This document shows, piece by piece, positions 1 through 64,000 of a DNA stretch of 64,000 nt. Within the stretch, counting starts at the first letter, position 1, and each line of letters opens with the position of its first letter. The notes under the pieces are model-generated. The model did no database searches. It was not told where the DNA came from and saw nothing but the letters and a program-made list of their open reading frames with translations. Location of the stretch: positions 1-64,000 of the IMG/VR virus record IMGVR_UViG_3300017969_000006; one strand, 5' to 3'. This DNA comes from a virus. The position numbers were made by a program, and so were the translations under genes.

Positions 1-1
1 G

Positions 2-322
2 ATAGACGCCAGCATCCAGCGTGGTGTCAATTTTTGACGAAACGCACTGGTTTGTGCTGTTGTGGTTGCCGTCATCATTGCCAGTTATCAATGTGCCGGA
101 CAAGTCATATAGCCACAAGTACGGATCAGACGTTAGTTCCTCACAGGAACTGTTGGAGTTACCGTAGATAACAACATCAGTGGCGTCCTGCTCGATCTCG
201 AAGTACCAGTCGGACTCCTCGGTGACCGTGTATGAGGACGCGTTCGCAGAGGCCGGTGTAAAGAAAACAAAAACCGCAGTAACCCAAAAGATCCACGAAC
301 CACGCCGATTCCGCCGGTTCAT
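2..322 (-). CDS. Secreted/surface protein with PPC-like (pre-peptidase C-terminal) beta-sandwich; partial, runs off window start
   Basis: Not in ORF track; own translation MNRRNRRGSWIFWVTAVFVFFTPASANA (signal peptide with AxA) ... SDPYLWLYDLSGTLITGNDDG ... TLDAGVY, typical PPC-domain pattern. Confidence 0.6.
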   Translation of the reverse strand, partial: MNRRNRRGSWIFWVTAVFVFFTPASANASSYTVTEESDWYFEIEQDATDVVIYGNSNSSCEELTSDPYLWLYDLSGTLITGNDDGNHNSTNQCVSSKIDTTLDAGVY

Positions 323-325
323 GAA

Positions 326-610
326 CTAAATTCTGTTCGGTCCCTCGAGTTTTTCCACAACCAGTTCAAGCCGATCAGCACAGGCGATCAACTTGTTGTA
401 AATAGTATGCTCTGGAGAGGTTGGATCAATTCCCGGAAGGTCGGTTTCAGTGTCATGCCATAGCGCACCAATTAACGTCAGATCCTGAACTTCATCCGCG
501 TCGACACCCAAAGATGCGGCAAGTGAATATATAGTCAACTCCAAGTCTTTTCGGACAGCCTGCAATGCTTTCCGACGTTGCTCGATAGTTAATGTGCTTT
601 CAACTGGCAT
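326..610 (-). CDS. Small hypothetical protein, member of a local paralog family
   Basis: Motif LELTIYSLAASLGVD shared with ORFs at 11781, 12013, 12243. Confidence 0.7.
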   Translation of the reverse strand: MPVESTLTIEQRRKALQAVRKDLELTIYSLAASLGVDADEVQDLTLIGALWHDTETDLPGIDPTSPEHTIYNKLIACADRLELVVEKLEGPNRI

Positions 611-636
611 TTGGATCACCCTTTCACTATTTTACA

Positions 637-2217
637 CTAGGAGTTCAACAGCACGTTGCTCGTATGAGCGACAAGGGTAATGTTTTGATCAATTGAGTCA
701 CAGATGGCCATGATCCCGCCAGTAGCGCCGACGCTTCCCTGATTGCCTGTTCCGCCAGTTCCTTTAAGCCCTCTTGCTCCCGCCGCACCAGCGTTTCCAC
801 GCGCACCAGCATTTCCACGTGTGCCAGCAGCACCGCCGGGTACAGCCGCAAATTGGATATCTGGGTTTCGGGTTCCGGGAGTGGTGCTGTAGACCGCATG
901 ACCCGGAGTGATGTTTGCAGGGTTTTCCACTGTATGAGTATTGCTCGGGTTGTGAGCCCCTGCCACATGATGATTGTGATTGGGGTTGTAGTTGTAATAC
1001 GTGTAATAGGAATAAATAGCACCGGGCGCATGCAACACGTAATGGTGATTGGACCGCTTCGCAGTGTAGTGAACATGCTGCTGAGGAACACCGGTTTCAT
1101 CAACGGCGTGACCGGTATTGTGATGGTAATTGCTTCGTTGATGGTGTGAATACGGTGGGTGACGATTTTCGACTGTAATCGTTTCAGCGACCTGCGCTCC
1201 ACCGTGTGCGTGGTGATGGTCTTGATTACCCGGAACCGTCACGTTGTGCTGCTGATAGTTCTGAACATCGGGGTTCGTGCCAACGTAGTTTGTGACAGGA
1301 GGGTTATGGTTGCCTTGGGCGTGGTGACCGGCATGACTGTTCCCAGCAGTTCCAGCGTTGCCAACGGTCCCAGCAGTTCCAGCAGTTCCAGCGTTGCCCG
1401 GATTTCCGTCAATCCCGTCAGCGCCTTTTTGTCCCAAATACCCGGTGCGGCCTTCACTCACAATTGAACCACTACCAACAATATGTTTAGCCACTACGAG
1501 AACAAGCCCGCCACCATCCCCACCTAAACCGGCAGCACCTGTAGCACCCGGATTCCCCGGGTTCCCCGGATTACCATCAGTGCCGGGGTTGCCGGGATTT
1601 CCCGGATTCCCTGGGTTACCGGGGTTCGATGAATATTCCGGAGAATTGCTATTGGCAGGGACGGTTCCACCCGCGTTACCAGCGCCACCCGCGCCACCTA
1701 GACCTGCTGTCCCACCGGCACCACCAGAGGTTCCTAATGTTCCAGCAACGTCGGTGCCCAAATTACCGTCATCAGCATTTTCGACACGGACAAAACCGTT
1801 TTGAGGATCAAACCTCCAGCCTGAACGAACAAAGTTCAAGTCCTTCATAAGTGACTGAGGAACCTGTGTTCCGCTTGAAGAAGAACCAAGAACAAAGGCT
1901 TTGGTGACGCCAAGTCCAACTGCCTCAATATCGTTGACGCGGCCAACAACAGTTCCGAGACTCACTGTCTCATCAATTGCTGATGTCATGCCAATTTTTC
2001 CACCAGTGTTGATAGTGAGAGTGTCTCGCACGAACACACGGAAACCGTTAGTGAAAAGCGTACAGTTTTGATTAATGGTCAAGTTCTCGTAATACATGTC
2101 TCGAGAAATGAGGTGCGAAGAAGTTGCCACCGTGTAGTTGCCGTCGCGACCGGAACCATAGATCGAGTCGTTACCCAAACGCTGTTCACGCTTGCGCGTC
2201 CGAATGACGCCAGCCAT
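637..2217 (-). CDS. Gly-X-Y repeat (collagen/polyglycine-like) fibre or adhesin protein with His/Asn/Tyr-rich insert
   Basis: GNP, GTA, GNA, GAR triplet runs; His-rich central segment; N-terminal domain paralogous to next gene. Confidence 0.7.
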   Translation of the reverse strand: MAGVIRTRKREQRLGNDSIYGSGRDGNYTVATSSHLISRDMYYENLTINQNCTLFTNGFRVFVRDTLTINTGGKIGMTSAIDETVSLGTVVGRVNDIEAVGLGVTKAFVLGSSSSGTQVPQSLMKDLNFVRSGWRFDPQNGFVRVENADDGNLGTDVAGTLGTSGGAGGTAGLGGAGGAGNAGGTVPANSNSPEYSSNPGNPGNPGNPGNPGTDGNPGNPGNPGATGAAGLGGDGGGLVLVVAKHIVGSGSIVSEGRTGYLGQKGADGIDGNPGNAGTAGTAGTVGNAGTAGNSHAGHHAQGNHNPPVTNYVGTNPDVQNYQQHNVTVPGNQDHHHAHGGAQVAETITVENRHPPYSHHQRSNYHHNTGHAVDETGVPQQHVHYTAKRSNHHYVLHAPGAIYSYYTYYNYNPNHNHHVAGAHNPSNTHTVENPANITPGHAVYSTTPGTRNPDIQFAAVPGGAAGTRGNAGARGNAGAAGARGLKGTGGTGNQGSVGATGGIMAICDSIDQNITLVAHTSNVLLNS

Positions 2218-2921
2218 TAGTCAACCTCTAAATAGATAGTAGTGCCGTCACTTCCAGAGCCCTGTCCTCCAGCATTCAAAATAGGGTTGGCGTACGGGTA
2301 GGCGTTGTTAATCGGTGAAGGAGTTGAGACAAGAATCACCACCCCGCCGCCAGCATCCGCTCCTCCCGTCGCCACGATTTGTGAACCATTACCGGCATCC
2401 GCAATGATGTAGCGAGCAGCAACAATAACCACTCCGCCACCCTCACCAGTTCCCCCTGCTCCACCTTGTAGGTAGAGGGGACCGTTGGTTGCTGCGGTGA
2501 CTTGATAGCCGAGAACAGCCTGAGATGCGTAGTGTGTATAGTAAACAGATCCGCCGTCCGCTGTAGTGATCTGAGTGGCGGTAGCGCTGGCACCGTTGCC
2601 ACCAAGACTATTTGTTGTTCCGGTTCCCGCTGCGCCGCCACCAAGAAGCGTTCCTGACCCGTCAAATCCACCGGGTAAACCAATGATCGCATTGTCATGC
2701 AGGGTCAAATTATTCTTAACAAACAAGCGGTAACCATTTGTATTCAGAACAGAGTTTGCGCCGACCTCAAGGTCGTAGTAAAACATGTCGCTCTGGAGGG
2801 TATGAGTAGTGGAAGCGTTAACGGTGTAACTTCCATCAACGCCGCTACCATAAATCTCGTCAGCGGAATCTAAGAATTCTTCCAGCGGACTGGGTGCGTT
2901 CAGTCGTACGATGCCGCCCAT
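2217..2921 (-). CDS. Glycine-rich putative virion protein, paralog of 637..2217 scaffold
   Basis: IYGSGxDGxYTV...DMxYxxL...LxTNG[FY]RxFVxxxLT and GGGxVxVxAxxI shared with 637..2217. Confidence 0.7.
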   Translation of the reverse strand: MGGIVRLNAPSPLEEFLDSADEIYGSGVDGSYTVNASTTHTLQSDMFYYDLEVGANSVLNTNGYRLFVKNNLTLHDNAIIGLPGGFDGSGTLLGGGAAGTGTTNSLGGNGASATATQITTADGGSVYYTHYASQAVLGYQVTAATNGPLYLQGGAGGTGEGGGVVIVAARYIIADAGNGSQIVATGGADAGGGVVILVSTPSPINNAYPYANPILNAGGQGSGSDGTTIYLEVD

Positions 2922-2926
2922 CGGTA

Positions 2927-3313
2927 TTACACCTCTTGGACTGCTGAGATTGTCACATTCAGGCTTGTTCCGTCACTTGCTCTCATGTAGATCGAGTCGC
3001 CCGCATTCACACTTTGTGCAACATATTCAATAACCAAAGACATGTTGATAAAAGTTGTCTCGTTTGCGTCAATCGTAAAGTTGTTGAACACCATGTGAGT
3101 ATCATTGACGCTTCCCAGAGCGGTAGCGGCAGGCTTAATCCACATAGTGTAAGTCTTCGCGGAAGCAGCGGTGTTGGTAACAATAATCTGCTTAATAATG
3201 TCAGTTGCGTTGGTGGGCACCGTGTATAGGGCGTTCGCGGGCAGGGTTGAAGAACTTGCAGATGTTGGGACCCGGACAGGCCCCACGATGCGTTTCTGAT
3301 AAAAGGCTGTCAT
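2927..3313 (-). CDS. Putative beta-sandwich virion structural protein
   Basis: LYTVP...IIKQIIVTNT...GDSIYMRAS...LNVTISAVQE pattern common in phage tail-region proteins. Confidence 0.6.
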   Translation of the reverse strand: MTAFYQKRIVGPVRVPTSASSSTLPANALYTVPTNATDIIKQIIVTNTAASAKTYTMWIKPAATALGSVNDTHMVFNNFTIDANETTFINMSLVIEYVAQSVNAGDSIYMRASDGTSLNVTISAVQEV

Positions 3314-3345
3314 TATCTTGAACCTCGCGAGTGTCGTCAGTTACC

Positions 3346-4185
3346 TTACATCTTACCAGTAATACGTGACTTGAAGCGGCGAATAATGCCAGTTCTGGGC
3401 GCTTTCACATCACTCGAGGAGTAGGGGCACTTTTTGTCTTCAAGTCTTTGGCGGCGCCGATATCGACGCTTGATCGACATTGGCTCAAATGCCATTCCCC
3501 AAGGATGATTGCCTGTGAAGCGATGCATCGTCTCATCGCCCCATAAAACTTCTTGTTTAACGAACCTAGGAAACGTAATCATTGTACCAATTGGCGTCCC
3601 AGCAGGAAGTGTAAAGTCTTCATCTGTAAAAATATTGATAACCCAGTTCATGTGATGGTAAAAATCTGTGTGAACAACCCCGGGAATCAATGTAAATCTT
3701 CTGTCTTCATCCCATGTACACGGAAAAAGCATTGAAGACCACCCGGGAGCAGTCATAACTTCCCATGGATTTACCAATTTCACAAAACTCGCCTCAGGGA
3801 GAGCCCTCTGGTCAGTAATTTTATGAGGACCGACGTCCTCGTAGCGGAATCCTTCAATCTTGAGATATCCGTTTTCGGTACTTTCCCAACGTGATTCCCA
3901 AGTTTTTCCATCAGGAGATTTTCTAAATTTAAGATCAGTGGGAAGAACCCATGTCACACCAGACGTCAGAAAATCCTGCGTACCTTGACAACGCTTCAAC
4001 CCTCTTTTTTCAGGATCGAGTTCCCTAAACCATTCAGGGAAACCTAAAGAGTTATCGACAGGCATTACTCCCGGAGTATAAAGACGGTTATCGCTAGGAA
4101 CCAGCAAAATTTGTCCGGGTTCAGGAACCGGAATATCAGTAAATGCCCGAACGGGGGGCAAAAGTTTCACAGAACTATGTGGCAT
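3346..4185 (-). CDS. Hypothetical protein, DUF6065-like
   Basis: KRCQG..DFLTSG, NPWEVMTAPGWS, IPGVVHTD, LPAGTPIG; parallels motifs of 19086..19814. Confidence 0.55.
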   Translation of the reverse strand: MPHSSVKLLPPVRAFTDIPVPEPGQILLVPSDNRLYTPGVMPVDNSLGFPEWFRELDPEKRGLKRCQGTQDFLTSGVTWVLPTDLKFRKSPDGKTWESRWESTENGYLKIEGFRYEDVGPHKITDQRALPEASFVKLVNPWEVMTAPGWSSMLFPCTWDEDRRFTLIPGVVHTDFYHHMNWVINIFTDEDFTLPAGTPIGTMITFPRFVKQEVLWGDETMHRFTGNHPWGMAFEPMSIKRRYRRRQRLEDKKCPYSSSDVKAPRTGIIRRFKSRITGKM

Positions 4186-4206
4186 GGGTGAAGATTACTA
4201 CAGCGA

Positions 4207-4908
4207 CTACGCCTTAGTGATCACATAAACCCCGAAGAGAAGTGGGATCGGGTAAATGTGGACATCGTCCAACAACTGCCATCGACGAAATGCCGAGTGA
4301 TACTGGTGGGCCGACCGGTATCGATACAAATTCCCCGAATTTGAGAAATTCGTGACAACGATGGATGCGCCGGAAGGCATCGAGTTGTACAACCTGTCGA
4401 CAATCTCAAAATTGTGAGAAATATATGACGCGTTTACCAACGCCATCTCGAAGCCAACAGGCAAATTGCCGTCATCTACCTGCTGCATCATAACAACATT
4501 GAAATCGAAATCTTCTGGAATCAACCCGTGCCGTTGGGCATAGTCCAAATGAATTGAGTTCCCCACCCAAACGTTCTGTGCGGGAAATTGGTGAATCATG
4601 GGTAGGAGTTCTGGCGCCAAAACAAGCAGGTCGGCTGGCTTTGCTACACGGACATAGGATTCCACGATCGTTTTGAGAGAATTTAAACTGACCTTGTAGC
4701 GCAGGGAGTTGGCTGCACCCATGTCGTACATAACGATTTCATCAACGAAGGACACCCGAGCACGGGAACGATCCATTCCATGCGCACTTTCCTCGGCCAG
4801 AACGGACTCGCAAAAAGTCTTGTAATCGTCGGAGGATAGATTGGCGTGCTCCGTTACAGCCATTTCCTCTGCGTAACTGACAGTCTGGATTGGGTCGGGA
4901 TCAGGCAT
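4207..4908 (-). CDS. Hypothetical protein, possible divergent SAM-methyltransferase fold
   Basis: C-terminal FEMALVN...RLYNSMPSGASIVV...YPIPLLFGVYVITK resembles class I MTase end; no clear GxGxG; paralog of 13006..13785. Confidence 0.4.
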   Translation of the reverse strand: MPDPDPIQTVSYAEEMAVTEHANLSSDDYKTFCESVLAEESAHGMDRSRARVSFVDEIVMYDMGAANSLRYKVSLNSLKTIVESYVRVAKPADLLVLAPELLPMIHQFPAQNVWVGNSIHLDYAQRHGLIPEDFDFNVVMMQQVDDGNLPVGFEMALVNASYISHNFEIVDRLYNSMPSGASIVVTNFSNSGNLYRYRSAHQYHSAFRRWQLLDDVHIYPIPLLFGVYVITKA

Positions 4909-5191
4909 CTTCTTGAGACCTTGCTAGATACAAGTCGCGGAAATGGGTAAACCGTTTTGCATCGAAAGAACAACGATAGTTCTGCCGTCGGATAATCCGC
5001 TCCGCTTCCGACATATCCTCAACAACGGTTCCATCCGCCACTTCGTTTGGATATGCAACATTGATCAGACTGTACAATTCGTCGAGCGTAATAGTCTCGA
5101 CTTGCTCTTCGTCACCACCGACCAATGAGATAAGGCGAGCGAGATTGGTGAGGACGTAGTTGTAGTCCTCTTCCGAATTGAAATTACTCAT
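4901..5191 (-). CDS. Small hypothetical protein, paralog of 12681..13016
   Basis: VGGDEEQVETITLDEL vs AGLDPEQTLNTVTIDEI. Confidence 0.65.
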   Translation of the reverse strand: MSNFNSEEDYNYVLTNLARLISLVGGDEEQVETITLDELYSLINVAYPNEVADGTVVEDMSEAERIIRRQNYRCSFDAKRFTHFRDLYLARSQEDA

Positions 5192-5340
5192 TGAAAACCT
5201 TCCTGATCTTCGATTTCAACGACGCTCATGGTCCACATCCAGCAGGTCAAAACGACAGATTCCTCTCCACGAGACTCGACAAAACGGTCCGTGTCAACGT
5301 CATACAGATCTGGAATATATGGCAACTGGATTTCAGGCAT
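5188..5340 (-). CDS. 50-aa small protein missed by ORF track
   Basis: MPEIQLPYIPDLYDVDTDRFVESRGEESVVLTCWMWTMSVVEIEDQEGFQ; GGGAG RBS upstream; ATGA overlap with next gene. Confidence 0.65.
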   Translation of the reverse strand: MPEIQLPYIPDLYDVDTDRFVESRGEESVVLTCWMWTMSVVEIEDQEGFQ

Positions 5341-5370
5341 GGCAAACTCCCTGCCCTATAGATTACACCA

Positions 5371-6084
5371 TTATTCTTCGTTATCTAAAGACGGATCGTG
5401 GCTGCTCTCGTCAACATCAGTCATCTGGTCGAACGGCACAATTTCTTGACGGACGCATGTCATGAAGGTACTGATCATCCATTTATCTTCACTTATCGGG
5501 GTTGAACCAGAATGCGGGTGCGTCCAATTCGTTGGAAATAGAACGATGCGTCCTGCCCGGGCAGAAACTTTACAGTTGTGGGCGGGAAATGCTGTTTCGC
5601 CACCAACAGCAACATCGTTAAGGTAAATAACGGCACCCAAAACACGTGTGCCGACAGCGTTACCACCTTCCCATGGTGTTCCATCAACATGGGTTCTGTA
5701 GTAACCGACTGCTTTCCTGTATTTCTGAAGACGAAAGCCGGTGTCTTGAATGCCGGGCCATGCCCACAGGTCGCTGAACTCATTAATGTATTTCCCTACA
5801 GCCGCAGCCAAGGATTCTCGGATTATCTCTTCGCAATACCCGAAGATGACTGGATCTACACCGGAGTTCGAAACTGCTTGAACGCTGAGGTTGCAATCCA
5901 TTGAACTTTTCACTCGTGGATCCACCCCTCCAATCGTGGGACCCGGGGTGAAGAGCATCTCGTAGTAGGCCTTGCACTCGTCAATCAATTGAGTGCCGAG
6001 CGACTTTGGGAACATGTTGTCAGCAATCATGATTTGGGTGTCTTTATTATCTTTTGCCCAATTAAATGTTGGAAGTTTGGACAT
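5371..6084 (-). CDS. 2OG-Fe(II) oxygenase, prolyl 4-hydroxylase-like
   Basis: HVD, IYLNDVAVGGETAF, distal HPH, KWMIST. Confidence 0.9.
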   Translation of the reverse strand: MSKLPTFNWAKDNKDTQIMIADNMFPKSLGTQLIDECKAYYEMLFTPGPTIGGVDPRVKSSMDCNLSVQAVSNSGVDPVIFGYCEEIIRESLAAAVGKYINEFSDLWAWPGIQDTGFRLQKYRKAVGYYRTHVDGTPWEGGNAVGTRVLGAVIYLNDVAVGGETAFPAHNCKVSARAGRIVLFPTNWTHPHSGSTPISEDKWMISTFMTCVRQEIVPFDQMTDVDESSHDPSLDNEE

Positions 6085-7546
6085 TTCCGATACCTCTCAT
6101 GAGTGCATCCCTGTGCGGGATCAATGTTGTGTTGCTGTTTTCAGCCTTGATACTAGCCAGTACCTCTTGTGCTCGCACAACTAGGTTTCTTGCTTGCAGG
6201 CTTCGCTGAGCACTATCGCTTTTAATCAAACCCTGCCCTTGTGCCACGAATAGGAAATGATTTGCTGAAAATAGTTCGCAACCGTTGGTTGGGATGTCGA
6301 CCTGTTCGAGGGGTCGATTTTTAACAATATCCAGAATGTATGTAAGAAAATCTGGTTTTTTTCTCAATTTCTGATCTCGCCAAAGGTCGGTATCATCACG
6401 GTCCGATACGTAATGTAAACAAATCATCGTTAGTAGATTCTCTACCATCCGATCGTATTTTTTGTTGTACGAATCTCGTGCCCATTGACGATCATTGGTG
6501 TAGTGCGGCAAGTATGAAGTAAGAAGGAAACCTTGGAGTACCGATGCGCTGATCGATGTTGCTTCGAGTGGTTCTACAAAGTTTGACGAAAGGCCAATTG
6601 CTACACAGTTGGCAACCCATGGTCTTTCTACTGTTCCGGGTGAAAAATCAATAAATCGCGGATCGTCGATAATTCTGTCAAGGCGTTGCTCGAATTGTTT
6701 GTGGACTTGTTCTTGTGTAGCATACTCCGATCCGTAAACATAACCATTCCCGATACGCGACTGTGTAGGTATTTCCCAACGCCAACCAGCAGGCATTGCC
6801 TCAGCAATCGTGTAGCCACGTAAATCTTTTTCGTTTTCATGCTGGCTTTGAAAAACCATCGCAGAATCACAAGGGAGATAATCCGAAAACGAAACCCACT
6901 TTTGATTTTCAAGCGCGCTAATTATTTTCCGCTTGAATCCAGAGCAGTCAATAACGAAGTCAGTTTCATAAGAACGCTTGGAACCCAAAAGGCTGGTGAT
7001 TTCCCCAGATTCAGATATGTTCACATTGATGATTTCATCATCAGAAAACGAAACACCTATTGATTCGCAAACTCTACGGAGAAAAGAATTCAATTTGTGT
7101 GTGTCGAAATGTAGTTGGTTAGATTGCGCAAGCAACTGCTCAAGATCGTCATTGTCTGCGACATAGCCATCAGGTAAACCGGGATGTGTAAATGCTGGAG
7201 TTAACTGCTTTCCTTGAGCAATTACAGAACTAAACAGGGAATACGCTGTGAAGTGTTCCGTCTGCCCTCCAGCAATACTGTGAAAATAATCAGGGACAGC
7301 CGTTGTCCAGTCAAGAAACCTGATACCAAACTTAAATGTTGCGTCAGTCTCTCTGATCACATCAGAGCGCTGTATGCCAACGAGAGTTTCAAACATTCTC
7401 CAATGTTCGGTACTTCCTTCACCAACCCCAATAATTCCTATCGTGTCAGATGAAATAACCTCAACGTCATATAGCGGGAAGCAGGACTTCAGTAGAGCAG
7501 CGGAGATCATTCCGGCTGTGCCTGATCCAACTACATGTACTTTCAT
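6062..7546 (-). CDS. Flavin-dependent halogenase (tryptophan halogenase/PrnA family)
   Basis: GSGTAG FAD motif, IGVGEGST, catalytic-Lys motif ATFKFGIRF, WRWEIP (WxWxIP), FVEPLEATSI. Confidence 0.92.
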   Translation of the reverse strand: MKVHVVGSGTAGMISAALLKSCFPLYDVEVISSDTIGIIGVGEGSTEHWRMFETLVGIQRSDVIRETDATFKFGIRFLDWTTAVPDYFHSIAGGQTEHFTAYSLFSSVIAQGKQLTPAFTHPGLPDGYVADNDDLEQLLAQSNQLHFDTHKLNSFLRRVCESIGVSFSDDEIINVNISESGEITSLLGSKRSYETDFVIDCSGFKRKIISALENQKWVSFSDYLPCDSAMVFQSQHENEKDLRGYTIAEAMPAGWRWEIPTQSRIGNGYVYGSEYATQEQVHKQFEQRLDRIIDDPRFIDFSPGTVERPWVANCVAIGLSSNFVEPLEATSISASVLQGFLLTSYLPHYTNDRQWARDSYNKKYDRMVENLLTMICLHYVSDRDDTDLWRDQKLRKKPDFLTYILDIVKNRPLEQVDIPTNGCELFSANHFLFVAQGQGLIKSDSAQRSLQARNLVVRAQEVLASIKAENSNTTLIPHRDALMRGIGNVQTSNI

Positions 7547-7549
7547 GGT

Positions 7550-8119
7550 TTAACCAAAAAAACCCTGCAAGACGAAACAGTGAGGAGATTCGAAGGAAAA
7601 AAGTTGCTCAAACGGGAATCCGGTAGGACCAACAAGAACATCTCCAATGTCCAAAACGAAGTCCCTCTCAAGCAAAGGAAATGAGACTTTTGCCGATGAA
7701 GACAACGGTGCAAGGATCGAAAAAGGAAAACGTGGATCACCAGAAACTGGGCCTGAAGCAGGGGACCACTCCGCATTTTTCTCAAACAACATTATAGAAT
7801 ATAGGCTCTTTTCGACGTTGGGGTGGTCATAACGCATTCCATAATCGCGAACACACTCAGAGACAAGTTCGTCAACAACAGAAAAAACTTCCTTGATGGG
7901 ATTCAGTCTTTTGTTATCGCGGCTTTGTCCCACCGGATTCAAGTCGATCAAACTTGAAGCAATTATTTCGTTACTCCCGGGATTGATCTTTCTTGGCTCG
8001 AGATATGACCAATCGCGTTTAACTTCTGCATCTACCAAAGAAAAGAAGTCACCGACAGAAATTCTATTACGGAAAATTGAAGTGAAATTGTATTCTTCCG
8101 GAACAAATGCGTGACTCAT
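7550..8119 (-). CDS. Degenerate 2OG-Fe(II) oxygenase-like protein without metal ligands
   Basis: Same length and layout as neighbour (CVRDYGMRY, FSIL, VSFP, GDVLV.P.GFPF) but no HxD or distal His. Confidence 0.5.
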   Translation of the reverse strand: MSHAFVPEEYNFTSIFRNRISVGDFFSLVDAEVKRDWSYLEPRKINPGSNEIIASSLIDLNPVGQSRDNKRLNPIKEVFSVVDELVSECVRDYGMRYDHPNVEKSLYSIMLFEKNAEWSPASGPVSGDPRFPFSILAPLSSSAKVSFPLLERDFVLDIGDVLVGPTGFPFEQLFSFESPHCFVLQGFFG

Positions 8120-8120
8120 A

Positions 8121-8690
8121 TCAGGCCAACCAAGTCACAAGGGAATATTTCATGCCAGCATTGACTGGAGTTGCATGATGAAGAAATGGTGTACTTGAAG
8201 GGAAAATAACCACGGTTCCATTTTCTGCGGGAACGCTAAGACCAATGTGACTAAAGTCAAGGTCCCCACCATCTTCAGGAGTGCTCAAGAAAGCGACAAC
8301 GCTCAAAATACGTGGGACCGAAGGGTGAGCATCGAAATGAGGTTGATACTCTGCGCCGCTCCCATACTTATTAATACTCCAACCTTCATCACGTGTGAGT
8401 TCAAGACGAAAATGATCTCGATACTGATGAATCAAGGGATTAATATTGTTATGAACAGCCTTGAAAGCAAGCGAAACTGGATGATCGTCATAACTCTCAA
8501 AGCCAATCATGTGGTTCAGTTCACATTGTTGATTTGAGCGAAAATTAGACACAGTCCCAAATCCAGTCGATGCCTGTTTCCAGAACAGTGGAGAGTTTGG
8601 AATGTTCGCCCAATTTTCAACCTCTTCGACAAGGTCAGTTCCATCGAAGATGTTTTTATGGATGCGAATAAATTTTGACTCATCAAGCAT
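8121..8690 (-). CDS. 2OG-Fe(II) oxygenase, prolyl 4-hydroxylase-like
   Basis: HFD, RILSVVAFL, GGDLDF, FLHHA, KYSLVTW. Confidence 0.9.
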   Translation of the reverse strand: MLDESKFIRIHKNIFDGTDLVEEVENWANIPNSPLFWKQASTGFGTVSNFRSNQQCELNHMIGFESYDDHPVSLAFKAVHNNINPLIHQYRDHFRLELTRDEGWSINKYGSGAEYQPHFDAHPSVPRILSVVAFLSTPEDGGDLDFSHIGLSVPAENGTVVIFPSSTPFLHHATPVNAGMKYSLVTWLA

Positions 8691-9111
8691 GAGGCTCTAC
8701 AACTTTCACTTCAGCATCAGCAATAATCCCTGACTCATCGTGTAGTTCTATGGTTGTAATCCCACAATCGACGAGACGGAAACGGAAAATAGCCTGATGT
8801 TTCGTGCTTCGCGTAGTGTGAGCAACAGTGAAACGATTTACTGGAGTGGCAACTTCAACCCATGTCTCCCGACAGTCCATCCAATCGTCATTGTACGTTA
8901 CTAATAGAAAACGGCCGGCCTTAATTGCCGTTGAAGAAAGTTGAAATGACTGCTCAACGGGAATCTCAAGAATTTGCACCAGAGTTTCATCAAACTCCAA
9001 GTCTTCCATTGCGCCGCTGCGGCCGACAACAATGGGTAGCGACCATTCAGTGGCAAGTTTTTCAGCCTCTGCCATCACTTCACTGGATGGGCAAAAAACT
9101 ACCCTATCCAT
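8683..9111 (-). CDS. Hypothetical protein
   Basis: ORF translationally coupled on both sides. Confidence 0.6.
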   Translation of the reverse strand: MDRVVFCPSSEVMAEAEKLATEWSLPIVVGRSGAMEDLEFDETLVQILEIPVEQSFQLSSTAIKAGRFLLVTYNDDWMDCRETWVEVATPVNRFTVAHTTRSTKHQAIFRFRLVDCGITTIELHDESGIIADAEVKVVEPHA

Positions 9112-9302
9112 TACTGTTCCTCTTCTGAGACCTCTGCCTCTTGTGCGGGAAATGGAGGGACAGCAGGCGCTGTCAGTTTCTCGTTAAGGGCGTTCGCCTG
9201 CTTGAGCATTTGCCGGAGAATTGTGTTGTTTAAGGACAATTGTTTGTTTTGCTCAGAAAGATCTTCAATCACAGCCCTGAGGTCAACTTGTTCGTTACTC
9301 AT
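9111..9302 (-). CDS. Small coiled-coil hypothetical protein
   Basis: Heptad pattern IEDLSEQNKQLSLNNTILRQML; coupled to neighbour. Confidence 0.6.
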   Translation of the reverse strand: MSNEQVDLRAVIEDLSEQNKQLSLNNTILRQMLKQANALNEKLTAPAVPPFPAQEAEVSEEEQ

Positions 9303-9311
9303 GGCTGGATC

Positions 9312-10070
9312 TTACCACTCAACTTCACGGAAATACATTACGCCGCCTTCACCATGCCGGGCATAACGTTCAGTCTGCTTCTGCATCTCAGCCACACGTG
9401 TCTGATACTCCGGGAGTGGACCTTTGTGCAGGTCATGAGAGTAATTACCACAGTAGTGCCCAATAACGGTCTTGCGTCGCTCTTTACCTGAGACTGGAGA
9501 ACCACGATGGGCCAGTTGGCTATGCCAAATCAAAACATCACCCTTCTTGCCTAGAAAAGTGAAAACATCAGAGTTGCGCTTCTCTGCTTCTTCCAAAATC
9601 AACGTTTCCATCAATTCTTCGCCAATATTCGGCTGTTCGATAATTTCGCGAGTCATCAGCGGAACAAGATTGTCCCACTTGTGCGAACCCGGAATCACCT
9701 CGAAAGGACCCGACGAAGGATCGATGTCTTCTAAACAGACAAAAACACCGATGTATGTGGACGCAGCGAATGGATCCTGTAAAACCGAATCTTTATGCCA
9801 CTTGCATTCAGTCGACTTTTGCATCGTCATTTCAATGTGTAGTGCAGCAGCCATCTCAATCTGAGAGAAAGCGTCCTCAATCGATGGATGGCACAACACA
9901 TCTTTGATTTCAACATGCTTGTTGTACTGCTCGGATCGACCCCAACCCGCCAAGGAGTCACCATGCTCTGCCTGATACATGTCAAGATATGCGTCAACGA
10001 CATGCTCTGGGATCGATTTCTCCAAAATGAAGAAACCGTCACGTTCATACTTCTCAGCAACTGTTGTCAT
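9312..10070 (-). CDS. Phytanoyl-CoA dioxygenase (PhyH) family 2OG-Fe(II) oxygenase
   Basis: YERDGFFIL, WHKD, VCLEDIDPSSGPFEVIPGSHKW, KKGDVLIWHSQLAHRG. Confidence 0.9.
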   Translation of the reverse strand: MTTVAEKYERDGFFILEKSIPEHVVDAYLDMYQAEHGDSLAGWGRSEQYNKHVEIKDVLCHPSIEDAFSQIEMAAALHIEMTMQKSTECKWHKDSVLQDPFAASTYIGVFVCLEDIDPSSGPFEVIPGSHKWDNLVPLMTREIIEQPNIGEELMETLILEEAEKRNSDVFTFLGKKGDVLIWHSQLAHRGSPVSGKERRKTVIGHYCGNYSHDLHKGPLPEYQTRVAEMQKQTERYARHGEGGVMYFREVEW

Positions 10071-10072
10071 GA

Positions 10073-11044
10073 TCAGAAACCTACCATTTGTTTATATTCT
10101 TCGCGCGAAAGATATTCCGTCGGCTCCACTTCGGAACCTTGAGCGAAAGTCCAGTACCCTTCAAATTTTCTTTGACCAGCCGAAAACCCACCCTTAACGC
10201 CATGAGCCATCCGGAACAAATCTGGAATAAGGAAATCGTTCTCTTGCCATTCCCACCAGATTTGGTTTTCCTTGACTGCGCAAATTTGACTTTGAACCCA
10301 GTCGATTATTTCACGGAAAAGAACATGTTCTTTCCCTGTCGGTAATCCATTCTGGACCAACAGTAGATAGTCCTGAACCCCCCAAGCGGCCGCACATGGA
10401 CATAGTCGCAGAACTGGGAAGCCGAAATCTGGGTGATTCTCAATGGCTGGTCGAGCAAACGAAGAGACGTAACGGTCTCCGTCCAGAGTCCAGATCTTAC
10501 GCACACCTTGATTAACTTTTCTCATGAATCGCGTTTTGAAATCATCTACTGATTCCGGTTCGGTCGACCAATTTGGCATATGGATAATCGTTGCTTCCGA
10601 AAGAAGTTTTACGTAATGAGAAGGCATCTTTGAAATAAGGTTTGCCATGTCCACAAAGCCGGTCTGTCCAGTTCCAGCAGGAGCAGAGAAGGTGTCCATG
10701 TTCCATCCCGCAGCCCGCTGTGGTGACCTCAACGACGCGCCCTCGACATGCCACTCAATGATCGTGTCGTCCGGAGCGTTGCGCCCCTCGCCATTCAACT
10801 GTGTGACCATTGAGTCATACTGTTGGGTATAGTGCCAGTGAAAAACACCGTCATTCGCATACGGCGTCCACGATAAGGATGAGCCGATAGCGGTGAGGAT
10901 TTGAAGAACATCTGACTCGGAGTATTCGACACCACGAAAAGCGAGTACGCCGGTTTTTTTGAATTGATCAATAAAAGCCGAAGGGTTATTTTGTATCTCT
11001 TCTACCGATACGCCTCGGAAGACAGAGAAGTTCGACTCATGCAT
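10073..11044 (-). CDS. TauD/TfdA family dioxygenase
   Basis: GVLAFRG, WHVEG, GQTGFVDM, IENHP, WQENDFLIPDLFRMAHG, distal R. Confidence 0.82.
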   Translation of the reverse strand: MHESNFSVFRGVSVEEIQNNPSAFIDQFKKTGVLAFRGVEYSESDVLQILTAIGSSLSWTPYANDGVFHWHYTQQYDSMVTQLNGEGRNAPDDTIIEWHVEGASLRSPQRAAGWNMDTFSAPAGTGQTGFVDMANLISKMPSHYVKLLSEATIIHMPNWSTEPESVDDFKTRFMRKVNQGVRKIWTLDGDRYVSSFARPAIENHPDFGFPVLRLCPCAAAWGVQDYLLLVQNGLPTGKEHVLFREIIDWVQSQICAVKENQIWWEWQENDFLIPDLFRMAHGVKGGFSAGQRKFEGYWTFAQGSEVEPTEYLSREEYKQMVGF

Positions 11045-11693
11045 CGTAGGGCTCTGAGAGGAAATGCTCAATTGCAGCACGAATCCTCAGCAACGCCTCT
11101 TCTGGAGAATAAGCGTCCTTGCCCATTTCGAAGTTTGCAGGGAGTAGGCACCCGTTGGTGAACCGAGCGCGACGTTTGCCGTCTCTGGAAACGACGAATT
11201 TTTCAAAGTTTCCGAGAATTGGACCATCGTCTACACCAAGTCGTTTGTACAGCGGGTGCGGTGCGAAGGTTTCGTCATCGTCATCACGGCTGTAACGCGA
11301 GGCCACAAGTTCAGTGAATGGCATTCGAACTCGGTAATGGGAGTATGCAAAGCGCTCACACTCCTCAGCGGTGCTTCGAGAATCTTTGAAGTCGCCATAA
11401 CCAAACTCGCAATAGTCATTCGTAGGTACGCACACAATTTTAAATCCGAGATGCGCATAGTCGTATTGGAGAACCTGCAAAATTGGGTACTGCATAGAGT
11501 TACCACATTCACCAGTGACATTGACAATCATCGTGACCTCCCCGTGCCGGTCGGCTAGGGCCTCTACATCACCGGTGACACTTTTTACGCTGATGTCATA
11601 GATGCTTTCCCCGTCAACAGTTGGACCCAAGTCGTGATCCCGCTGAAGAGTTTCAAGCATGTCGGAGGTGATTGCTGATTCCATGATCGTCAT
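11037..11693 (-). CDS. Glutathione peroxidase family (Cys-type)
   Basis: IVNVTGECG..QY..LQ, VPTNDY, GNFEKFVVSRDG; catalytic codon is TGT. Confidence 0.85.
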   Translation of the reverse strand: MTIMESAITSDMLETLQRDHDLGPTVDGESIYDISVKSVTGDVEALADRHGEVTMIVNVTGECGNSMQYPILQVLQYDYAHLGFKIVCVPTNDYCEFGYGDFKDSRSTAEECERFAYSHYRVRMPFTELVASRYSRDDDDETFAPHPLYKRLGVDDGPILGNFEKFVVSRDGKRRARFTNGCLLPANFEMGKDAYSPEEALLRIRAAIEHFLSEPYDA

Positions 11694-11780
11694 ATCGTCG
11701 ATTTTACACTACTGTCATCAGGTGATTTCGAAACTCTGGTACACTTGAGAGCGGTAGTCCCACCACGATCGGAGTCTAAA

Positions 11781-12011
11781 ATGGTTGCACTGAATAGTGT
11801 TTCTGACGAGTATAAGGCAGCACAAAAAGCCGAAGTCATTGCTACTCTCGAATCTGCTGTTTGGGCTTCTGCCGTGGCCTGCGGTGTGGATCCTGCCGAA
11901 TTGACGGCAGACTGGCAAATTCCTGCCGAAGATACCGTGCCGCCTCCGGGCGACCTTGAAGATCGCCTGTTTAGTCTTATCACCCGTCTTGAAGGGGCAC
12001 GAGGAGTCTGA
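11781..12011 (+). CDS. Small hypothetical protein (paralog family)
   Basis: GGAG RBS; KAEVIATLESAVWASAVACGVDPAELTADW. Confidence 0.7.
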   Translation: MVALNSVSDEYKAAQKAEVIATLESAVWASAVACGVDPAELTADWQIPAEDTVPPPGDLEDRLFSLITRLEGARGV

Positions 12012-12012
12012 A

Positions 12013-12225
12013 ATGGTTTTTAGCGACGGATTTGACGCAGCAGCAAAGGCTGAAGCGAAGGCAGAAGCAATCAGGATGATTGAAGAAAAAGTGTACACGT
12101 ACGGCCTTATTTGTGGTCTAGACGTGTCCTCACTGCCAGCAGACTGGACGCCAACTGAGGGCGTAGACTACGAAGAGGCACTCAAAGTGCTTATTGATCG
12201 ACTAGCATGGGCTAACACTCTCTAG
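12013..12225 (+). CDS. Small hypothetical protein (paralog family)
   Basis: GAGGAG RBS; KAEAIRMIEEKVYTYGLICGLDVSSLPADW. Confidence 0.7.
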   Translation: MVFSDGFDAAAKAEAKAEAIRMIEEKVYTYGLICGLDVSSLPADWTPTEGVDYEEALKVLIDRLAWANTL

Positions 12226-12242
12226 TCTGACGGAGGAACGTA

Positions 12243-12449
12243 ATGAACGCGGCACAAATTGCAGCAGCAAAATCAGAAGCAATTGATTTTCTTGAGTATT
12301 CAATCTTTGTTCTCTGTTCACTGCTTGATATCGATTCTGCCGGAGTCTCGCACCCATATGTGATCCCGGTCCCTGAGGACGACCCGCAGTATGATCAACA
12401 TCTTTCGCTTCAGAGGCAAGTTTCCGCCCACGCAACTGTTACGGCATAA
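12243..12449 (+). CDS. Small hypothetical protein (paralog family)
   Basis: GGAGG RBS; KSEAIDFLEYSIFVLCSLLDID. Confidence 0.7.
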   Translation: MNAAQIAAAKSEAIDFLEYSIFVLCSLLDIDSAGVSHPYVIPVPEDDPQYDQHLSLQRQVSAHATVTA

Positions 12450-12679
12450 TGGAATTTCGGGCCGAATCCCTTCGCGGCCAAAGACCAAAAAACTGGTCGG
12501 ATCGCATTAAAGAGGCAAACCTCTCAGAGGCTGAACTGTATCCAGACAACGATTCAAGTACTCGAGATCAAGCAATTTTCTGGTCAAAAGAGTCCGGTAC
12601 CGCAATGAACACAGAAACTGGACAAGTGTTTATTTGCGGTACGGTAGCGCTCGATCCACTGGAAGTAACGGAAAACTAA
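12449..12679 (+). CDS. Small hypothetical protein
   Basis: TAATG coupling; weak similarity to 5188..5340. Confidence 0.6.
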   Translation: MEFRAESLRGQRPKNWSDRIKEANLSEAELYPDNDSSTRDQAIFWSKESGTAMNTETGQVFICGTVALDPLEVTEN

Positions 12680-12680
12680 A

Positions 12681-13016
12681 ATGCCAAAATTCACGAATGT
12701 TGATACTGCGCCGTTTTACGACAACACGGCAAACCTTGAATGGGTTGAACAGGAACTTGCAACCGTTATGTACATCGCTGGTCTAGACCCAGAACAAACG
12801 CTGAACACGGTAACGATTGATGAAATCATTGACGCTATCGAGTCAACATTTGTTATCGGAGACCTACAGATCGCAGAGCAGATCTTCGGGAAAGATCGCC
12901 AAACTAACGGTGCTCAAGCCTACATCCGGAAATGCAACAACAAACTGGCCAACGTCGCTAGACGCCACTGGCGGGAACGGCACGTAGCGAAATGGTTGAG
13001 TGAAAATGAGTATTAA
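12681..13016 (+). CDS. Hypothetical protein, paralog of 4901..5191
   Basis: LATVMYIAGLDPEQ...VTIDEI. Confidence 0.65.
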   Translation: MPKFTNVDTAPFYDNTANLEWVEQELATVMYIAGLDPEQTLNTVTIDEIIDAIESTFVIGDLQIAEQIFGKDRQTNGAQAYIRKCNNKLANVARRHWRERHVAKWLSENEY

Positions 13017-13785
13017 TCCTGCAATCTCCAGAGCGCGAGTAGCGCGTATGCTTTCGTCTGATCAGACCGGTGAACAGTTTGATCACAAGATCCAAGTGAT
13101 GTCCGACTATGGTGAAACTGGACAGAACCTGATTGAAGCAACTTCACCGGACAAGCGAAGTATCGCAACTGGTGATGATCATTACTTTTTCCGCCACACC
13201 TCATATGTCGATATGAGCCCTGAGTGGAAAGAATCTGCGTGGGCAATGGGTGCAGGGTCAACGACGTTTACGGAATTGTACCAAGACTATTGTTTCGTTA
13301 ACGGGCCGGTAAAAGAACTTACGTGCGGCCTGCCACCAATCTGGCCAATCCCGGAGAACCTTCGAACCGGCAACGTCGAGACGTACATCCTCAACGAGGT
13401 CGAAGCGAAGATTTTTGAGCAATACATTCGCAACTCACCCGATTTTGCTGACTATGCCGACTTTAAGTATGGATTAGTTACATATCAGGAGATTATGGAT
13501 GGATCCCTGAATGAGACTTTCGACGTCATTCGTCTGGGTGTGCACCAGTTCGTAACCAGCACGAATACGCTGATTGATCGCCTATTCGACTGTCTGAAAC
13601 CAAACGGGTTGTTTTTCGGTCGCGGCATGGCTCACGGAACAGGCATGTATCTTGACGACATGACTGTGCATCAATCCTTCTGGGCGGACGTCAGCCGCTA
13701 TATTGCTAATAAAGAAAATGTGATGTCTCGACACGTTCCACTGCAAAATGGATTCGTTCTAGCGCGCAAACTACCAACAACGTAA
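13006..13785 (+). CDS. Hypothetical protein, possible divergent SAM-methyltransferase fold
   Basis: ETFDVIRL...RLFDCLKPNGLFF...HVPLQNGFVLARK typical of O-methyltransferase C-termini. Confidence 0.5.
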   Translation: MSINPAISRARVARMLSSDQTGEQFDHKIQVMSDYGETGQNLIEATSPDKRSIATGDDHYFFRHTSYVDMSPEWKESAWAMGAGSTTFTELYQDYCFVNGPVKELTCGLPPIWPIPENLRTGNVETYILNEVEAKIFEQYIRNSPDFADYADFKYGLVTYQEIMDGSLNETFDVIRLGVHQFVTSTNTLIDRLFDCLKPNGLFFGRGMAHGTGMYLDDMTVHQSFWADVSRYIANKENVMSRHVPLQNGFVLARKLPTT

Positions 13786-13797
13786 GAGGTAAATAAG

Positions 13798-14814
13798 ATG
13801 GCTCGGCTCTACGGACCAGAGGATGCAGTTAAGCACGCCTACCACAAGGTGACAGAATCTGATTTCAAGATCATCTCCGACATGGAGTACACCAACCACC
13901 CGGGTGGCGTGATGCATTTCCATCAGGCTATTGATGTCAATAAAGAAGAACTGCTTCCCTATATTGACATGATGGCCTATGTCCCCTCTTGCGGTCTTGA
14001 GATTATCAAAGACGACGACGGCAACATGTTGCACGGACAAACGTTTGACGGGAAGATCATCGACATGTCAGATCTTCTGCAACTGCCAATGCGTGTCGGT
14101 GGCATGGGAATGCCCGAGCCAGTAAACCCCACCACCCCGGAAAACATCCGAGAAATTTTTGAGCACATTGAAGAAATGATGTACTTCGGGCTGGTTCGCT
14201 ACTGCGACATTTACCCGCTCGTCATCAACACCCTTTGGTGGAGAGCACGCGGGCACTGTCTGAAATACGTTCCCGGCGCAACTTTGGGTCTTCATAACGA
14301 CAACGACACGAACTCGATCACGAAGAACGGTCAGCGTTTCTACTCCGAGCGAGAAATCGCAATGTATCAAACCACCAATTGTCTCGTTTATCTAAATGAT
14401 GATTACGAGGGCGGAGAGATGCATTTCCCTTATCTCGATGTGACCATCAAACCGAAGACGGGAGACATCATCTTCTTCCCCGGAAATTATATTGGCACTC
14501 ATGGGGTGGCCCCAGTGAAGTCAGGTGAGCGCTACACCTATCTTGCACAGTACGGTCATGGTGGACTGCACAAGTATGAGGTCGTTGAAGCGAACGAGAG
14601 CACCAACTGGCTTGCCCCAGTGTTCATGCCATTCCTTTATCAGGACGCGACACGATTCCAGATGTCCGAATTCTCAGATTTTGACAACAGCAAAGACATC
14701 GCGCTGGGGTTCCACTCTTCGACAATCTTCACTCAGGACAGATCAACCGAGGGGCCCCCAGTCGGAGAATACATTGAATACGGCGAGGAGTGGCGCGAAG
14801 CGATGCGTCACTGA
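13798..14814 (+). CDS. 2OG-Fe(II) oxygenase, prolyl 4-hydroxylase-like
   Basis: HND, YLNDDYEGGEMHF, KPKTGDIIFFP, THGV, ERYT. Confidence 0.9.
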   Translation: MARLYGPEDAVKHAYHKVTESDFKIISDMEYTNHPGGVMHFHQAIDVNKEELLPYIDMMAYVPSCGLEIIKDDDGNMLHGQTFDGKIIDMSDLLQLPMRVGGMGMPEPVNPTTPENIREIFEHIEEMMYFGLVRYCDIYPLVINTLWWRARGHCLKYVPGATLGLHNDNDTNSITKNGQRFYSEREIAMYQTTNCLVYLNDDYEGGEMHFPYLDVTIKPKTGDIIFFPGNYIGTHGVAPVKSGERYTYLAQYGHGGLHKYEVVEANESTNWLAPVFMPFLYQDATRFQMSEFSDFDNSKDIALGFHSSTIFTQDRSTEGPPVGEYIEYGEEWREAMRH

Positions 14815-15461
14815 AAAGGATCAGCGCCCGGCTGATTGCCTTGACCAAAAAACTCAAGATATGACACCCTGTGGCCAGATGTAATGTCAGTCACTGCGTG
14901 AGTTCCTAGATAGCCGGCTGAATAAATAAATGCTGATCCGGTTTTTGGCTTAAAGTCGAGATTCGGGTATTTGAATTGTAGGTTTCCACCTTCGCACGTG
15001 TCGCGAAGAATGAGAGATCCTGTCAAAACGGTCATGAGAGACGTTTCGCTCGCTTCACCATCACCTATGAGATTGTCATGGTGAAAACCCATTCCAGCGG
15101 TAACACCATAGGTCGCAACATGCGGTTGAGTTCTCCACCAAATACAAGGCCCCACTTCGGGGAAATGACTGATGTATCGGCGAACGCATTCACCCATTCC
15201 CTCATACATCGTATGAAAAAACTTTAAATCTTCGTCGTTTACTTCATGATCTAGACGAAGAAGTCTTCCCGGTGACATCTCGACTTCTTCAGCGGTGAAT
15301 CTGTATCCACCTCTGTTTAGGTACGTCCCATCGTCTTGAAGAATATAGTCGTCAGGCTGTTGCGCTTTGCGTCGTTCAATCCATCCACTAAGAAAGTCTT
15401 GATCGACTTCGATTACGTCATTAAACTCCATGACTCCGAAGCCATGAACGATCTCTTTCAC
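14808..15461 (-). CDS. 2OG-Fe(II) oxygenase
   Basis: HHD, EGGNLQF, KPKTG, THAV, RVSYL. Confidence 0.88.
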   Translation of the reverse strand: MKEIVHGFGVMEFNDVIEVDQDFLSGWIERRKAQQPDDYILQDDGTYLNRGGYRFTAEEVEMSPGRLLRLDHEVNDEDLKFFHTMYEGMGECVRRYISHFPEVGPCIWWRTQPHVATYGVTAGMGFHHDNLIGDGEASETSLMTVLTGSLILRDTCEGGNLQFKYPNLDFKPKTGSAFIYSAGYLGTHAVTDITSGHRVSYLEFFGQGNQPGADPFQ

Positions 15462-16030
15462 TCCGGATGACCAGCCGCTAAGTTCTCGGCGCGTTCACGC
15501 TCGTTGCGTAAACGTTTGAATGTTTTTGCTGACATGTCGTCACGGACATCCGTTAAAATTTTGTCCCAGTAGGCTGAAGTGAACAATTCACTTACCTCAC
15601 TGGCATGTTCTCCCGAAAGGTACATCGTATGTTCATCCGTGTAGCCATCTCGTCCGGGATGAGGCCAACCGTACAATCCCATTTCGACGTACTTGATTCC
15701 GGCGTCCGAAAGAATTGATGCAACTTCATGCTCGGATTCTTCGCCCCAAAGGCCATTTGCGTCACAGTAAATCCCGGAATAATTCAGGCTGGCGAACTTG
15801 CGAGCGATATCAAGACACGCTCCACCGTTGACGATGCAAATAACCACGTCTGCTTCGGCAGCAACTTTATCGAGTGTCTCAAGGTCTTCGATTGAATACT
15901 CTTCTGCTCGCGCCTTTGTTTCATCGCTGCGCTCTTCCGATGCCCATACGAGACGATGTCCGCTGTCAATCAGGGAATGTGCCAGAGTTCCTCCCATTTT
16001 TCCGGGATGAAGAATCGCAATGGTACTCAT
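15458..16030 (-). CDS. NAD(P)-binding Rossmann protein (6PGD/HIBADH N-terminal-like)
   Basis: IAILHPGKMG, LVWASEERS..T..RA, ADVVICIV, YCDAN, YLSG. Confidence 0.75.
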   Translation of the reverse strand: MSTIAILHPGKMGGTLAHSLIDSGHRLVWASEERSDETKARAEEYSIEDLETLDKVAAEADVVICIVNGGACLDIARKFASLNYSGIYCDANGLWGEESEHEVASILSDAGIKYVEMGLYGWPHPGRDGYTDEHTMYLSGEHASEVSELFTSAYWDKILTDVRDDMSAKTFKRLRNERERAENLAAGHPE

Positions 16031-16031
16031 G

Positions 16032-16847
16032 TCAGTTGAATCCAATCGGTGGGAGGATGGAATATCCTTCGGTCATGTAAACGTTAGATGCTGTGGCAGC
16101 AACGTCAGGTTCCGTAACCGGGTCTGCTACTGCTTCAAGATAATTCGCATTTGGAGAACCTTGACAATACCAGCCAAGGTATGAATATCTCCACCCCCCT
16201 GTCACCGTCTTGACTTCATGTGCCGCAAGATAATTTGCTGGGAAGAAAATCATATCTCCACGCTTCGGTTTGATGCTGATGTCGTAGTAAGAGAAACTAT
16301 GCTCGCCACCAGTGAAATTTGTTCCGTCGAGTTCTTCCTCAGTTTCAACATGATCGTTGATGTAGGCAACGACGGATACAGATGAGCGTGTGGCAAGTTG
16401 GTCGCGCGGATGAGGTTTTCCGTACTCGTAATCAGTACTCACATCTGAGTGAGGACCAAGAAATGCACCTTTAGGGTAGGCGACGATATGCCCGCGAATT
16501 TTCCACCAGATGGTTTTCCCGGCCATCGGGAATCGCTCAAGGTAATCCAGTAAGCAAGCATCGCGACGTGCCTCGATGTAATCAAGGGTTTCGATTACTT
16601 TCGGATCTGGATTCTGGTGGACCAAACTTCCTCTCCATGGCATTTCGTCGAGGGTGCCTTTTTCAAAAAAGAACTTGCTTCGATTGATGTAACCCTCTTT
16701 GCCAGTGATCGGATCAACACCTTCGGTGTATGACTCTGCACGTTCACGTTCGAGGGTCGTTTTGCAGAATTCGCGCATCCAATCCCAATCAAGGTCGAAT
16801 ACGTTTTTGTAGTGCACGATGCCGCCACCCAAATGTTCGCCATGCAT
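16032..16847 (-). CDS. 2OG-Fe(II) oxygenase
   Basis: HSD, AYIND, FTGGE, KPKRGDMIFFP, AHEV, RYSYL. Confidence 0.9.
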   Translation of the reverse strand: MHGEHLGGGIVHYKNVFDLDWDWMREFCKTTLERERAESYTEGVDPITGKEGYINRSKFFFEKGTLDEMPWRGSLVHQNPDPKVIETLDYIEARRDACLLDYLERFPMAGKTIWWKIRGHIVAYPKGAFLGPHSDVSTDYEYGKPHPRDQLATRSSVSVVAYINDHVETEEELDGTNFTGGEHSFSYYDISIKPKRGDMIFFPANYLAAHEVKTVTGGWRYSYLGWYCQGSPNANYLEAVADPVTEPDVAATASNVYMTEGYSILPPIGFN

Positions 16848-16849
16848 GT

Positions 16850-17521
16850 TTATGCCTCCTCAGGAAAAATACTACTCAAATATCTCATCGAGCCACGTAT
16901 GGTATTTGCAAAAGTTTCGTCATGAGCGGCAATTCTTAATGTTCTCACCCGTGCCCAAAATTTTGACATACGTAAACGCGGAGCACCACCAGTAACCGGC
17001 AGAACTTCGTGCTGGTACTGGTGCCCGCATGGAAATACGACAAGCATTCCGGCCGTCGGTTTAACTGTCACGTTTATCTTGTTGAATGATATTTGACCAC
17101 CATGGTAATTATCGTTGAAATACAAGAGAGTGACGAATTCATTGAATGCTCTGGGTAGTCGCGTTCCATTGGGTCCAAAGTCAAGATCACCTCGTCCTGT
17201 GAGATGATCCCAGTGTCTGCCCATCACAAAGTTGTCAGCGCAACGCTCAAGAAATAGCCCGTGATCAGTTGCTACATCTTCACCACAAGTTTTCGCAAGA
17301 AGGTCACGCATACGATCAACGAGCAAAGTCTCATTATTGAGAACGTTATTGTCGATTGCGACGATTGTAGGATCGGTAATGTCAATTGCCTCAACATCAT
17401 TCTGGAGTTCGGCCCGATCCCAAAAATGATCTTCACGCATCAAACCATTCCAGTATGCGACTTCTTCTAGAGATAAGAAGTCTTTAACTATTCGCATGCC
17501 ATCAATAGATTGAATATCCAT
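16850..17521 (-). CDS. 2OG-Fe(II) oxygenase
   Basis: HWD, LYFNDNYHGGQISF, KPTAGMLVVFP, QHEV, R. Confidence 0.9.
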   Translation of the reverse strand: MDIQSIDGMRIVKDFLSLEEVAYWNGLMREDHFWDRAELQNDVEAIDITDPTIVAIDNNVLNNETLLVDRMRDLLAKTCGEDVATDHGLFLERCADNFVMGRHWDHLTGRGDLDFGPNGTRLPRAFNEFVTLLYFNDNYHGGQISFNKINVTVKPTAGMLVVFPCGHQYQHEVLPVTGGAPRLRMSKFWARVRTLRIAAHDETFANTIRGSMRYLSSIFPEEA

Positions 17522-17523
17522 TT

Positions 17524-19089
17524 TTAACGAGATGCCTCGTGTTCATTTAGTTCAAGCATGTAGCCGATGTAATCGTGAACGCGCTCGATAATTCGCTTGC
17601 GAGAATCATCATCCTTCATGTGATTAAAACACCCGTAAAGAGTATCTATGGCAAACTGCACCAAAAAATCTTCAGGAGGCTCTTTGCCGCCGAAGTTCTC
17701 ATACTGCATGAAAGACAAGTTGTGGTAGTTCCAAGGACGATACTTGAGAGGTTGGTGTGGGAACCAATCTGGGTAATGCCAAGAGTGTCCAGCATGTCGC
17801 ATGTCGGGGTGCCAACCCAGAAAACCCCGAATCTGATTAGGGATGCAGCGAGTCGGATCAGGGTCATCATTCATGAACAGATCCCGGTCCGGGGAAAGGA
17901 ACTGATGGAAATCTCCATTTCGTGATGAAATGAATACACACCCCGGAATTGGGGCGTGCGGAAGTTGATGATTTTTATATCGCATTAAATTCGCGAATAC
18001 TCGGTTGTCCCAATTCCAAGGAACCCTATAAAGAATAAAGTCCTCATCGTCAATGAACGAGTGAAATCGTTCTACTTGATCAGGGATTCCTCCATCGGTA
18101 TCTTCAATGACGAACATTGTGACTTTCTGGAATAGGTGCTCGAGATCGGGTAGAGCATAGATTCCTTTCGTGAAAACCAATGGGATGTGGTCCGGATTCG
18201 GACCCATGCTGGTGTCTCGTTGATGATCATCATCAATAACTATGTCACCAAAGTTCTCATTCACCGAGGAGCGAAATTCAGGGTCGTAAAAAGGTCGGTC
18301 TGCGCCTGCTTCAACTCGTTGAAATATGCGGTCTTCTCGCTCCCATCCCGGATAGAAACCATGCATTACGGCTCTGTTGTCCCAAACAACAACATCGCCG
18401 ACACTCCACTCCCACTTGTACCGGTTTGCTTTATTCTTTTGATATTGCTCAACGAAGTCTTTTAGTTCGTCAAACCACGGCTGATTGCCACCATGAAGTT
18501 GTGTCCCCGGACCAGTCCAGTACAGCATCGTTTCACCCGTATCGGGGTGTGTGCGTAAAGCAGGGTGGGGCGTGACATCTCTATCTTCCGCTCCGGTACC
18601 GGAAGAGAACATCGCGGTCTGGAGGTGCTCTTTCAAGTTCGCAGGGCATTCGTCGTACATGTTACGAAGGCTAAGCCAGAACGTGTGACCGTATTCAGGC
18701 TCAACGTTGTATGTAGTCATGTGCATTGAGATCAATGCTGGAGGTTCTTCGAAAAACGGATTATCTGCGTGCCAGTTTTGGTGCAGGAAAGTTTCGGGGT
18801 CATCCTTGTTTTCTACATCTCTGATGGTCGGATGGTTGGCGTCCTTCATGATTCCATCCGGCACAGGCGTCGCATCTGGGTCGTGGTACCCAGAGTAAAG
18901 AGCCTTAACCACCGCGACATGCTCGGCATCAGTCGGGTTCATTCCGATAAACCCAATCATTTTATTCTTTTTGAGAATCTCTTTAAAGTATTCAGGCTCT
19001 GCCAGAACCTGATCAGCGGTAATCCCTTTTATTTTAAAACCAAGATTACCTAGTGTGAGTCCGATTGCGATTCCGCCTACGCCCTTCAT
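17524..19089 (-). CDS. TauD/TfdA family dioxygenase with long C-terminal extension
   Basis: WHAD, HPALRTHPDTGE, WSVGDVVVWDNRAVMH, RIFQR. Confidence 0.88.
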   Translation of the reverse strand: MKGVGGIAIGLTLGNLGFKIKGITADQVLAEPEYFKEILKKNKMIGFIGMNPTDAEHVAVVKALYSGYHDPDATPVPDGIMKDANHPTIRDVENKDDPETFLHQNWHADNPFFEEPPALISMHMTTYNVEPEYGHTFWLSLRNMYDECPANLKEHLQTAMFSSGTGAEDRDVTPHPALRTHPDTGETMLYWTGPGTQLHGGNQPWFDELKDFVEQYQKNKANRYKWEWSVGDVVVWDNRAVMHGFYPGWEREDRIFQRVEAGADRPFYDPEFRSSVNENFGDIVIDDDHQRDTSMGPNPDHIPLVFTKGIYALPDLEHLFQKVTMFVIEDTDGGIPDQVERFHSFIDDEDFILYRVPWNWDNRVFANLMRYKNHQLPHAPIPGCVFISSRNGDFHQFLSPDRDLFMNDDPDPTRCIPNQIRGFLGWHPDMRHAGHSWHYPDWFPHQPLKYRPWNYHNLSFMQYENFGGKEPPEDFLVQFAIDTLYGCFNHMKDDDSRKRIIERVHDYIGYMLELNEHEASR

Positions 19090-19814
19090 TGATCAGGCTC
19101 CTTCAGTTTTGGGTGACCAGAAAACTCTGGCCCAATTCGTTGTCCGTCAGCATCCAGACCAGTTCGGATTCCACCCATCCAAGTCCATGGTTGCTCTCGA
19201 AGTTTTGTCATTTTCGCATCGCTATAACGTTGACGTGAATCATTTAATTCCTTTTGGTCGTCATCCCACATGTTGTTCACAGTGAAATCAACTGAAGGCA
19301 TTAAATCTTTCTTGTAAAACTGGAAGAACATAAATGGGCTGCCAGCAGGAAACGTGACCGGAGATCCGACTTTCGTAATTTTCCAGTTCATATTGAACTC
19401 ATCGGGCCACCAGTCAGATGGAATGTTTGCCGTGAGTGGAACCGCTCCATCGATAAACAAATTCGGAGATCCAGAGATCCATGTTTCAATACCCGGAGGG
19501 GTATGAAATGTCCACCCGACACAAAAAGACATTATTCCGACGATGCTGGGCATGACGATGTCTCGCTCGTAAGAGTGCCCGTCGATCTCAAATGACATGG
19601 TTTGACCGGAAAGAACTTGAGGAACACCGACTCCATCCCATTGAACAACTACATCTTGTTGCAGTACGAGTTCCCAACCATTCACGTTTGCTTCCGTGAG
19701 CGGCAAACACTTATACGCGTGCTTGTTGTAGGTGTCGTCCATCCAGTCGCGACGCGGAGTTGCTTGCCGAATGGTGGGCGGGTTCTGATGGCTTCGCGTA
19801 AGCGTCACATCCAT
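19086..19814 (-). CDS. DUF6065-like protein
   Basis: RDWMD...HAYKCLPLTEAN..GWE, ISGSPN, SDWWPDEFNMNWKIT, FPAGSPF; start reassigned to MDVTL. Confidence 0.75.
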   Translation of the reverse strand: MDVTLTRSHQNPPTIRQATPRRDWMDDTYNKHAYKCLPLTEANVNGWELVLQQDVVVQWDGVGVPQVLSGQTMSFEIDGHSYERDIVMPSIVGIMSFCVGWTFHTPPGIETWISGSPNLFIDGAVPLTANIPSDWWPDEFNMNWKITKVGSPVTFPAGSPFMFFQFYKKDLMPSVDFTVNNMWDDDQKELNDSRQRYSDAKMTKLREQPWTWMGGIRTGLDADGQRIGPEFSGHPKLKEPDQ

Positions 19815-19815
19815 T

Positions 19816-20523
19816 TCAGGAACCAAGCATTGTGACTTGCGAATTTGCGTCTGGCAGACCCAGACCCGGCATACCGGCAGACGCATACCCGCCAGACCCG
19901 CCATGTTCTTTGTGGTTTCTATCGTTGTAGTCGTACATGGTGACGGCAGAATATTTGGTGCCTGACGAAACCGGCATTGAGGCGTGCGCATAAATGAAGT
20001 CGCTTGGATGCACGATGACATCACCAAATTCTGGCTTGAACTTGATGTTCTTGTACGGCATCATGTACTCGCCACCCTCGTAATCGTCATTGATGTATCC
20101 AATTGCGGACACTGCACACGAGTATGAAAAGCCGGAATCTGGATGCACGGCAAAGTGTTGGCCCGGACCGTATTTAACGAAGTTGGTTGCTTCTTCGTAG
20201 TCAAGAGACAGATTAAACATTGACGAGTAGTGCTTAACGCATGAACGCACACCAGCAATGACTTCCTCGTAGACCTTTCCAAGATCAGCAAATTCTTCAG
20301 GAACCGGCATGTCACCCTGTCGCAACTTGAAGTCGAAACAGTCGCGATAATCCTTCATGATCTCATTGTCGCCAACCATGGCCTGCTTCCACGTGAAGTA
20401 GTCGGTTGCACTTCCTTCGAGACCACGTTCCAGTCGGCCAGTGAAATTAGAGTCGACCGGCCAGACGTCCTTATAAAGGATGATCCCGTCTGTTGGGGTT
20501 CCCAGAGTGCCTGCTACGCGCAT
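19816..20523 (-). CDS. 2OG-Fe(II) oxygenase, prolyl 4-hydroxylase-like
   Basis: HPD, GYINDDYEGGE, YAHAS, KYSAVTM. Confidence 0.9.
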   Translation of the reverse strand: MRVAGTLGTPTDGIILYKDVWPVDSNFTGRLERGLEGSATDYFTWKQAMVGDNEIMKDYRDCFDFKLRQGDMPVPEEFADLGKVYEEVIAGVRSCVKHYSSMFNLSLDYEEATNFVKYGPGQHFAVHPDSGFSYSCAVSAIGYINDDYEGGEYMMPYKNIKFKPEFGDVIVHPSDFIYAHASMPVSSGTKYSAVTMYDYNDRNHKEHGGSGGYASAGMPGLGLPDANSQVTMLGS

Positions 20524-21158
20524 TATTTCCTCAATTCAGTAATCGTGTAAAAAGATGGAGTGGTCCAGCGTTCGCCGGAGATTATTTGCTTCACGCCATG
20601 AAGGTAGTGTACGTCGCCGGGGTGAGCAACTGCAAGGCCCGGTTTGATCTCAAGTTCGATATCAAATTCTGGATAATAGAACTGGCCGCCCTCAAATTCG
20701 TCATTCCAATAAATAATCGAATTAATATCGTATGTTGGGAACGGGTTGGGTTTCCCATCATTGAGTTGCTTGTCGGCGTGTGGCTGCTGCTCGTTTCCGG
20801 GCAACCAGCGGATCAGGACGGGTGGCCGGCAGTAAACAGATACGTTGAACTTATCTTCAATTACTGACTGCATTTTGAAAATATACTTATTGATCAAGTC
20901 AAACATGTCTGGCGCTGTGCGTTGCAGAATTTGACCGCTGCACATCCTATCCCACCAGTATGAAGCATCGTAGATGCAGGTGCCGTCCTCGTCGAATTCG
21001 TCACCTTTCGGATTTTCCCATTCCTGAATTGTCGGAAAAAAGTCCTGAAGTCTACGAAGATCTTCGGGTTCAACGAAATCTTCAATAATTACAATGTTCT
21101 CTACACCTGTGCCGAAGTGTCCGGGGTCAATAAGAGAACGCTCCTCAGCGGTATCCAT
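20523..21158 (-). CDS. 2OG-Fe(II) oxygenase, prolyl 4-hydroxylase-like
   Basis: HAD, YWNDEFEGGQFY, YLHGV, ERWT. Confidence 0.9.
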   Translation of the reverse strand: MDTAEERSLIDPGHFGTGVENIVIIEDFVEPEDLRRLQDFFPTIQEWENPKGDEFDEDGTCIYDASYWWDRMCSGQILQRTAPDMFDLINKYIFKMQSVIEDKFNVSVYCRPPVLIRWLPGNEQQPHADKQLNDGKPNPFPTYDINSIIYWNDEFEGGQFYYPEFDIELEIKPGLAVAHPGDVHYLHGVKQIISGERWTTPSFYTITELRK

Positions 21159-21190
21159 GAGATGAGATTATCACAACAGCCGCAGTAGAC

Positions 21191-21460
21191 CTACTTATTC
21201 ATATATCTACGCACGCGATGTTCGCCGATGAGATGGAATGTGGCGATCATCCATGCGATATGAACAAAAACAGAACGTGTCGGGTGGACCGCATTCCGCC
21301 AGTAACTACGTGTCAGGGTTTCGATCTTTTGCGTTCGTATCGCGTACAGATCGAAAAGACATATGTACAAGGCGAGAAAGGCCCACCCGAGCGCTCCTGA
21401 CTTCCTGCCGTTCCGTTCAAGGCTGATAGGGCCCCAAAAACGCTTGACTAGAGAAGCCAC
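21191..21460 (-). CDS. Small putative membrane protein
   Basis: Hydrophobic helix GWAFLALYICLFD, then ETLTRSYWR...AWMIATFHL. Confidence 0.6.
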   Translation of the reverse strand: MASLVKRFWGPISLERNGRKSGALGWAFLALYICLFDLYAIRTQKIETLTRSYWRNAVHPTRSVFVHIAWMIATFHLIGEHRVRRYMNK

Positions 21461-21475
21461 CTTCCGCCACGCTCC

Positions 21476-22018
21476 TTACTTGAAGCGTGGCGGGAAGAAT
21501 GGCGGGAAGTGCGGCGGGAAGTGCGGTGGGAACCACGGAGGGAACCACGGCGGGAAGAACGGTGGGAAGTGAGGCGGGAAGTGTGGCGGGAAGAATGGCG
21601 GGAAATGCGGCGGGAAATGCGGCGGGAAGAACGGCGGGAAATGCGGCGGAAAGTGTGGCGGGAAGAACGGCGGGAAGTGGGGCGGGAAGTGTGGCGGGAA
21701 GAACGGCGGGAAGTGAGGCGGAAAATGTGGGGGAAAGTGAGGGGGGAAGTGGGGCGGAAAGAAAGGTCCAATTGCTCGAACGACAATGGTTGTGCCAAGA
21801 GGAATCTCAAAACTTGACGTGGTCGTATAGGTGACACCGTCTACAACGATTTCATGGGCTTTACCAACATCGCCAGAAACCGAGGTATTTGCCGTATTGG
21901 CAGTCTCTGTAGCGGGGAACCCAAGGTTAACCAAAGACGTGACGAGGTTGCCGGCGTCGGTGCCGTCGGTGTATGTAAAAGTTCCGAAAGGAAGGCTGCC
22001 CCTATCTTGTGCCATCAA
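21476..22018 (-). CDS. Protein with C-terminal (Pro-Pro-X-Phe)23 repeat, putative virion-associated or modification substrate
   Basis: 87-aa N-terminal domain then PPHF/PPFF/PPWF/PPRF units; starts immediately after the tail fibre stop. Confidence 0.8.
   Translation of the reverse strand: MMAQDRGSLPFGTFTYTDGTDAGNLVTSLVNLGFPATETANTANTSVSGDVGKAHEIVVDGVTYTTTSSFEIPLGTTIVVRAIGPFFPPHFPPHFPPHFPPHFPPFFPPHFPPHFPPFFPPHFPPHFPPFFPPHFPPHFPPFFPPHFPPHFPPFFPPWFPPWFPPHFPPHFPPFFPPRFK
21482..21757. repeat. 12-bp tandem repeat, 23 units
   Basis: Units such as gaagtgtggcgg, gaagaacggcgg, gaaccacggcgg; variation mostly at third codon positions of the minus-strand frame. Confidence 0.95.
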
Positions 22019-22021
22019 TCA

Positions 22022-25000
22022 TCACGCCTTTGCATCGCCAGTCAGGAGCCAAGTATCGGTTCCACGCTTATGCAACGTTATCATAGACCACTGTTCACGG
22101 GTTTTAAGACCAACAGCAGCATTGATTGTTACCCCAGACCCAGCAGCCACTGTTGCAGTACCTGTTCCAGTCTGAATAATGTGTACGACAGTTCCAACAG
22201 GGAACGCTACTGAAGAGTTCGGTGGAACCGTGATCGTCGCCGCTGCCGAGACCTCCAAAGTATGACCCTCATTCACAGCGACCAACGTGTGGTTCGCCCC
22301 ATATGCGTCATAGTCGTGGAGAACACTTGTTCCAGCGGGAAGCGTGACCGTCCCAGTAAACGTGGGTGAAGCCAATGGCGCCTTCAGCGCCAGAGAGTTC
22401 GTCACGGTTGTAGAGAAGTTGGCGTCGTCGCCAAGAGCAGCAGCCAACTCGTTCAACGTGTCCAAAGTGGCAGGCGCCGCATCAACAAGGGCGGCGAGTT
22501 CCTGCTGAACGAACGCCGTCGTCGCCACCTGAGTGGTGTTCGTCGTCGTTGCCGCAGTAGGAGCCGTCGGAGTTCCAGTCAGATCAGTATTCGCCAGAAT
22601 GTCAACGTTGACCCATGCCGTGCCGTTCCATTGCAAAACTTCACCTGACGCAGCAGACGTGATTGTGACGTTTCCAACATCGTTGAGCGTGTTGATCTCA
22701 GGAATCGACGCATTCACCCATGCAGTACCGTTGTACTTCAGGAACTCACCGTCAGCCTCTGAGGTGAGCGTGACGTTGGTGATATTTCCAAGCGTGTGTG
22801 CCGTGTTGGCGTAGTTCGTTCCGTCATACAGAAGGATGTCACCGGTGGTCTCGCTAGATGTAGACACACCACCGGCGTTCTGAATCGTCAACGGATACGG
22901 AACCCAGTTGCTTCCATCAAAGTACGCAATATCACCTGTTGAAGGTGCGAGCGAGACCATGTCGACATCCGAAAGGTCATCAAAGGCAAGGGTAGTGTTG
23001 ACCCATGCGGATCCGTTCCATTCAAGAATGTCGCCGGTTGTGGCACTGGTGATGGTTACGTCATCAATTTGATTGACGGATGCGATGGTGTCGTTAACCC
23101 AAGCGCTACCGTTCCACACCAGAAGATCATTTGTGGTGGTGCTACTTAGACTGACATCTCCGACATCACTCAGGTTGGTGAGACCATCATTGACCCACGC
23201 AGTGCCGTTCCATTTGAGTAGATCGCCAGACGATGCGGTGGTGATTGTGACATTGCCCAAACCATTGAGGTTGTGGTTCGAGATATCGGAAACGGTGCCG
23301 GTAACATTGCCAGTCACGTTGCCGGTCAAGTTGCCGGTCACATCGCCAGTCACGTCGCCAGTGACGTCGCCAGTGACATTGCCAGTCACATTGCCAGTCA
23401 AAGCGGCTGAGACACTATTGAAAGTTACATCTGATGTAGTGAGAAGATCCTGACCAACATTGGATGTTTCGATCGACGTTACGCGGCCATAAGCATCAGT
23501 AGTAATCGAAGAAACAAAGTCGGAAGTGTTGGAACCCGTAGTGCTGCCAACAGTGACGCTGCCGAGATCAAGGGTGTCTGCGTTAACAACGATTCGACCC
23601 GAGTCAGCGGTTCCAATGTTGAGAGTATTCCCAGTTTGGCTCAGTCCATCACCAGCAGTAAAGGCCTGAGTTCCAGTGAACTGAGTGAACGCAATCGAGT
23701 CAGTTCCAATTGTGTGAGGATCATTGGTGGAGGTGACGACAAAACCTTGACGTGCGTTTGTCGATCCCGAAAGGACGAAGATTGCTTCGCCGGGCTGCAC
23801 GCCACCGGGCTGGGTGCCGTCAAAATCTTCTGCACGGGTCAAAACCCACGCAGCAGAACCTAAGGCACCCTGAGCAGTCACATCGTAAACGCCATTTTCG
23901 TATGCGTTCGACTGGTTCTTGACAAGAACTCTGTCGCCAGTGGAGGCATTAGTACCGTCAATGACGAGGCGGACTTGGCTTCCCGCTGTCAGAGTGGCAC
24001 CTTCCCCAGAGGTTCCGTTGCTGTACGTCGGTGAATCCGGAAGAGTCGTAGCAGTCGCAAGTTTTGCCGCCTCATGCCAGTCGATTCCAGCAGCAAGATT
24101 GTCAACATATGACTTTGTTGCTGCGTGAGTCGCCTGCGTTGGAGCAGCCCCAAGCGTGACAGTGTTGAATGTGACGTCAGCGTTCGTTGCTACGTCCTGA
24201 CCGATGGAAACGGTTGGCGTGTCGCCTTCACCGGTTGTCGATGACAGCGAAACACCTGTTCCAGCAACAAGATTCTGGACATAATCGCCGGTTGTATCGG
24301 TTCCGAGAGCAACTGAGTTTGCCTGAATTGTGGCGGAGATGTTTACGTCCCCGGTTCCGTCAAAAGAAACAGACCCAACGACATCTCCAGACAACTCAAT
24401 CGTGCGAGCAGTTTCCAGAGCAGTCGCCGTGTCGGCGTTACCAACGAGATCTCCACGGAAGTTGGCGGCTTGCATGTCGGCAAGGTTGAACGAGGCATGA
24501 CCGGTATTTACGTCGCCGTCCACCTCGGGGGTGTAACCGTCGAAAACCTTCCAGTAGCCATCAGATGTATCACGGAAGAAACCAGTATGGGCGTAGGTGC
24601 CGTCGTTGTAGTTACCCGCGAATCCCAAGTCGATGTTGACGGGGGACGCAGTGCCGGACCACGTGTCGCCGGAAGTGTGACCGGTCGTGGCAACAAACTC
24701 GATACTGATACCGTCAGACAGGGCAGTTGGTGAGGTGCTGACGTCAACACCAGTTGCTTCGGTTGTCGAGAAGTTGTCGGTCGACCATTCGAACGTGTCA
24801 ACGCCACCGGTACCTGTTCCGACACCATCGATTCGGACGTAGTAGGTAGTGCTAGAAGTGCCCGAGAAGTGGCCAACAAGCGTTCCGTCGTTGAGGCCCG
24901 AACCAGAGAATGAGGTGGTCTGAATCGTGTTGCCGCCGTTGAGGTAGATCCACGAGTCATCGACAGCAAGGTTGTTGACCGAAACGGTTGACTGTGTTCC

Positions 25001-27856
25001 GAGAATGCTGAGGTTTCCAGCAACAGTCAGGTTTCCGTCAATTCGGGCATCTTCCCGAACGCGGATATCGTCGAAAACTTCCGAAACGATATTGAGTCGA
25101 TAGCAGCCCGGGTTCGAGGCGAGAAGAACTTCTGCGATTTCGACCGCGTAGTTCGGGTAGGTCGGCGGGTTGGTTGTTAGTCCACCCGGAGTTGCAGCCG
25201 ACAAGTGGAGTCGATCGCCAACGGAGTACGACGAGAGGTCGATGCCGAGAAGAATTCCGTCGATGATGATGAAACCATGGGCGCCGTTAGCGATGGTCGC
25301 CTTGGTAATACCGGCAACGTTGATTTTGTCAGGATCGCTCGCATCGGCAAGGGCGATAGTTGGAATAGCAGAATTTTCCCCGGTGTAGTAAACAACCGAC
25401 CCGGCGGCAATGCTGGCCCCCGAGTTGTTGTATACGTACAGGGCGCGCTCCTGACCGAGCGCAATATCGACACCGGTCTGGCTGGTGTCCATGCGGAGAG
25501 CATCGTTTGTGGAGTCGTACCAAACGCGGCTTTCCGCGTGGGTCGGCCTCGACATGGGTGTGTACGACGAAACATCCCAATCGATGTAGTCGGTGTCGAG
25601 ATGGTTCGGAGTGTCGTTAGCGCGACCCGCACCAAGAATGAGGATTTCGCCAGTGGTTGTGTCCTGACGAACCACACGACCGATCGCCTGAATCTTGTCG
25701 TCCTCGCCAGTCGGCCGTGTCGAGGTTAGGCCGCCACCGTCGGCAACATACAAAACTGTGTTAACGCTGTAAGCGTTAGTGTTCATGCTTTCGATGACAC
25801 CCAGAATTACCGCATGACCTTCAGCGTTATTTTCCAATTCGGCTGTGGTAATACCCAACGCTGGCATGGTCGAGGCGGTAGCCGCATCAGACGGTGAAAC
25901 CTCGGTGGCTCCACTCGCCCCAACAGATCCCGTAGCGTAAACCGGAGTACCCTTAGCAATCGTTGAACCACTGGTGTTCTTGACATGCAGATACACAGGG
26001 CCAGCCAACTGGCCGTGAATATGTGAAGCATCAAGCAGACTATTGACAGTTACATCTTCGAACGTGACGTTTGCCGTCGAGTCGAGCGTGATTGTCGGGG
26101 TGGCACCTTCACCAGAGTTGTTGGTCAGGGTGACACCGTTACCCGCGACAAGACTTTGTACGTAGTCCCCGGTCGTATCGGTCCCCAGAGCAATACTGTT
26201 GGCTTGGATTGTCGTTGTGATGTCGACGTTGGCCGTGCCATCAAAGGAGACTGATCCAGCAACATCCCCGCTAAGGGAGATTGTTCGAGCAGTTTCAAGT
26301 GCAGTTGCCGTGTCCGCATTGCCGGTCACATCACCAGTGACGTCTGCTGTTACGGTGTTGAAAGTTACGTCACTTGTGGTTTCTACTGCCTGACCAATGG
26401 CGACAGTTGGGGTTGATCCTTCACCAGAGTTGTTTGAGAGCGTTACACCGGTTCCGGCAGTGAGATTTTCTACGTAATCACCAACGGTGTCGGTACCCAA
26501 ATTGATTTGGTCATTGACCCAAGCGGAGCCATTCCACTTTAAGAAATCACCGGTGGTAGCCGATGTGATTGTAACGTCCGAACGACCTGTAGTAAGGGTC
26601 AAATCTGGGGTTGTTTGCACCCAAGTCGAAGTGGAAGAATCATAAAGAATGATGTCGCCATTTGATGGGTTGCCGACACTGACATTGGCGATCTGGTTGA
26701 ATTCGGTTGGGAAGGGGTAGTACGTCGTACCATCGTTTGTCCATTCCCATGCGTCAGAAGTTTCGTTCCAACGCAGGAGAACATTTGCTGATGTTCCACG
26801 CTCAATCTCAATTCCGGCATTTGTTGATGGTGCTCCGGTGACATTGGAATTAAGTGTGACAATATTGTCTTCAACCGCAAGGGTTTCAGTGTTAAGTGTC
26901 GTGGTGGTTCCGTTAACAGTAAGGTCGCCATCGACGGTGACATCATTAAACGTGACGTCACTTGTGGTTTCGACTGCCTGACCAATTGCAACGGTGGGCG
27001 TATTACCTTCACCCGTTCCGCCAGTGATAGTTACACCCGTGCCAGCGGTGACGCCCTCCGTGTAATTACCCGTGGTGTCGGTGCCAAGAGCAACTGAATC
27101 AGCCTGAATCGTTGCGGCAATATCAACGTTGGCAGTTCCGTCAAATGACACTGAGCCAACAACGTCTCCGCTCAACGAAATGGTTCGCGCTGTTTCAAGA
27201 GAGGTGGCAGTGTCTGCGTTGCCGGTCAGGTCTCCAGTGAGTCCGTTGCTTGTCGACAGCCCGCCAGAAAGTGAAATGTCGGTTCCATCGCTGCTGATTG
27301 TCGCTCCACCGAGGTCAATCGAGGAGCCCGACAAGTAGATGTCGCGGAAGCGCGCCGAACTTGAACCCAAGTCGTAAGAAACGTCAGCATCAGGAAGAAT
27401 GTTTCCGCCAACAGTGATTCCGGCATCGGTTGTAACCGTGTTGAAAGTGACGTCATCCGTGGTTCCAACGGACTGGCCAATTGCGATCGTTGGCGTAGCG
27501 CCTTCACCAGAGTTGTTGGTAAGAGTGACGCCAGTTCCAGCGGTGAGGCTCTCAACGTAGTCGCCTACCGAGTCCGTGCCGAGATTGACGGCATCGTTAA
27601 TCCACGCGGATCCGTTCCAGCGGAGGAAGTCGCCATCCGCAGCAGAGGTGATTGTGACATCACTAATGTCATTCAATACACCGGCGTTAAGAGTATTGAG
27701 GTATCCAAGGCTGGTCCAAGCGGTCGAACCATCGCCGACTTTCATCTTGGCCGTATCGGACTCGTAACCTACTTCACCGTTAGCAAGGGTGGGGTTGGCC
27801 GAGGTCCAAGAAGCAGCCGTGCCTCTCCGGAACTGGATTACGACATTTGCGCTCAT
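22022..27856 (-). CDS. Long tail fibre protein with Mtd_N-like N-terminal domain
   Basis: IQFRRGTAASWTSANPTLANGEVGYESDTAKMKVGDG; three ETARTIxLSGDV modules; many DVxITS..GDxLxWNGxAWVN repeats; TGTPTAPTA motif. Confidence 0.88.
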   Translation of the reverse strand: MSANVVIQFRRGTAASWTSANPTLANGEVGYESDTAKMKVGDGSTAWTSLGYLNTLNAGVLNDISDVTITSAADGDFLRWNGSAWINDAVNLGTDSVGDYVESLTAGTGVTLTNNSGEGATPTIAIGQSVGTTDDVTFNTVTTDAGITVGGNILPDADVSYDLGSSSARFRDIYLSGSSIDLGGATISSDGTDISLSGGLSTSNGLTGDLTGNADTATSLETARTISLSGDVVGSVSFDGTANVDIAATIQADSVALGTDTTGNYTEGVTAGTGVTITGGTGEGNTPTVAIGQAVETTSDVTFNDVTVDGDLTVNGTTTTLNTETLAVEDNIVTLNSNVTGAPSTNAGIEIERGTSANVLLRWNETSDAWEWTNDGTTYYPFPTEFNQIANVSVGNPSNGDIILYDSSTSTWVQTTPDLTLTTGRSDVTITSATTGDFLKWNGSAWVNDQINLGTDTVGDYVENLTAGTGVTLSNNSGEGSTPTVAIGQAVETTSDVTFNTVTADVTGDVTGNADTATALETARTISLSGDVAGSVSFDGTANVDITTTIQANSIALGTDTTGDYVQSLVAGNGVTLTNNSGEGATPTITLDSTANVTFEDVTVNSLLDASHIHGQLAGPVYLHVKNTSGSTIAKGTPVYATGSVGASGATEVSPSDAATASTMPALGITTAELENNAEGHAVILGVIESMNTNAYSVNTVLYVADGGGLTSTRPTGEDDKIQAIGRVVRQDTTTGEILILGAGRANDTPNHLDTDYIDWDVSSYTPMSRPTHAESRVWYDSTNDALRMDTSQTGVDIALGQERALYVYNNSGASIAAGSVVYYTGENSAIPTIALADASDPDKINVAGITKATIANGAHGFIIIDGILLGIDLSSYSVGDRLHLSAATPGGLTTNPPTYPNYAVEIAEVLLASNPGCYRLNIVSEVFDDIRVREDARIDGNLTVAGNLSILGTQSTVSVNNLAVDDSWIYLNGGNTIQTTSFSGSGLNDGTLVGHFSGTSSTTYYVRIDGVGTGTGGVDTFEWSTDNFSTTEATGVDVSTSPTALSDGISIEFVATTGHTSGDTWSGTASPVNIDLGFAGNYNDGTYAHTGFFRDTSDGYWKVFDGYTPEVDGDVNTGHASFNLADMQAANFRGDLVGNADTATALETARTIELSGDVVGSVSFDGTGDVNISATIQANSVALGTDTTGDYVQNLVAGTGVSLSSTTGEGDTPTVSIGQDVATNADVTFNTVTLGAAPTQATHAATKSYVDNLAAGIDWHEAAKLATATTLPDSPTYSNGTSGEGATLTAGSQVRLVIDGTNASTGDRVLVKNQSNAYENGVYDVTAQGALGSAAWVLTRAEDFDGTQPGGVQPGEAIFVLSGSTNARQGFVVTSTNDPHTIGTDSIAFTQFTGTQAFTAGDGLSQTGNTLNIGTADSGRIVVNADTLDLGSVTVGSTTGSNTSDFVSSITTDAYGRVTSIETSNVGQDLLTTSDVTFNSVSAALTGNVTGNVTGDVTGDVTGDVTGNLTGNVTGNVTGTVSDISNHNLNGLGNVTITTASSGDLLKWNGTAWVNDGLTNLSDVGDVSLSSTTTNDLLVWNGSAWVNDTIASVNQIDDVTITSATTGDILEWNGSAWVNTTLAFDDLSDVDMVSLAPSTGDIAYFDGSNWVPYPLTIQNAGGVSTSSETTGDILLYDGTNYANTAHTLGNITNVTLTSEADGEFLKYNGTAWVNASIPEINTLNDVGNVTITSAASGEVLQWNGTAWVNVDILANTDLTGTPTAPTAATTTNTTQVATTAFVQQELAALVDAAPATLDTLNELAAALGDDANFSTTVTNSLALKAPLASPTFTGTVTLPAGTSVLHDYDAYGANHTLVAVNEGHTLEVSAAATITVPPNSSVAFPVGTVVHIIQTGTGTATVAAGSGVTINAAVGLKTREQWSMITLHKRGTDTWLLTGDAKA
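23297..23400. repeat. 12-bp tandem repeat encoding TGNV/TGDV
   Basis: LTGNVTGNVTGDVTGDVTGDVTGNLTGNVTGNVTG in tail fibre. Confidence 0.8.
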
Positions 27857-28585
27857 TTACACTCCACCTGCGTCAATAGATACATGAGCCCGGAGCCAAG
27901 TGGTTGGTGAGCCACCATCAGCCGAAATCACATCTTGCCATGAATAATTGTAGTCTGTAGCGTCGTTCTTCGTTAGCACCTGTCCGGTAGCCCCTCCCGC
28001 AGGAAGAGCGTAAAAGGTGCTTGCCTCCCACTGGGCGGTTGAAGAGTTGTACTGGAGAACCTGTCCGTCGGTTGGGCTTGATGCATCAACGTCAGATAGT
28101 GAGTTCAGATCAATGGCGCCAGTCGCGCTTACCCACTGATTTCCGGTTCGGACGTACAGAATTCCGTCGTCGGTGTCGAACCACATGTCACCGTCGGCGA
28201 TATTGTTGGTCGGCGCAGAGGTTGAAAGTTCGACACTTGCGCTGCCAGCCTTGACCCAAGCGCCTTGGCTGCGAAGGTACAGGCGGTCCTCGTCGACATC
28301 GATGGCCATAGCGCCATCCGGGAGACTGGTGGTCGGCGGCCCGCTAGTAGTTAAAGTAATTACACCGTTTGATGCATACAGGGTGTCATCAGTTTTGAGT
28401 GTGGTGGCATCCGACCTATAAAGGTTTACATCACCAGCACCCGAACCATCACCCCAAGTGAGCCGTCCGCCTGCATCAATCCTCAGCCGAGCATTTGAAT
28501 CACCGCTGACACGCGCGGAAATTGCTTCGTCTCCCGCATTGGCGAATTCGACGCCCCTTACGGGCGTGCCTACAAATCGTGTCAT
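27857..28585 (-). CDS. Tail fibre-associated structural protein
   Basis: SAP..GDMWFDT and LSDVD...DGQVLQYN motifs shared with phage fibres. Confidence 0.65.
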   Translation of the reverse strand: MTRFVGTPVRGVEFANAGDEAISARVSGDSNARLRIDAGGRLTWGDGSGAGDVNLYRSDATTLKTDDTLYASNGVITLTTSGPPTTSLPDGAMAIDVDEDRLYLRSQGAWVKAGSASVELSTSAPTNNIADGDMWFDTDDGILYVRTGNQWVSATGAIDLNSLSDVDASSPTDGQVLQYNSSTAQWEASTFYALPAGGATGQVLTKNDATDYNYSWQDVISADGGSPTTWLRAHVSIDAGGV

Positions 28586-28637
28586 GGTGAATCAGCCTCA
28601 ACTGTTTCGTTGTTAGTGCCCCTCAAGGCAGAATTTT

Positions 28638-29996
28638 TTAGCCGCTGATGACCACCCGATATGCGCCAGAAGCAGGCGCAACCGAGAAGGAAACATCAAC
28701 TTGGTTGGCGTTCGTCCGCACAACATCAGTAATCACAGTGTCATAGGTATTGCTGTCGTATACCTGAACGGTGACGTCGCGAGTGCCAAAGTTGTGAACG
28801 ATCGAGAAAGTGGTGTCAGTCGCATTACCGACAGTTTGGGCTGAAACCCGCGCCAAAGTCGGGGTGCTTGTGGTAAGGCCCGTCGCCGATGTCGCGGCGA
28901 GATTGTCGCGAGCGTCAGCCTCCGTACTGGCGTTCGTGCCACCATTTGCGATTGGAAGCAGGCCGCTGACACCGTTGCCAGATGCACTCGTGAGATCAAT
29001 CGTGTCAGTCGACAGAACACCTGAGGTAAACGTGATTCCAGTGCCCGCAATGTTGGAGTCAAGAGCAAGACCATCAGCGGTAGTTGTCAACCCGTCATAA
29101 TTGGTGTCAATCTTGATTTGAAGATCGTCGGAAGCAATTTCGATGCCACCGTCACTCGCAACATTTACGTTAAGAACATCACCAGTTTTTGATAGGCCGT
29201 CACCAGCAAGAATCGTTCCAGCCACCGAGAAGAGCGCAAATTCAAGCCCTGTCGTGCCGAGCGTAATTGTGCCATTGTTCGTGAGAACCCAACCGGCATC
29301 GGCATTGATCGTGCCTTCTTCAACGAAGGTGAACATTCCGGGAGTGACCTCATCGGCGCTGTCTGCGTCAGTTGCTCGAACCGCTGCTCCAGATGCTTGA
29401 ACGATATAAATGCCGTTTTCGGAAGCAGAAGTCTGATCTTTGACAAGGACGCGATCCCCAGCGACCAGAGTCACACCATCTATAGTGTCTCCAGCCTCAA
29501 GGTCGGTAGTGATACTTAGGTTGGTGGTTGTTGCTGCACGGACCGAGGCCTTAACGTCAAGACCGGTGCGAGCCGCGTCAACGTATGCCTTGTTGGCGGC
29601 GTCCAGATCGTTTACCGGAGCGGAAACCTGAAGTCGTCCACCAGAATCGCGCAGGGCAATTGTCGAGCCAGTGTTTTGTGAGGTCTTGTTATCAAGGGCC
29701 TGCTTATCGGTGCCATTCAGCAGTCCGGATGCGCCAGAGGGGACTGAGTCAGCGATCGAGAAGGTGACTGAACCGTTGGATTCCGTAATGGTGAGAGCGG
29801 TCGTCAGAGACGAGAGTGCGTGGAGTGCTTTACGCCAGCCGGTGCCGTCATAGACTTTGAGTACCTTTTCGGTACTGTTGTAGATCAGTCGACCCTCAAA
29901 GTTGTTTGTAGTGGGGTCAGCGGAGAGGCTCTCGAAGCGACCATTGAGCAACTGATTCTGATTGAGGTCGAGATTCGTTACAAATTTTTGCGCCAT
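28638..29996 (-). CDS. Tail fibre/collar-like structural protein
   Basis: AANKAYVD..GLDVKASVRAATT, GDRVLVKDQ...ENGIY module also present in 22022..27856; C-terminal HNFGTRDV. Confidence 0.75.
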   Translation of the reverse strand: MAQKFVTNLDLNQNQLLNGRFESLSADPTTNNFEGRLIYNSTEKVLKVYDGTGWRKALHALSSLTTALTITESNGSVTFSIADSVPSGASGLLNGTDKQALDNKTSQNTGSTIALRDSGGRLQVSAPVNDLDAANKAYVDAARTGLDVKASVRAATTTNLSITTDLEAGDTIDGVTLVAGDRVLVKDQTSASENGIYIVQASGAAVRATDADSADEVTPGMFTFVEEGTINADAGWVLTNNGTITLGTTGLEFALFSVAGTILAGDGLSKTGDVLNVNVASDGGIEIASDDLQIKIDTNYDGLTTTADGLALDSNIAGTGITFTSGVLSTDTIDLTSASGNGVSGLLPIANGGTNASTEADARDNLAATSATGLTTSTPTLARVSAQTVGNATDTTFSIVHNFGTRDVTVQVYDSNTYDTVITDVVRTNANQVDVSFSVAPASGAYRVVISG

Positions 29997-30008
29997 TGAT
30001 GACTCCCG

Positions 30009-30320
30009 TTACGTGAGATAGGCAAAGCCAGAAAAAGGAGCCGTAAACTCCAACCGAACTTCACTGTTACTTACATATGATACATCACCAAAAACGACTG
30101 TATCGGCAGAATCAACAACCATCACGGACGGTTTCCCACCCAAAGTGTGATTAATTGTCCACGTTTGGGATGGCGATCCTTGAGTGTGCACGTGACGTCT
30201 GGTGTTGGTCCCACCAGCACTGAGCCGCACCTCGATAATTGTTGGGGCTTCTTCGTCAACCGTAACCTGATTGGGAGAGTCCTGATAGACGTAAACCTGA
30301 TTTGGAACTGAGTTGCTCAA
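30009..30320 (-). CDS. Small tail-associated structural protein
   Basis: HTQ..PSQTWTINHTLGGKPSV.VVDS...F.APFSG.AYL. Confidence 0.65.
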   Translation of the reverse strand: MSNSVPNQVYVYQDSPNQVTVDEEAPTIIEVRLSAGGTNTRRHVHTQGSPSQTWTINHTLGGKPSVMVVDSADTVVFGDVSYVSNSEVRLEFTAPFSGFAYLT

Positions 30321-30694
30321 CGTGTCACCTCCAAGGACAATGTAAATGTCCCCTTCAAGACACGACTCACAACGCCAGCACCAGAAATAATTTCCAAGTC
30401 GTACACACCGTCAGATGTCAACGATGCAGTCGTCGAATCATCCATTGACAAAACGATGCGACCTTTTACGCCTGCCGGTTCAATCGAAATACGCCCATTT
30501 TCAGTAGTTAACTCAACCTGAAACGACGTCGATTCAGTTGTGCGACGTACCTGCATACGGGCCGTATAGTTCTCGAGATCCATCTCCTGATACGTGGTAC
30601 CAGTAGGATCGGTAGGATCTGGTTCCTTCAGAACTATGTCACGGGTAAAAGTAGCCCCTTGTTCGCATGTAATGTTGTATACACCTGCAATCAT
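30317..30694 (-). CDS. Beta-sandwich virion structural protein (fibre adaptor-like)
   Basis: YNI.CEQGATF, YTARMQVR, GVYDLEI...VSRVLKG.F.LS.EVTR. Confidence 0.7.
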   Translation of the reverse strand: MIAGVYNITCEQGATFTRDIVLKEPDPTDPTGTTYQEMDLENYTARMQVRRTTESTSFQVELTTENGRISIEPAGVKGRIVLSMDDSTTASLTSDGVYDLEIISGAGVVSRVLKGTFTLSLEVTR

Positions 30695-30736
30695 GGGCGC
30701 CTCTTCCCTCTAAACCTACTTAATTGTAGATCAGAG

Positions 30737-30753
30737 ACCCGGTTAAACCGGGT
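30737..30753. terminator. Inverted repeat just downstream of holin, possible terminator or operator
   Basis: ACCCGGTT-A-AACCGGGT. Confidence 0.4.
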
Positions 30754-30766
30754 AAATTCGCGCCGA

Positions 30767-30982
30767 TCAGAGAACGGAAGCCGAATTTTTGTTCGGTCCA
30801 ACCTTCTTCAGGCCCATGCTCATGGCAATCGAGAGCGCAACAGCGACAACGCCGGCTTTCAGATTGTCGGAACTAGCGAGGCCGTCGAAGTCGGCTCCCG
30901 TGGCCATCCAAACGCCGAGATACGCCTGAACGAAAGTTTTCGCAGCGCGCTCAACAGAGTCTTTGATAAAGTTCATGTTCAT
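30767..30982 (-). CDS. Holin, r1t-like
   Basis: FIKDSVERAAKTFVQAYLG, two hydrophobic segments, GGGAGG RBS; start reassigned. Confidence 0.75.
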   Translation of the reverse strand: MNMNFIKDSVERAAKTFVQAYLGVWMATGADFDGLASSDNLKAGVVAVALSIAMSMGLKKVGPNKNSASVL

Positions 30983-31037
30983 TTTGACCTCCCGGTCGTG
31001 TGTGCGGTGTGCACCTATATTATACCAAACAAGGAGG

Positions 31038-31346
31038 TCAGTTGATGACTTCCATGTACAACAGGACCTGCCCGGTTCGGTTTTCTTGAGCATCAACCTC
31101 GGCTTTCGTAGCAACCCTCTGCCAACCTGAACCATCATAGAAATGTGGCCGCTTCAAGTCGGTATTGCCGTCCGATTCATGCTCAATGTACGTCATTGTC
31201 CCTGAATCTCGAAACGATCCAAGGCCAGAATCGGCAGCGGAAATCGTGTCAAAGTACATGACCGACTGTTGCATCAAATACTCATTCATTTGCGTGGCAG
31301 TCAGCACCGTTTCGGGCTGAAACTCCATGAAACCTGAACCAGACAT
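31038..31346 (-). CDS. Minor tail/structural protein
   Basis: F....VLTA.QMNEYLMQQSVM.F...GTMTYI...YDGSGW pattern of actinophage tail proteins. Confidence 0.6.
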   Translation of the reverse strand: MSGSGFMEFQPETVLTATQMNEYLMQQSVMYFDTISAADSGLGSFRDSGTMTYIEHESDGNTDLKRPHFYDGSGWQRVATKAEVDAQENRTGQVLLYMEVIN

Positions 31347-31367
31347 AATCTCTCCTTATACCCAATA

Positions 31368-34300
31368 CTACACGTTTTCGGCGCCGAAGCCGCCAAGTTC
31401 AAAAAGGTCCAAACGGCCAACACCAACGTTGTTCAATGTCAAATAGATTGCGTCCTGAACGGCATGCGAGAACACGAAACCCATCGGGCGAGCAAGTTCA
31501 GCAATATTCAACACAGTCATAGAAGAATTCGTGACTGGATCAACATCTGGTGTTTCAGACTCAACTGTTCTAATATGGATACGCCAATCGATACCACGAT
31601 AATTAGGGCTAAGAGCAACAGTTTTATCTCCGGACAACACCTGCTGGACAGTAGAAACAATCGCGTCACGAGAACCCGATGCCCAACCGAACGAAGCATC
31701 TGACATCTGATAAATCGCGAATGCTTCAGCCTCTGTCGTATTGAAATGCGAACTAGACGTGACGGTCGTTGGCAATGCCAGCGCTGGCCCATCCACAGCA
31801 TACACATACCCAGTAAAAATTTCTGGCGAGGTAGTGGTGAAACTGTCCCATTGTGGTGAACCCGGATAACCATAGATCCGTTCAACACTGGAATAACCGA
31901 TCCACGTCAAATCACCAGTCGCCACACCTTGCCGCGCGAGACTACCGCCATAACCAAGAATGGCGATAGGACATTCAGGGTCTGAGGAGTTTAATCGCTG
32001 ATCCCAATAAGTTCCCGAATACTTGTATTTAAACCAATCGATGCCGTCGTAAACATAAAAGATGTCACCTCTCCTCATATCTGAAAGAGTTCCGACGATA
32101 CCGGGATCAACATCAAAGGAACCCGCAATCATGTTGATGACCTGTATGAACTTAGACGGTCCAATATAGTCAGCGTGGATTGAACTATAGGCATTTGTGT
32201 TGGGTCTCTTCAGGGAAATACCCATCTGCTCGAGGGTCAAGCCTGCCTGATACTCCGTTCGCCGACTTCGGCCTGCCATCCCGACACCGTAATGACTCCA
32301 AGATAGATAATTGAAAGAGTACCAAATGCTGTTGTCAACGCTGCCGTCGCTGTTGGGAGTTATCGCAGGCTTATAACCGGAATAAAACGCGTGGATCCAA
32401 CCTGATTCTCGAACACCCAAACTTTTTAGGTTTGATTCATACAATGTGGGCCGCCCATTGTAAATCCAAAGGTTTGGACCGAGGTCTTCAACGTGACTGA
32501 ACATGCCTGCTGTTATCATGTTTCCGTCGTAACTCATACGTACAGTCGAGCCTAAACGAGTTTGAAAACTGGTGGACTGCGGAGACATTCTGTGCGGGCC
32601 GGCAAGAATAATGTCTTGCCCTCCACCAGCAATTGATGACTCATAAACTTTGTAATCGAAGGCCGGGGTTTGACCTGCTTCCATAACCTCCCAACTTGCA
32701 GAGGATGAATTCCACCTAAACGCTTGCAAGAAACCGGAGTCAGCCGCGTTGATCAGAACATCGTCATGGTACAAGCCCAACAGTCCACCCGGGCATCCAA
32801 TTACAACAGATTGACCGTCCCCACTAATATCACACGATGTAAAATTTCCCCAAAAGTTAACCGTCTCATAACCAGAACCGAGGTAAAACTCATTCAGTGC
32901 GCCGCCAAAAGCGCTGTCATATGTCGACGACATATCCCAAGTTGTAGGGAAAACGATCTCCTGAGGAGTCAAGGCGTAAAGGTCGGGTGTTTCCATCCAC
33001 GAACCGCGCTGCTTCCATACGCCGGCAGACTGTCGGTCAAACACCGCCATGCGGTAAGTGAAAGAAGTAGACGATCCTAAACCTTCGTGCGAAGCCGCCC
33101 TCGCCGCAATCAAATCCTGTCTAGAGACACCGCCAGAAATAACAATGCTGGTTCCATCCTCATTCAGACGGGCACACGGTCTCCATAAAGACCAAGAATC
33201 ACTATTGTCATAGTTGAAAGTAAGAAGGTCATCGAAAGAGAAATCTTGAACCCATCGCTGACCATCCCAAACAAAAATGTACACGTTCCTCATCGAAGTT
33301 ACGCTCAGCACCGAACCATCAGGTGTGATATCGATATACGTGCCGAACCCACCATTCTCCATATCCCAATTGTCCAATTGCGATGCCACAGATGGAGGCG
33401 TAACTGTTTCTCCGTCCACATAAATGGGATCACCACGTTGCACATATTCCAAAGCATCAGGGTCCCAGTCAAAAACGTAAACACATCCTTGATCGTGGCC
33501 CCAAAACAATCCGTACTGATAGTCCGTTACGGTTGTTTCTTCAGGATTCCAGTTAACTGCTGATGCGAACACAGTATTGCCGTCATCAGTAATCGCAACA
33601 TCGTAACCAAACTTAGTGAACAGTCGATCACTGGGACTCTCAATGATTCTGAAAGCCAATCCATGATCATAATCAGTTGTCTCACTCGGAGGAGAACCAG
33701 ACCAACTCTTTCGTGGCCAGTCTTCTGGCCAGAGAGTGTCATTGACTGATTTCACCCAGTCAATTACGACAACATTGCTCTTTTGTATGTATTGTTGCAA
33801 CGTTCGATCTTGCGTCGTATACGGTTGACCATAAATCGAAAACTCGCCATATGAAGTTGTGTAAGCCGAATGCGAGTAATTAGTAACCCTATCTGGGTCA
33901 TTAAACACGGCAAGTTGCAGTTGTCGAGCGGATGCGTCAAACCAAGGCATTAAAGCGTACTTGCCTTGGTTCGTCACATAGGATGCTGTCTGAGCGTCTT
34001 GGTGGGCGCCGCGAATAAATAAACTTGTCGGATCGTATTGACTATTGCCGCCACCGTAGTTTGCGTCCGGAGTAGTGCGGGTGGTCCGAGCACCTGTATT
34101 GCCGTCAACGATGACAGCGCCAGCCATTTGTTGAAACGCAAACAGCGCCTTCTTGTCAGACATTGACCAATGCATGCGATCAGGGCCATCAGAATATTTA
34201 TGGAACCTTATAAGGATCCAAACAAGTGGGGAGAACAGTGTATCTACTGCCACACGCAAAGAAACTGGAATTGAATACAGTTCACCGTCAATGGAATCTT

Positions 34301-35474
34301 CAACTTCTAAAATCACGTCGTTAAAGACGTAGAGGCCGTTAGCCAACCCGGCAGGTATTTGAGTAGTGCGGAAAGAAAGAGAAAAATGTTGCAACGGGTC
34401 ATAGCCAGACGGCCGATTACTAGCCCCATCATTGCCCCAATCGATTGAAAAATGATCGTCGTTGTAAACACCTTCATAATTATCAGATGTCAATAACGGG
34501 AGCACCTGTTCAAGAACAGCCCAATTATCGCTGGATGTTGCGTCATTAATATCCACCGCACTGTTGTACATGTCAATAATGCCCACGACACCGTCAGCGG
34601 CTGGATCGGTCATATCTTGATTTGCTACAACCTGCAAATAATTTTGCTGTTCTGATCGAATGTTCGCAATAAGCGGATGGCCCGTGAATTGCGCCAACCA
34701 TGACCGGACAGACGGATCATGATACTCGGCATCAGTCAAAGTGCTTCGAGTAATCTGTTCCAAACCGGTGAATGACGGCGACAATTCGCCCAACTCGTAA
34801 TCAAACCAGTTTGCGTAAGTTGATACCGTGTCATTCATCGTTGTGGACAGAACGTCGATCAACTTAAACAACGGGTTATCTGGGTCTTCCTGCTGACTAT
34901 CAATATCCCAGTAAAAAGAAGGCATGAACTTGCGTGCGTTTTGCACAACCTGATTTTGGTAGAACGCGTTGTCATCAATCAGGGCGGGAATAGTGAAGTA
35001 GATCGGTTCTCCATTATGTTCCGTGATACTCATCTGAACACGAACAAACGATTCCACAGTTATATCGTCAGGGACGAAATGATTGGAACGAATCTGAGAA
35101 AATCGACCAATATCAGTATTTGTTATGTGTGGTGTGGGCGATGGCTGATTTGATTCAGCAATGACCGTTGAAACATAAAGAGAACCACTTCCTCGTAACT
35201 GAGCGTGGAACATGAGGTCGAAGTCCGCGCTGTTGGCCGCAGGAATTGGAACGTAGTCGATGTAGACGTTTACAGTTCCAGTTGAGTTATTTGGCTGAAT
35301 TTTGTATGCAAAAAAGTTTGGGACTAGCCGGTCGCTTTCCGCATCTGAAAGTACGGCAGAACCACCCGAGAATTGCCATGAAGGTGTGACGTCCTGTATT
35401 TTCCTAAGCGATCCACTGCTATCTGTGGCCTTGAGGGCGGTATCGTTATCGAGAAAATTTACTGTAGTTGCCAT
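31368..35474 (-). CDS. Baseplate wedge (P2 gpI-like) protein with large beta-propeller insertion
   Basis: Follows baseplate J; SWLAQFTG ... GSRDAI ... ARPMGFVFSH; FG-GAP-like repeats in the middle. Confidence 0.6.
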   Translation of the reverse strand: MATTVNFLDNDTALKATDSSGSLRKIQDVTPSWQFSGGSAVLSDAESDRLVPNFFAYKIQPNNSTGTVNVYIDYVPIPAANSADFDLMFHAQLRGSGSLYVSTVIAESNQPSPTPHITNTDIGRFSQIRSNHFVPDDITVESFVRVQMSITEHNGEPIYFTIPALIDDNAFYQNQVVQNARKFMPSFYWDIDSQQEDPDNPLFKLIDVLSTTMNDTVSTYANWFDYELGELSPSFTGLEQITRSTLTDAEYHDPSVRSWLAQFTGHPLIANIRSEQQNYLQVVANQDMTDPAADGVVGIIDMYNSAVDINDATSSDNWAVLEQVLPLLTSDNYEGVYNDDHFSIDWGNDGASNRPSGYDPLQHFSLSFRTTQIPAGLANGLYVFNDVILEVEDSIDGELYSIPVSLRVAVDTLFSPLVWILIRFHKYSDGPDRMHWSMSDKKALFAFQQMAGAVIVDGNTGARTTRTTPDANYGGGNSQYDPTSLFIRGAHQDAQTASYVTNQGKYALMPWFDASARQLQLAVFNDPDRVTNYSHSAYTTSYGEFSIYGQPYTTQDRTLQQYIQKSNVVVIDWVKSVNDTLWPEDWPRKSWSGSPPSETTDYDHGLAFRIIESPSDRLFTKFGYDVAITDDGNTVFASAVNWNPEETTVTDYQYGLFWGHDQGCVYVFDWDPDALEYVQRGDPIYVDGETVTPPSVASQLDNWDMENGGFGTYIDITPDGSVLSVTSMRNVYIFVWDGQRWVQDFSFDDLLTFNYDNSDSWSLWRPCARLNEDGTSIVISGGVSRQDLIAARAASHEGLGSSTSFTYRMAVFDRQSAGVWKQRGSWMETPDLYALTPQEIVFPTTWDMSSTYDSAFGGALNEFYLGSGYETVNFWGNFTSCDISGDGQSVVIGCPGGLLGLYHDDVLINAADSGFLQAFRWNSSSASWEVMEAGQTPAFDYKVYESSIAGGGQDIILAGPHRMSPQSTSFQTRLGSTVRMSYDGNMITAGMFSHVEDLGPNLWIYNGRPTLYESNLKSLGVRESGWIHAFYSGYKPAITPNSDGSVDNSIWYSFNYLSWSHYGVGMAGRSRRTEYQAGLTLEQMGISLKRPNTNAYSSIHADYIGPSKFIQVINMIAGSFDVDPGIVGTLSDMRRGDIFYVYDGIDWFKYKYSGTYWDQRLNSSDPECPIAILGYGGSLARQGVATGDLTWIGYSSVERIYGYPGSPQWDSFTTTSPEIFTGYVYAVDGPALALPTTVTSSSHFNTTEAEAFAIYQMSDASFGWASGSRDAIVSTVQQVLSGDKTVALSPNYRGIDWRIHIRTVESETPDVDPVTNSSMTVLNIAELARPMGFVFSHAVQDAIYLTLNNVGVGRLDLFELGGFGAENV

Positions 35475-35475
35475 G

Positions 35476-36705
35476 TTAACTCGAAGCAGTCAGATTAACA
35501 GTGATGTTACTTGATGCGGAATTAGGTATGAGCCCTTTCCTCAGGAATGTGACGTTACCGCTTGTCTCTGTTGCGATGTTTCCTGCCGCGACGTTGCCTG
35601 CGATATCCCCAATTACAACGTCTTCGACATACAAAACGCCGGGCATCGAACGCGCAACATTGGAGACTTCCGCAACACGAATTGATTCGATGTCACCATT
35701 GAATCCCGCAGGACTTAAATATTTTTGAACCTCTTGCTGAACTGTTTCTCGTACAACATCAGCAGAATAAGTCACGTCATAAATGATATTGATTGTGCAT
35801 GAAACTTCGATAGGTGTGTAGTTGTAAACCCCGATATAAAGTCCTGCAATTGACCGATTAGTCACATCTAATTGAATGTCGTAAAGTTCCGCATTAGTGA
35901 GCGTTCGATCGATTCCATAAACAAAAACTGACGCATATCCCGGTGCGTTAGGAGCAACAAAATCTAAACCACCACCTGCATCGCCGTTGGTTAGATCATA
36001 AACCTTGGCTTGGGAAACATTGGAATATTGCGTCACGATATGTGATCGCATTTGTTCAGTTGTTGCGAATGATGCTGACAAAGCCCGAATAGCCGTCGTG
36101 CATCTCGCCAAGTAGGTGATGTCTGTTTCGGCATTCGTTCCATTGGAAAAATCAGCGAGAGCACTAACATCACCAAGTTCAGGGATAACAGTTTGACAAA
36201 CAAACTCCGCTCCTTCAGGAACCAAAGGATGAATTCCAGTCAGAGTCGAAAGCACTTCAACTTCAACATAATGCAGAGGATCTGTCTCCGTTTGATTTGC
36301 GCCTCTCAGAATTGCAATTGCATCAGTGTTTTCATAAGTGAACGATTGATCATCACCCGCAACACTGATTGTGTAACTGAAGGTTGTTCCTGCTGGGATA
36401 TAAACATCTACAAACTCGCCAGCAAACAAACGCAATGTGACAGAAGCCCTAGTGCCCTCATCGCGGTATACCCCAAGTATGCGGGCAACACCTTCCATAA
36501 TTCTCGGCGGTAGGCGATTGATCGCTGCCGTATTTAGCGTTGTCATGTATGACATTGCTTGGAAAATTGCATCGTCAACCGTTCCTTGACGCAAGGTAAA
36601 ATCAGGAAGAGTTAAGCGGGCAAGTTCGATTGCGCCAAAGTAAACGTCAACCGGATTAACATCGTAGGGAGTGAGATCTACGTACTCCGAAAAATCTGAT
36701 GGCAT
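35476..36705 (-). CDS. Baseplate J-like protein
   Basis: INRLP...ILGVYR..GT.A, IPAGT, GTNAETD..YLAR, MPGVLYV. Confidence 0.85.
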   Translation of the reverse strand: MPSDFSEYVDLTPYDVNPVDVYFGAIELARLTLPDFTLRQGTVDDAIFQAMSYMTTLNTAAINRLPPRIMEGVARILGVYRDEGTRASVTLRLFAGEFVDVYIPAGTTFSYTISVAGDDQSFTYENTDAIAILRGANQTETDPLHYVEVEVLSTLTGIHPLVPEGAEFVCQTVIPELGDVSALADFSNGTNAETDITYLARCTTAIRALSASFATTEQMRSHIVTQYSNVSQAKVYDLTNGDAGGGLDFVAPNAPGYASVFVYGIDRTLTNAELYDIQLDVTNRSIAGLYIGVYNYTPIEVSCTINIIYDVTYSADVVRETVQQEVQKYLSPAGFNGDIESIRVAEVSNVARSMPGVLYVEDVVIGDIAGNVAAGNIATETSGNVTFLRKGLIPNSASSNITVNLTASS

Positions 36706-36708
36706 ACG

Positions 36709-37002
36709 TCATCGTCTCCTGAACGAAAAGTTGACAATGTTTTCACCCTCGTCGTTGATTGCTGATTCAACTGATTCAATTTCAACCTCAGGCACAAAAC
36801 GTGAAGCGTGCAAGACAAATGCACCTTTTTCGACACCGTTAAATGTTGGATCCCAGATACCAAAATCGGGAGTCAAGGGGAGCGACTGTGGCTCCGTCAA
36901 GGTGCAAATAGACAACAACTGCTTGTAATAGTCGTCAGTACCATCGACATCTCTCACAAGGCCATTGGCATCAAATTGTAAAGGGAACTTCATTGCGTCC
37001 AT
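36709..37002 (-). CDS. Baseplate wedge gp25/GPW-like protein
   Basis: MKFPL...LTEP...L.PDFGI.DP.F...FVPEV. Confidence 0.75.
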   Translation of the reverse strand: MDAMKFPLQFDANGLVRDVDGTDDYYKQLLSICTLTEPQSLPLTPDFGIWDPTFNGVEKGAFVLHASRFVPEVEIESVESAINDEGENIVNFSFRRR

Positions 37003-37024
37003 AATTACCACCGTAACAATTCTA

Positions 37025-37441
37025 TCAATGATAACCCTGAAGGGTGCTTACCTGCGATTGAAGGGTACTTACCTGCGATTGCAGGGTGCTTACCTGCGAC
37101 TGAAGGGTGCTTACCTGCGACTCCAGAGCGTCTATTCGATTATCCAGCGATGCAGCGTAGGTTTGCAGTGCAAATACGTCATACGACCTATCCAACGCGC
37201 CAATTACAACAAGATTGTTTTTATTATGGTCAATAAACGCGCAAAGGACCCGCTCATTGACCTTCAGTGGTTGCTTCGGTGTAGAAAACACAACCGAACA
37301 ATCCGTGATAGTGATACCAAGCATGGGAACCTTAACTGCGACACGACGCGTAGATCCGACATGCGTGACAGTGCCGATATAAATACCGCCACCCGGTTCC
37401 GGATGGGAGGCACCACTAGCAGCAGAAACAAAACCAGCCAT
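37025..37441 (-). CDS. Baseplate spike (gpV/gp5 OB-fold-like) with C-terminal heptad repeat
   Basis: GIYIGTV, V.VP, ERVLCAF...VVIG; position before gp25. Confidence 0.6.
   Translation of the reverse strand: MAGFVSAASGASHPEPGGGIYIGTVTHVGSTRRVAVKVPMLGITITDCSVVFSTPKQPLKVNERVLCAFIDHNKNNLVVIGALDRSYDVFALQTYAASLDNRIDALESQVSTLQSQVSTLQSQVSTLQSQVSTLQGYH
37038..37121. repeat. 21-bp tandem repeat x4 encoding SQVSTLQ
   Basis: tgaagggtgcttacctgcga[tc] repeated four times. Confidence 0.9.
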
Positions 37442-38532
37442 CAGTTTCCAAACCTTTCCATGTAATCAAACACGGACTCGAATTTCTGTCCAACAGCAAG
37501 TTGATTAATTTCTTTATCTTCACGCTCTGGTGAGCGAAATTCGATACTGACCGGGTCATTACCCAAATGCGAGTAACTCACATTACTAATAATATACGGC
37601 CCCTGCATTGTCGGATAATTTGTCACATGCACCGTCATTCCAGCACGCAATTTTGACCCAGAAGACCGTTCCAACTCAGCAGAACCTTGCACGGCAAGAG
37701 GGTCGTTGTCTGAGCGGCGAAGACTTGGCATTGAAACAAGTTTGAATGTGTCATCCGACCTGCTTGGATAACGGATGGGGCAAACATTCATTTCCGTAGC
37801 ATTTTGCATATAGGGAATAACTTCCTCTTTTGGAATATTTTGGAAGTCTGAACCCCATCTACCCAGTAAATATTTTTGAGAACAGAAAAACAAAACGCCT
37901 TCCGACTCAAACACGACAAACTTCGCATCAGAGGCCAGTCGCGAAAGAACATCCCAAGTCGAGTCAGCGGCACGATCGTTAGTTGCCTTATTTATCTTTT
38001 GTGTTTTTGAAGTAGATTCTGCAACGCAATCAAGACCATAATCATGGGCAACGTTAATAACCCAGTTGTGTCCGGTTCCCTTGATGCTTGAAGGATTTTT
38101 GTCACGGCGCATCTGCTGTACAGCCTTGTTTCTCAATTCCAGCGTCCATACTGGTTCGCTTGCCGGGCCGGAAGCACAAGCAGCAGAAGCAATTTCGAGT
38201 GACATGAATTGATGTGCGGCGAGCGTTTCTGCCGCTCCGACACCGTAACCATCCATAAGTTTGAGATCTGTGAGTGTGGATGTTTTAAAATAGACATCGC
38301 GACCAATAGCAAAATAGTTCGCTCGAGCAAGTTCGAAATTTGGGTCGTGAACACGAACAGTGAGTTGTGTCGCGAGATCGATTCCCATTTCAACTTGAAT
38401 GTCGAGAATCGCATCCCGAATATCGCTTTTACCATCTATCAGTGTTGGGTCATCCCAAACAAGGTCGGTTCGTCGGTCGACGAACTCGGCAGTACCACTA
38501 GACGTCCAATAATCGCTGTAAACATCACTCAT
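37441..38532 (-). CDS. Baseplate hub (late control gpD/XkdQ-like)
   Basis: STWDVLSRLASD..FVVFE.EGVLFF, LRAGMTV, YIISNV; position. Confidence 0.7.
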   Translation of the reverse strand: MSDVYSDYWTSSGTAEFVDRRTDLVWDDPTLIDGKSDIRDAILDIQVEMGIDLATQLTVRVHDPNFELARANYFAIGRDVYFKTSTLTDLKLMDGYGVGAAETLAAHQFMSLEIASAACASGPASEPVWTLELRNKAVQQMRRDKNPSSIKGTGHNWVINVAHDYGLDCVAESTSKTQKINKATNDRAADSTWDVLSRLASDAKFVVFESEGVLFFCSQKYLLGRWGSDFQNIPKEEVIPYMQNATEMNVCPIRYPSRSDDTFKLVSMPSLRRSDNDPLAVQGSAELERSSGSKLRAGMTVHVTNYPTMQGPYIISNVSYSHLGNDPVSIEFRSPEREDKEINQLAVGQKFESVFDYMERFGN

Positions 38533-40079
38533 ACCGGAGTAGCCAGACCGCTAATCAAATTTACATCAAAATTCTTCCCTGCTCCATCAACACCGGAACT
38601 GAACAACGGAGCAGAGCCTTGGTCGCTGCTGGTGGGTTTCTTGATTGCCGGCACAGGAATAGAGAACTTCGGCATTGAAAATTTTACAACTGTCAATTTT
38701 TCGATCGGGATTTCCCTTAACGTCAAACGAATTGTTGCCGCTGTGATTTCGCGACTTTGAGAATTCATTGACCGCCGCAGTGATGTCACCTGCATGTCGG
38801 TAATAACGAACTCCATCGGCTTCCCCGTCTCGGCAGCACGTTTCAACTGGATACGGAACATGTCATCCAAGTTAAACACTGAAACAGGGGCACGTCGTTG
38901 CGACATGCGACGCAATGTATCGATGCGTGCTTGAACACTATTGAAGATGCCATCAGGCACAGTGGCACCGCCTTGTTCAACTCGATCCTCAGCGACTGTA
39001 AATTCCATTTCGGCTTGCATGAGGCTCCAGCCAGCCCATTCAACAAGTGGATAGTTCCCCTGACGATCAATATCCACCCATTCTGAACCCAGACCAGAAT
39101 AACTAATAGTATTCGGAACATAAGGGAAGTAGAAAATATCTTGACGCGACTCTGAACGTTTCCCACCCGAAACCGTAGTGTCGGTAACGTATTCAGTGTA
39201 AGTCTGAATAATTTGGGGTCGTAGATCCGGCGCTTTGTCGGGGGGAGCAGAGTAACCAAAAGGCGCTTTAATAGTCACTTTTCTCGTAGCGGGCGTAGGC
39301 GCAATGGCATCCCGTGCAGGACTATTCGATGGACCAGTCTGCCTAGAACCCGAAGGACTACTCGCGTTGCCGCTCTGACGTTTTACTGACTCGCCAGTAA
39401 TCGACTGAGACGGGTCAAAATACCAACGAATATACGCATCTGTATATCCAGCGTTCTTCAATGCTTCTTCCGCTTTACCCTTCAAAGACGCAATTGCGCC
39501 ATGTAGCGCATAACTGCTAGAGAAATCCGACGATTCAAGAGAACTGATTTGTCGGCGCACACCGTTTGTAATACGATCCATTTCAGAACGCGTGTTACTA
39601 AGTTGATCAGACAGACGATCATCAGATGAAGTTGCTATCGCATACGGGGTCATGCTTGGAGACGAAAGATTCGCACCATTTGAAGTTGTTGACGAAGCGT
39701 ACGCCTGTTCTCTCTGAACTTGAGCAATCCATGCATCTTTTTGAAACGTCGTTTTGACCTTATATTGCGGGTTGTATCCGTAGATTTTTGAACCAACCTT
39801 GTAATGAGACGCAGACGAGCCCGCTGGCCAAACCCATTTAGCGTAGGTTTTAGTGTAATTACTAATGCTGTACGGGTTATCAGGGTGTCCGGGCCCTAAA
39901 GTTTTCGTGTACGTTTCACTCTTCGCTTTGCCCCACAGGCGTTGAACGTAATAGGTGTTTCCGACTTTCTGTAAACCCCAGTAAGATTCAACCCGATACA
40001 TAGTGTCTTGGTAACACAACGTGCCGGTTTCGTTCCGAACCGTATAAGCAATATTTACAGGCCAGTTTTCGCCACTCAT
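38529..40079 (-). CDS. Tail tube initiator/baseplate protein
   Basis: C-terminal FPYVP..ISY....EW..IDRQG..PL...A.I.LTLRE; immediately after TMP. Confidence 0.55.
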   Translation of the reverse strand: MSGENWPVNIAYTVRNETGTLCYQDTMYRVESYWGLQKVGNTYYVQRLWGKAKSETYTKTLGPGHPDNPYSISNYTKTYAKWVWPAGSSASHYKVGSKIYGYNPQYKVKTTFQKDAWIAQVQREQAYASSTTSNGANLSSPSMTPYAIATSSDDRLSDQLSNTRSEMDRITNGVRRQISSLESSDFSSSYALHGAIASLKGKAEEALKNAGYTDAYIRWYFDPSQSITGESVKRQSGNASSPSGSRQTGPSNSPARDAIAPTPATRKVTIKAPFGYSAPPDKAPDLRPQIIQTYTEYVTDTTVSGGKRSESRQDIFYFPYVPNTISYSGLGSEWVDIDRQGNYPLVEWAGWSLMQAEMEFTVAEDRVEQGGATVPDGIFNSVQARIDTLRRMSQRRAPVSVFNLDDMFRIQLKRAAETGKPMEFVITDMQVTSLRRSMNSQSREITAATIRLTLREIPIEKLTVVKFSMPKFSIPVPAIKKPTSSDQGSAPLFSSGVDGAGKNFDVNLISGLATPV

Positions 40080-43000
40080 CGCCGCTCCCTATCAGACTGC
40101 TCGCGTGCTTTAATTCGAGACATCACAGTGTCAGCAATAAGTTGCGGATCTGCTCCAGAACCATTCACGTTAATCGTGTAGTTGTACGTCATATTTCCAG
40201 CAGTAGACCCCATGGTGGCCGGCGAGGAAGAGTCACCGGTGTTCGGTACCGCATGCAAATGACGAGAACCAGCGGAACCATGGAACTCCGCAAAACCGCC
40301 GCCGTTTTCAATCATTTGTTTGTACTGACCGAGGTTGTCTCCGATCAGGTCGAGAGCACCGCCCTTAATGTGGTCAGAACTTGGGCTTCCGAGATTGAAA
40401 TTGCGCCAACCAGATGTCACAATTTGTTTGCCGTTAATCATCGATGACAGCGAACGGTGTGCCGCCATGGTGCGACCAAATCGTCCAGAAGCAGTGTCAC
40501 CCCTCGGCGAGGAAGTATCCGAAGAACCTCCTGTGCTTGGAGGTGTCGTCGTCGTCGGGTCTGTCTCAATACCCAAGTCGGCGAGAGCATCATTCATCGC
40601 TTTCGTCAACCTACCCAACTGCGAAATGAATTCATCAGTCTGACCTTCAAGGCTCTTGCCCGTATCCTCAATCTCGTTAATCATGATGTCAAGACCATAC
40701 GATTTGAGAATGGCTTCAATTTCAGACTGCGACTTACCCTCAAAAATGTCGCCCGTGATACCCTCAGCCAATCTTCGAACACCAGCCGATCCCAAAGCCG
40801 AATAGCGGCCTTCAAAGTTGGTTCCTTGAGCAACGGAGAATCCTGCATTTCTCAATACGCTCTGAATTTGCTCGGTAACCATACTGTTATCAGCAATACT
40901 TCCTGTACCAATGGTATCGAGGAACTGAGCAATAGGCCCAAAACTGCGAAGAGCACCCTCCATTCCCTCCAGAGTTCTGCCTTGACCAAACGCTGCGCCG
41001 CCACGACCAAACTGTCTCGTGAACTCCTGATTGGCACGGAAAACGTCGCCGCCATACAACGACACCAACGAGTCGTAAATCGCTGTGAGTTGCTCTCCGA
41101 TATCTGCTGATGTGAGAGAGCCCTCGGAATTCATCTCAACCAGAGCGCGAGCCGCCTCGTCCATAATCAACGGTGCGTTCTCTGCCTCAATTGACTTATT
41201 TAGTTGCGCAAAAACATCGGACGCTTCGTCAGCCATAGCGCCTTGCAACTGCTGATATGACTGAATCATGTTTTGCGTCAAGGAAGCAATCATGTCCGAC
41301 GTTTTCGCTGTAGCGTCATACAGATTGGTACCAGTTTCATGAGCGAGACTAATAATTTGGTCTTCAGTCATATGAAGCGCATCTCGCAGACCGCTCATCC
41401 GGTCGTTATATGTTGAATCTGCGAAATCAATCGCATCAACAAATGCCTCAACCTGCGGAGTCAGTTTTTCTAACGCCTCTTTAGGTTTTTCCATCATCTC
41501 GGCTAATTGTTCCGTCGAGATTTCAAGACCAAGCGCTCGACGGTTATCGTAAATATTTTGGATTTGCTCTTTTCGATATGCGTCATCTATATTGGCACCA
41601 CGACGATTCAAGAGAAGACCCATGCCGGCTGCTCCAAGGGGGCCACCCAGCAGATAACCGCCACCCATCAGAGCCGCACCTTTTAAGCCCCCGACGCCAC
41701 CCATGCTCTTTCGATTCGGGTCACCCTTAATAGCCTGTCGTGAACTGGCAGCAACCTTTCGCAACTCATCAACATTGAAGACCGAACCAAGATTGCCACT
41801 CACCGCAGCAAGTTCTTTAGCCGTTGAACCCTTCAAACCCGCGAGTGCCTCAGAGAACATCGACGATCCGATTTCCTCACCGGCTTCCCGTGCCGCATCT
41901 TTCTTCGCATTGTTTTTATTCCAAAACGACTTGACGCCACCCACAACACCACCGGCAATGGCACCAATAATCGCTCCATGAATACCGAACTGTGCGCCCA
42001 TCGCGGCACCACCGGCGGCACCACCCAAAGTTCCGACAACAGAATTCTCTGCCGTAAGAGCAGTTCCCAAACCGGCGACACCGAGACCCATCAACGGATT
42101 AAATCCAGCAACCATCGAACCCAACGCCATTGCACCCTGAGTTTCCTCAGGCATAAATTGGCTCGCAATACCTAAGCCAGCCATGGTACCCATGCGGGCC
42201 GTGCCGGAATTATTGAAACGACCCACGCCCTCCATGAAACGCTGCCTCGTCGGAGTTCCCGTTCGCCACGAACGTGGACCATACTGGCCGGAGAAACGTT
42301 GCAGGGCGCTCGGCCCAGCCCATACTGGGCTTCCAGCCATGTACCCGCTCGCACCCGGAGTACCAAGGCCACGATTGTATTGCTGTGCGGCACGCAACCC
42401 CGACATACCGCCGTTGCGGTACGCGCTATAGAGGCTTTGACGCTGAGCCGCTGTCCCTGCAACAGGAGGAGGCAACATTCCCCCGCTCGTTTGGCTACGC
42501 ATCCCGTTTGCCGGACCCGGATACAACTGTCCGCCAGCAGTACCACCGGTAACATTAACAACACCAGCATTAACATTCATGGTCCCAGTGTTCTTCGGGA
42601 CAAAACCACCTTTGGTGTTTTTCATGGAACGGAACATGATGCCCGCACCCATCAGCAACCCGAACGCACCGAAACCATCACCCATGCCACCGAAAATGCT
42701 GGCAGATGCTTTGAAAACCTGACCAAGTGCACTGACGATCTGTTTTACGCCCTCAAGGATTTTATTGACAAACGGAAGTGCTTTGAAGAACAACTCACGT
42801 GACACATCCATGATTTCGCCGAACTTGGCGAGGATTGCCCCAACCTTGGTGCCAAATTCTTCAAGGTTTTCCCTATTGTCTTGAATCATCTCATTGAGAG
42901 ATCCGAACCCTTCACGGAATCTATCAATGACAGGCATAAAGATGTTTTTCAACATCTGCTCTAAAACTCGTGCGCCTTCAATTAACGGCCGGAGCGACTC

Positions 43001-44224
43001 CTTAATATTATTCCAGCCTTTAGTAAACCTTTCCCAACGGTCAGCCATCCGTTGCATCATTCCGGTTGCTCGAGGCAAGTAGTCGCGAATCAACATGACA
43101 AAAATGTCGGAAAGTTTCTCGGCGAAACCACCCACACTGTCAATAAATGGTCCGTTGCCGAAACGGATCAATTCGCCTTGGACTCTACGGAATGCGTTCT
43201 CGAAAGTATTAAGAACTTCTCGGGTGACTTCCTTCAGGGGTTTCAAAAACTGTTGACCGAAGTCAGCGAAGTTATTTTGGATCTCAGTGAAACCACCCTT
43301 AAGCACACTAACCAACGTGCTATTCACAGCCCCAAACTGGCCTTCAACACCGCCAAGAACAGCAAGGTTTCCTGAAAGAATTGCCTCTTTCAATTCTTCA
43401 GCCGTATTGATGCCCTGCTTTTTCGCTTCCTCCATGGCTTTTTTCATCTCAGGCCCGAGCGCTTCAGCCGCTTTAGTAATTTCACCAAACGACTTCTTCG
43501 GATCCTGCAACAAACCAATAAACTCGCCGGCGGCTTTTACGCCTTGCTCGAGTGGCTGGCCAGCAGAAGCAAAATCCATCAAACCTTTAAGGAGATTTTG
43601 TGATCCACGAGTGAAGGTGGAATTCTTAGACACCGCAGCATATGCGGCATTCAAATTCTTCAGACCAACAGAAGCAAGTGCGGTATCGGTATGCAAGCCG
43701 CGCATCACGACTCGTACCTGATTCAGGTTGCTACCGAACTCACCAAACCCTGAATTGCGTCCCTTGTAGGCATGCATTGCTGCTGTTTGTTCACGCATGG
43801 CGGCAGCAACGGCAGCAATTGCGACAGCGGCAGCAGCGGCACCGGCGGCAACAACATTAAGCATTGCATGATACGCCCTACCTAACAGGTTGCCAGCCTT
43901 AAAAAGGGCATGAACGCCAATCATTGCAGCACCCATCAGCGCAAATTCGGCGACTGTTGCTTTCAACATGAGGCCCAGTCCCTTAAGGGAGACCTTGCCA
44001 AACATCGCAACCATTTTGTCTACGGAGTCAAAATGTCTCTTCCACGATTTGGTGATGTTCGTGAGCCGCTTATTTACAGCGTCGTTGTAACCCTTGGAAA
44101 AAGCATTCAACTTAGCCTGAGTTGCTGTGGCAGCAGCACCGATCTGAAGAAGACCATTACGAACTTTTCGGAGTTGGCGTTCCCCAATTGCCCCAATTTT
44201 AATTCGTAGTGATGCTTGTTCCAT
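40076..44224 (-). CDS. Tape measure protein with C-terminal M15-like peptidase motif
   Basis: 1382 aa, Ala/Gly-rich helical, after tail chaperones; VTSGWR...SDHIKGGALD...HLH. Confidence 0.88.
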   Translation of the reverse strand: MEQASLRIKIGAIGERQLRKVRNGLLQIGAAATATQAKLNAFSKGYNDAVNKRLTNITKSWKRHFDSVDKMVAMFGKVSLKGLGLMLKATVAEFALMGAAMIGVHALFKAGNLLGRAYHAMLNVVAAGAAAAAVAIAAVAAAMREQTAAMHAYKGRNSGFGEFGSNLNQVRVVMRGLHTDTALASVGLKNLNAAYAAVSKNSTFTRGSQNLLKGLMDFASAGQPLEQGVKAAGEFIGLLQDPKKSFGEITKAAEALGPEMKKAMEEAKKQGINTAEELKEAILSGNLAVLGGVEGQFGAVNSTLVSVLKGGFTEIQNNFADFGQQFLKPLKEVTREVLNTFENAFRRVQGELIRFGNGPFIDSVGGFAEKLSDIFVMLIRDYLPRATGMMQRMADRWERFTKGWNNIKESLRPLIEGARVLEQMLKNIFMPVIDRFREGFGSLNEMIQDNRENLEEFGTKVGAILAKFGEIMDVSRELFFKALPFVNKILEGVKQIVSALGQVFKASASIFGGMGDGFGAFGLLMGAGIMFRSMKNTKGGFVPKNTGTMNVNAGVVNVTGGTAGGQLYPGPANGMRSQTSGGMLPPPVAGTAAQRQSLYSAYRNGGMSGLRAAQQYNRGLGTPGASGYMAGSPVWAGPSALQRFSGQYGPRSWRTGTPTRQRFMEGVGRFNNSGTARMGTMAGLGIASQFMPEETQGAMALGSMVAGFNPLMGLGVAGLGTALTAENSVVGTLGGAAGGAAMGAQFGIHGAIIGAIAGGVVGGVKSFWNKNNAKKDAAREAGEEIGSSMFSEALAGLKGSTAKELAAVSGNLGSVFNVDELRKVAASSRQAIKGDPNRKSMGGVGGLKGAALMGGGYLLGGPLGAAGMGLLLNRRGANIDDAYRKEQIQNIYDNRRALGLEISTEQLAEMMEKPKEALEKLTPQVEAFVDAIDFADSTYNDRMSGLRDALHMTEDQIISLAHETGTNLYDATAKTSDMIASLTQNMIQSYQQLQGAMADEASDVFAQLNKSIEAENAPLIMDEAARALVEMNSEGSLTSADIGEQLTAIYDSLVSLYGGDVFRANQEFTRQFGRGGAAFGQGRTLEGMEGALRSFGPIAQFLDTIGTGSIADNSMVTEQIQSVLRNAGFSVAQGTNFEGRYSALGSAGVRRLAEGITGDIFEGKSQSEIEAILKSYGLDIMINEIEDTGKSLEGQTDEFISQLGRLTKAMNDALADLGIETDPTTTTPPSTGGSSDTSSPRGDTASGRFGRTMAAHRSLSSMINGKQIVTSGWRNFNLGSPSSDHIKGGALDLIGDNLGQYKQMIENGGGFAEFHGSAGSRHLHAVPNTGDSSSPATMGSTAGNMTYNYTINVNGSGADPQLIADTVMSRIKAREQSDRERR

Positions 44225-44242
44225 TGGGCTGAACCCCTACAA

Positions 44243-44446
44243 CTAAGACCGATTTTGTCGTGCTTTTCGCTCCTGTTCCTCACGGTCGCGCTCTATAACT
44301 TTAGCACAGGCCATAAGTAGTACCCATTCGTCATCGTCAAGGGCGAGCAAATCCAAAGGATTTGTTCCCCATAACTCTCCTAGTCGAGCCGAAGAAATCA
44401 CATAGGAATCTTCGGTTAATTCATCTAGGAGTCCTTCGTAGGGTCC
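44243..44446 (-). CDS. Tail assembly chaperone, frameshifted (T) segment
   Basis: Open -1 frame GPYEGLLDELTEDSYVISSARLGELWGTNPLDLLALDDDEWVLLMACAKVIERDREE..; overlaps G_GAC_CCT. Confidence 0.7.
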   Translation of the reverse strand, partial: GPYEGLLDELTEDSYVISSARLGELWGTNPLDLLALDDDEWVLLMACAKVIERDREEQERKARQNRS

Positions 44447-44946
44447 ACAGCATCTACGGTCTCCCCATATCCAGCGGCCTCAAGGATAGCGAGTGCCGCA
44501 GCCTCTACGTGGGGATCAGTGTGGAAAAAAGCCATAACGGCGTCTGGTACAGGACGGGTACAGTCCGTAGATGCAAGTATATCAGCGGAGGCAAAGTTGA
44601 GTGGGAAGCCATTCTCATCGAATACTTCTTCCTCATCCATTTCAATGCCGATAGTCGTGTGCCCGACCACGTAAGCAGCAAACTTGGTTGGGTCCATTCC
44701 GTTACGAGTGTCCTCGCCAGCGTTGCGACGCCAAGCCTTCATCTGCTTCTGCGTGATGTTCGGACTGATCTTCAGGGCAACACCCGGACGATCAGGAACT
44801 TCCAAGATGACTTCAGGTCGCGTTACCTTCGCTGAAATCTTCTCTTTCAACCTGTCGAGAGGTGATTCAACCTTGCTTGAGCCAGCCGCCTTTGCCGGAG
44901 CCGGATCATCAGGGGTGTCGTTGTCAATATACAGTGAGTCGCTCAT
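44425..44946 (-). CDS. Tail assembly chaperone (G segment)
   Basis: Between tube and TMP; ends VDPTKDS. Confidence 0.75.
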   Translation of the reverse strand: MSDSLYIDNDTPDDPAPAKAAGSSKVESPLDRLKEKISAKVTRPEVILEVPDRPGVALKISPNITQKQMKAWRRNAGEDTRNGMDPTKFAAYVVGHTTIGIEMDEEEVFDENGFPLNFASADILASTDCTRPVPDAVMAFFHTDPHVEAAALAILEAAGYGETVDAVDPTKDS

Positions 44947-44995
44947 GGTTCGTCAACCTAGCACAGTCAGCGCGATTTTGGCGCAACAATGCAAC

Positions 44996-45024
44996 GCGGC
45001 CCACCCCATTTCGGGATGAGCCGC
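44996..45024 (-). terminator. Stem-loop after tail tube gene
   Basis: GCGGCTCATCCC-GAAAT-GGGGTGGGCCGC, 12-bp stem with G-U pairs, weak U tract. Confidence 0.6.
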
Positions 45025-45058
45025 AAAGCCGTAAAACCTAGGTTTTATCGAGTTTTTA

Positions 45059-45523
45059 TCAGGATGCAGAGTTCACATTCTGAATAGCAAACGTCAGAGC
45101 GAAAGTCGCCGGAGCGCCAGATGACGAGTCACCCTCAGGCTCCGTGATTCCGACAAGCAGAGCGTTCGAGTAGACGCGGTCGGTGCCGATCACCTCGATG
45201 TCGCAGTCGTACGTTTTCACGTTGACGTTGTAGTACGCCTGACCGACGAGCGGACGCAACTGGGCCAACTTGCGGGCAAGACCGGCGGCTCCGTCACTCT
45301 CGGTGTAGTCATCGTCGTAATGAGCGGTGAGCGTAATGTCACCAATCTCGAACGGCGCGCAAAGAACCGTAGGGAACTTCGCTCCACCTTCATAGATTTT
45401 CTCAACCGACGCCGTGATCTCACCGCCGGACACCTGAGCGAAACGAAAGCCCTCCCACTTGGGGTGGTTCGTATCAACTGGTGCGATATCGGCGAGGATC
45501 TGTCGCTGTGAAGTTTTGGCCAT
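45059..45523 (-). CDS. Tail tube protein
   Basis: 154 aa directly after sheath; FAQVSGGE, GDITLT, EPEGDSSS..ATF.LTF. Confidence 0.8.
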   Translation of the reverse strand: MAKTSQRQILADIAPVDTNHPKWEGFRFAQVSGGEITASVEKIYEGGAKFPTVLCAPFEIGDITLTAHYDDDYTESDGAAGLARKLAQLRPLVGQAYYNVNVKTYDCDIEVIGTDRVYSNALLVGITEPEGDSSSGAPATFALTFAIQNVNSAS

Positions 45524-45540
45524 CTGTCATTCTCCCTTGG

Positions 45541-47019
45541 TCAGACAACCGAGTTGGTCAGGTTGCTCTTAACGATGTCGACTTCGATCTTGTCGCCGAC
45601 ACTCGACACGCGGATACCGACCTTGGCCTTGATAAGACCATCAGCCAACTGGGTAACAGGGTTGAGCGACGTATCGCACTTAACCGTGTATCCATAGTCG
45701 ATCCGCTTGCCGTTTGCGTCGAACGCCTCATAAAGGGCGCCGGCGAGACGAAGAGGTTCAAGCACAGCGATGAGTTTCGCCTCAACGCTGGCAAAAATGT
45801 TGTTACGTCCGTCGATGACGCTGAAGAGAAGATCTTCAAGCGTGCGATTGGCCTCGACAACCACGTGGTTGACAAGATCCTGCGCCGTCATGTAACGGAA
45901 GTTGCTGGTGTCCGACGAGAGCGAACGAGCGCCATAGATGCGAATCGTGTTATTGATCGTGCGAATGGCGTTCACGTGTGCTTCGTCCAGTGCATCTCCC
46001 GCCGACTTGTCGAGAGCAAACTCGATTCCGTTGACGTAGCGTGCGTTCGAGATGATGCCTGCGCCGGGCTGCTGAGGTCCAACCTGATTGTGTGCGCGGG
46101 AGCGAACACCGGCAGCGTAGCCAAGCGGTGGAATCAGACGGTTGATGCCCGGAGTGGAAGTTGGAACATAAACCCACGGGTAAAACACCGCAGCATGCTC
46201 ACCATTAGCAGCACCGAGCGCTTCCGACCTGCCGTTAGCACCAGCAGTCACTGCGGTGGTACCAGCCGGATAGTGATGGATGCTCATACGGTTGTTGGTG
46301 TTCGCGTGGGCGATAAGCGCGTCACGGACGACAGCGGAAGTTGTCTCTGGGCACCCAACAACGCCAGTTCCAAAAGAATTGAGGAACAAGTCGAGAGCAG
46401 CCGAGTACTGGTTGTCACCGGGGGCTCCACCGTCGCTCACCACTGAATTGTCAGCGTTCGTGGTCGGGAACGCAGTTGAAGCAACTGGAGCGGGCATCAA
46501 CGTGCCGGTGATTTCCGCCGTCACATATCGAGAAGCAATAGCGCTCGTGTTGATGCGTCCGACCATCTGAGCAAGCGACAAACAGTCACCAGTGTTGTAC
46601 ACCATGGTGCCTTCCCAATAAAGGCGAAGAGCCGAACTGTTTGCAGCAACACCGATGACGACTTCGTAATTGAGATCGTCTACCCATGTTCCCGGACCGT
46701 TGGCGGTAAGTTGCAATGCCGAATCAGCGTTGACATCATCGAGTTCGATGTACGAAGTGACTGGGTTGGCGCCAGTGACTCGAGCGACGTAACACTGGGT
46801 GCCGCCCTCCTCGAAGAATGCTTTAACGGTGTCATGCAGGTAGCCGTTTGAGACGTATCCGCCGTAGAGGGCCTCGTACTCTTCCATGCTGTTGACTTTT
46901 GAGGCCTGATCGGCAGGACCACGCTCGGTGATACCTGCAAAAAAAGCCTGTGACGATTCGCGAGTGGTGTTCCCGGTAGGGCCACTTCGCACTGCTGTTG
47001 AAATTACGACTCCCGGCAT
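45541..47019 (-). CDS. Tail sheath protein
   Basis: MPGV.I, FFAGITERGP, AFFEEGG..CYVARV, FYPWV, PP.G..AG, VNAIR...IRIYGARSL. Confidence 0.95.
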   Translation of the reverse strand: MPGVVISTAVRSGPTGNTTRESSQAFFAGITERGPADQASKVNSMEEYEALYGGYVSNGYLHDTVKAFFEEGGTQCYVARVTGANPVTSYIELDDVNADSALQLTANGPGTWVDDLNYEVVIGVAANSSALRLYWEGTMVYNTGDCLSLAQMVGRINTSAIASRYVTAEITGTLMPAPVASTAFPTTNADNSVVSDGGAPGDNQYSAALDLFLNSFGTGVVGCPETTSAVVRDALIAHANTNNRMSIHHYPAGTTAVTAGANGRSEALGAANGEHAAVFYPWVYVPTSTPGINRLIPPLGYAAGVRSRAHNQVGPQQPGAGIISNARYVNGIEFALDKSAGDALDEAHVNAIRTINNTIRIYGARSLSSDTSNFRYMTAQDLVNHVVVEANRTLEDLLFSVIDGRNNIFASVEAKLIAVLEPLRLAGALYEAFDANGKRIDYGYTVKCDTSLNPVTQLADGLIKAKVGIRVSSVGDKIEVDIVKSNLTNSVV

Positions 47020-47119
47020 AGGATTCTTCCCTTTTCTTGCGTCGGACGGTCACTTGTAAGTGTAATCACAATTGTACAGAACACTTATTCGTTTCCTTGC
47101 AACTGCTTTGTATAGGATA

Positions 47120-47536
47120 TCAGACCTCATCTTCCGATGAGTTGACATTTTCGGGTTCTTCCACCTTCTCCTCGACTTCGGGCGCTGCCTCTTCAGCGGT
47201 CTCCTCTTTGGGAGATTCTGCTGATTCATCGGACACCACTTCCTCGACGGGATCAGTTTTGGTTTTGGAGGGAGATTTCTTTGGCTTTGAAGGAGCATCC
47301 ACACTGGTTTCGTCGATAGCGACGTCGCCGCGCTCAACAGCGGCCTTCAGGGTTGCGTCCTGCTTTTTAAGGCGACCCCAAGAACGTGCTGGCATGACCT
47401 GACCTTCATCGTTGATCATTACGCTGTAGGAGCGAAGGCTGTGGACACCAACTCCACCGTCCACTTTGGCCATCGCTGCTTCTGAGCGTGTGCAAACTTC
47501 GAAATGATTTCCAGACATGTGTAGAGTATACCTCAC
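47120..47536 (-). CDS. Hypothetical protein with acidic low-complexity tail
   Basis: Glu/Pro-rich C-terminus. Confidence 0.55.
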   Translation of the reverse strand: MRYTLHMSGNHFEVCTRSEAAMAKVDGGVGVHSLRSYSVMINDEGQVMPARSWGRLKKQDATLKAAVERGDVAIDETSVDAPSKPKKSPSKTKTDPVEEVVSDESAESPKEETAEEAAPEVEEKVEEPENVNSSEDEV

Positions 47537-47796
47537 TTACCTTTTAGAAGACGTCCAGTTTTACCGAACGACGCCAATGTTTTCAAGAACTTTTTTTCCA
47601 GACCGTCTACGATTCTCGGGTTATCTTTTGACACGAGCCAGATTTCGTGTCGTTTCGTTTTGCATGAATGGTCACAGATTTCAAAGTTGTCTATACCGCT
47701 GCAAGCGACGACAACTTTGTCCTTTGTGTCATAGCCAAACGCATAAACATCAGACACGCCGTTATTCAATTTAATACAACAACCACAATTACTCAT
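47533..47796 (-). CDS. Hypothetical protein
   Basis: ATGA coupling with upstream gene. Confidence 0.5.
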   Translation of the reverse strand: MSNCGCCIKLNNGVSDVYAFGYDTKDKVVVACSGIDNFEICDHSCKTKRHEIWLVSKDNPRIVDGLEKKFLKTLASFGKTGRLLKGK

Positions 47797-48401
47797 AACT
47801 CAATGCTTTCCGTAGATCCCATTCCTCTAATAACCGTTTCGATATCGAACTCACCGACCTCACCCAAAGGCTCGCGCATCACAATCTCATTAATTGACAA
47901 GTCGTAACCCAAATACGAGCCAGCAAGCATTCGATCACCCTTCAATACAGTGAGGTCCGAGAACTGCTCCTGAATTGTTCCCTCATCAACGAGAACTTGG
48001 AAAGTTTCCCGAGGATCGGTTGCCCTCAAACATGGGCGGTCAAGCAACGCTGAACGCACGACCGTAGTCAGACGGTCTCTCATGGTCGTGGCCTCTTCAG
48101 ACCCAGCATCACGTACCCAAATGTATGTTCGCATCTGATACGTGACCCGATACTCGGGATGACTCCGATCAAAACCAATTCGCTCAAAGTTCGATGTCGA
48201 GATAGCCACCGTAATCAGGGTCGGCCACGAATCCAAAGCAATTGGTTCGTAAGTCAAATACTTGCGGGGATCAGGCAGTAGATAGTCATCTAAATTCCAT
48301 CCGTTACGATACGAAACCAATCGAGTCGGAAGATCGAACTTGAGATACTCGTTTACATACTGTTTGGCGAAATGTGCGCCATGCATCAAATCAATTGCCA
48401 T
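47793..48401 (-). CDS. Putative tail terminator/neck protein
   Basis: Position between morphogenesis gene and sheath. Confidence 0.5.
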   Translation of the reverse strand: MAIDLMHGAHFAKQYVNEYLKFDLPTRLVSYRNGWNLDDYLLPDPRKYLTYEPIALDSWPTLITVAISTSNFERIGFDRSHPEYRVTYQMRTYIWVRDAGSEEATTMRDRLTTVVRSALLDRPCLRATDPRETFQVLVDEGTIQEQFSDLTVLKGDRMLAGSYLGYDLSINEIVMREPLGEVGEFDIETVIRGMGSTESIEL

Positions 48402-48407
48402 AAACCA

Positions 48408-48869
48408 TCACCCGTCCACGTCGCCGTCTTTAATGTATTTAGCGGTTTTCTCTGCCCACTCGCGAGAGAAATTCATCGGCTCATACACAACTTCACGTTT
48501 CGGCATCTTCGTAGTGCCGTACTGATGGAATTTAGCATACTTAATACCATTACCAAAAGTAGCCTCTTTATCTCGAATCTCACTATCTGTACCACGCAGT
48601 TCACTGAGGCTTCGAAACAAGCGTCCACTCTGAACCATGGGCGGAGCACCGGGAAAATGAACAGATTTCCAAGATGCATACTCTGCATCGAGAGGCCGCC
48701 AACCGCCAGCAGCCAAGCCGTTGTCAAGGAAGTTTTGACGCCAGTCTCGCTGAAGTTGACGCCTCATGGCACGAAACACCGGTTTGAAATTATCTGCGCG
48801 ATGCATCATCCCGCGAAGGTCAGAACGAGTGCCGTCGTCCTCCCACTCAACATCAAAAAGAAGTGCCAC
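48408..48869 (-). CDS. Virion morphogenesis protein (Mu gpG/P2 gpS-like)
   Basis: WRPL, MVQSGRLFRSL, YAKFHQYGT.KMPKR. Confidence 0.85.
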   Translation of the reverse strand: MALLFDVEWEDDGTRSDLRGMMHRADNFKPVFRAMRRQLQRDWRQNFLDNGLAAGGWRPLDAEYASWKSVHFPGAPPMVQSGRLFRSLSELRGTDSEIRDKEATFGNGIKYAKFHQYGTTKMPKREVVYEPMNFSREWAEKTAKYIKDGDVDG

Positions 48870-48871
48870 GG

Positions 48872-49498
48872 CTATGACACCTGAACGCGTCGATACCTCT
48901 TGACCGCCATCAATTCTTTTTCAAGAAAACCGGTTTCCATCGGCGCAACATTTCGTGGTTCCAAATCCTTGACACCGACAACGTCGTCATGCATGTTTTG
49001 CATTTCACGAGTGGCAGCACGCAAAATCATCAACTTGAACATTTTGATGTCGTTGCCCGCCAAACCAGCGTCGTATGTGACTTCAACAATGTCATCCGCC
49101 CAACCACGGAAAAGATCCATCCCGTATCTGCGAACAACAAAATCACGATCCTCAGTCAAAGTTTCCCATTCCTGAAAACGTGGCTTCAACCTGACCTGAG
49201 AAACGGAGACAACCGGTGAATTGCGCAAATAAATCGTTGCAGGTGGCTGGGCATAAGTGATCGGATTCATCGTTGTATCTAGTGATGTGTTGTAGAAAAA
49301 CGACGACATCGGAACGCCAACATGGTTTGCTGGAAGTTTGTATTCCTCGGTAAAAGTTCCAACCTCGATAGGTCGATTTAAGTACGCCTCGAGTTCGCTT
49401 TGCAATCCACCAAGCACCATTTCAGCGGCGTCCTCTTGACGCAGCGAAAAGGATATATCCATGTAATTTTTGAGATCAGCGATAGAAACAAGCACCAA
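48872..49498 (-). CDS. Head-tail connector (gp6-like)
   Basis: LVSIADLKNYM, EAYLNR, PVVSVS, VEVTYDAG, ends YRR; start reassigned to TTG. Confidence 0.75.
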   Translation of the reverse strand: MVLVSIADLKNYMDISFSLRQEDAAEMVLGGLQSELEAYLNRPIEVGTFTEEYKLPANHVGVPMSSFFYNTSLDTTMNPITYAQPPATIYLRNSPVVSVSQVRLKPRFQEWETLTEDRDFVVRRYGMDLFRGWADDIVEVTYDAGLAGNDIKMFKLMILRAATREMQNMHDDVVGVKDLEPRNVAPMETGFLEKELMAVKRYRRVQVS

Positions 49499-49511
49499 GG
49501 CCCCCTTCGAA

Positions 49512-49679
49512 TTAGCCTCGGCGACGACGGCCGCGTTCGCGAATAATGTCACGAATCGTTTCGTCACGACGCCTGCGACCAACAAGACGACCGACGCCCT
49601 GCGCACCAGATCTAATCAAACGACGAAGAGTGCCCGGCCTACGGACGGTCTCATCTCCTGTTCTACCGGGTACAGCCAT
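49512..49679 (-). CDS. Small Arg-rich basic protein
   Basis: AGGAG RBS; MAVPGRTGDETVRRPGTLRRLIR...GRRRRDE...RGRRRRG. Confidence 0.6.
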   Translation of the reverse strand: MAVPGRTGDETVRRPGTLRRLIRSGAQGVGRLVGRRRRDETIRDIIRERGRRRRG

Positions 49680-49743
49680 GTCAATCTCCTTAAGGTGATG
49701 ACATAAGTGTAGCACCAGAACACGTGCGTTTTTAAGAAAAATA

Positions 49744-50292
49744 CTAGCGATCTGGGCCCGGAGGTGGTTCAACTAGAGCGCCACCGGCGTCAACTGTTCC
49801 CGCAGGAGCCTCAACCGGAACCCACGCACGAGAATACTGATGGTTTTTTACGTTTCGGCTTTTCAGAATCGTTCCATCTAGCATCAACTCGAGTTCATCG
49901 CCGCGCATCGACCACTGGCGATTGAAATCTTCTGCCTTAAACACACCAGAGCGTTTCAGGGTGCGGACAATGTTTGACAACTTTTTAGCAACGATGCTTC
50001 CACGGCCTCGATTGAGTTGAATATGAAGCGCCATTGCCTCAACCTCAGATATGTCTAAAGAACGCACGGGAACAACGTCAAACTTCTCTCGCAGGTGTTT
50101 ATTCCCTTGAATCAACATGACCCTCTGAGACCCATCAATGATTTGTTTCGTTGAAGAACGAATAACTATTGGAGTTAGCAGTCCGTAATCTCCAAGCGAG
50201 GAGGCCAAGGTCAGCAGATCCGGCCGAAGAATATGGGTGGCGTTCCATGTTGGAACAACAAGTTCATCAATTTCCATGTACTCAAGCATCAT
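49744..50292 (-). CDS. ParB/Srx-like protein (IbrB-like)
   Basis: WNA, G.LTPIV, IIDGSQR, LNRGRG, YSRAWVP. Confidence 0.8.
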   Translation of the reverse strand: MMLEYMEIDELVVPTWNATHILRPDLLTLASSLGDYGLLTPIVIRSSTKQIIDGSQRVMLIQGNKHLREKFDVVPVRSLDISEVEAMALHIQLNRGRGSIVAKKLSNIVRTLKRSGVFKAEDFNRQWSMRGDELELMLDGTILKSRNVKNHQYSRAWVPVEAPAGTVDAGGALVEPPPGPDR

Positions 50293-51424
50293 TATCCTCG
50301 CTCAACTTTTCCAGTGCTTTACGGCGAAGAGTATCCGCCCTTGTTTTTGGCCCAACAGGTGACGCCGCCAACGTGGTCAACTCGTTCAACAGCAAGTTGC
50401 GAATCAGCCAGTTCAGTGGATATGAATACGGATCGGCAGCGTGCTTCTTCCTGAATTCAGCAACGAAGGCTCTCGCCCTAGTTTGCTTCGTCGGGCCTAT
50501 CATGAAAGTGCCCACTACGTCTTTGACGCCGTCCCAACCACGAGACGCAAACTTTTCAATGACCTGTTCGATGTCATACTCTGGCCACCATCTACGTTGA
50601 GCATCGATGTATGGGAAGCATTCGTAGAGCCTGTCGTAGAACTCCGGTTCTGTCGCAACAAGATCCCCAATACGTCGAATGGCAACGGAGTGTAAGGGAA
50701 TACCAACCCGCGTGTTTGATCCTGTAAGTGCGGCAAGATCATAATATTCGCAATACGGTGCACCATGTTCCTCAGAGATGAATTTGAATACATCATCGGT
50801 ATTCCAGTCATAGATGACCTTCGCGAATTTAAGTGGAACACCGCTCTTCAGTCGGTACGGCTTCACAATGTAGTTCTCGTGGAGTTTCTGAACACATGAC
50901 CTGTAACGAATCATGGATTCCGATGCTCGAACACCGGTAATAAAAGCGGTCGAACCCTTTTTCCCCTGCATGGTGTAATAGTCAACAGATTCCGGAAGGC
51001 TTTTGCTGTGATCTAGGCCAAACGAGTAACCGGTAATCGCATCATCCGGCATCTCGCGAACAAGACGACCCTCTGAGCGTCGTTGATCACCCCACAAAAT
51101 GACAGACTGCCGGCGACCCAAAACCCAAACCTCAGCACCATAAGGCAGGCAATACCACTCCATGTCGACCCAGTCAAAATTCTTGACCATGTTGACATAG
51201 TCAATGACTACGGGTGAGACCATTTCCTCGTCACGAAAAATAACTTTCACAGGGCCGAGGCCACGCTCTTCGTGAATTTCTTTGGCCAAATACAAGACTG
51301 CTGTTGAGTCTTTTCCCCCAGAAAATTGGACGCAAACGGTATCGAACGAATCATAGATATGGCGAATTCGTTCACGCGCAGCATCGACAACGCTGATGTC
51401 TAGAAACATCCTCTGACGTGTCAC
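50282..51424 (-). CDS. PAPS-reductase/PP-loop family protein (IbrA-like)
   Basis: AARERI, FSGGKDS, GVRASES..R, IYDWNTDDV; GTGA coupling gives start 51424. Confidence 0.85.
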   Translation of the reverse strand: MTRQRMFLDISVVDAARERIRHIYDSFDTVCVQFSGGKDSTAVLYLAKEIHEERGLGPVKVIFRDEEMVSPVVIDYVNMVKNFDWVDMEWYCLPYGAEVWVLGRRQSVILWGDQRRSEGRLVREMPDDAITGYSFGLDHSKSLPESVDYYTMQGKKGSTAFITGVRASESMIRYRSCVQKLHENYIVKPYRLKSGVPLKFAKVIYDWNTDDVFKFISEEHGAPYCEYYDLAALTGSNTRVGIPLHSVAIRRIGDLVATEPEFYDRLYECFPYIDAQRRWWPEYDIEQVIEKFASRGWDGVKDVVGTFMIGPTKQTRARAFVAEFRKKHAADPYSYPLNWLIRNLLLNELTTLAASPVGPKTRADTLRRKALEKLSEDNDA

Positions 51425-52035
51425 AACTTGCCTCGCTTGATCTTGCCTCGCTTGATGTCGTATGCGAGTTTGGTTTGAGTTGGCTTGGTAAACGGCGCAG
51501 GGTGCCTGAAAATACCAAGGTACAGGGCTTCCCATCGTTCCTGTGTTTCAATTCGAATCCAGTTCCCCCTAATCAGAGGTGAGGGATAAGGTGCTCGCCC
51601 AAGCATCTCGTTGATCTCAACAACTGTGTATCCCTTGTCGCGGATTCGCTGTGCGATTTTTTTGCTGTAAGAGGAACGCACCAGTTGCTTGGGGCCGAAA
51701 TTGTCTGGTCGAACCCGCAAGATCTTGCTTTCCGTTTCTCGCCAAACCATCTTGGATTTCCCGGAACGGATTTTTTTGAGCGTTGCTTCATGTATGCCTG
51801 ACCGTATTGCAACAGCGTTGATGCTAACCCCATGTTCCTTCAGGTAAAGCAAATGTCGTTGAGCAACGCCCGGATCAACCGAACGACTCGGCGGCTCAGG
51901 CCCAATCCCCTGCTTGAATCGTCGATGCAGACGCATACGCTCACGATTGTAGGTTCTGTGTGCGATTACGCATGCCTCACACTTGCAACCCCTTGAATAC
52001 CCGGCGTGCTCTCCGTGGCGTATCGGTTTGCTCAT
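51421..52035 (-). CDS. Zinc-finger plus HTH DNA-binding protein
   Basis: HG..GY.RGCKCEAC; GVSINAVAIRSGIHEATL..I. Confidence 0.7.
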   Translation of the reverse strand: MSKPIRHGEHAGYSRGCKCEACVIAHRTYNRERMRLHRRFKQGIGPEPPSRSVDPGVAQRHLLYLKEHGVSINAVAIRSGIHEATLKKIRSGKSKMVWRETESKILRVRPDNFGPKQLVRSSYSKKIAQRIRDKGYTVVEINEMLGRAPYPSPLIRGNWIRIETQERWEALYLGIFRHPAPFTKPTQTKLAYDIKRGKIKRGKL

Positions 52036-52700
52036 GGGGAAACTCTACCGTGGGCCTCCCAAGCGTCAAACGTCACCGGCATTTTTTCTTTGAATGAATA
52101 CTCAATCGCGCCGGCATAATCCCGGATTTCCCTTTGAGCGGTAGAATCCGTACGCAAAGAGAGGAAGTTCATAAGCGCCCTAGCGTTTACAGTCCAGTAA
52201 AACTCCGTGAATGTTGACACCGGGAGTACCGTTCTGGCAATTTCCTTCGCAACTCCCCGCTCAAGCAAATAGTTGTATGTTCTAAACGCCGCCTGATTCG
52301 ACTGATTGATCACCTCGGAGACCTGCTCAGCCAACTCGTCATCAAGAGGTTCAAAAGTATAACTCCCCGGTTTACCCGTCTGCTTTCGACAATATTCTCC
52401 GACAGGCACATACCCAGCATTGTCCAAGCGGGTATACCGACCAGAAATTTCATTGAACGAACCAATGCGGTGCCGGAACCATTCGCGGGCGACAAAAATT
52501 GGACACTTGACGTGGAACCGAAATGAGTTGTGCTCGAAAGGCGTCCCATGACGCTCCCTCATCAGAAAATTAATGAGCCCCTCATCAGCATCACCCATGA
52601 CCTCTCGCCTATCCCCAAAAGAAACTCTGGCGGCATTGACAACAGACAGATCATCAGCCATCGAATCGTCAAGTCGAACAAAACCATGTTCATGAATCAT
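52032..52700 (-). CDS. thyX: Flavin-dependent thymidylate synthase
   Basis: VNAARVS, HGTPFEH, RHRIGSFNEISGRY, AR.VLP, AQREIR. Confidence 0.97.
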   Translation of the reverse strand: MIHEHGFVRLDDSMADDLSVVNAARVSFGDRREVMGDADEGLINFLMRERHGTPFEHNSFRFHVKCPIFVAREWFRHRIGSFNEISGRYTRLDNAGYVPVGEYCRKQTGKPGSYTFEPLDDELAEQVSEVINQSNQAAFRTYNYLLERGVAKEIARTVLPVSTFTEFYWTVNARALMNFLSLRTDSTAQREIRDYAGAIEYSFKEKMPVTFDAWEAHGRVSP

Positions 52701-52701
52701 C

Positions 52702-53484
52702 TTAGACCTCCGAATGCGCGTCGATAAAGGACATAATTTTCTCTGCCGTTGTAGACCCGTCGTAGCCGGGGTCATTCCGCAACCACCGAATAAAGTCATA
52801 CCATCGACGTTGCTGCTCCGGATCGTCGAATACCAAGGTGTATTGAACGACAGCCTGAGGCGCAGAACCCGGTGACGCTACGGTCGAACCCTGAATTGCA
52901 ACTTGCTTATGATCGACGTCACCACCGGCCACAATTTGACGCTCGCCGTCAGCGTTCTCTTCGACAATAGGATTGTAAGTTGGCTTTGTGTCAACTATGA
53001 CTGGCGGAACATAAGACGAAGAACCGACCGTCGGATCGTTGGCGTTAAATGATGCTTCCTCGTATGCGGCGATTTCAAACTCGTCCCATCCAAGTCCATC
53101 GAAAAGGTCCTGATAGTTGTTCTCTGCCATCATTTCCATGAGTTCAAAAACCGCAGCGTTATCGCTTTGGCCTAGTTCAACAGTTCGGTTGTCAGCAAGA
53201 GCGAAGGCAATTGCTTTATCCATGTCACCATCCATGCGCACTGCCGCAACCTGAGTCCATCCCAGTCGTCGTGCTGCTTCAACTTGGTGATTCCCAGCGA
53301 TTACCGTGAATGTTCCATCATCACCATTTGGAGTGATGACAATTGGACGCACTTGTCCGAATTCACGATACGACGCCATGATTGCCTCAACGTTACCTTT
53401 TCGAGGATTACTAGGCAGTGGCGTCAAAACGCTGAGGTCGATAGCAAGATCGGCAATTGCTTTATCAATATTGTTACTCACCAC
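52702..53484 (-). CDS. ParB N-terminal domain protein
   Basis: NPRKGNV..I..S..EFGQ.RPIV, VIAGNH...AA..LGW, LADNRT. Confidence 0.85.
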   Translation of the reverse strand: MVSNNIDKAIADLAIDLSVLTPLPSNPRKGNVEAIMASYREFGQVRPIVITPNGDDGTFTVIAGNHQVEAARRLGWTQVAAVRMDGDMDKAIAFALADNRTVELGQSDNAAVFELMEMMAENNYQDLFDGLGWDEFEIAAYEEASFNANDPTVGSSSYVPPVIVDTKPTYNPIVEENADGERQIVAGGDVDHKQVAIQGSTVASPGSAPQAVVQYTLVFDDPEQQRRWYDFIRWLRNDPGYDGSTTAEKIMSFIDAHSEV

Positions 53485-53935
53485 TAATCACCTCAATAAC
53501 ATCGATGTGAGCATTTTCCATGAACAAACGCACTCTAGCCCAATCTTCATACGCTGAATCGGAATAACAAACCACCCTGACAATTCCACTGGAGGCAATT
53601 TGTTTGGCGCACCCGTAACAGGGTGGTCCGTTTACAATCAGGGTGCCACCAATCCTTTGACTGGGGTCAGACCACAACAGCGCATTTGCTTCGGCATGTT
53701 GAGCGATGCAGTTGTCGTAAACCGCGCCATTGGCCGATCCCTCCGTATAGCGTGGACAATGACCGTCGACACAATGACCAATTCCCGGCGGGGAGCCGTT
53801 ATAACCCACTCCAGCGACACGGCCATTGGGCATTAGAACAACAGCGAAATACTGACGTTTAGCGCAAGTGGAAAACCTGCCGGCCAGATCAACGCACGAC
53901 TCAAGCCAGTTCTTCTCGCGCCTTGATATTGTCAC
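53474..53935 (-). CDS. dCMP deaminase
   Basis: STC.KRQ, GYNGSP, HAEANA, PCYGCAK. Confidence 0.92.
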   Translation of the reverse strand: MTISRREKNWLESCVDLAGRFSTCAKRQYFAVVLMPNGRVAGVGYNGSPPGIGHCVDGHCPRYTEGSANGAVYDNCIAQHAEANALLWSDPSQRIGGTLIVNGPPCYGCAKQIASSGIVRVVCYSDSAYEDWARVRLFMENAHIDVIEVISGE

Positions 53936-54279
53936 GGCCCAACCTGAACACGCACATTTGCATTCAGTGTCCGCATGGCATCAATTGACGTTCTAAGTGA
54001 CAACAACTTTTCCCGCTTCGATTTCACAAGCGCTTCAGCAATCTTGAAATCGTATTGCTCATCCGCCATCTTGTAATCAGCCCAAGACTCACGTTCCTTA
54101 ATTGAGCCCTTAGCGCTGAGATATTCTTTAGCCCAATTTGATTTATATAAGGCTTCTTTCTTCGCCGAATCTTCCGCTAATACTTCGAAGGCCTCCGTCT
54201 CATCTTCGAGATCAGCGATCAAACGAAGCAACTCGTCTTCGATTTCAACCTGACTAATAGGGCTGTTTCTACGGTTCAT
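53932..54279 (-). CDS. Helical hypothetical protein (possibly UvsY-like)
   Basis: Coiled-coil; in recombination block. Confidence 0.45.
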   Translation of the reverse strand: MNRRNSPISQVEIEDELLRLIADLEDETEAFEVLAEDSAKKEALYKSNWAKEYLSAKGSIKERESWADYKMADEQYDFKIAEALVKSKREKLLSLRTSIDAMRTLNANVRVQVGP

Positions 54280-54781
54280 TTCTCCACTCTATTTTTTCTA
54301 ATGCGGCCAAATGTGATTCTGGCCAACTGTAAGATGACTCACCCAAATGCGCTAAAACCATCTGACGCAAAATCCATGCGTCACACATATCGTCAGATCC
54401 AGAACCAGACCACACGATTCCGGTTCTCGCAGAAATTGAACTTACAACTTCGGTTTTCGAAGCATTCCCTTTTCCGGTGGCGAACTTCGCTCGTGAAGTG
54501 GGTGGTATTTCCACGTAAGGAATACCATGCTCATAAAAATCGACACGCAAAACTCCACCAAGTTCACCCAAAGCATGAGCGTGAGAATTTCTTGAAGAAA
54601 AGGAATATCCCTCGATCGCTATCAGATCTATCGAGTGCGCCCGCACAAGAGCGTTGACAAAATTACGTATCTGAATTAGACGTTCAGGACCTTTTGTCTT
54701 CGGCTGAAAAACCATCGTTTCATCGTCAGACATGCAAACACCAGTCGATGTCAGCGATGGATCAACACCAAGGACGTTCAT
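54269..54781 (-). CDS. ruvC: RuvC-like Holliday junction resolvase
   Basis: VLGVDPSLTSTG, IEGY, ATGKGNASK, DDMCDA. Confidence 0.88.
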   Translation of the reverse strand: MNVLGVDPSLTSTGVCMSDDETMVFQPKTKGPERLIQIRNFVNALVRAHSIDLIAIEGYSFSSRNSHAHALGELGGVLRVDFYEHGIPYVEIPPTSRAKFATGKGNASKTEVVSSISARTGIVWSGSGSDDMCDAWILRQMVLAHLGESSYSWPESHLAALEKIEWRNEP

Positions 54782-55149
54782 TTCTCCCAGCCGTGTTTCG
54801 CTAAACCCAACTCGAATGCCAACTGCGGATAATTGCCAATTCGAACATGACATTCTCGACAGACTGCAATGCAGTTGGACTCATCAAGAATCGAACCGCC
54901 CTGACTTCTGCGAACAAGTTCGTGAATGTCTACACTCCCCCTACGAGTGTAAGCAATGACTCCATCGTGCCTCGCAAAAACCGGACACGCTTGACAGTAT
55001 CTGTGATCGTCCAACATTTTTGCGACAAGTTTGCGTCGCTCAACATATTCTGCTTCACGTTTCTTGCTACGCACTTTCAATGGCGAACCACGCTTCAGAC
55101 CACCAGACCTCTTCAAAGGGGTCCGCTTCATCGGTTTGCCACGCTTCAC
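54778..55149 (-). CDS. HNH endonuclease-like protein
   Basis: CQAC, DIHE..RRSQGG, N...VCRECH; basic N-terminus MKRTPLKR. Confidence 0.78.
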   Translation of the reverse strand: MKRGKPMKRTPLKRSGGLKRGSPLKVRSKKREAEYVERRKLVAKMLDDHRYCQACPVFARHDGVIAYTRRGSVDIHELVRRSQGGSILDESNCIAVCRECHVRIGNYPQLAFELGLAKHGWEK

Positions 55150-55655
55150 AACAACGCAGCATCCACGTTGTCGAACTCCCAGCGATTATCGAGGGTAGCC
55201 CACAGTGCTTTGTCGACCTCAGTTTCTTCCATGTTGTACTCCTGCAACATGGTCCGATGCATCTTGATAGCGCGACGATAAAAATCTGCGGTTTCCCAAG
55301 GGCTTTCCTCGATGACCTGACCGTTTTCAATCATCGCATTAACTTGGTTCAAGCGTCTTTGAACAAAGAACCTAAATCGCTCAACCTTGTTTCGCTTAGA
55401 TTTGTATGCCGACTCAGCGGTCTTCAATAATTTTGCACCATCACGGCCAAGCGCTTTGTACCTAGATGCATCGGCTTCAGAGTCAGCATCAATATCGTCA
55501 ATCTGTCCGTTCAAGTTTTCAACAAGTACCTGAAGGGCCCGTCTCCACTTGTCCCAGTTCTCTTGCTTCATTAATGTCTGTCTTTGATCTGGCGACAGTT
55601 TATTTTTGACTTCTTCAGCCACCATTTGTGCAAAAATTTCGTCCGGAATCACCAC
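55146..55655 (-). CDS. Hypothetical protein
   Basis: Coupled ORF, helical. Confidence 0.6.
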   Translation of the reverse strand: MVIPDEIFAQMVAEEVKNKLSPDQRQTLMKQENWDKWRRALQVLVENLNGQIDDIDADSEADASRYKALGRDGAKLLKTAESAYKSKRNKVERFRFFVQRRLNQVNAMIENGQVIEESPWETADFYRRAIKMHRTMLQEYNMEETEVDKALWATLDNRWEFDNVDAALL

Positions 55656-56428
55656 TACCTCCAAGCAGGGCAAATTGTTTTGTAGGCGCACCAATCGCAA
55701 AGCCGTGAGGTGCGAGTTTCGAATTGATGTGTCTCACACGCCTCATCAATAAGACGCTTCGTGATAGTTACATACTCAATTGTATCGCTTCTATCCTGAT
55801 CAGTGAATGGAACTTTATATTTAGTCCCATCCTTCAAATACAACAGTTCGAGTTGATCAGGTTCACATACTCCGAGTTCACCAATCAGCGTCCCATAAAT
55901 CCGCAGTTGCAAAAATTTGTCATCGACCCATCGCTTTGCAGGAGTTTTTCCGGTTTTGTAATCGGAAATAACATTTGTGTCACCGATGGTTAAACGGTCG
56001 ATGAAACCCTTCAATGTCACACCATTAATCTGGCCATTCAACTCGTACTCAATGTGGGTTGCGTCAACTTGCTTAGGGTTCTCGACATTGAAGATGTTCT
56101 CCAGACACCACCACGAGTTCCAGCGGAACATTCTGATGACATCTGGATCAGTACCAATCCAAGGCGTTACGCGTTCGAGCCATTCACTGTTCTCCCACGT
56201 GCTCGCAGCAAGTGACTTTAGGTTCGCTAAATTCCTATCGTCGGATGGGAGCACGTAGAAGTATTCCAATGTTTCATGCACAAAGTTACCCATCAGCGTC
56301 GCCTGCGTTGGCTCGTCTGGGATCATGTCGATTTTTGAGAACCGAAACTTCTGCGGACACTGATTGAACGTGCCCATTGATGATGGCGATAAATGCGGTG
56401 GGGGGACTAGAACATCACTACTCGCCAT
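55655..56428 (-). CDS. PD-(D/E)XK exonuclease (RecB/Cas4-like, Fe-S cysteines)
   Basis: LSPSS..F.QCP, G..VH, GFIDRL, DYKTGK, CDWCAYKTICP. Confidence 0.9.
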   Translation of the reverse strand: MASSDVLVPPPHLSPSSMGTFNQCPQKFRFSKIDMIPDEPTQATLMGNFVHETLEYFYVLPSDDRNLANLKSLAASTWENSEWLERVTPWIGTDPDVIRMFRWNSWWCLENIFNVENPKQVDATHIEYELNGQINGVTLKGFIDRLTIGDTNVISDYKTGKTPAKRWVDDKFLQLRIYGTLIGELGVCEPDQLELLYLKDGTKYKVPFTDQDRSDTIEYVTITKRLIDEACETHQFETRTSRLCDWCAYKTICPAWR

Positions 56429-57062
56429 TAGGCTCAACCCATTCCCCGCCCATCATAATGCGAACGCACTCACCGATTAGAAACTCCAGATCGACAGCCG
56501 ACGCGGTTTCCAAAGTGGGCTTAGGGGCGCCGTCGGCATACTCCGACCATACCTGTCCAAGTTCAGCCTTCTGATCGGCATTCAATTCCTTAGTGTGGCT
56601 AATGAAAGAAGTCCACAGTGCGATGATTTCTTCACTAACGACAGGCTTGGAAGCCTCCTCGTCAATGGCCAAAGCCTCGTCGGTTCGTGCGAGGTAGAGG
56701 CCGATACCGAACTGTTGAGCGGCCTTCTTGAGAGCGTCCGAAACGGCGCCCTTGAACTCGTCACCAAGATCAACAATGTCTCCGTTCTTGGTGCGCTTAA
56801 TCTTCTGACCGCCAATGCCATCCTTCCAGACCAACGTGCCGTCAATGGTGGTTTCGATGCGAACATGGGCGACAATGAAGTCAGGATCAAGTTGGTCTCG
56901 GGCGCACGAGATGATCTGGCTACTCCACTTTTCTACACCAAACACCTTGTTCATTCGAGTGATGACTTCACTGACGGGAATGTAAGTCAGGTTCGCACCA
57001 CCCTTTTTAAGGGTCCGTTCAACCTCTCGGGGAAACGGTTCGTACAGGTCATTCAATTCCAT
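56418..57062 (-). CDS. Rad52/Sak-family single-strand annealing protein
   Basis: LTYIP..EVITRMNKVFG, FKGAVSDALKKAAQQFGIGLYL. Confidence 0.88.
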   Translation of the reverse strand: MELNDLYEPFPREVERTLKKGGANLTYIPVSEVITRMNKVFGVEKWSSQIISCARDQLDPDFIVAHVRIETTIDGTLVWKDGIGGQKIKRTKNGDIVDLGDEFKGAVSDALKKAAQQFGIGLYLARTDEALAIDEEASKPVVSEEIIALWTSFISHTKELNADQKAELGQVWSEYADGAPKPTLETASAVDLEFLIGECVRIMMGGEWVEPNGE

Positions 57063-57565
57063 TACTTCGCCTTTCCAATATTGCCCTTGCGGACAATGAC
57101 GCTGGTTTTTGCTTCTGACTCGCAGTAGTTGTCAGGGTTGATTCCAATTTCATTCAACTTTGATGCACGCCAATACGAAGGCTGAACAAAGTCCAACATA
57201 CGCATGGCGACATCCTCCGAAGACATGACAACCTCGCCGGTATCCATGTCAATCGATGATTGAACGATTCTACGCACGACGTCGTTTGCAATGTCCTTGT
57301 GACGCCACTTTGTGCGAGACGATGACATCTTGCGTTCGATTTCAGCACCGTCACGCAACTTGATGAATTCATTGTTTCGCATCAGGACGCCCATTCGTGC
57401 TTCGACAGAAGAATAGACGTACGAGAGATCCGTCTTGAGAAGATTCAGTTCGAGCATCAAATTTGCGGCATCTTCCACATTGACCTCATCGGACAAATAT
57501 TCCGCGAGTGCATCATCGAGATCCGCGATTTGACGCCGAAGATCAGCAATCAAGTTAGTAATCAT
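57062..57565 (-). CDS. Hypothetical protein
   Basis: Coupled to SSAP; AAGGGGA RBS. Confidence 0.65.
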   Translation of the reverse strand: MITNLIADLRRQIADLDDALAEYLSDEVNVEDAANLMLELNLLKTDLSYVYSSVEARMGVLMRNNEFIKLRDGAEIERKMSSSRTKWRHKDIANDVVRRIVQSSIDMDTGEVVMSSEDVAMRMLDFVQPSYWRASKLNEIGINPDNYCESEAKTSVIVRKGNIGKAK

Positions 57566-57597
57566 TGTTCCCCTTTAATAAGTGTGGGTGGTTGTTG

Positions 57598-58902
57598 TTA
57601 TACGACGATAGCAACTCTTTTTCGCTGTGGCAACCCCAAACCTGTTAAATGTGTGAACGCCCCCACAGCAGAGTCGACTTGGTCATCATGTGGCGCGGCC
57701 TCCGGGAACGCCGATAACTCATCAAGCCATTCTGTTAACCATGGGGCGCGTACACATCTGACGTTGCCGTTGGCAACAGCAGCAGCAAATGGCCGTGCGC
57801 GCGTAACCTTGTCTCCAGTCGAACGGATTCCAGCAAAATCATAGCCAGACAGCACATATCGAGCATACTGATCGACAAGGGCCTTCCCTGATGAACCCGG
57901 CTCTTGCTCCATGCGAATCGCAACATGCCTTCCGTCTTCGTACGCCGTTTGAGCGATCAGTTGTTCAACCTTCTCGCCCTTGACCCTTGCTTTCTTTACA
58001 TCAAGGATGTATGCGATGCCCTGATCGAACAGCATCAACGTACCCACAGTCCAGTCAGGGTCCGGGTTGGACTGTGATGGTTCGGTGGCAGCCAAGTCCC
58101 AGAATCGAACAGCCCGGGCAGCAGATGAAATCTCAGGAACCTCATGCTGATCGAGAAGAACAACATTTTCACGTTCAAAAAGACTGCCAAGCGTAGTTGA
58201 CCACCAATCACCTTCTTCGAGCCGGCGTCGCTCAACAGGGTCAAGCGCTTGAAGGGTCTGTCTGTAGGAAGCAGCGTCGATACCCGGGTTGTCCGTCAAC
58301 TTCGACGGAACGAAAATCCGGTTGTGTTCGAGACCTTCAACAATGAATCGTTGCCGCACCCAGTTGGGCGCCGGGTTGGAAGCAGCCCTCATCCGTAGTG
58401 GCACCTTGGACAGGGGGCCGTTTGCTGGACGACGCAAACGCGAGAACATGTAGCGGTAGTCCGATTCGCGAATCTCGGTGACCTCGTCCATTCCGATAAA
58501 TTGAAATTCAGCACCCTTATAACGCAAATAGTCCTGCTGATTGTTCAAATACCCGAAAGATATGCGTGCGCCAGACGGGAAAACTGCCGTGTAGTTATTG
58601 GCGTTCCACCGAACGTCATCTTCGGCAGCAATCCAAGATTGGAAACGGTCCATGATTGCTCCGGGCAAAGCAAGGTCAGCGTAGGTGCGCCTAAACAGGA
58701 TTGCGCTATACCCGGGCACATCGACATATTGAAGTGCCGACATCAAAAGGGCCGAACTTTTACCGCCACCGGCCGCTCCGCCAAACAGGGCCTCGAGAGC
58801 GTACGTACGCAAAAAGACCTTTTGCGTCAACGATGCGGACTCTGGACAGTACAGCGCTTCCTTCGGCTGCAAATAATCTAAAACCTTTTGCCAATCTTCC
58901 AC
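57598..58902 (-). CDS. terL: Terminase large subunit
   Basis: Walker A GGAAGGGKS, Walker B FIGMDE, ASNP, RFWDLA, EQEPGSSG, HDDQVD. Confidence 0.95.
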   Translation of the reverse strand: MEDWQKVLDYLQPKEALYCPESASLTQKVFLRTYALEALFGGAAGGGKSSALLMSALQYVDVPGYSAILFRRTYADLALPGAIMDRFQSWIAAEDDVRWNANNYTAVFPSGARISFGYLNNQQDYLRYKGAEFQFIGMDEVTEIRESDYRYMFSRLRRPANGPLSKVPLRMRAASNPAPNWVRQRFIVEGLEHNRIFVPSKLTDNPGIDAASYRQTLQALDPVERRRLEEGDWWSTTLGSLFERENVVLLDQHEVPEISSAARAVRFWDLAATEPSQSNPDPDWTVGTLMLFDQGIAYILDVKKARVKGEKVEQLIAQTAYEDGRHVAIRMEQEPGSSGKALVDQYARYVLSGYDFAGIRSTGDKVTRARPFAAAVANGNVRCVRAPWLTEWLDELSAFPEAAPHDDQVDSAVGAFTHLTGLGLPQRKRVAIVV

Positions 58903-58960
58903 TGAGAGACCTTTCGCGCTATTACCAGAATAGACGACAACGTTGCGCTATGTTGTGAGT

Positions 58961-59158
58961 ATGGCCGAGCAGATAAAAACGAAGTGGCGACGCATGCGTG
59001 AAAAAGTCAACCGCGTTAATGTTGCCAACCTTCTGATGCTATTATTTATAGTGTTTACCAGTATTGGTGTCGCTCTTGTCGCCCCTTCGGCGGGATGGGG
59101 TTTCATTGCTGCTGGTGTAACAAGCGGCATATTCGGCTATCTGCTGGGACTTGAATAA
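58961..59158 (+). CDS. Small two-helix membrane protein upstream of portal
   Basis: Two hydrophobic segments. Confidence 0.6.
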   Translation: MAEQIKTKWRRMREKVNRVNVANLLMLLFIVFTSIGVALVAPSAGWGFIAAGVTSGIFGYLLGLE

Positions 59159-59160
59159 GC

Positions 59161-61146
59161 ATGGCATGGAACTCCTTTGAAAAGAAGTCACTCAACAACA
59201 TTGAGTCGAAAGCCGCACGGGTGTCGGTCGGTGCGCCCATTGCCAACAACCCCAGTTACGCCGGAAAAGGTTACCGAGACCCTTGGGACATTGAACGTGC
59301 GTACAAAGAGGGGATGCAGAAAGTTGTCTGGGTATCGCGATGCATCGACGCGATTGCCGGCAACCAAGCGCGACTACCAGTAATTCTTCGGCAAAACAAT
59401 GATCCCGAAGGAAAGATCGTTACCAAAAAGAATCTTGGAAACGGCAGCATTCTCGACATCCTGAACACGAAGGCGAACGAAGGCGAAAACTCCTTCATCT
59501 TCCGTTACAGGCTTTCCGCCCAACTTCTGATGAGCACACGAGGTGCTTTCATTGAGAAGATTAGGGGGCGCGATGGTCGAATTATCGGGCTGAACTTGCT
59601 TCCCCCTCAGTACACGTCACCAATTCCTGACCCGAGGCGCTTCGTTGCTGGCTATGAAGTGCTCATGCCTAACGGCGAGAAAATCATCATGAAGCCAGAT
59701 GATGTCATTTGGATTCGCCGTCCGCACCCCATTGACCCATACCTGTCGATGACTCCAATGGAATCAGCAGGTATCGCGATCGAAATCGAAAACCTTGCGA
59801 AACTTTATAACCGCAACTATCTCATCAACGATGGCCGACCGGGTGGTCTCCTTGTTCTCAAGGGAGAAATCGACGAGGATGATAAAGATGAACTACGTAA
59901 TCGTTTCCGAGGAAATCTTGGACGCACCGGCGCAACAACGGTAATCGCCGCTGATGATGGTGTTGACTACGTCGACACCTCGTCGAGCCCCCGCGATGCT
60001 GCTTACATTCAGATGCGGCAAATCACGAAAGAAGAGATTCTCGCCTCCTTCGGCGTGCCTGAATCGGTCATCGGTAATGCTGCGGGTCGAACATTCTCGA
60101 ATGCTGCCGAGGAAATCCGAGTTTTCTGGATTGAGACGATGATGCCTCACTTGGAGCATCTTGCTCGAGGGCTGGACGAAGCAGACGAGAAGCATTATGT
60201 CGACTTCGACACCTCTGAAGTTCCGATCCTTGTGATTTACAAGCAGGAGCGGGAAAGATACCTGCTCGATGAACTCCAGCAAGGTCTCATCACCCCAAAT
60301 GAATACCGCGAGGCAACCGGTCGGAAAAAGGTGGAATCAGAACTTGCCGATTCCATGTTGATGAATCCCAACCTCACGCCTGTCGGAAACACAGAAAAAC
60401 CGATGCCCGGGCCAGAAGCGCAAATGGGTGGAGGGGCCCCCGGAATGCCGGGAGCGATGCCGGGAGCGATGCCCGGACAACCGGGAGAAACGCCAGCGGC
60501 AATGCCGCCGCAGCAGCCGGGCGCCGCACCGCTTGATCCAAACACCATGCAGGGCGCTATGGCGGCTGAGCAGGCTCCGATGGAAACAACTAACGTTGAG
60601 CCACCGGAAGGACAGTTGGCGGATCCGGCGTTCGGTAATGTGAATACCAAATCTGACATAGATGCCGATCTTGAGCGTTGGACTCAAATCCTTGAGCGGT
60701 CACTTGAAAGGCTTGTTGAGCGACAGCAGCGAGTTGTGCTTGAAAAAGTAAGTGGTCAGAAAGCGCGAAAAGCACTTGCCGAGGGAACAATCGATCCGGA
60801 CAGCGTAATGCCATTAGACGTCTGGACGAAGCAGTTGGAAGAAGACATTCTTCCTGTCTTGAACTCAATTATGAAGGACGGGCAGGGTTTTGATGTGAAG
60901 TCGGAAAATAACGACGACATGGTTGTTCATGCCAACGCTGCACTCAGTCGCATTAAAACTGTGGTTTCTGATACCCGCACGTTTTTGGATATTGAGATCA
61001 ATAAGTGTATGGCCATTCCAGACGGTGAATTGCGCCTGAAAGTGCTTCGTTCTGCGCTTACAGGGCATTTTGCCTATCTGATGGGCAAGAAGGTTAACGA
61101 GATTGCGACCGCAGAGGCTCGCAGGGCTTGGAAATTGGCCAAGTAG
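59161..61146 (+). CDS. Portal protein (HK97 family) with C-terminal extension
   Basis: WV.RCIDAIA...ARLP, NDGRPGG, EILASFGVP, TFSNA, ITPNEYRE. Confidence 0.93.
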   Translation: MAWNSFEKKSLNNIESKAARVSVGAPIANNPSYAGKGYRDPWDIERAYKEGMQKVVWVSRCIDAIAGNQARLPVILRQNNDPEGKIVTKKNLGNGSILDILNTKANEGENSFIFRYRLSAQLLMSTRGAFIEKIRGRDGRIIGLNLLPPQYTSPIPDPRRFVAGYEVLMPNGEKIIMKPDDVIWIRRPHPIDPYLSMTPMESAGIAIEIENLAKLYNRNYLINDGRPGGLLVLKGEIDEDDKDELRNRFRGNLGRTGATTVIAADDGVDYVDTSSSPRDAAYIQMRQITKEEILASFGVPESVIGNAAGRTFSNAAEEIRVFWIETMMPHLEHLARGLDEADEKHYVDFDTSEVPILVIYKQERERYLLDELQQGLITPNEYREATGRKKVESELADSMLMNPNLTPVGNTEKPMPGPEAQMGGGAPGMPGAMPGAMPGQPGETPAAMPPQQPGAAPLDPNTMQGAMAAEQAPMETTNVEPPEGQLADPAFGNVNTKSDIDADLERWTQILERSLERLVERQQRVVLEKVSGQKARKALAEGTIDPDSVMPLDVWTKQLEEDILPVLNSIMKDGQGFDVKSENNDDMVVHANAALSRIKTVVSDTRTFLDIEINKCMAIPDGELRLKVLRSALTGHFAYLMGKKVNEIATAEARRAWKLAK

Positions 61147-61179
61147 CAGTTTACGTAAATAACTCGCAGTTTACGTAAA
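61146..61179. promoter_or_regulatory. Direct repeat of a palindromic 14-mer, candidate operator
   Basis: GCAGTTTACGTAAA at 61146 and 61166; core TTTACGTAAA is palindromic. Confidence 0.55.
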
Positions 61180-61238
61180 CCCTTTATTTTGCTCGTATTA
61201 GTTGCATTACGTCAACTACGCTTCGTTTATTATATTTA

Positions 61239-62939
61239 GTGTCGAAGGAGCGAAAAATGCCCACTAACGAACTTACCGATCTCGAAATCAAAGCAGCGCC
61301 AGCCGGCCAGATGACCGTAAATCAGGCAAAAGGCATCGTCGAGGCTTTCGTTGCAGGAATTGGCAACAAAGACTCTGTGGGCGATATTTGCGCCTCGGGA
61401 GCGTTCAACGCGAGCCTTAAGCGCCGCAAGCCACGCGTGGTGTGGGGACACAACTGGAATGACCCAATCGGTAAAGTGCTTGAAATCTATGAGGTTCCGG
61501 CTACCGACCCCCGCCTTCCGGAAAAGATGAAACGTGCCGGAATCGGTGGACTTTACGCAAAAGTTCAGTTCAACCTCAACAGTGAAAAAGGACGCGAAGC
61601 GTTCGCAAATGTCCAATTTTTCGGTTTAGAGCAAGAATGGTCAATCGGATACAAAACGCTCGACGCCATTTTCGATCCCGCCAAGCAAGCGAATGTTCTC
61701 AAAGAAGTCGAACTTTACGAAGTCAGCCCAGTTCTTCATGGCGCAAACCAGTTGACGGGAACAATTTCCGTAAAAGCAGCGAAGCAGAAACTGCGCGACC
61801 CCAAGGGTGGGCTGACCGCCGCTGGGCGACGTCACTTCAACCAGACCGAAGGATCGAACCTCAAGCCGGGCGTTAAAGGTCCTGCTGATACGCCGCAAAA
61901 AATGCGTCGGAAAGGCTCGTTTCTGACTCGCTTCTTCACAAACCCATCCGGGCCAATGAAAAAGCCGGACGGCAAGCCGACTCGCCTCGCACTTTCAGCG
62001 GCTGCATGGGGCGAACCAGTTCCACAAAACCGCAGTGACGCAGCCAAACTCGCCGCAAAAGGACGTCGACTCCTTGAACGCTACGAGAATGCGAAGAAAA
62101 AAGATGCTGATTGGGACGAGGAGCAAATCGACTATACGGTCTTTGAGAACTTCTTCGCCGAGGATAACCCCGAGTTCAAAACGCTCGAAACTGACGAGGG
62201 ATTCTCTATTAACGATATTGAAATCGACGAGGTCGACGAAAAGGGCCACTACATGATGCGTATGGTTCCACGCAGAGCCCCAGAAAGCCCCCGCCGTGAC
62301 ATTTTCGCAGAAGGCGAAGCGCAATCCCTCAATGCGGAGAAGCGAAACGCCCTTGAAATGGAAATTGCTTCACGAACCCAGATGCCGATCAAACTCATTG
62401 AGGCGACGGAAAACTTGGCTGTCTTTGCTAAGAGTAAGCCAGATGGTACTAAGAAGTTTTACCGCCTTCCATACCACTGGGACACTGAAACCCAGCAATA
62501 CATGTTTGGCAAGCCAGAGCGCGTCGAGCCAGCGATGATGTGGCGCCCACGGAAGCCACGCGTCGTCGTCCCATCACAAATGCCGTCAATGCCGGTTGAA
62601 GTAAAGCCTCAAGGTGAAGGGCGAGGCGAGTACAACAACCCTGTAACCGTGAAGTTTGAAGAAGATGAGAAAAGCGCAATCGATCAAATGATGGAGTGGC
62701 TTGATGAATCTGAAGATGTCGAAATGAAGGAAGATGCTGTTCGCTTCATCATCGAATGCGACATGGAAGATGCCTTCAACGTGAAATCTGCATTCGACCC
62801 AATCTTCGATTACTACAAAGTTGACGTCGAAGTTACTGAAGATGGAATTGAAGTTCTGTCAGAGGCTTCTGACGACTTCTTGAATGCCATTGCGGTTGCT
62901 TCCAAATCGATCTTCGGGGAGACCGAAAAAAAAGTCTGA
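61239..62939 (+). CDS. Prohead protease (HK97 family) with extra domains
   Basis: GNKDSVGDI..GAF, VWGHNW.DPIGK, EWSIGY, LYEVSPVLHGAN. Confidence 0.92.
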   Translation: MSKERKMPTNELTDLEIKAAPAGQMTVNQAKGIVEAFVAGIGNKDSVGDICASGAFNASLKRRKPRVVWGHNWNDPIGKVLEIYEVPATDPRLPEKMKRAGIGGLYAKVQFNLNSEKGREAFANVQFFGLEQEWSIGYKTLDAIFDPAKQANVLKEVELYEVSPVLHGANQLTGTISVKAAKQKLRDPKGGLTAAGRRHFNQTEGSNLKPGVKGPADTPQKMRRKGSFLTRFFTNPSGPMKKPDGKPTRLALSAAAWGEPVPQNRSDAAKLAAKGRRLLERYENAKKKDADWDEEQIDYTVFENFFAEDNPEFKTLETDEGFSINDIEIDEVDEKGHYMMRMVPRRAPESPRRDIFAEGEAQSLNAEKRNALEMEIASRTQMPIKLIEATENLAVFAKSKPDGTKKFYRLPYHWDTETQQYMFGKPERVEPAMMWRPRKPRVVVPSQMPSMPVEVKPQGEGRGEYNNPVTVKFEEDEKSAIDQMMEWLDESEDVEMKEDAVRFIIECDMEDAFNVKSAFDPIFDYYKVDVEVTEDGIEVLSEASDDFLNAIAVASKSIFGETEKKV

Positions 62940-62965
62940 GGGGTCGCGCTCAAAGTTTCGACCCC
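62916..62965 (+). other. -1 programmed ribosomal frameshift signal
   Basis: GGGGAG, then A_AAA_AAA (62927-62933), 6-nt spacer, hairpin GGGGTCG/CGACCCC. Confidence 0.75.
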
Positions 62966-64000
62966 AACGCTGTAGATGGTGACGAGGACGGTCTCGTTCA
63001 GGAGGGCACCCCCTTCGAGCGTCCAGCCACACCCAATGTCGCTCGCGCCCTTAGGAGCGCCACAAGTTCCGCCGGATTCGACGGGATGAAACGCGACGAT
63101 ATGGCGAAAATGCGTTCAGAAGAATTCAACGAGGCGGTACAGAAACAGTTCGAAAAAGCAAAGGAACTGAGGGCCGAACTGTACGAGAAATATCCAAAAC
63201 TGGATGCGATGCTTGCAGCGCAGCAGATTGCGACCGTCACTTCAGTTCGCACCGGTCAGGACATCCGTGAAGAAGATGTCATGGAAGAACTTCAAGATCT
63301 GCTGAAGATCGATAGCGACGAAATCGACGACCTAGCAGACATCATCGCCAGTACACGATTCAGCCAAGACCTCCTCGAAGCGGACGAAGCGCAAATGTCA
63401 ATTTCTCGCGCTCGAGATTTCGTTGAGGAAACAACTGAGGACATGGGGAACATCTCGCTCGCAATCACCGACATGGAAGAAGACGTAGAAACCGCTCTTG
63501 ACCGAATCAAGAAAGAACTTGACGGCATGGAGATTTCTACAGGGCAATTCAAAGATCTTGCTGAATCCGATGACCGTGCCGACGCAACCCGCAGGCTACT
63601 CACTGATTTGATTGACGACCGAGAAGAACTTGAGCAACAGATTCCTCAAATGGGCTACCTTCTTGAAGATTACGACGAGGTCAAGGAGATGCGCGATCAA
63701 CTCAAAGACCTCGTAGATGAACTCGAAGAACTTTCAAGTGGACCTGTTGAATCTAGGGAGCGGGGACGAGATCTGCTTAAGCAAGGTTTCCTGAACGCTG
63801 ACTCACTAAACACGGGGTACGACGAAGACAAGTTTCGTGAGATGCTTGGAAAGTTCCGCAAGACAAAGACTTACGAGCGTGCCACCGAAGGGATGACAAT
63901 CGTCCGCAAGCGCAGTATTCCAAAATCTGAACCCGTTGCTGACAGCGACGCCGCAAGGGACATTCATGGACTTGGAAAGCGCAGCATCATCAACATCCCG
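62933..64000 (+). CDS. Frameshift extension of prohead protease; large acidic head-associated protein, partial
   Basis: Open to window end: SLRGRAQSFDPNAVDGDEDGLVQEGTPFERPATPN...; first ATG only about 50 codons in. Confidence 0.75.

What the first reader, a model, noticed from the sequence alone, without database searches (positions are those of the whole stretch)
637..22018. An ~18 kb phage island of tailoring enzymes bracketed by two repeat-protein substrate candidates: putative phage post-translational modification system
Seen: between 3.3 and 21.2 kb lie 8 prolyl-4-hydroxylase-like 2OG-Fe(II) oxygenases with intact HxD...H and a distal R/K (5371, 8121, 13798, 14808, 16032, 16850, 19816, 20523), 2 TauD-like, 1 PhyH-like, a degenerate copy, a flavin halogenase, a glutathione peroxidase, an NAD(P)-binding protein, and two each of DUF6065-like and MTase-like genes. 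The island sits inside the tail-fibre region. It starts right after a (PPXF)23 protein and ends at a Gly-Asn-Pro/His-rich fibre. Known: these families hydroxylate Pro/His/Asn/Lys or halogenate aromatic rings, and aquatic phages often carry a few such oxygenases of unknown purpose. Inference: the residues enriched in the two flanking proteins (Pro, His, Phe, Trp, Asn, Tyr) match those chemistries. The island may therefore be a dedicated assembly line that decorates virion fibres or matures a multi-core peptide, rather than a set of generic auxiliary metabolic genes.
Basis: partly seen in the sequence, partly recalled or inferred. Interest (0 to 1): 0.92.

Follow-up and report, generated by a model that had tools for sequence, protein, structure and literature searches.

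The report
Phage proline-repeat fibre protein with hydroxylases
An uncultured salt-marsh phage, like hundreds of its relatives, keeps a tail-fibre-linked protein made of Phe-Pro-Pro-X repeats next to a fixed set of prolyl-hydroxylase-like enzymes, which gives a testable candidate substrate for the many phage oxygenases of unknown function.

Summary
Between 2.2 and 21.2 kb lie eight PF13640 prolyl-hydroxylase-like oxygenases with intact HxD...H...R/K. With them are two TauD-like genes, one PhyH-like gene, a degenerate copy, a Trp-halogenase, a Cys-type glutathione peroxidase, an NAD(P)-binding protein and two DUF6065-type genes. The (FPPX)23 protein and a collagen-like, His-rich fibre protein bracket the island. 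Only the two 'MTase-like' genes found no support.

The island is a conserved cassette. With the first hydroxylase (P4H-A) as bait, 66 of 80 loci carry an FPPX array within 6.4 kb, and contig ends cut the other 14. With a structural protein as bait, all 14 loci that reach past the fibre show array, then P4H-A. A second lineage, whose enzymes are only 35-47% identical, keeps the order fibre, array protein, hydroxylases, DUF6065.

Arrays sit on PASTA, FN3 or Ig-like modules. Some are followed by a Hint or a Peptidase_S74 domain, so they look like virion surface parts.

Best reading (about 0.45): the core hydroxylases hydroxylate prolines of this array. This is inference; no modification was seen. 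Against one assembly line: the TauD-like enzyme and the halogenase resemble small-molecule enzymes, DUF6065 models as a dUTPase-like barrel, and the collagen-like fibre is dispensable. This scan had already noted the array, the halogenase and the fibre pair on this same window.

The parts
22022..27856 (-). Tail fibre protein, 1944 aa, directly upstream of the array gene
   Evidence: It matches PHROG tail-fibre families (phrog_454 4.8e-31, phrog_7032, phrog_2631). Homologues precede the array gene in relatives.
21476..22018 (-). (FPPX)23 array protein: PASTA-like N-terminal domain of about 85 aa, 23 Phe-Pro-Pro-X units (X = His 14, Phe 6, Trp 2, Arg 1), then Phe-Lys at the C-terminus. Proposed substrate.
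   Evidence: Translation. The 24 repeat units, including the final FK, are encoded by 18 distinct DNA variants. The AF2 N-domain has pLDDT about 90 and the repeat about 60, without secondary structure. The top Foldseek rows are PASTA domains, but weakly (E 0.036 and up). Relatives carry PF03793 PASTA.
21191..21460 (-). Small protein of 89 aa with two hydrophobic segments, conserved at 40-50% identity between the array gene and P4H-A in the close clade. Role unknown.
20523..21158 (-). P4H-A: prolyl-hydroxylase-like 2OG-Fe(II) oxygenase, a core cassette member
   Evidence: HADK...H...R triad. The profile matches P3H1 at 1.8e-6 and B. anthracis P4H at 0.004. At least 536 IMG/VR relatives. Always found with an array.
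19816..20523 (-). P4H-B: PF13640 oxygenase, a core cassette member
   Evidence: Pfam 2.3e-9. Triad present. An orthologue follows P4H-A in the relatives, and it is present at 38-47% identity in the second lineage.
19086..19826 (-). DUF6065 protein, a core cassette member. The listed ORF runs to 20027, but a start near 19823 fits the orthologues and avoids overlap with P4H-B.
   Evidence: PF19541 1.3e-41. The alignment has 70% mean column identity. The AF2 model has pLDDT 63 and matches trimeric dUTPases (Foldseek E 5e-5, VIA Z about 10).
17524..19089 (-). TauD/TfdA-family dioxygenase, 521 aa, with an uncharacterised C-terminal half of about 270 aa
   Evidence: PF02668 9.8e-29. Its nearest solved relatives are phenoxypropionate, taurine and alkylsulfate dioxygenases. 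The C-terminal half has no Pfam hit.
16850..17521 (-). PF13640 oxygenase, accessory: absent from most relatives at this position
16032..16847 (-). P4H-C: PF13640 oxygenase, present in most relatives
15458..16045 (-). NAD(P)-binding Rossmann protein (F420_oxidored / P5C-reductase-type N-domain)
   Evidence: PF03807 1.9e-6, PF03446 2.5e-6.
14808..15461 (-). P4H-D: PF13640 oxygenase
13798..14814 (+). P4H-E: PF13640 oxygenase, 338 aa, on the opposite strand
   Evidence: Pfam 3.1e-9. Its nearest solved relative is B. anthracis P4H, at 1.4e-5.
12449..13785 (+). Three conserved genes of unknown function (76, 111 and 261 aa), co-oriented with P4H-E
   Evidence: No family hit. Orthologues in relatives at 22-77% identity.
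11037..11693 (-). Glutathione-peroxidase-like protein with Cys at the catalytic position
   Evidence: PF00255 1.2e-10. Motif NVTGECG.
10073..11080 (-). Second TauD-like dioxygenase
   Evidence: PF02668 1.3e-19.
9312..10070 (-). PhyH-like dioxygenase
   Evidence: PF05721 1.7e-18. Absent in G001 and G003, present twice in G002.
8121..8690 (-). PF13640 oxygenase
   Evidence: Pfam 2.8e-14. Triad present.
7550..8119 (-). Degenerate oxygenase-like copy without the metal triad, conserved in G001 and G003
6062..7546 (-). Flavin-dependent tryptophan-halogenase family protein
   Evidence: PF04820 2.3e-97. GxGxxG at residue 7 and WxWxIP at residue 255. Its nearest solved relatives are free-Trp and indole halogenases; the peptide-Trp halogenase entry 5uao is the weakest of the 30.
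5371..6084 (-). PF13640 oxygenase
3346..4185 (-). Second DUF6065-type protein (by PHROG only)
   Evidence: phrog_7084 1.4e-20, a PHROG that the DUF6065 protein also matches.
2217..3313 (-). Two small fibre-associated proteins. The 234-aa one shares its N-terminal 85 residues with the collagen-like protein.
   Evidence: BLASTP 40% over 87 aa. Syntenic in G001 and G003.
637..2217 (-). Collagen-like, His/Asn-rich fibre protein (526 aa; four Gly-X-Y runs, 14 Pro-Gly sites, 29 His). Possible second substrate, but dispensable.
   Evidence: PF01391 30.6 bits. Tail-fibre PHROG 8745 1.5e-7. Counts. Present in G001 and G003, absent in G002.

Best explanation
The region is a conserved late-gene cassette of a large uncultured myovirus lineage.

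Gene order (shown). Directly after the long tail-fibre gene the phage encodes a modular surface protein. Its C-terminal part is an array of Phe-Pro-Pro-X units. Next come two dedicated prolyl-hydroxylase-like 2OG/Fe(II) oxygenases (P4H-A and P4H-B), a DUF6065 protein and further diverged P4H paralogues.

Proposed mechanism (inferred). During late infection, in the host cytoplasm, these oxygenases use O2 and 2-oxoglutarate to hydroxylate prolines of the array. Different paralogues may take different positions or sequence contexts. They may also hydroxylate X-Pro-Gly sites of the collagen-like fibre. As in collagen and in plant Hyp-rich proteins, hydroxyproline would stiffen or stabilise an extended polyproline-II-type stalk on the virion fibre, or change how it binds.

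Accessory genes. The other genes are the TauD-like and PhyH-like dioxygenases, the halogenase, the reductase-like protein, the peroxidase and, in relatives, an O-carbamoyltransferase. They are variable. They may add further chemistry to the same protein or act on small molecules.

Shown: the gene content, the catalytic motifs, the conserved linkage and the domain partners of the array. Inferred: that the array is the substrate, that it is in the virion, and what hydroxylation does.
For: 1. Linkage, with bait independent of the array. The P4H-A profile finds at least 536 IMG/VR relatives. Of the best 80 loci, 66 have an FPPX array 29-6422 nt away. The other 14 are cut by contig ends. All 26 loci with at least 7 kb upstream and 3 kb downstream have an array.
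2. Linkage, with neutral bait. A structural protein upstream of the fibre was used as query. All 14 loci that reach past the fibre show the array and then P4H-A.
3. An apparent exception resolved. The complete genome G006 has a short array (PPYF x3, then PPRFK) on an FN3 protein just upstream of the hydroxylases.
4. The linkage survives rearrangement. P4H-A is inverted in 14 loci, insertions reach 6.4 kb, and the array's N-terminal module varies between an 88-aa PASTA-like domain, 245 aa and 620 aa of FN3.
5. Deep conservation. In a second lineage the enzymes are only 35-47% identical, yet the order is still fibre, array protein, P4H-B-like x2, DUF6065-like, P4H-A-like. 84 of 104 loci have both array and P4H-A-like gene.
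6. Enzyme class. Pfam classes PF13640 as a 2OG-Fe(II) oxygenase superfamily domain. The only solved relatives found for P4H-A and P4H-E are P3H1 and the B. anthracis collagen-type P4H. All have the catalytic triad.
7. The array looks like a virion surface or fibre element. It sits on PASTA, fn3 and He_PIG modules. It can be followed by a Peptidase_S74 or a Hint domain, or by a C-terminal domain of about 105 aa. It also occurs near the C-terminus of 750-1480-aa proteins.
8. The repeat is kept at the protein level. The 24 units (23 FPPX units plus the final FK) are encoded by 18 DNA variants, and arrays end in ...FPPxFK across the close clade.
9. Old, individually conserved paralogues imply distinct roles.
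10. Precedent. [quoted passage not shown]
11. Metatranscriptome contigs from four salt-marsh runs cover the block. One contig bridges the junction between fibre and array gene. This is weak evidence.
Against: - No modified residue has been observed. For PBCV-1, hydroxyproline was not found in virions (PMC7019647).
- All linked loci belong to one broad phage lineage with homologous fibre modules, so inherited synteny explains part of the signal.
- The only compositional correlation, TauD genes with His in the array, reduces to one change on the tree and has a counter-example, L081.
- No protein fuses an array to a PF13640 domain.
- The nearest solved relatives of TauD-521 and of the halogenase act on small molecules.
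- DUF6065, the third constant member, models as a dUTPase-like barrel, which does not obviously fit protein tailoring.
- PF13640 arrays occur in many aquatic phages; whether those phages carry FPPX arrays was not examined here.
- The array is predicted only as an extended, low-confidence chain.
- RNA-library contigs may be carried-over DNA.
Confidence: 0.45

Rival explanations
1. The oxygenases are auxiliary or host-directed genes, as has been proposed for cyanophage 2OG oxygenases. They would act on host proteins such as translation factors or ribosomal proteins, on free amino acids, or on small metabolites. They would lie next to the array gene only because the region downstream of the fibre gene is a tolerated site for accessory genes that has been inherited as a block.
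For: - Arrays of 1-24 diverged 2OG oxygenases are common in aquatic phages. Their function is untested, and they have been proposed to reprogramme host metabolism (PMC9602691).
- The nearest solved relatives of TauD-521 and the halogenase act on small molecules.
- Three more oxygenase-like genes lie far from the array, at 92-97 kb of the same record.
- Enzyme content beyond the core varies between relatives.
- All linked loci share homologous fibre modules.
Against: - P4H-A, P4H-B, DUF6065 and the array are retained together in every adequately sampled locus, while the neighbouring genes come and go.
- The pairing persists to about 40% enzyme identity and through inversion, insertions and swaps of the array's N-terminal module.
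- Each paralogue is individually conserved.
Confidence: 0.33
2. The cassette modifies nucleotides or phage DNA. A dUTPase-like DUF6065 protein would supply or bind a nucleotide, and DSBH oxygenases would oxidise bases, as TET/JBP-type enzymes do.
For: - The DUF6065 model matches trimeric dUTPases (VIA Z about 10, Foldseek E 5e-5).
- P4H-E has a sub-threshold Tet_JBP hit, 21 bits against a cut-off of 34.9.
- The genome also carries thymidylate-synthase-like and PAPS-reductase-like genes at 50-53 kb.
Against: - The PF13640 hit on P4H-E is the stronger one (38.1 against 21.1 bits) and the Tet_JBP hit is below its cut-off.
- The model has a mean pLDDT of only 63 and 10-15% identity to dUTPases, and the dUTPase motifs were not tested.
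- The same fold occurs in the herpesvirus tegument protein pp71 (8qdo, Z 8.5).
- The cassette sits among fibre genes, not among replication genes.
Confidence: 0.07
3. The array protein is a ribosomally made multi-core precursor. Tailored FPPX peptides would be cut out and released as a natural product.
For: There is an N-terminal domain followed by many identical short units, next to tailoring-type enzymes.
Against: - The units are contiguous, with no spacer or cleavage motif.
- No protease, cyclase or leader-recognition family was found in the island.
- Arrays occur inside 750-1480-aa FN3-bearing proteins and before Peptidase_S74 or Hint domains.
Confidence: 0.03
4. The hydroxylases modify the host translation machinery, so that ribosomes can read through 23-34 consecutive Pro-Pro motifs. 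This would link enzymes and array without the array being the substrate.
For: From established knowledge, not tested here: consecutive Pro-Pro motifs stall ribosomes, and PF13640-type enzymes hydroxylate EF-Tu (PPHD) and ribosomal protein uS12 (OGFOD1; PMC4396695, listed). The enzyme-array linkage is as.
Against: - Nothing here points specifically to translation factors.
- It does not explain five or more distinct paralogues.
- Short arrays of 3-4 units keep the enzymes as well.
Confidence: 0.03

Closest known systems
Chlorovirus PBCV-1 prolyl 4-hydroxylase (A085R) and proline-containing peptide substrates
   Same: It is a virus-encoded small prolyl 4-hydroxylase. [quoted passage not shown]
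   Different: PBCV-1 is a eukaryotic virus with one enzyme. Its role in replication is unknown, and Hyp was not detected in its virions. Here a bacteriophage has 5-8 paralogues plus DUF6065 in a fixed cassette beside one specific repeat protein.
Collagen-type prolyl hydroxylases (B. anthracis P4H; human P3H1)
   Same: Same catalytic domain and triad. They are the nearest solved relatives of P4H-A and P4H-E. The collagen-like fibre at 637-2217 has 14 X-Pro-Gly-type sites.
   Different: Sequence similarity is confined to the C-terminal core (E 1e-5 to 1e-6). FPPX has no Gly, so it cannot form a collagen triple helix. Activity was not tested.
2OG-Fe(II) oxygenase gene arrays of T4-like cyanophages (for example S-SCSM1, 24 genes)
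   Same: Many diverged PF13640 and PF05721 genes in one aquatic phage genome, often with a Trp-halogenase gene. Their function is untested (PMC9602691).
   Different: P4H-A has no orthologue in 50,697 deposited phage records; the best match is 31-40% over part of the protein. Here the enzymes form a syntenic cassette tied to a fibre-linked Pro array.
Phage fibre proteins with C-terminal intramolecular chaperone (Peptidase_S74) domains
   Same: Some array proteins carry PF13884 directly after the array. From established knowledge, this domain is the auto-cleaving folding chaperone of trimeric tail spikes and fibres.
   Different: The window's own array protein ends in ...FPPRFK with no such domain. 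Trimer formation by FPPX arrays is untested.
VirX1 and other flavin-dependent tryptophan halogenases
   Same: PF04820 with its motifs. Cyanophage homologues are 30-38% identical.
   Different: The nearest solved relatives halogenate free Trp or indole. VirX1 ranks 28th of 30. There is no evidence for a peptide substrate.

Membership tests
PF13640 2OG-Fe(II) oxygenase (prolyl-hydroxylase-like) | Pfam score above the gathering threshold | tested here: met
   Seven of eight genes score 28.5-54.3 bits against a cut-off of 27. Gene 20523 has no Pfam hit but is tied to the family through its paralogues and a PDB profile match.
PF13640 2OG-Fe(II) oxygenase (prolyl-hydroxylase-like) | HxD...H iron triad and a distal basic residue for 2OG | tested here: met
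   All eight genes have them. Gene 7550 lacks them.
PF13640 2OG-Fe(II) oxygenase (prolyl-hydroxylase-like) | Peptidyl-proline hydroxylase activity | not testable with these tools
   The only indirect evidence is the nearest solved relatives, P3H1 and B. anthracis P4H.
Flavin-dependent tryptophan halogenase (PF04820) | Family score, GxGxxG and WxWxIP motifs | tested here: met
   327 bits. GSGTAG at residue 7 and WRWEIP at residue 255.
TauD/TfdA dioxygenase (PF02668) | Family score above the threshold | tested here: met
   101.5 and 71.6 bits against a cut-off of 27. HxD/E motifs are present.
DUF6065 (PF19541) | Family score above the threshold | tested here: met
   Gene 19086 scores 143 bits against 26.6. 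Gene 3346 is linked only through the shared phrog_7084, which is inconclusive for Pfam membership.
Trimeric dUTPase superfamily (considered for DUF6065) | Fold match | tested here: inconclusive
   VIA Z about 10, rmsd 2.8-3 A over about 117 residues, and Foldseek E 5e-5. The model has a mean pLDDT of only 63 and identity is 10-15%.
Trimeric dUTPase superfamily (considered for DUF6065) | The five conserved dUTPase sequence motifs | not tested
   No motif comparison was made. The PDB sequence profile search with A2 found no dUTPase at E up to 1.
Collagen triple-helix repeat (PF01391), for 637-2217 | Gly-X-Y runs scoring above the threshold | tested here: met
   30.6 bits against 27.2. Four runs of at least 5 triplets.
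PASTA domain (PF03793), for the array protein's N-domain | Family or fold match | tested here: inconclusive
   The window protein has no Pfam hit. The top Foldseek rows are all PASTA domains, but at E 0.036 and above. Many array-bearing relatives do carry PF03793.
RiPP multi-core precursor system | Cleavable core units, plus a protease or leader-recognition element | tested here: not met
   The units are contiguous and no such family was found in the island.
   No Pfam or PHROG hit up to E = 5, and no motif I, in any unassigned ORF.

The most novel reading that the evidence does not exclude
Aromatic-proline arrays (FPPX)n are a previously undescribed fibre material of tailed phages: a polyproline-II-type stalk on tail-fibre-associated proteins. 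Its prolines would be enzymatically hydroxylated, and possibly further carbamoylated or halogenated, by a dedicated phage-encoded cassette. This would be the first enzymatic hydroxylation of a bacteriophage virion protein. It would also give the first assigned substrate for the very abundant phage PF13640 oxygenases.
Probability: 0.35. Interest if true: 0.88.

Novelty: new variant of a known kind. Interest (0 to 1): 0.74.

Why it matters
2OG-Fe(II) oxygenases are among the commonest unexplained accessory genes of aquatic phages, with up to 24 per genome, and no substrate is known for any of them (PMC9602691).

This cassette offers a concrete and cheap experiment. One small repeat protein and two or three adjacent enzymes are conserved together in hundreds of uncultured phages.

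If the array is hydroxylated, phages would be shown to tailor their own adsorption apparatus after translation. A new proline-based structural repeat would be defined. The result would also yield compact bacterial-type prolyl hydroxylases with a defined non-collagen target.

If the array is not hydroxylated, the tight linkage still needs an explanation. The enzymes could then be tested on host targets.

Tried and rejected
- Nucleotide search of the first 24 kb against deposited phages found no match. P4H-A has no orthologue in cultured phages.
- Host or bacterial context: P4H-A and DUF6065 profiles in 185,579 species genomes returned only phage-like MAG contigs assigned to unrelated taxa. No host could be inferred.
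- TauD genes against His in the array looked striking (23/1 against 0/12). On the P4H-A tree it is one change, and the independent-pairs test has no power. It is not used as support.
- Rosetta-stone search for array-oxygenase fusions among 206 array-bearing protein clusters found none.
- A BLASTP check found no similarity between the large array-bearing proteins and the window's fibre. This is not evidence against a fibre role.
- The promoter and terminator scan of 10.5-28.7 kb found fewer sites than in shuffled sequence. It therefore gives no information on operon structure.
- Literature searches for DUF6065, for hydroxyproline in phage virions and for polyproline-II tail fibres found nothing on this system.
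- The ESM Atlas search only re-found DUF6065 clusters.
Neighbourhoods of array proteins with He_PIG modules were therefore not examined. Those with Hint and S74 domains were reached through the search for related loci instead.
- Metatranscriptome contigs cover the whole 9.0-28.9 kb stretch in one run and 23 of 30 bins in three others. Contigs cannot show level or strand, and carried-over DNA cannot be excluded, so this is not counted as proof of expression.

Full report
**What the window is.** The window is the first 64 kb of a 99.8-kb IMG/VR virus record that CheckV rates 67% complete. It carries a tail sheath, a baseplate wedge, a portal, a terminase and a head protease, so it is a myovirus. 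The nearest terminases in deposited phages are only about 40-43% identical. Near-identical DNA occurs in salt-marsh metagenomes.

**Checking the observation.** On the minus strand, in transcription order, come:
- a 1944-aa tail fibre (22022-27856);
- the array protein (21476-22018);
- a small protein with two hydrophobic segments;
- the enzyme block;
- two small fibre-associated proteins;
- a collagen-like, His-rich fibre protein (637-2217).

Pfam-A places seven genes in PF13640 above threshold. It also finds two TauD, one PhyH, one Trp_halogenase (327 bits), one GSHPx, one NAD(P)-binding protein and one DUF6065.

The eighth hydroxylase-like gene (20523) has no Pfam hit. It matches its paralogues and PHROG 2297/274. 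As a profile it matches prolyl 3-hydroxylase 1 at 1.8e-6 and the B. anthracis P4H.

An alignment shows HxD, the distal His and the basic residue in all eight genes. Gene 7550 aligns but has lost them. Gene 3346 shares phrog_7084 with the DUF6065 protein.

The halogenase has GxGxxG and WxWxIP, and the peroxidase-like protein has Cys at the catalytic position. No ORF gave any sign of a methyltransferase. Three further oxygenase-like genes lie at 92-97 kb of the record.

**The repeat protein.** It has an N-terminal part of about 85 residues, then 23 FPPX units (His 14, Phe 6, Trp 2, Arg 1), then Phe-Lys. The 24 units, counting the final FK, are encoded by 18 different DNA variants, so the repeat is held at the protein level and is not a fresh slippage product. 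AlphaFold2 with eight orthologues gives a confident N-domain (pLDDT about 90) and an extended repeat without secondary structure (pLDDT about 60). The best Foldseek rows for the N-domain are all PASTA domains, though weak (E 0.036 and above).

**Is the island conserved?** Yes. The first search with the array protein returned 21 IMG/VR loci. Those with enough flank have the same order:
- on the array's strand: fibre, array protein, small hydrophobic protein, P4H-A (20523), P4H-B (19816), DUF6065, TauD-521, P4H-C (16032), NAD(P)-binding protein, P4H-D (14808);
- on the opposite strand: P4H-E (13798) and two unknown genes;
- then the peroxidase-like gene.

Orthologues are 55-90% identical, while the paralogues within the window are 20-37% identical. 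The duplications are therefore old and each copy is maintained.

The halogenase half (2.2-11 kb), including the degenerate copy, is also syntenic in two near-complete relatives, G001 and G003. A third, G002 (92% complete), goes from the PhyH and TauD genes straight into another module. It lacks the halogenase half and the collagen-like fibre.

**Testing the link without bias.**
1. The P4H-A profile finds at least 536 relatives in IMG/VR. Of the best 80 loci (62-86% identity), 66 hold an FPPX array of six or more units. In 52 it lies upstream on the same strand. In 14 it lies downstream on the opposite strand, because P4H-A is inverted. The 14 loci without an array are all cut by contig ends. 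All 26 loci with ample flank have one.
2. With a structural protein upstream of the fibre as bait, all 14 loci that reach past the fibre show the array and then P4H-A.
3. A complete 160-kb genome seemed to have P4H-A without an array. It turned out to encode an FN3 protein ending in PPYFPPYFPPYFPPRFK just upstream of the hydroxylases.
4. Array proteins of a different build led to a second lineage. Its enzymes are only 35-47% identical to the window's (DUF6065 21-30%), yet the order is again fibre, array protein, two P4H-B-like genes, DUF6065-like, P4H-A-like and more paralogues. 84 of 104 loci show both array and P4H-A-like gene, and most of the rest are truncated.

A more distant group has a P4H-B-like gene among fibre genes and neither P4H-A nor an array. 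Those records are incomplete.

**What kind of protein carries the array?** Across about 200 protein clusters the array follows PASTA, fibronectin-III or He_PIG modules. It may be followed by a Hint/intein-type domain, a Peptidase_S74 domain or a C-terminal domain of about 105 aa. It also lies near the C-terminus of 750-1480-aa proteins. From established knowledge, Peptidase_S74 is the auto-cleaving chaperone of trimeric phage fibres and spikes. These partners, and the constant position after the fibre gene, point to a surface-exposed part of the adsorption apparatus. No cluster fuses an array to an oxygenase domain.

**What the enzymes resemble.**
- P4H-A and P4H-E match only protein prolyl hydroxylases among solved structures.
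- TauD-521 matches phenoxypropionate, taurine and alkylsulfate dioxygenases, which are small-molecule enzymes.
- The second TauD-like protein has no solved relative at E up to 0.01, and the PhyH-like protein only one weak one.
- The halogenase is closest to free-tryptophan and indole halogenases. The peptide-Trp halogenase entry is the weakest of the 30 hits.
- The DUF6065 model (pLDDT 63) matches trimeric dUTPases in two independent aligners (Foldseek E 5e-5; VIA Z about 10 for 11 entries). Sequence identity is 10-15% and its function stays open.
- The 480-aa gene at 97.8 kb is a NodU/CmcH-type carbamoyltransferase. In several relatives its orthologue lies between the array gene and P4H-A.

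**A correlation that did not hold up.** Loci whose arrays contain His nearly always have TauD-like genes (23 of 24), and loci with Tyr-only arrays never do (0 of 12). On a P4H-A tree the Tyr-type loci form one clade, so this is one event and carries no statistical weight.

**Expression.** Contigs from four salt-marsh metatranscriptome runs match 9.0-28.9 kb at 99% or more. One run covers every bin, and one contig bridges the junction between fibre and array gene. Contigs cannot show strand or level, and DNA carry-over is possible. This is a weak hint only.

**Interpretation.** The best-supported reading is a conserved late-gene cassette in which the core PF13640 enzymes hydroxylate prolines of the fibre-linked array. 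I put this at about 0.45. The X-Pro-Gly sites of the collagen-like fibre are a possible second target where that protein exists. The other enzymes are accessory.

The main rival, at about 0.33, is that the enzymes act on host proteins or small molecules and travel with the array only by descent in a tolerated insertion site. Nucleotide or DNA modification, a RiPP-like pathway, and support of polyproline translation are minor rivals.

**Comparison with what is known.** The closest precedent is the chlorovirus PBCV-1 prolyl 4-hydroxylase. It hydroxylates Pro-containing peptides in vitro, but its role is unknown and Hyp was not found in virions (PMC7019647). Arrays of 2OG oxygenases in cyanophages are well known, and their function 'has not been specifically investigated' (PMC9602691). 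I found no paper on DUF6065, on FPPX-type arrays or on hydroxyproline in phage virions.

The finding is therefore a new variant of a known kind: a viral prolyl hydroxylase with a Pro-rich repeat. The candidate substrate is unusually well defined and has not been described before.

**Earlier notes of this scan.** First-stage notes on this same window had already flagged the array protein, the halogenase and the Gly-rich fibre pair. They agree with what I found. I re-tested the repeat's synonymous variation and the halogenase motifs myself.

Noticed in passing
G000 97847-99289 (L282:9848-11287), outside the window: This is a NodU/CmcH-type O-carbamoyltransferase (PF02543 + PF16861). In several relatives (L011, L019, L040, L050, L058) its orthologue sits between the array gene and P4H-A. 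A hydroxylase followed by an O-carbamoyltransferase suggests carbamoylation of a new hydroxyl group.
   Followed up: partly
P0093, P0058, P0065, P0090 (array proteins of other phages); loci L178-L281: In a second phage lineage the aromatic-proline array (FPPF/FPF variants) is followed by a Hint/intein-like domain (PF14890, starting with Cys right after the array) or by a Peptidase_S74 chaperone domain. This suggests C-terminal self-processing of the array protein.
   Followed up: partly
window 19086-20027 and 3346-4185: The DUF6065 model has a dUTPase-like beta-barrel (VIA Z about 10). This Pfam family of unknown function also occurs in bacteria, mostly Pseudomonadota according to the ESM Atlas. 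No literature exists on it.
   Followed up: partly
L159, L161, L165, L167, L170, L171 (about 15.9-16.6 kb in each): A more distant phage group has a P4H-B-like gene among its fibre genes. It has no FPPX array and no P4H-A in the records searched (G007, G008). A 320-aa ORF at 10527-11486 of L159 is moderately Pro-rich and may be collagen-like; this was not checked.
   Followed up: no
window 50282-52799: PAPS-reductase-like (phrog_2302, 1.3e-73) and thymidylate-synthase-like (phrog_85, 1.7e-69) genes lie close together. They might bear on nucleotide or DNA modification.
   Followed up: no
window 21487-21834 (+) and 21509-21817 (+): The ORF list shows 102-115-aa frames antisense to the repeat. 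These are by-products of the 12-nt period, not genes. The sense frame is the one whose N-domain is conserved in relatives.
   Followed up: yes
window 17527-18342 (C-terminal 272 aa of the 521-aa TauD-like protein): This conserved extension has no family hit, so it may be a second, unknown domain fused to the dioxygenase.
   Followed up: partly
window 9000-28900: Contigs from four salt-marsh metatranscriptome runs match at 99% or more, which suggests that the phage was active, or at least abundant, in those samples.
   Followed up: partly
L135:11049-11645: This array protein has only about six FPPY/F/H units, followed by a Cys-rich tail, and it lies between two fibre-like genes. It is another architectural variant.
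   Followed up: no

Follow-up and report, generated by a model that had tools for sequence, protein, structure and literature searches.

The gene that directly follows the tail fibre gene of an uncultured tailed phage encodes a protein with a globular head and 23 uninterrupted Pro-Pro-x-Phe (PPxF) units, and such PPxF proteins make up a phage family that is large and so far undescribed. Protein-level selection maintains the array, and the most conserved neighbour of the gene encodes an Fe/2OG oxygenase resembling prolyl-3/4-hydroxylases. We tentatively favour the reading that the protein may be a virion fibre-associated, probably trimeric rod of the polyproline-II type and, at the same time, a candidate hydroxylase substrate.

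The stretch of DNA analysed here (from here: the window) comprises positions 1 to 64,000 of the IMG/VR record IMGVR_UViG_3300017969_000006. This record has a length of 99,771 bases, is 67% complete and contains the sheath, baseplate, portal and terminase genes of a myovirus. No close cultured relative was found for it, and near-identical DNA is present in salt-marsh metagenomes. The host is probably an actinobacterium, since the record encodes WhiB, its terminase and the fibre domain FibC described below are nearest to those of Gordonia phages and the repeat protein carries a PASTA head. A scan of 185,579 species genomes gave no direct host evidence, as the family members on contigs of metagenome-assembled genomes (MAGs) were binned in unrelated phyla. 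The features considered in this study are compiled in Table 1.

Table 1. Position, strand and basis of assignment of the features discussed, in window coordinates.
Feature	Position	Strand	Basis or remark
Collagen-repeat protein, (Gly-Asn-Pro)n, rival hydroxylase substrate	637..2217	minus	far end of the island
2OG gene	5371-6084		part of island 5371..14814
Trp halogenase	6062-7546		in island 5371..14814
2OG gene	8121-8690		part of island 5371..14814
PhyH	9312-10070		in island 5371..14814
TauD	10073-11080		in island 5371..14814
GSHPx-like (peroxidase-like) gene	11037-11693		in island 5371..14814
2OG gene	13798-14814	plus	part of island 5371..14814
TauD-like gene (17524-19089), three more 2OG-FeII_Oxy_3 genes and NADP oxidoreductase	14808..19089	minus	overlaps or tiny gaps
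DUF6065 protein, third conserved partner	19086..19814	minus	Pfam 1.3e-41; also in the FN3 lineage
Oxygenase B, 2OG-FeII_Oxy_3	19816..20523	minus	Pfam 2.3e-9; PDB: lysyl hydroxylase LH3 0.002, P4H 0.009
Oxygenase A, prolyl-3/4-hydroxylase-like, most conserved neighbour	20523..21158	minus	HxD..H..R; profile against PDB
89-aa protein with two hydrophobic segments	21191..21460	minus	kept after the repeat gene in close relatives; weak DUF7427, E 4e-4
PPxF gene, 179 aa from ATG 22015	21476..22015	minus	stop TAA at 21476-21478; orthologues share 47-91% identity in the head
FF, 23 PPxF units and terminal K, presumed polyproline-II-type rod	21479..21763	minus	translation, Tandem Repeats Finder, codon count
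Head, residues 1-84, predicted PASTA fold	21764..22015	minus	AF2 model, VIA-align, hhalign
Tail fibre gene, 1944 aa	22022..27856	minus	PHROG tail-fibre families down to E 4.8e-31; Mtd_N
FibC (name given here), conserved C-terminal fibre domain, about 95 aa	22025..22309	minus	...LKxRxQWS..TL.KR.TDTW.L.GD..A-stop

The listed open reading frame spans positions 21476 to 22018 on the minus strand. Its likely start is the ATG at 22015, which lies 6 nt past the TGA of the fibre gene and has AAGG upstream. From there the product consists, from N to C terminus, of a unique head of 84 residues, the dipeptide FF, 23 uninterrupted PPxF units, a lysine and the stop. A first-pass annotation made from the letters alone had described an N-terminus of 87 aa; this is the same protein, with the TTG codon and FF counted in. 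The number of units given there, their composition (x is His in 14, Phe in 6, Trp in 2 and Arg in 1) and their order (HHHH-F-HH-F-HH-F-HH-F-HH-F-WW-HH-F-R) are exact according to translation and codon count. Tandem Repeats Finder detected periods of 12 and 36 nt over positions 21489-21761. Within the 12-nt unit, positions 1, 2, 4, 5, 10 and 11 are invariant across all 23 units. The two Pro codons and the unit-final Phe codon show 20 differences, each of them synonymous and at the third position (CCG/CCA/CCC/CCT and TTC/TTT), while His is encoded ten times by CAC and four times by CAT. Because the Pro and unit-final Phe codons vary only synonymously, the gene is real and its array is constrained at the protein level, as had been claimed. 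Relatives whose arrays range from 9 to 38 units retain the same PPxF reading frame. Contigs from four salt-marsh RNA libraries cover both gene ends (21284-21604 and 21794-22523) with the middle of the array unassembled; they do not prove transcription of the gene, as they may stem from DNA carry-over.

The window protein has no match to a Pfam or PHROG family, chaperone families included, and the ESM Atlas yielded no usable match. No glycine occurs in the 92-residue array, where a collagen triple helix has glycine at every third residue. Ser and Tyr are absent from the units, and with them the Ser-Pro3-5 and Tyr cross-link motifs of extensins. The earlier term 'extensin-like' thus holds as an analogy, and does not extend to Ser-Pro4 and Tyr cross-link motifs. 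Across 132 arrays, the agreement between units three apart, scored as F versus non-F, was 0.653 against 0.51 +/- 0.012, and it reached 0.85 in the window. Such a signal is compatible with a polyproline-II helix; the three-unit period was dropped as proof of that conformation, since duplication of 36-nt blocks would give the same pattern and the arrays are related. The period of 12 residues is not kept in relatives that mix PFF and PPxF units.

The head is predicted to have a PASTA fold, in which about 65-70 aa form a small beta-sheet and a single helix that packs against it. A hint in this direction had come from the first-pass annotation, which noted a weak resemblance at the end of the N-terminal domain. 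In a VIA-align search with the AF2 model of the head (pLDDT 76, 9 orthologues), the 21 best rows were all PASTA domains with Z 5.8-8.4, from PknB, PrkC, StkP, PBP2x, PBP1 and PonA2, and the next row had Z 2.7. For most rows the superposition gave an rmsd of 1.9-2.7 A over 57-70 aa (about 2-2.5 A over about 65 aa). PASTA domains were also the top rows of a Foldseek search, with weak E-values. Neither the window protein nor 8 orthologues matched PF03793 or another Pfam family, even at E 10, so that the predicted fold does not come with membership in the Pfam profile. Sister heads within the PPxF family do carry PF03793, and hhalign aligned the window-type heads with these PF03793-bearing heads at 96.7%, in part via shared FPP columns. 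Judging by its PASTA head, the phage may recognize the cell walls of Gram-positive hosts that are still uncultured.

The family was gathered by a word-seeded HMMER search (117 proteins) and three scans of IMG/VR (109 loci), yielding at least 124 distinct complete members. All members share one plan, in which 9 to 38 (P)PxF units come after a globular head and are followed by one of a few ends. The x residue is Phe in 56%, His in 23% and Tyr in 17% of the units, and aromatic or His in 96%. The heads are PASTA-like (52-87 residues), consist of two FN3 domains (about 200 residues) or contain longer FN3 arrays; PASTA and FN3 are domain types of exposed adhesive proteins. As to the ends, 42 of the 124 members stop after ...PPxFK, as the window protein does, 24 of the 124 have Cys-rich tails and at least 11 of the 124 have a Hint or intein-like domain 2-4 residues past FK. 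The repeat can also serve as a linker between Cys-rich modules (L029 and L049), and it closes proteins of 700-930 residues. A pattern scan of the 185,579 species genomes returned 28 stretches, of which six are true family members, located on MAG contigs beside phage fibre or enzyme A-like genes; the remaining stretches were rejected as simple DNA repeats without a credible open reading frame. In 50,697 cultured phage records, tblastn found no match to the window protein, to an FN3-type member or to 9 kb of the DNA, a result that bears on the heads of these two family members because the low-complexity filter masks the repeat. No description of an aromatic (PPxF) repeat of this kind was found in the literature.

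Peptidase_S74 is a self-cleaving intramolecular chaperone of phage fibres and spikes that uses a Ser-Lys dyad. Two family members, L132 and L138, carry a Peptidase_S74 domain (E 1e-11) whose first profile position falls on the Ser that immediately follows ...PPAFK, and the Ser..Lys spacing of the catalytic dyad is present (SDVRDK). With a third carrier, P0088, recognized by its precomputed Pfam entry, S74 occurs in just three members. Cleavage in L132 and L138, as predicted from their sequences, would leave ...PPAFK, similar to the stop-defined end of the window protein, which has no Peptidase_S74 and whose chain stops right after FK. The placement of S74 together with the matching FK end is the strongest indication that the rod is part of a virion fibre which is mature and probably has three strands. 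In the case of the window protein this would hold by analogy, since S74 is confined to these three other members. A separate idea, that the 89-aa protein encoded behind the repeat gene acts as an S74 chaperone in trans, was dropped; the comparison with S74 had given a 27-residue match at E 0.009.

The repeat gene is closely tied to one type of fibre gene. In 100 of 107 distinct pairs of fibre and repeat gene, irrespective of the head type, the upstream fibre ends in FibC, here about 90 residues long, with fibre lengths ranging from 164 to 2215 residues in the FibC pairs. Conversely, 119 distinct fibre reading frames end in FibC and the repeat gene comes next in 97 of these. Where a phage has two repeat genes, each is preceded by its own fibre. 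FibC has no Pfam or PDB sequence match. Its AF2 model (pLDDT 94.5) resembles the C-domain of the Pa223 (Pseudomonas phage) capsid spike (Z 13.9, rmsd 1.7 A over 94 residues), a baseplate protein of Klebsiella phage KP1 (Z 9.9) and the branching domain in the N-terminal part of CBA120 tailspike 4 (TSP4; Z 8.8), with the next unrelated rows near Z 3. FibC also has counterparts with 49-52% identity in 223 cultured Gordonia phages, where it is part of minor tail proteins. In the sole Gordonia locus that was read, YorkOnyx, the fibre gp40 ends in FibC, the next protein has no repeat and no oxygenase follows. FibC therefore does not need the repeat protein, and the idea that FibC is an obligatory dock for it is weakened by this one locus. 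A complex prediction with three FibC copies and the whole PPxF protein scored 0.00, which is 'no answer' and evidence neither way.

Downstream, the gene order reported by the first-pass annotation was confirmed: the repeat gene follows the tail fibre gene, and one small gene separates it from two prolyl-hydroxylase-like genes. In enzyme A, the residues H127, D129 and H187, which correspond to the iron triad, and R197, the basic residue for 2-oxoglutarate, are invariant in 14 sequences at 36-80% identity. A profile of enzyme A matched P3H1 (4.2e-9) and the P4H of B. anthracis (2.6e-5) in the PDB, in both cases with the C-terminal half only. The window enzyme itself has no Pfam match at E 0.01; an orthologue (L035) scores 34.9 bits against a cut-off of 27. 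Among solved structures, enzyme A is thus nearest to prolyl 3- and 4-hydroxylases, and hydroxylation of peptidyl proline is its predicted activity. The Fe/2OG oxygenases of the island number 11 and lie between 5.3 and 21.2 kb, together with one Trp halogenase, one reductase and a gene of peroxidase type. From the fibre gene through the repeat gene to the ninth gene after it, neighbours overlap or are separated by gaps of no more than 32 nt, and no terminator-like site was found between 19 and 22.1 kb. This tight packing without a terminator-like site suggests that expression of the enzymes probably coincides with that of the late structural genes.

The association of repeat gene and oxygenases extends to other genomes. 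Shared ancestry inflates the counts of this linkage, because all of them come from gene neighbourhoods of uncultured phages that are related to one another. Of the 88 repeat-seeded loci whose downstream flank measures at least 4.5 kb, 87 have an A- or B-like gene, and a repeat gene is present in 61 of 80 A-seeded loci, the best 80 of at least 594 viral contigs with enzyme A found in the A-seeded search. The gap between A and the repeat gene in these 61 loci has a median of 738 nt and a maximum of 4.1 kb. Among the 19 A-seeded loci lacking a repeat gene, 14 end before any fibre gene. Enzyme A stays beside the repeat gene though the layout shifts from colinear to convergent, and in the distant FN3 lineage B, DUF6065 and A are all retained after the repeat gene. 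In the 50,697 cultured phage records, enzyme A gave weak partial matches in four records, none of them from Gordonia. Repeat gene and A-type enzyme are thus absent together in Gordonia phages, as judged from the one YorkOnyx locus read and from the Gordonia records, none of which matches A.

From these data we propose that the PPxF protein is a structural accessory of the tail-fibre apparatus. A PASTA-fold head (residues about 8-85) would be joined to a 92-residue (PPxF)23 rod, extended in the manner of a polyproline-II helix, about 29 nm long if fully extended and closed by the conserved ...PPxFK carboxyl end. The protein would be translated in step with the preceding fibre gene and would probably become part of the virion as a thin stalk, likely of three strands, that stands next to the fibre or on it. 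The prolines of the rod may be hydroxylated, the best candidates being A and B, which are collagen-hydroxylase-like, and DUF6065, and further oxygenases of the island might modify its aromatic side chains. Such a modification would resemble the action of plant and chlorovirus prolyl hydroxylases on proline-rich repeats.

An alternative that we consider unlikely, though not strongly so, is that the PPxF rod is associated with the fibre but remains unmodified, while the oxygenases act on the (Gly-Asn-Pro)n protein, on other virion proteins or on small molecules. Cyanophage Syn9 speaks in its favour, as it has 10 dioxygenases and 2 Trp halogenases just past its fibre genes and no PPxF gene, showing that oxygenase arrays do not need a PPxF substrate. 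Collagen-like and tail-collar proteins were moreover predicted as substrates by Iyer et al. (PMC2938197). Collagen-repeat proteins bracket the island both in the window and in the FN3 lineage, and the (Gly-Asn-Pro)n protein of the window, whose repeat offers X-Pro-Gly sites, is a more classical P4H target. Against this stands the close adjacency of A to the repeat gene (median 738 nt in the 61 A-seeded loci, among the best 80), which survives rearrangements. Collagen-like genes, in turn, occur in just 31 of 189 loci, a count that is limited by flank length. Finally, the 50,697 cultured records lack both a full-length A-type match (weak partial matches in four) and the heads of two family members, the repeat being masked in that search.

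A more far-reaching version of the rod model, which we regard as doubtful, is that (PPxF)n forms a glycine-free, three-stranded polyproline-II bundle held by aromatic-on-proline stacking and thus a new fibrous fold. In an ideal helix with three residues per turn, each face of the rod would read x-P-P-F, so that aromatic pairs and Pro pairs would alternate every 12 residues and might interlock with a neighbouring strand. Assembly could then proceed via the S74 or Hint end modules or via the fibre, and the prolyl hydroxylases would tune stability. Three strands, here as in the favoured reading, are opposed by the fact that a glycine-free Pro/Phe sequence cannot form the collagen helix and has no solved multi-stranded model.

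Alternatively, the PPxF protein could be a tail-fibre assembly chaperone that is absent from the finished virion, which appears improbable to us. Genes for fibre chaperones have a similar position, with a gap such as the 6 nt found here, and the strict pairing with a single fibre-end domain, FibC, would also fit. However, the protein matches no chaperone family in Pfam or PHROGs, and Gordonia phages share FibC with no such protein next to it in YorkOnyx (one locus read); FN3-array heads, Cys-rich knobs and self-cleaving S74 ends, moreover, typify mature fibres.

The least probable reading is a RiPP-like precursor, in which an 84-residue leader would precede PPxF multi-cores that are set free after modification by the oxygenases and the halogenase. 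A repetitive C-terminal part does lie beside 11 Fe/2OG oxygenases and a Trp halogenase, and such arrays were read as peptide-modifying by Iyer et al. (PMC2938197). However, the 'leader' is predicted to be a folded PASTA domain, and relatives have 2 to 3 or more FN3 domains in its place. The repeats, moreover, connect folded modules rich in Cys and close proteins of 700-930 aa. Between 0.6 and 30 kb, where several reading frames have no match, Pfam detected neither a protease or cyclase nor an RRE or exporter. The repeat gene is always tied to a fibre gene, and the Trp units do not track the halogenase. The first-pass annotation had offered two readings, a virion-displayed rod and a leader with multiple cores. 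The former fits the PASTA and FN3 heads, the pairing with the fibre and the S74 and Hint ends, whereas the latter does not fit the folded 'leader', the use of the repeat as a linker and the lack of a protease, cyclase or exporter in the island according to Pfam. Its suggestion that the two Trp units are halogenase targets likewise found no backing, since no co-occurrence of Trp units and Trp halogenase was found: one Trp-bearing phage has the halogenase, a second Trp-bearing phage (92% completeness) does not, and a Trp-free phage does.

What the oxygenase arrays of aquatic phages act on has been a question since the description of Syn9 (PMC2938197). The PPxF family provides a concrete, synthesizable candidate substrate beside the most conserved enzyme of these arrays. 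If the fibre-associated rod that we favour is indeed hydroxylated, this would be the first tailed phage to modify its own fibre apparatus in the way known from collagen and extensin. Should the rod have three strands as well, fibrous proteins would gain a new repeat class, and protein design a rigid spacer of simple make-up. If the bundle reading were true, phages would have a counterpart of collagen that uses another repeat.

Several known systems share single aspects with the PPxF proteins. The S74 domain that directly follows the rod in L132 and L138 also matures the endosialidase endoNF and the L-shaped fibre of T5, in which the parts upstream of S74 are triple beta-helices and not a Pro/Phe repeat. 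Plant extensins are long Pro-rich repeat proteins that are expected to form extended polyproline-II rods and are plausible P4H substrates. In contrast to extensins, PPxF arrays have an aromatic residue at every fourth position and no Ser-Pro4 or Tyr cross-links, and no glycosyltransferase was found in the island. T-even adhesins of the gp38 type, such as that of phage S16, are small proteins encoded right after the distal fibre gene, with an N-terminal attachment part and a polyglycine-II repeat. They thus resemble the PPxF protein in their position behind the fibre gene and in a repeat of the polyproline-II helical class, but gp38 is a Gly-rich compact sandwich with loops, while PPxF arrays have neither Gly nor turns, and there is no sequence similarity.

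Two further systems are closest with regard to the enzymes. Syn9 carries ten dioxygenases and two Trp halogenases, for which the synthesis of secondary metabolites was proposed by Iyer et al. in 2010, who made their prediction of collagen-like and tail-collar substrates for bacterial operons (PMC2938197). In common with the window, Syn9 has 2OG-type dioxygenases of several families together with Trp halogenases (gp41-gp54) directly after the tail-fibre genes; it differs in that the PPxF gene is absent, the Gly-rich gp36, gp38 and gp39 are found in that place, and no protein substrate was named by the authors. The chlorovirus PBCV-1 combines a 2OG oxygenase of the P4H class with short proline-rich tandem-repeat proteins, and its P4H hydroxylates Pro-Ala-Pro-Lys repeats in vitro (PMC3634087). 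PBCV-1, however, infects eukaryotic algae, has one such enzyme, and its repeat is charged, non-aromatic and not linked to a fibre, whereas the window belongs to a tailed phage with an aromatic PPxF repeat and 11 predicted oxygenases, and the nearest solved relative of its enzyme A is P3H1 and not the PBCV-1 enzyme. The PPxF family joins these two themes, the oxygenase array of Syn9 and the proline-rich repeat of PBCV-1, in tailed phages.

The oxygenase island (~5.3-21.2 kb) is closed at its far end by a gene for a collagen-like protein, which carries Gly-Asn-Pro runs, giving X-Pro-Gly, the classical P4H site, and has a C-terminal half rich in His, Asn and Tyr. Located within the island is the Trp halogenase gene, whose homologue in the genome of a relative (G001) has one internal TAA. 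When the Trp units of the repeat were compared with halogenase presence across relatives, no tracking was found. Between the repeat gene and the gene of enzyme A, the prolyl-3/4-hydroxylase-like oxygenase, close relatives keep the 89-aa protein at 40-52% identity.

In many members of the PPxF family the C-terminal module is of Hint or intein-like type and begins with Cys, 2-4 residues past the FK motif. Such ends could permit release or ligation of the C-terminus of the rod. The C-terminal domain of the upstream fibre is without a Pfam family, and 223 cultured Gordonia phages also carry it in their minor tail proteins. The C-domain of the Pa223 capsid spike and the branching domain of CBA120 TSP4 share its fold. 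The same record holds a WhiB-family gene, and WhiB genes commonly mark actinobacterial phages. A PAPS-reductase-like gene was observed amid the structural genes.

Features of the window, of the remaining record and of other phages (L-numbers, loci in other phages)
Feature	Location	Strand	Match or remark
Collagen-repeat protein, 526 aa	window 637-2217	-	Pfam collagen match
Collagen-repeat protein with S74 fibre chaperone, FN3-head lineage	L035 10836-11813		counterpart, same position as window 637-2217
Flavin-dependent Trp halogenase	window 6062-7546	-	Pfam 2.3e-97
89-aa protein, two hydrophobic segments	window 21191-21460	-	weak DUF7427 match
Conserved all-beta domain, last ~95 residues of fibre	window 22025-22309	-	
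Fibre C-terminal domain, further occurrence	L221 5062-6303		
Family members with C-terminal Hint or intein-like domain	L028 1868-3163; L026 16603-18078; L051-L088; others		
Multi-module relatives	L029 5289-6932; L049 2281-3417		PFFPPxF stretches alternating with repeated Cys-rich globular modules
PAPS-reductase-like gene	window 50282-51535	-	PHROG 2302, E 1.3e-73
WhiB-family gene	G000 93528-93734 (outside window)	+	PF02467, E 7.6e-13
Three Gly-rich low-complexity proteins (gp36, gp38, gp39)	Syn9, L192 8856-12328		

The arrangement resembles that of cyanophage Syn9, in which the Trp halogenases gp41 and gp42 likewise belong to an oxygenase array. There gp36, gp38 and gp39, lying between the fibre genes and this array, take the place held by the PPxF gene in the window phage.

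Follow-up and report, generated by a model that had tools for sequence, protein, structure and literature searches.

A probable programmed -1 frameshift between a prohead protease and a large tagged protein in an uncultured salt-marsh phage

We find that the prohead protease gene of an uncultured phage ends in what is probably a programmed -1 ribosomal frameshift site, which would yield both a free protease and a fusion of the protease to a large downstream protein, here called D. The basis of the whole reading is sequence comparison, from which we infer the ribosomal mechanism and the making of both products. Ribosomes on the protease gene would meet the heptamer A_AAA_AAA while a predicted hairpin sits at the mRNA entrance; the majority would read GTC and then TGA and release a 566-aa protease, and a fraction would slip back one base into the -1 frame and make a fusion of approximately 1520 aa, in the order protease, EKK-SLRG, DxDxDG box and 958-aa D. 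In a later step, the protease would cut at K556|S557 and free the tagged D in the prohead. The window analysed here, 64,000 nt in length, makes up the first 64 kb of a contig of 99,771 bp (G+C 50%) from salt-marsh metagenomes. The phage is near-complete in 13 DNA runs and partial in 10 metatranscriptome runs, and a genome scan for its host matched only two MAG contigs and gave no usable host.

The slip site at the end of the protease gene

The 0-frame ORF belongs to the HK97-type prohead serine proteases: it matches Peptidase_S78 (PF04586) with 47 bits against a curated cut-off of 21 bits, and PHROG 80, head maturation protease, at an E value of 9e-32. H71 and S135 are invariant in the protease alignment and are candidate catalytic residues. 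The DUF6321 domain that follows is missing from the proteases of many relatives. In the AlphaFold model, the tail of the protease contains two small domains with pLDDT above 90, one at approximately residues 362-434 (cystatin/NTF2-like) and one at approximately residues 501-561 (beta-alpha-beta-beta-alpha); the predicted model of the former matches cystatins weakly, with Z 7.7. Among GenBank phages, relatives were found in the protease domain only, at identities of 42% or less. The capsid gene sits 23 kb 3' of the protease gene, and the block between them encodes large proteins, of which D is the first (Table 1).

Table 1. Features of the protease-D region and neighbouring head genes
Feature	Position	Strand	Remarks
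Large terminase	57598-58902	-	
Portal gene	59161-61146		
Prohead protease, 0-frame ORF (short product)	61239-62939	+	566 aa from GTG; 560 aa from ATG 61257
Peptidase_S78 domain	61323..61766	+	Residues 29-176
DUF6321	61794..62009	+	Residues 186-257; Pfam 99.6 bits
Protease tail	62322..62921	+	Two small folded domains and disordered linker; AlphaFold model
Putative maturation cleavage site K556|S557 (ASK|SIFG)	62904..62909	+	Suggested by the K|[SA][IL] pattern
SD-like GGGGAG	62916-62921	+	5 nt 5' of heptamer
A8 run	62926-62933	+	
Slippery heptamer A_AAA_AAA	62927-62933	+	X_XXY_YYZ phase with protease frame
D, -1-frame ORF	62933..64000 in window, to genome position 65809	+	958 codons after slip
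Spacer GTCTGA	62934-62939	+	6 nt; contains 0-frame stop TGA 62937..62939
Predicted stimulatory hairpin	62940..62965	+	GGGGTCG 62940-62946 / CGACCCC 62959-62965
DxDxDG box (FDPNAVDGDEDGLVQEGTPFERPATP)	62957..63034	+	5' of first Met of D
Capsid gene	86166-87482		PF05065 match; own N-terminal domain of approximately 110-158 aa

The 3' end of the protease ORF reads GAA AAA AAA GTC TGA. The initial annotation had described this end together with the A8 run, the heptamer, the GGGGAG word, the 6-nt spacer and the 7-bp stem, and its coordinates for all of these are exact. The GC stem begins 6 nt after the heptamer and closes a 12-nt loop with an internal mini-stem of 3 bp. The local hairpin has a folding energy of -14.1 kcal/mol, equalled by 9 of 200 shuffles, and in stability it exceeds 99.4% of the windows of its size taken from the same ORFs (percentile 0.6%). 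A fold of the 80 nt downstream of the site was no better than shuffles, so that only the local hairpin stands out, and Rfam contained no family matching positions 62700-63200, even at E 10. The 0 and -1 frames overlap by 67 nt, in which A_AAA_AAA is the sole in-phase heptamer; the background frequency in the remainder of these genes is 0.57% of codons for in-phase heptamers and 0.14% for those of the Lys type. Chance is very unlikely to have placed a heptamer within the 22-codon overlap and, at the right distance from it, a hairpin of the top 1%.

Protein D and its DxDxDG box

The -1 frame, with an open stretch from position 62873 to position 65809, reads EKK-SLRGRAQSFDPNAVDGDEDGLVQEGTPFERP across the slip. 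It had been noted from the window as open for more than 350 codons; it actually runs on past the window end, as listed in Table 1. The first ATG had likewise been placed approximately 50 codons in, past the DGDxDG motif, and the first ATG, GTG or TTG in D is indeed an ATG at 63086, codon 52, 3' of the box. No SD was found before this ATG. The first 36-47 residues of D hold the box FDPNAxDGDxDGxVQEGTPFxRPA, which is its best conserved part relative to homologues. Between the window and its relatives, the codons of the box differ 2, 0 and 16 times at codon positions 1, 2 and 3, respectively, and as judged from these aligned codons the -1 segment before the first Met is shown to be under protein-level constraint.

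The C-terminal 160 aa of D form a conserved folded domain (model pLDDT 82.5), for which no match reaching E 0.001 was found in PDB or BFVD. Neither D nor the next three large ORFs had a match in Pfam or PHROGs, D had no relative among GenBank phages, and a search of the ESM Atlas, in which the model of D itself was poor (pLDDT 0.43), gave no usable match.

The same box is present in three more large ORFs of the genome, all within the 23-kb block between the protease and capsid genes, which encode proteins of 829 aa and 1281 aa and a 534-aa zeta-toxin-like kinase. These three ORFs have [EQ]K|A[LI]GR ahead of the box, and the protease-D junction has ASK|SIFG in the equivalent place. The K|[SA][IL] pattern is also present ahead of the box in the junctions of relatives, and K|S[IL] occurs three times in the N-terminal domain of the capsid protein. 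We take this motif to resemble the HK97 cleavage site K|SLG. These patterns suggest that the protease may cut at K556|S557, releasing tagged D within the prohead. The idea put forward with the initial annotation, that a fraction of the protease carries a large cargo into the prohead for later cleavage, would be consistent with two observations, the K|[SA][IL] site and the DxDxDG box common to three other large proteins. A role for D as a scaffolding protein was set aside as unlikely because the capsid protein carries its own N-terminal domain before the PF05065 part.

The junction in related phages

Protein-guided scans of IMG/VR and JGI metagenomes recovered 237 loci with the protease domain. 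In 175 of these, protease and box are in one frame, and the ORF ends with the same C-terminal domain as D. Since both parts share one in-frame ORF in most relatives, we conclude that the ancestral gene product was the fusion. We reduced the set to 88 distinct junctions and counted in-phase X_XXY_YYZ heptamers at 41-80 nt upstream of the box. Such a heptamer is present in 57 of the 88, namely G_GGA_AAA in 41, A_AAA_AAA in 13, and G_GGA_AAG, C_CCA_AAA and GGGCCCA in one each, of which the single GGGCCCA is likely a chance match. The codon before the heptamer varies widely, with 12 different codons across the four remaining types (Gly, Leu, Pro, Lys, Ser, Ala, Glu, Arg), and its last base always equals X, which argues for selection on the nucleotide pattern and not on the peptide. 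The three other ORFs of the genome that encode the box served as a control and are without any heptamer; because the same box elsewhere lacks it, a protein motif is excluded as the cause of the heptamer.

All 54 in-frame junctions with a heptamer have a -1-frame stop 1-12 codons further on, which is TAG in 43. A GC hairpin lies 3-7 nt after the heptamer and ranks in the top 5% of windows from its own ORF in 36 of 43 junctions; thus the conserved slippery site and hairpin that had been proposed as a check in homologous protease genes were found. Among in-frame relatives, the closest five have weaker hairpins (percentiles 4.5-29%). Stem sequences vary between clades. Pairing is maintained at 100% in one clade, with compensatory changes in three of six pairs, and at 96% in another, with compensatory changes in one of seven pairs, compared to 27-64% for slid stem controls. 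An SD-like word is present in 41 of 43 junctions, and in the relatives a GGUGG ends 3 nt 5' of the heptamer. Gly codons at this word are GGT in 70% of cases, compared to 25% elsewhere; on this codon evidence the upstream SD-like word is clearly under selection.

In most relatives, a slip would lead to the stop and hence to the short form. The signal would be ancestral to a large environmental phage family in which slipping mostly gives the short product, and in the lineage of the window, loss of a single base from the A run would have exchanged which product depends on the slip. The reversed polarity, in which a slip leads to the fusion, is predicted for the window lineage, including a sister phage, and for two loci of another clade, L065 and L070. 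The sister phage, known from proteins alone, has a protease that is 84% identical to that of the window and ends one codon after KK, and an intact separate D on the same 49,476-nt contig that is 67% identical, with 904 called codons from an internal Met. Since the sister phage also has it, the split layout has outlasted much divergence. L065 and L070 come from two metagenomes and have A_AAA_AAA in a run of seven A's, a 6-nt spacer, the hairpin GCGCCC-tcg-GGGCGC and a 0-frame TAG; their -1 frame is 557 codons long and contains no ATG, GTG or TTG before the box. In both reversed lineages, comparison with relatives shows that the break corresponds to one base missing from the A run. The short products end at nearly the same residue under either polarity. 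In a further clade (L165-L167), D stands alone as a normal gene that begins at an ATG of its own, and its box is approximately 50 residues from the N-terminus; because D is encoded separately there, fusion is not obligatory for D.

Gene callers split the gene and start D at an internal Met, so that its most conserved motif is lost and the annotation of both the window phage and its sister is therefore wrong at the junction. More broadly, a canonical frameshift signal is conserved across a large uncultured phage family comprising hundreds of related phages. The family is a natural series of shift-to-stop, shift-to-fuse and separate-gene forms in which the origin of recoding sites and their changes of polarity could be studied, and the same series could address how phages set the copy number of head-packed proteins. 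We speculate, tentatively and at somewhat less than even odds, that the site acts as both an evolutionary toggle and a dosing device. Provided that the signal shifts a large share of ribosomes, gain or loss of a single base within the slippery run would swap the slip-dependent product at low cost, which would account for the coexistence of both polarities and the split-gene form in relatives. The ratio of short to long form would set the number of proteases that enter the prohead tied to the tagged protein.

Alternative explanations and known recoding systems

The frame break could be a sequencing or assembly error in a true run of A9, which would restore the frame EKK-SLR and make the gene a single continuous ORF, and homopolymers are error-prone. 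We therefore compared contigs from four Illumina per-run assemblies of different samples, two from DNA runs (depth 13.4 and 11) and two from metatranscriptome runs (depth 7.1 and 3.4), over positions 62500-63400; the fourth, an RNA contig, covers just 62621-63017, the junction included. All four have A8, with no differences or gaps, in contigs that represent the consensus and would hide a minority of A9 in DNA or RNA, and the DNA runs may themselves be the source of the assembly. The A9 that had been named as the refuting outcome is thus absent from these contigs, and because the four assemblies agree with the window, A8 is not an assembly error. In addition, a protein cluster with this protease end is present on 29 contigs, and the protease of the sister phage ends alike. 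The frame break is real, and we regard an error as highly improbable. Two ways of reaching the box from the 0 frame or by restarting were also considered. Reading TGA as sense would extend the 0 frame by only 12 codons to a TAG, without ever entering the conserved frame. Coupled restart at CTG 62936 or ATC 62906, the sole near-cognates before the box, was judged unlikely; L065 and L070 are without an ATG, GTG or TTG start before the box.

Given a real break, the same fusion could be made by RNA polymerase adding one A on the A8 run, so that some mRNAs would carry A9 and encode it in frame. Transcriptional slippage of this kind occurs on A9 runs in Thermus dnaX and in some IS elements; A8 is of borderline length, and consensus RNA contigs would mask a minority of A9 transcripts. 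However, both RNA contigs have A8, L065 and L070 would need the same shift with only A7, and most relatives have G_GGA_AAA, with four A's, and a hairpin at frameshift spacing. A ribosomal shift is favoured because the hairpin spacing is right and most relatives have only four A's. We consider transcriptional slippage unlikely as the main explanation, and A8 slippage may add a little in this phage. Another interpretation is a fixed, inactivating one-base deletion: the fusion would be lost, the protease would act alone, and D would be non-functional or would be translated from Met52, Met57 or Met60 and so lack its box. A runs are indel hot spots, and the break equals a one-base loss in such a run; in both the window phage and its sister, a gene caller has D begin at an internal Met, and D is a gene by itself in one clade. 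Yet D is open for 958 codons, and its 904 called codons are intact in a sister that is only 67% identical. The box, which this interpretation leaves untranslated, is also intact, with differences almost all at third positions; ATG 63086 lacks an SD, and all other tagged proteins, as well as the clade with split genes, keep the box inside the protein. The break furthermore coincides exactly with the conserved frameshift signal, and we give an inactivating deletion little credence. A programmed ribosomal frameshift would fit the features found here that are typical of a frameshift cassette, namely a phased heptamer in the overlap, a stable structure in the range of 5-9 nt downstream, a start-less conserved downstream frame, and a signal conserved beyond what the protein demands.

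The site was likened in the initial annotation to the SD, slippery-site and hairpin layout of dnaX. The heptamer and hairpin bear this out: E. coli dnaX, which encodes tau and gamma through A_AAA_AAG, similarly has a Lys-type heptamer, a GC hairpin a few nucleotides downstream, an upstream SD-like word and a common N-terminus for its two products. In relatives of the window phage, the predicted slip also follows the logic of gamma, reaching a stop within 1-12 codons. The SD spacing of dnaX is not reproduced. In dnaX, the stimulating SD lies approximately 10-14 nt before the heptamer, whereas the SD-like word is closer here, at 5 nt in the window and 3 nt in relatives. The polarity in the window would also be reversed relative to dnaX, with the slip giving the long form, and the gene here is a phage head protease polyprotein of unrelated sequence. 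In E. coli, A_AAA_AAG slips more readily than A_AAA_AAA. The polarity of the window is instead that of IS3/IS911 OrfA-OrfB and retroviral Gag-Pro-Pol, in which the 0 frame stops, the start-less -1 frame is made only as a fusion and the added portion is present on a constant fraction of the molecules; unlike in those systems, the enzyme here is upstream and the cargo downstream, and homologues with the opposite polarity or without a break coexist.

Among phage genes, the site resembles the frameshifts of lambda gpG/gpGT, T7 10A/10B, Lactobacillus phage A2 and Listeria phage capsid and tail genes in being a late structural recoding event that would give a fixed ratio of two forms, and the G_GGA_AAA of relatives is nearly identical to the lambda G/GT heptamer G_GGA_AAG. 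The gene class differs, being here a prohead protease. A published list of gene classes with phage frameshifts includes no prohead protease (PMC10885494), and our literature searches found no published frameshift in a prohead protease gene. Thus the signal itself is textbook, and its prohead-protease context is new as far as the searched literature goes. A protease within a larger assembly protein that later cuts itself free is known from lambda C/Nu3, P2 gpO and Gordonia phage DalanDe gp27 (1633 aa); these rely on either an internal start or one continuous frame, and none is reported with a slip. The protease domain of DalanDe gp27 is 41.6% identical to that of the window, but lies near the C-terminal end. 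Phages of the family with the conserved slip signal are uncultured, have genomes of 40-170 kb, and come from lakes, seas and marshes.

Large ORFs between the protease and capsid genes

The interval between the prohead protease and capsid genes is occupied by a 23-kb run of large ORFs that extends past the window end (loci L001 and L164). Four ORFs of this block have a DxDxDG box in common. In three of the four, the box is preceded by [EQ]K/A[LI]GR, where the slash marks a putative maturation cleavage site; the corresponding motif is ASK/SIFG in D, the -1-frame ORF downstream of the protease. The 534-aa ORF contains a Zeta_toxin/AAA_33 domain.

Locations of the features described
Feature	Location	Description
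Large ORFs of the 23-kb block	G000:C1 62933-86014	958, 520, 2342, 829, 651, 1281, 534 aa
Capsid gene	86166-87482	downstream of the 23-kb block
Helix-on-sheet domain of the protease	window 62322-62540	residues about 362-434
SD-like word	within window 62905-62926	GGGGAG
D C-terminal domain	L001:5327-5806 and homologues	last 160 aa; conserved
Junction with separate D homologue	near L167:5405-5431	IMG/VR
Mid-gene frame switch	L076:3899-3934	short IMG/VR contig
Gordonia phage DalanDe (L163)	ON755184.1 22424-27325	1633-aa capsid maturation protease by annotation
Contig in Phycisphaerae MAG (L240)	JASLZV010000001.1	28.6 kb

Protease-D junctions among relatives

At the place homologous to the SD-like word of the window, GGUGG lies 3 nt 5' of the slippery heptamer and reflects a strong codon bias: across 43 junctions, GGT accounts for 85 of 122 Gly codons at this place, compared to 423 of 1690 in the remainder of these ORFs.

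Other relatives have different layouts. A clade comprising L052, L059, L111, L130, L114 and L104 lacks the main heptamer (A_AAA_AAA in the window) and has an in-phase T_TTT_TTT or C_CCT_TTT instead, located about 100 nt 5' of the box, ahead of the EQK/ALGR site, and followed in most of these loci by a -1 stop after 2-3 codons. This sequence may be an alternative shift site. In L165-L167, the protease terminates with TAA; a separate gene, starting at its own ATG 26 nt beyond that stop, encodes the D homologue, which has the box about 50 residues into the protein. The frame switch in L076 falls within the protease match and may represent either an error or another break.

Predicted domains of the protease tail and D

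The helix-on-sheet domain of the protease was modelled with confidence. The match of its model to the folds of cystatins and NTF2/VirB8-like proteins is weak (Z 7.7, with an rmsd of 2.7 over 71 aligned residues); because the cystatin likeness is too weak, we do not claim a protease-inhibitor role for these residues. The C-terminal domain of D is built from a duplicated strand-helix-helix unit, and no match to a solved structure was found for these 160 aa. In D and its homologues, G[LMF][RA]S always stands ahead of this domain. Similar words, GGMRS and GLRS, are repeated within the D interior and may be further cleavage sites.

Possible host and cultured relative

One family member, L240, is placed in a Phycisphaerae MAG, which may be a hint of the host or a binning artefact. 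The nearest cultured relative is DalanDe, in which the protease domain is near the C-terminal end, the opposite of the protease-D order in the window, and the protease gene is immediately 5' of the capsid gene.
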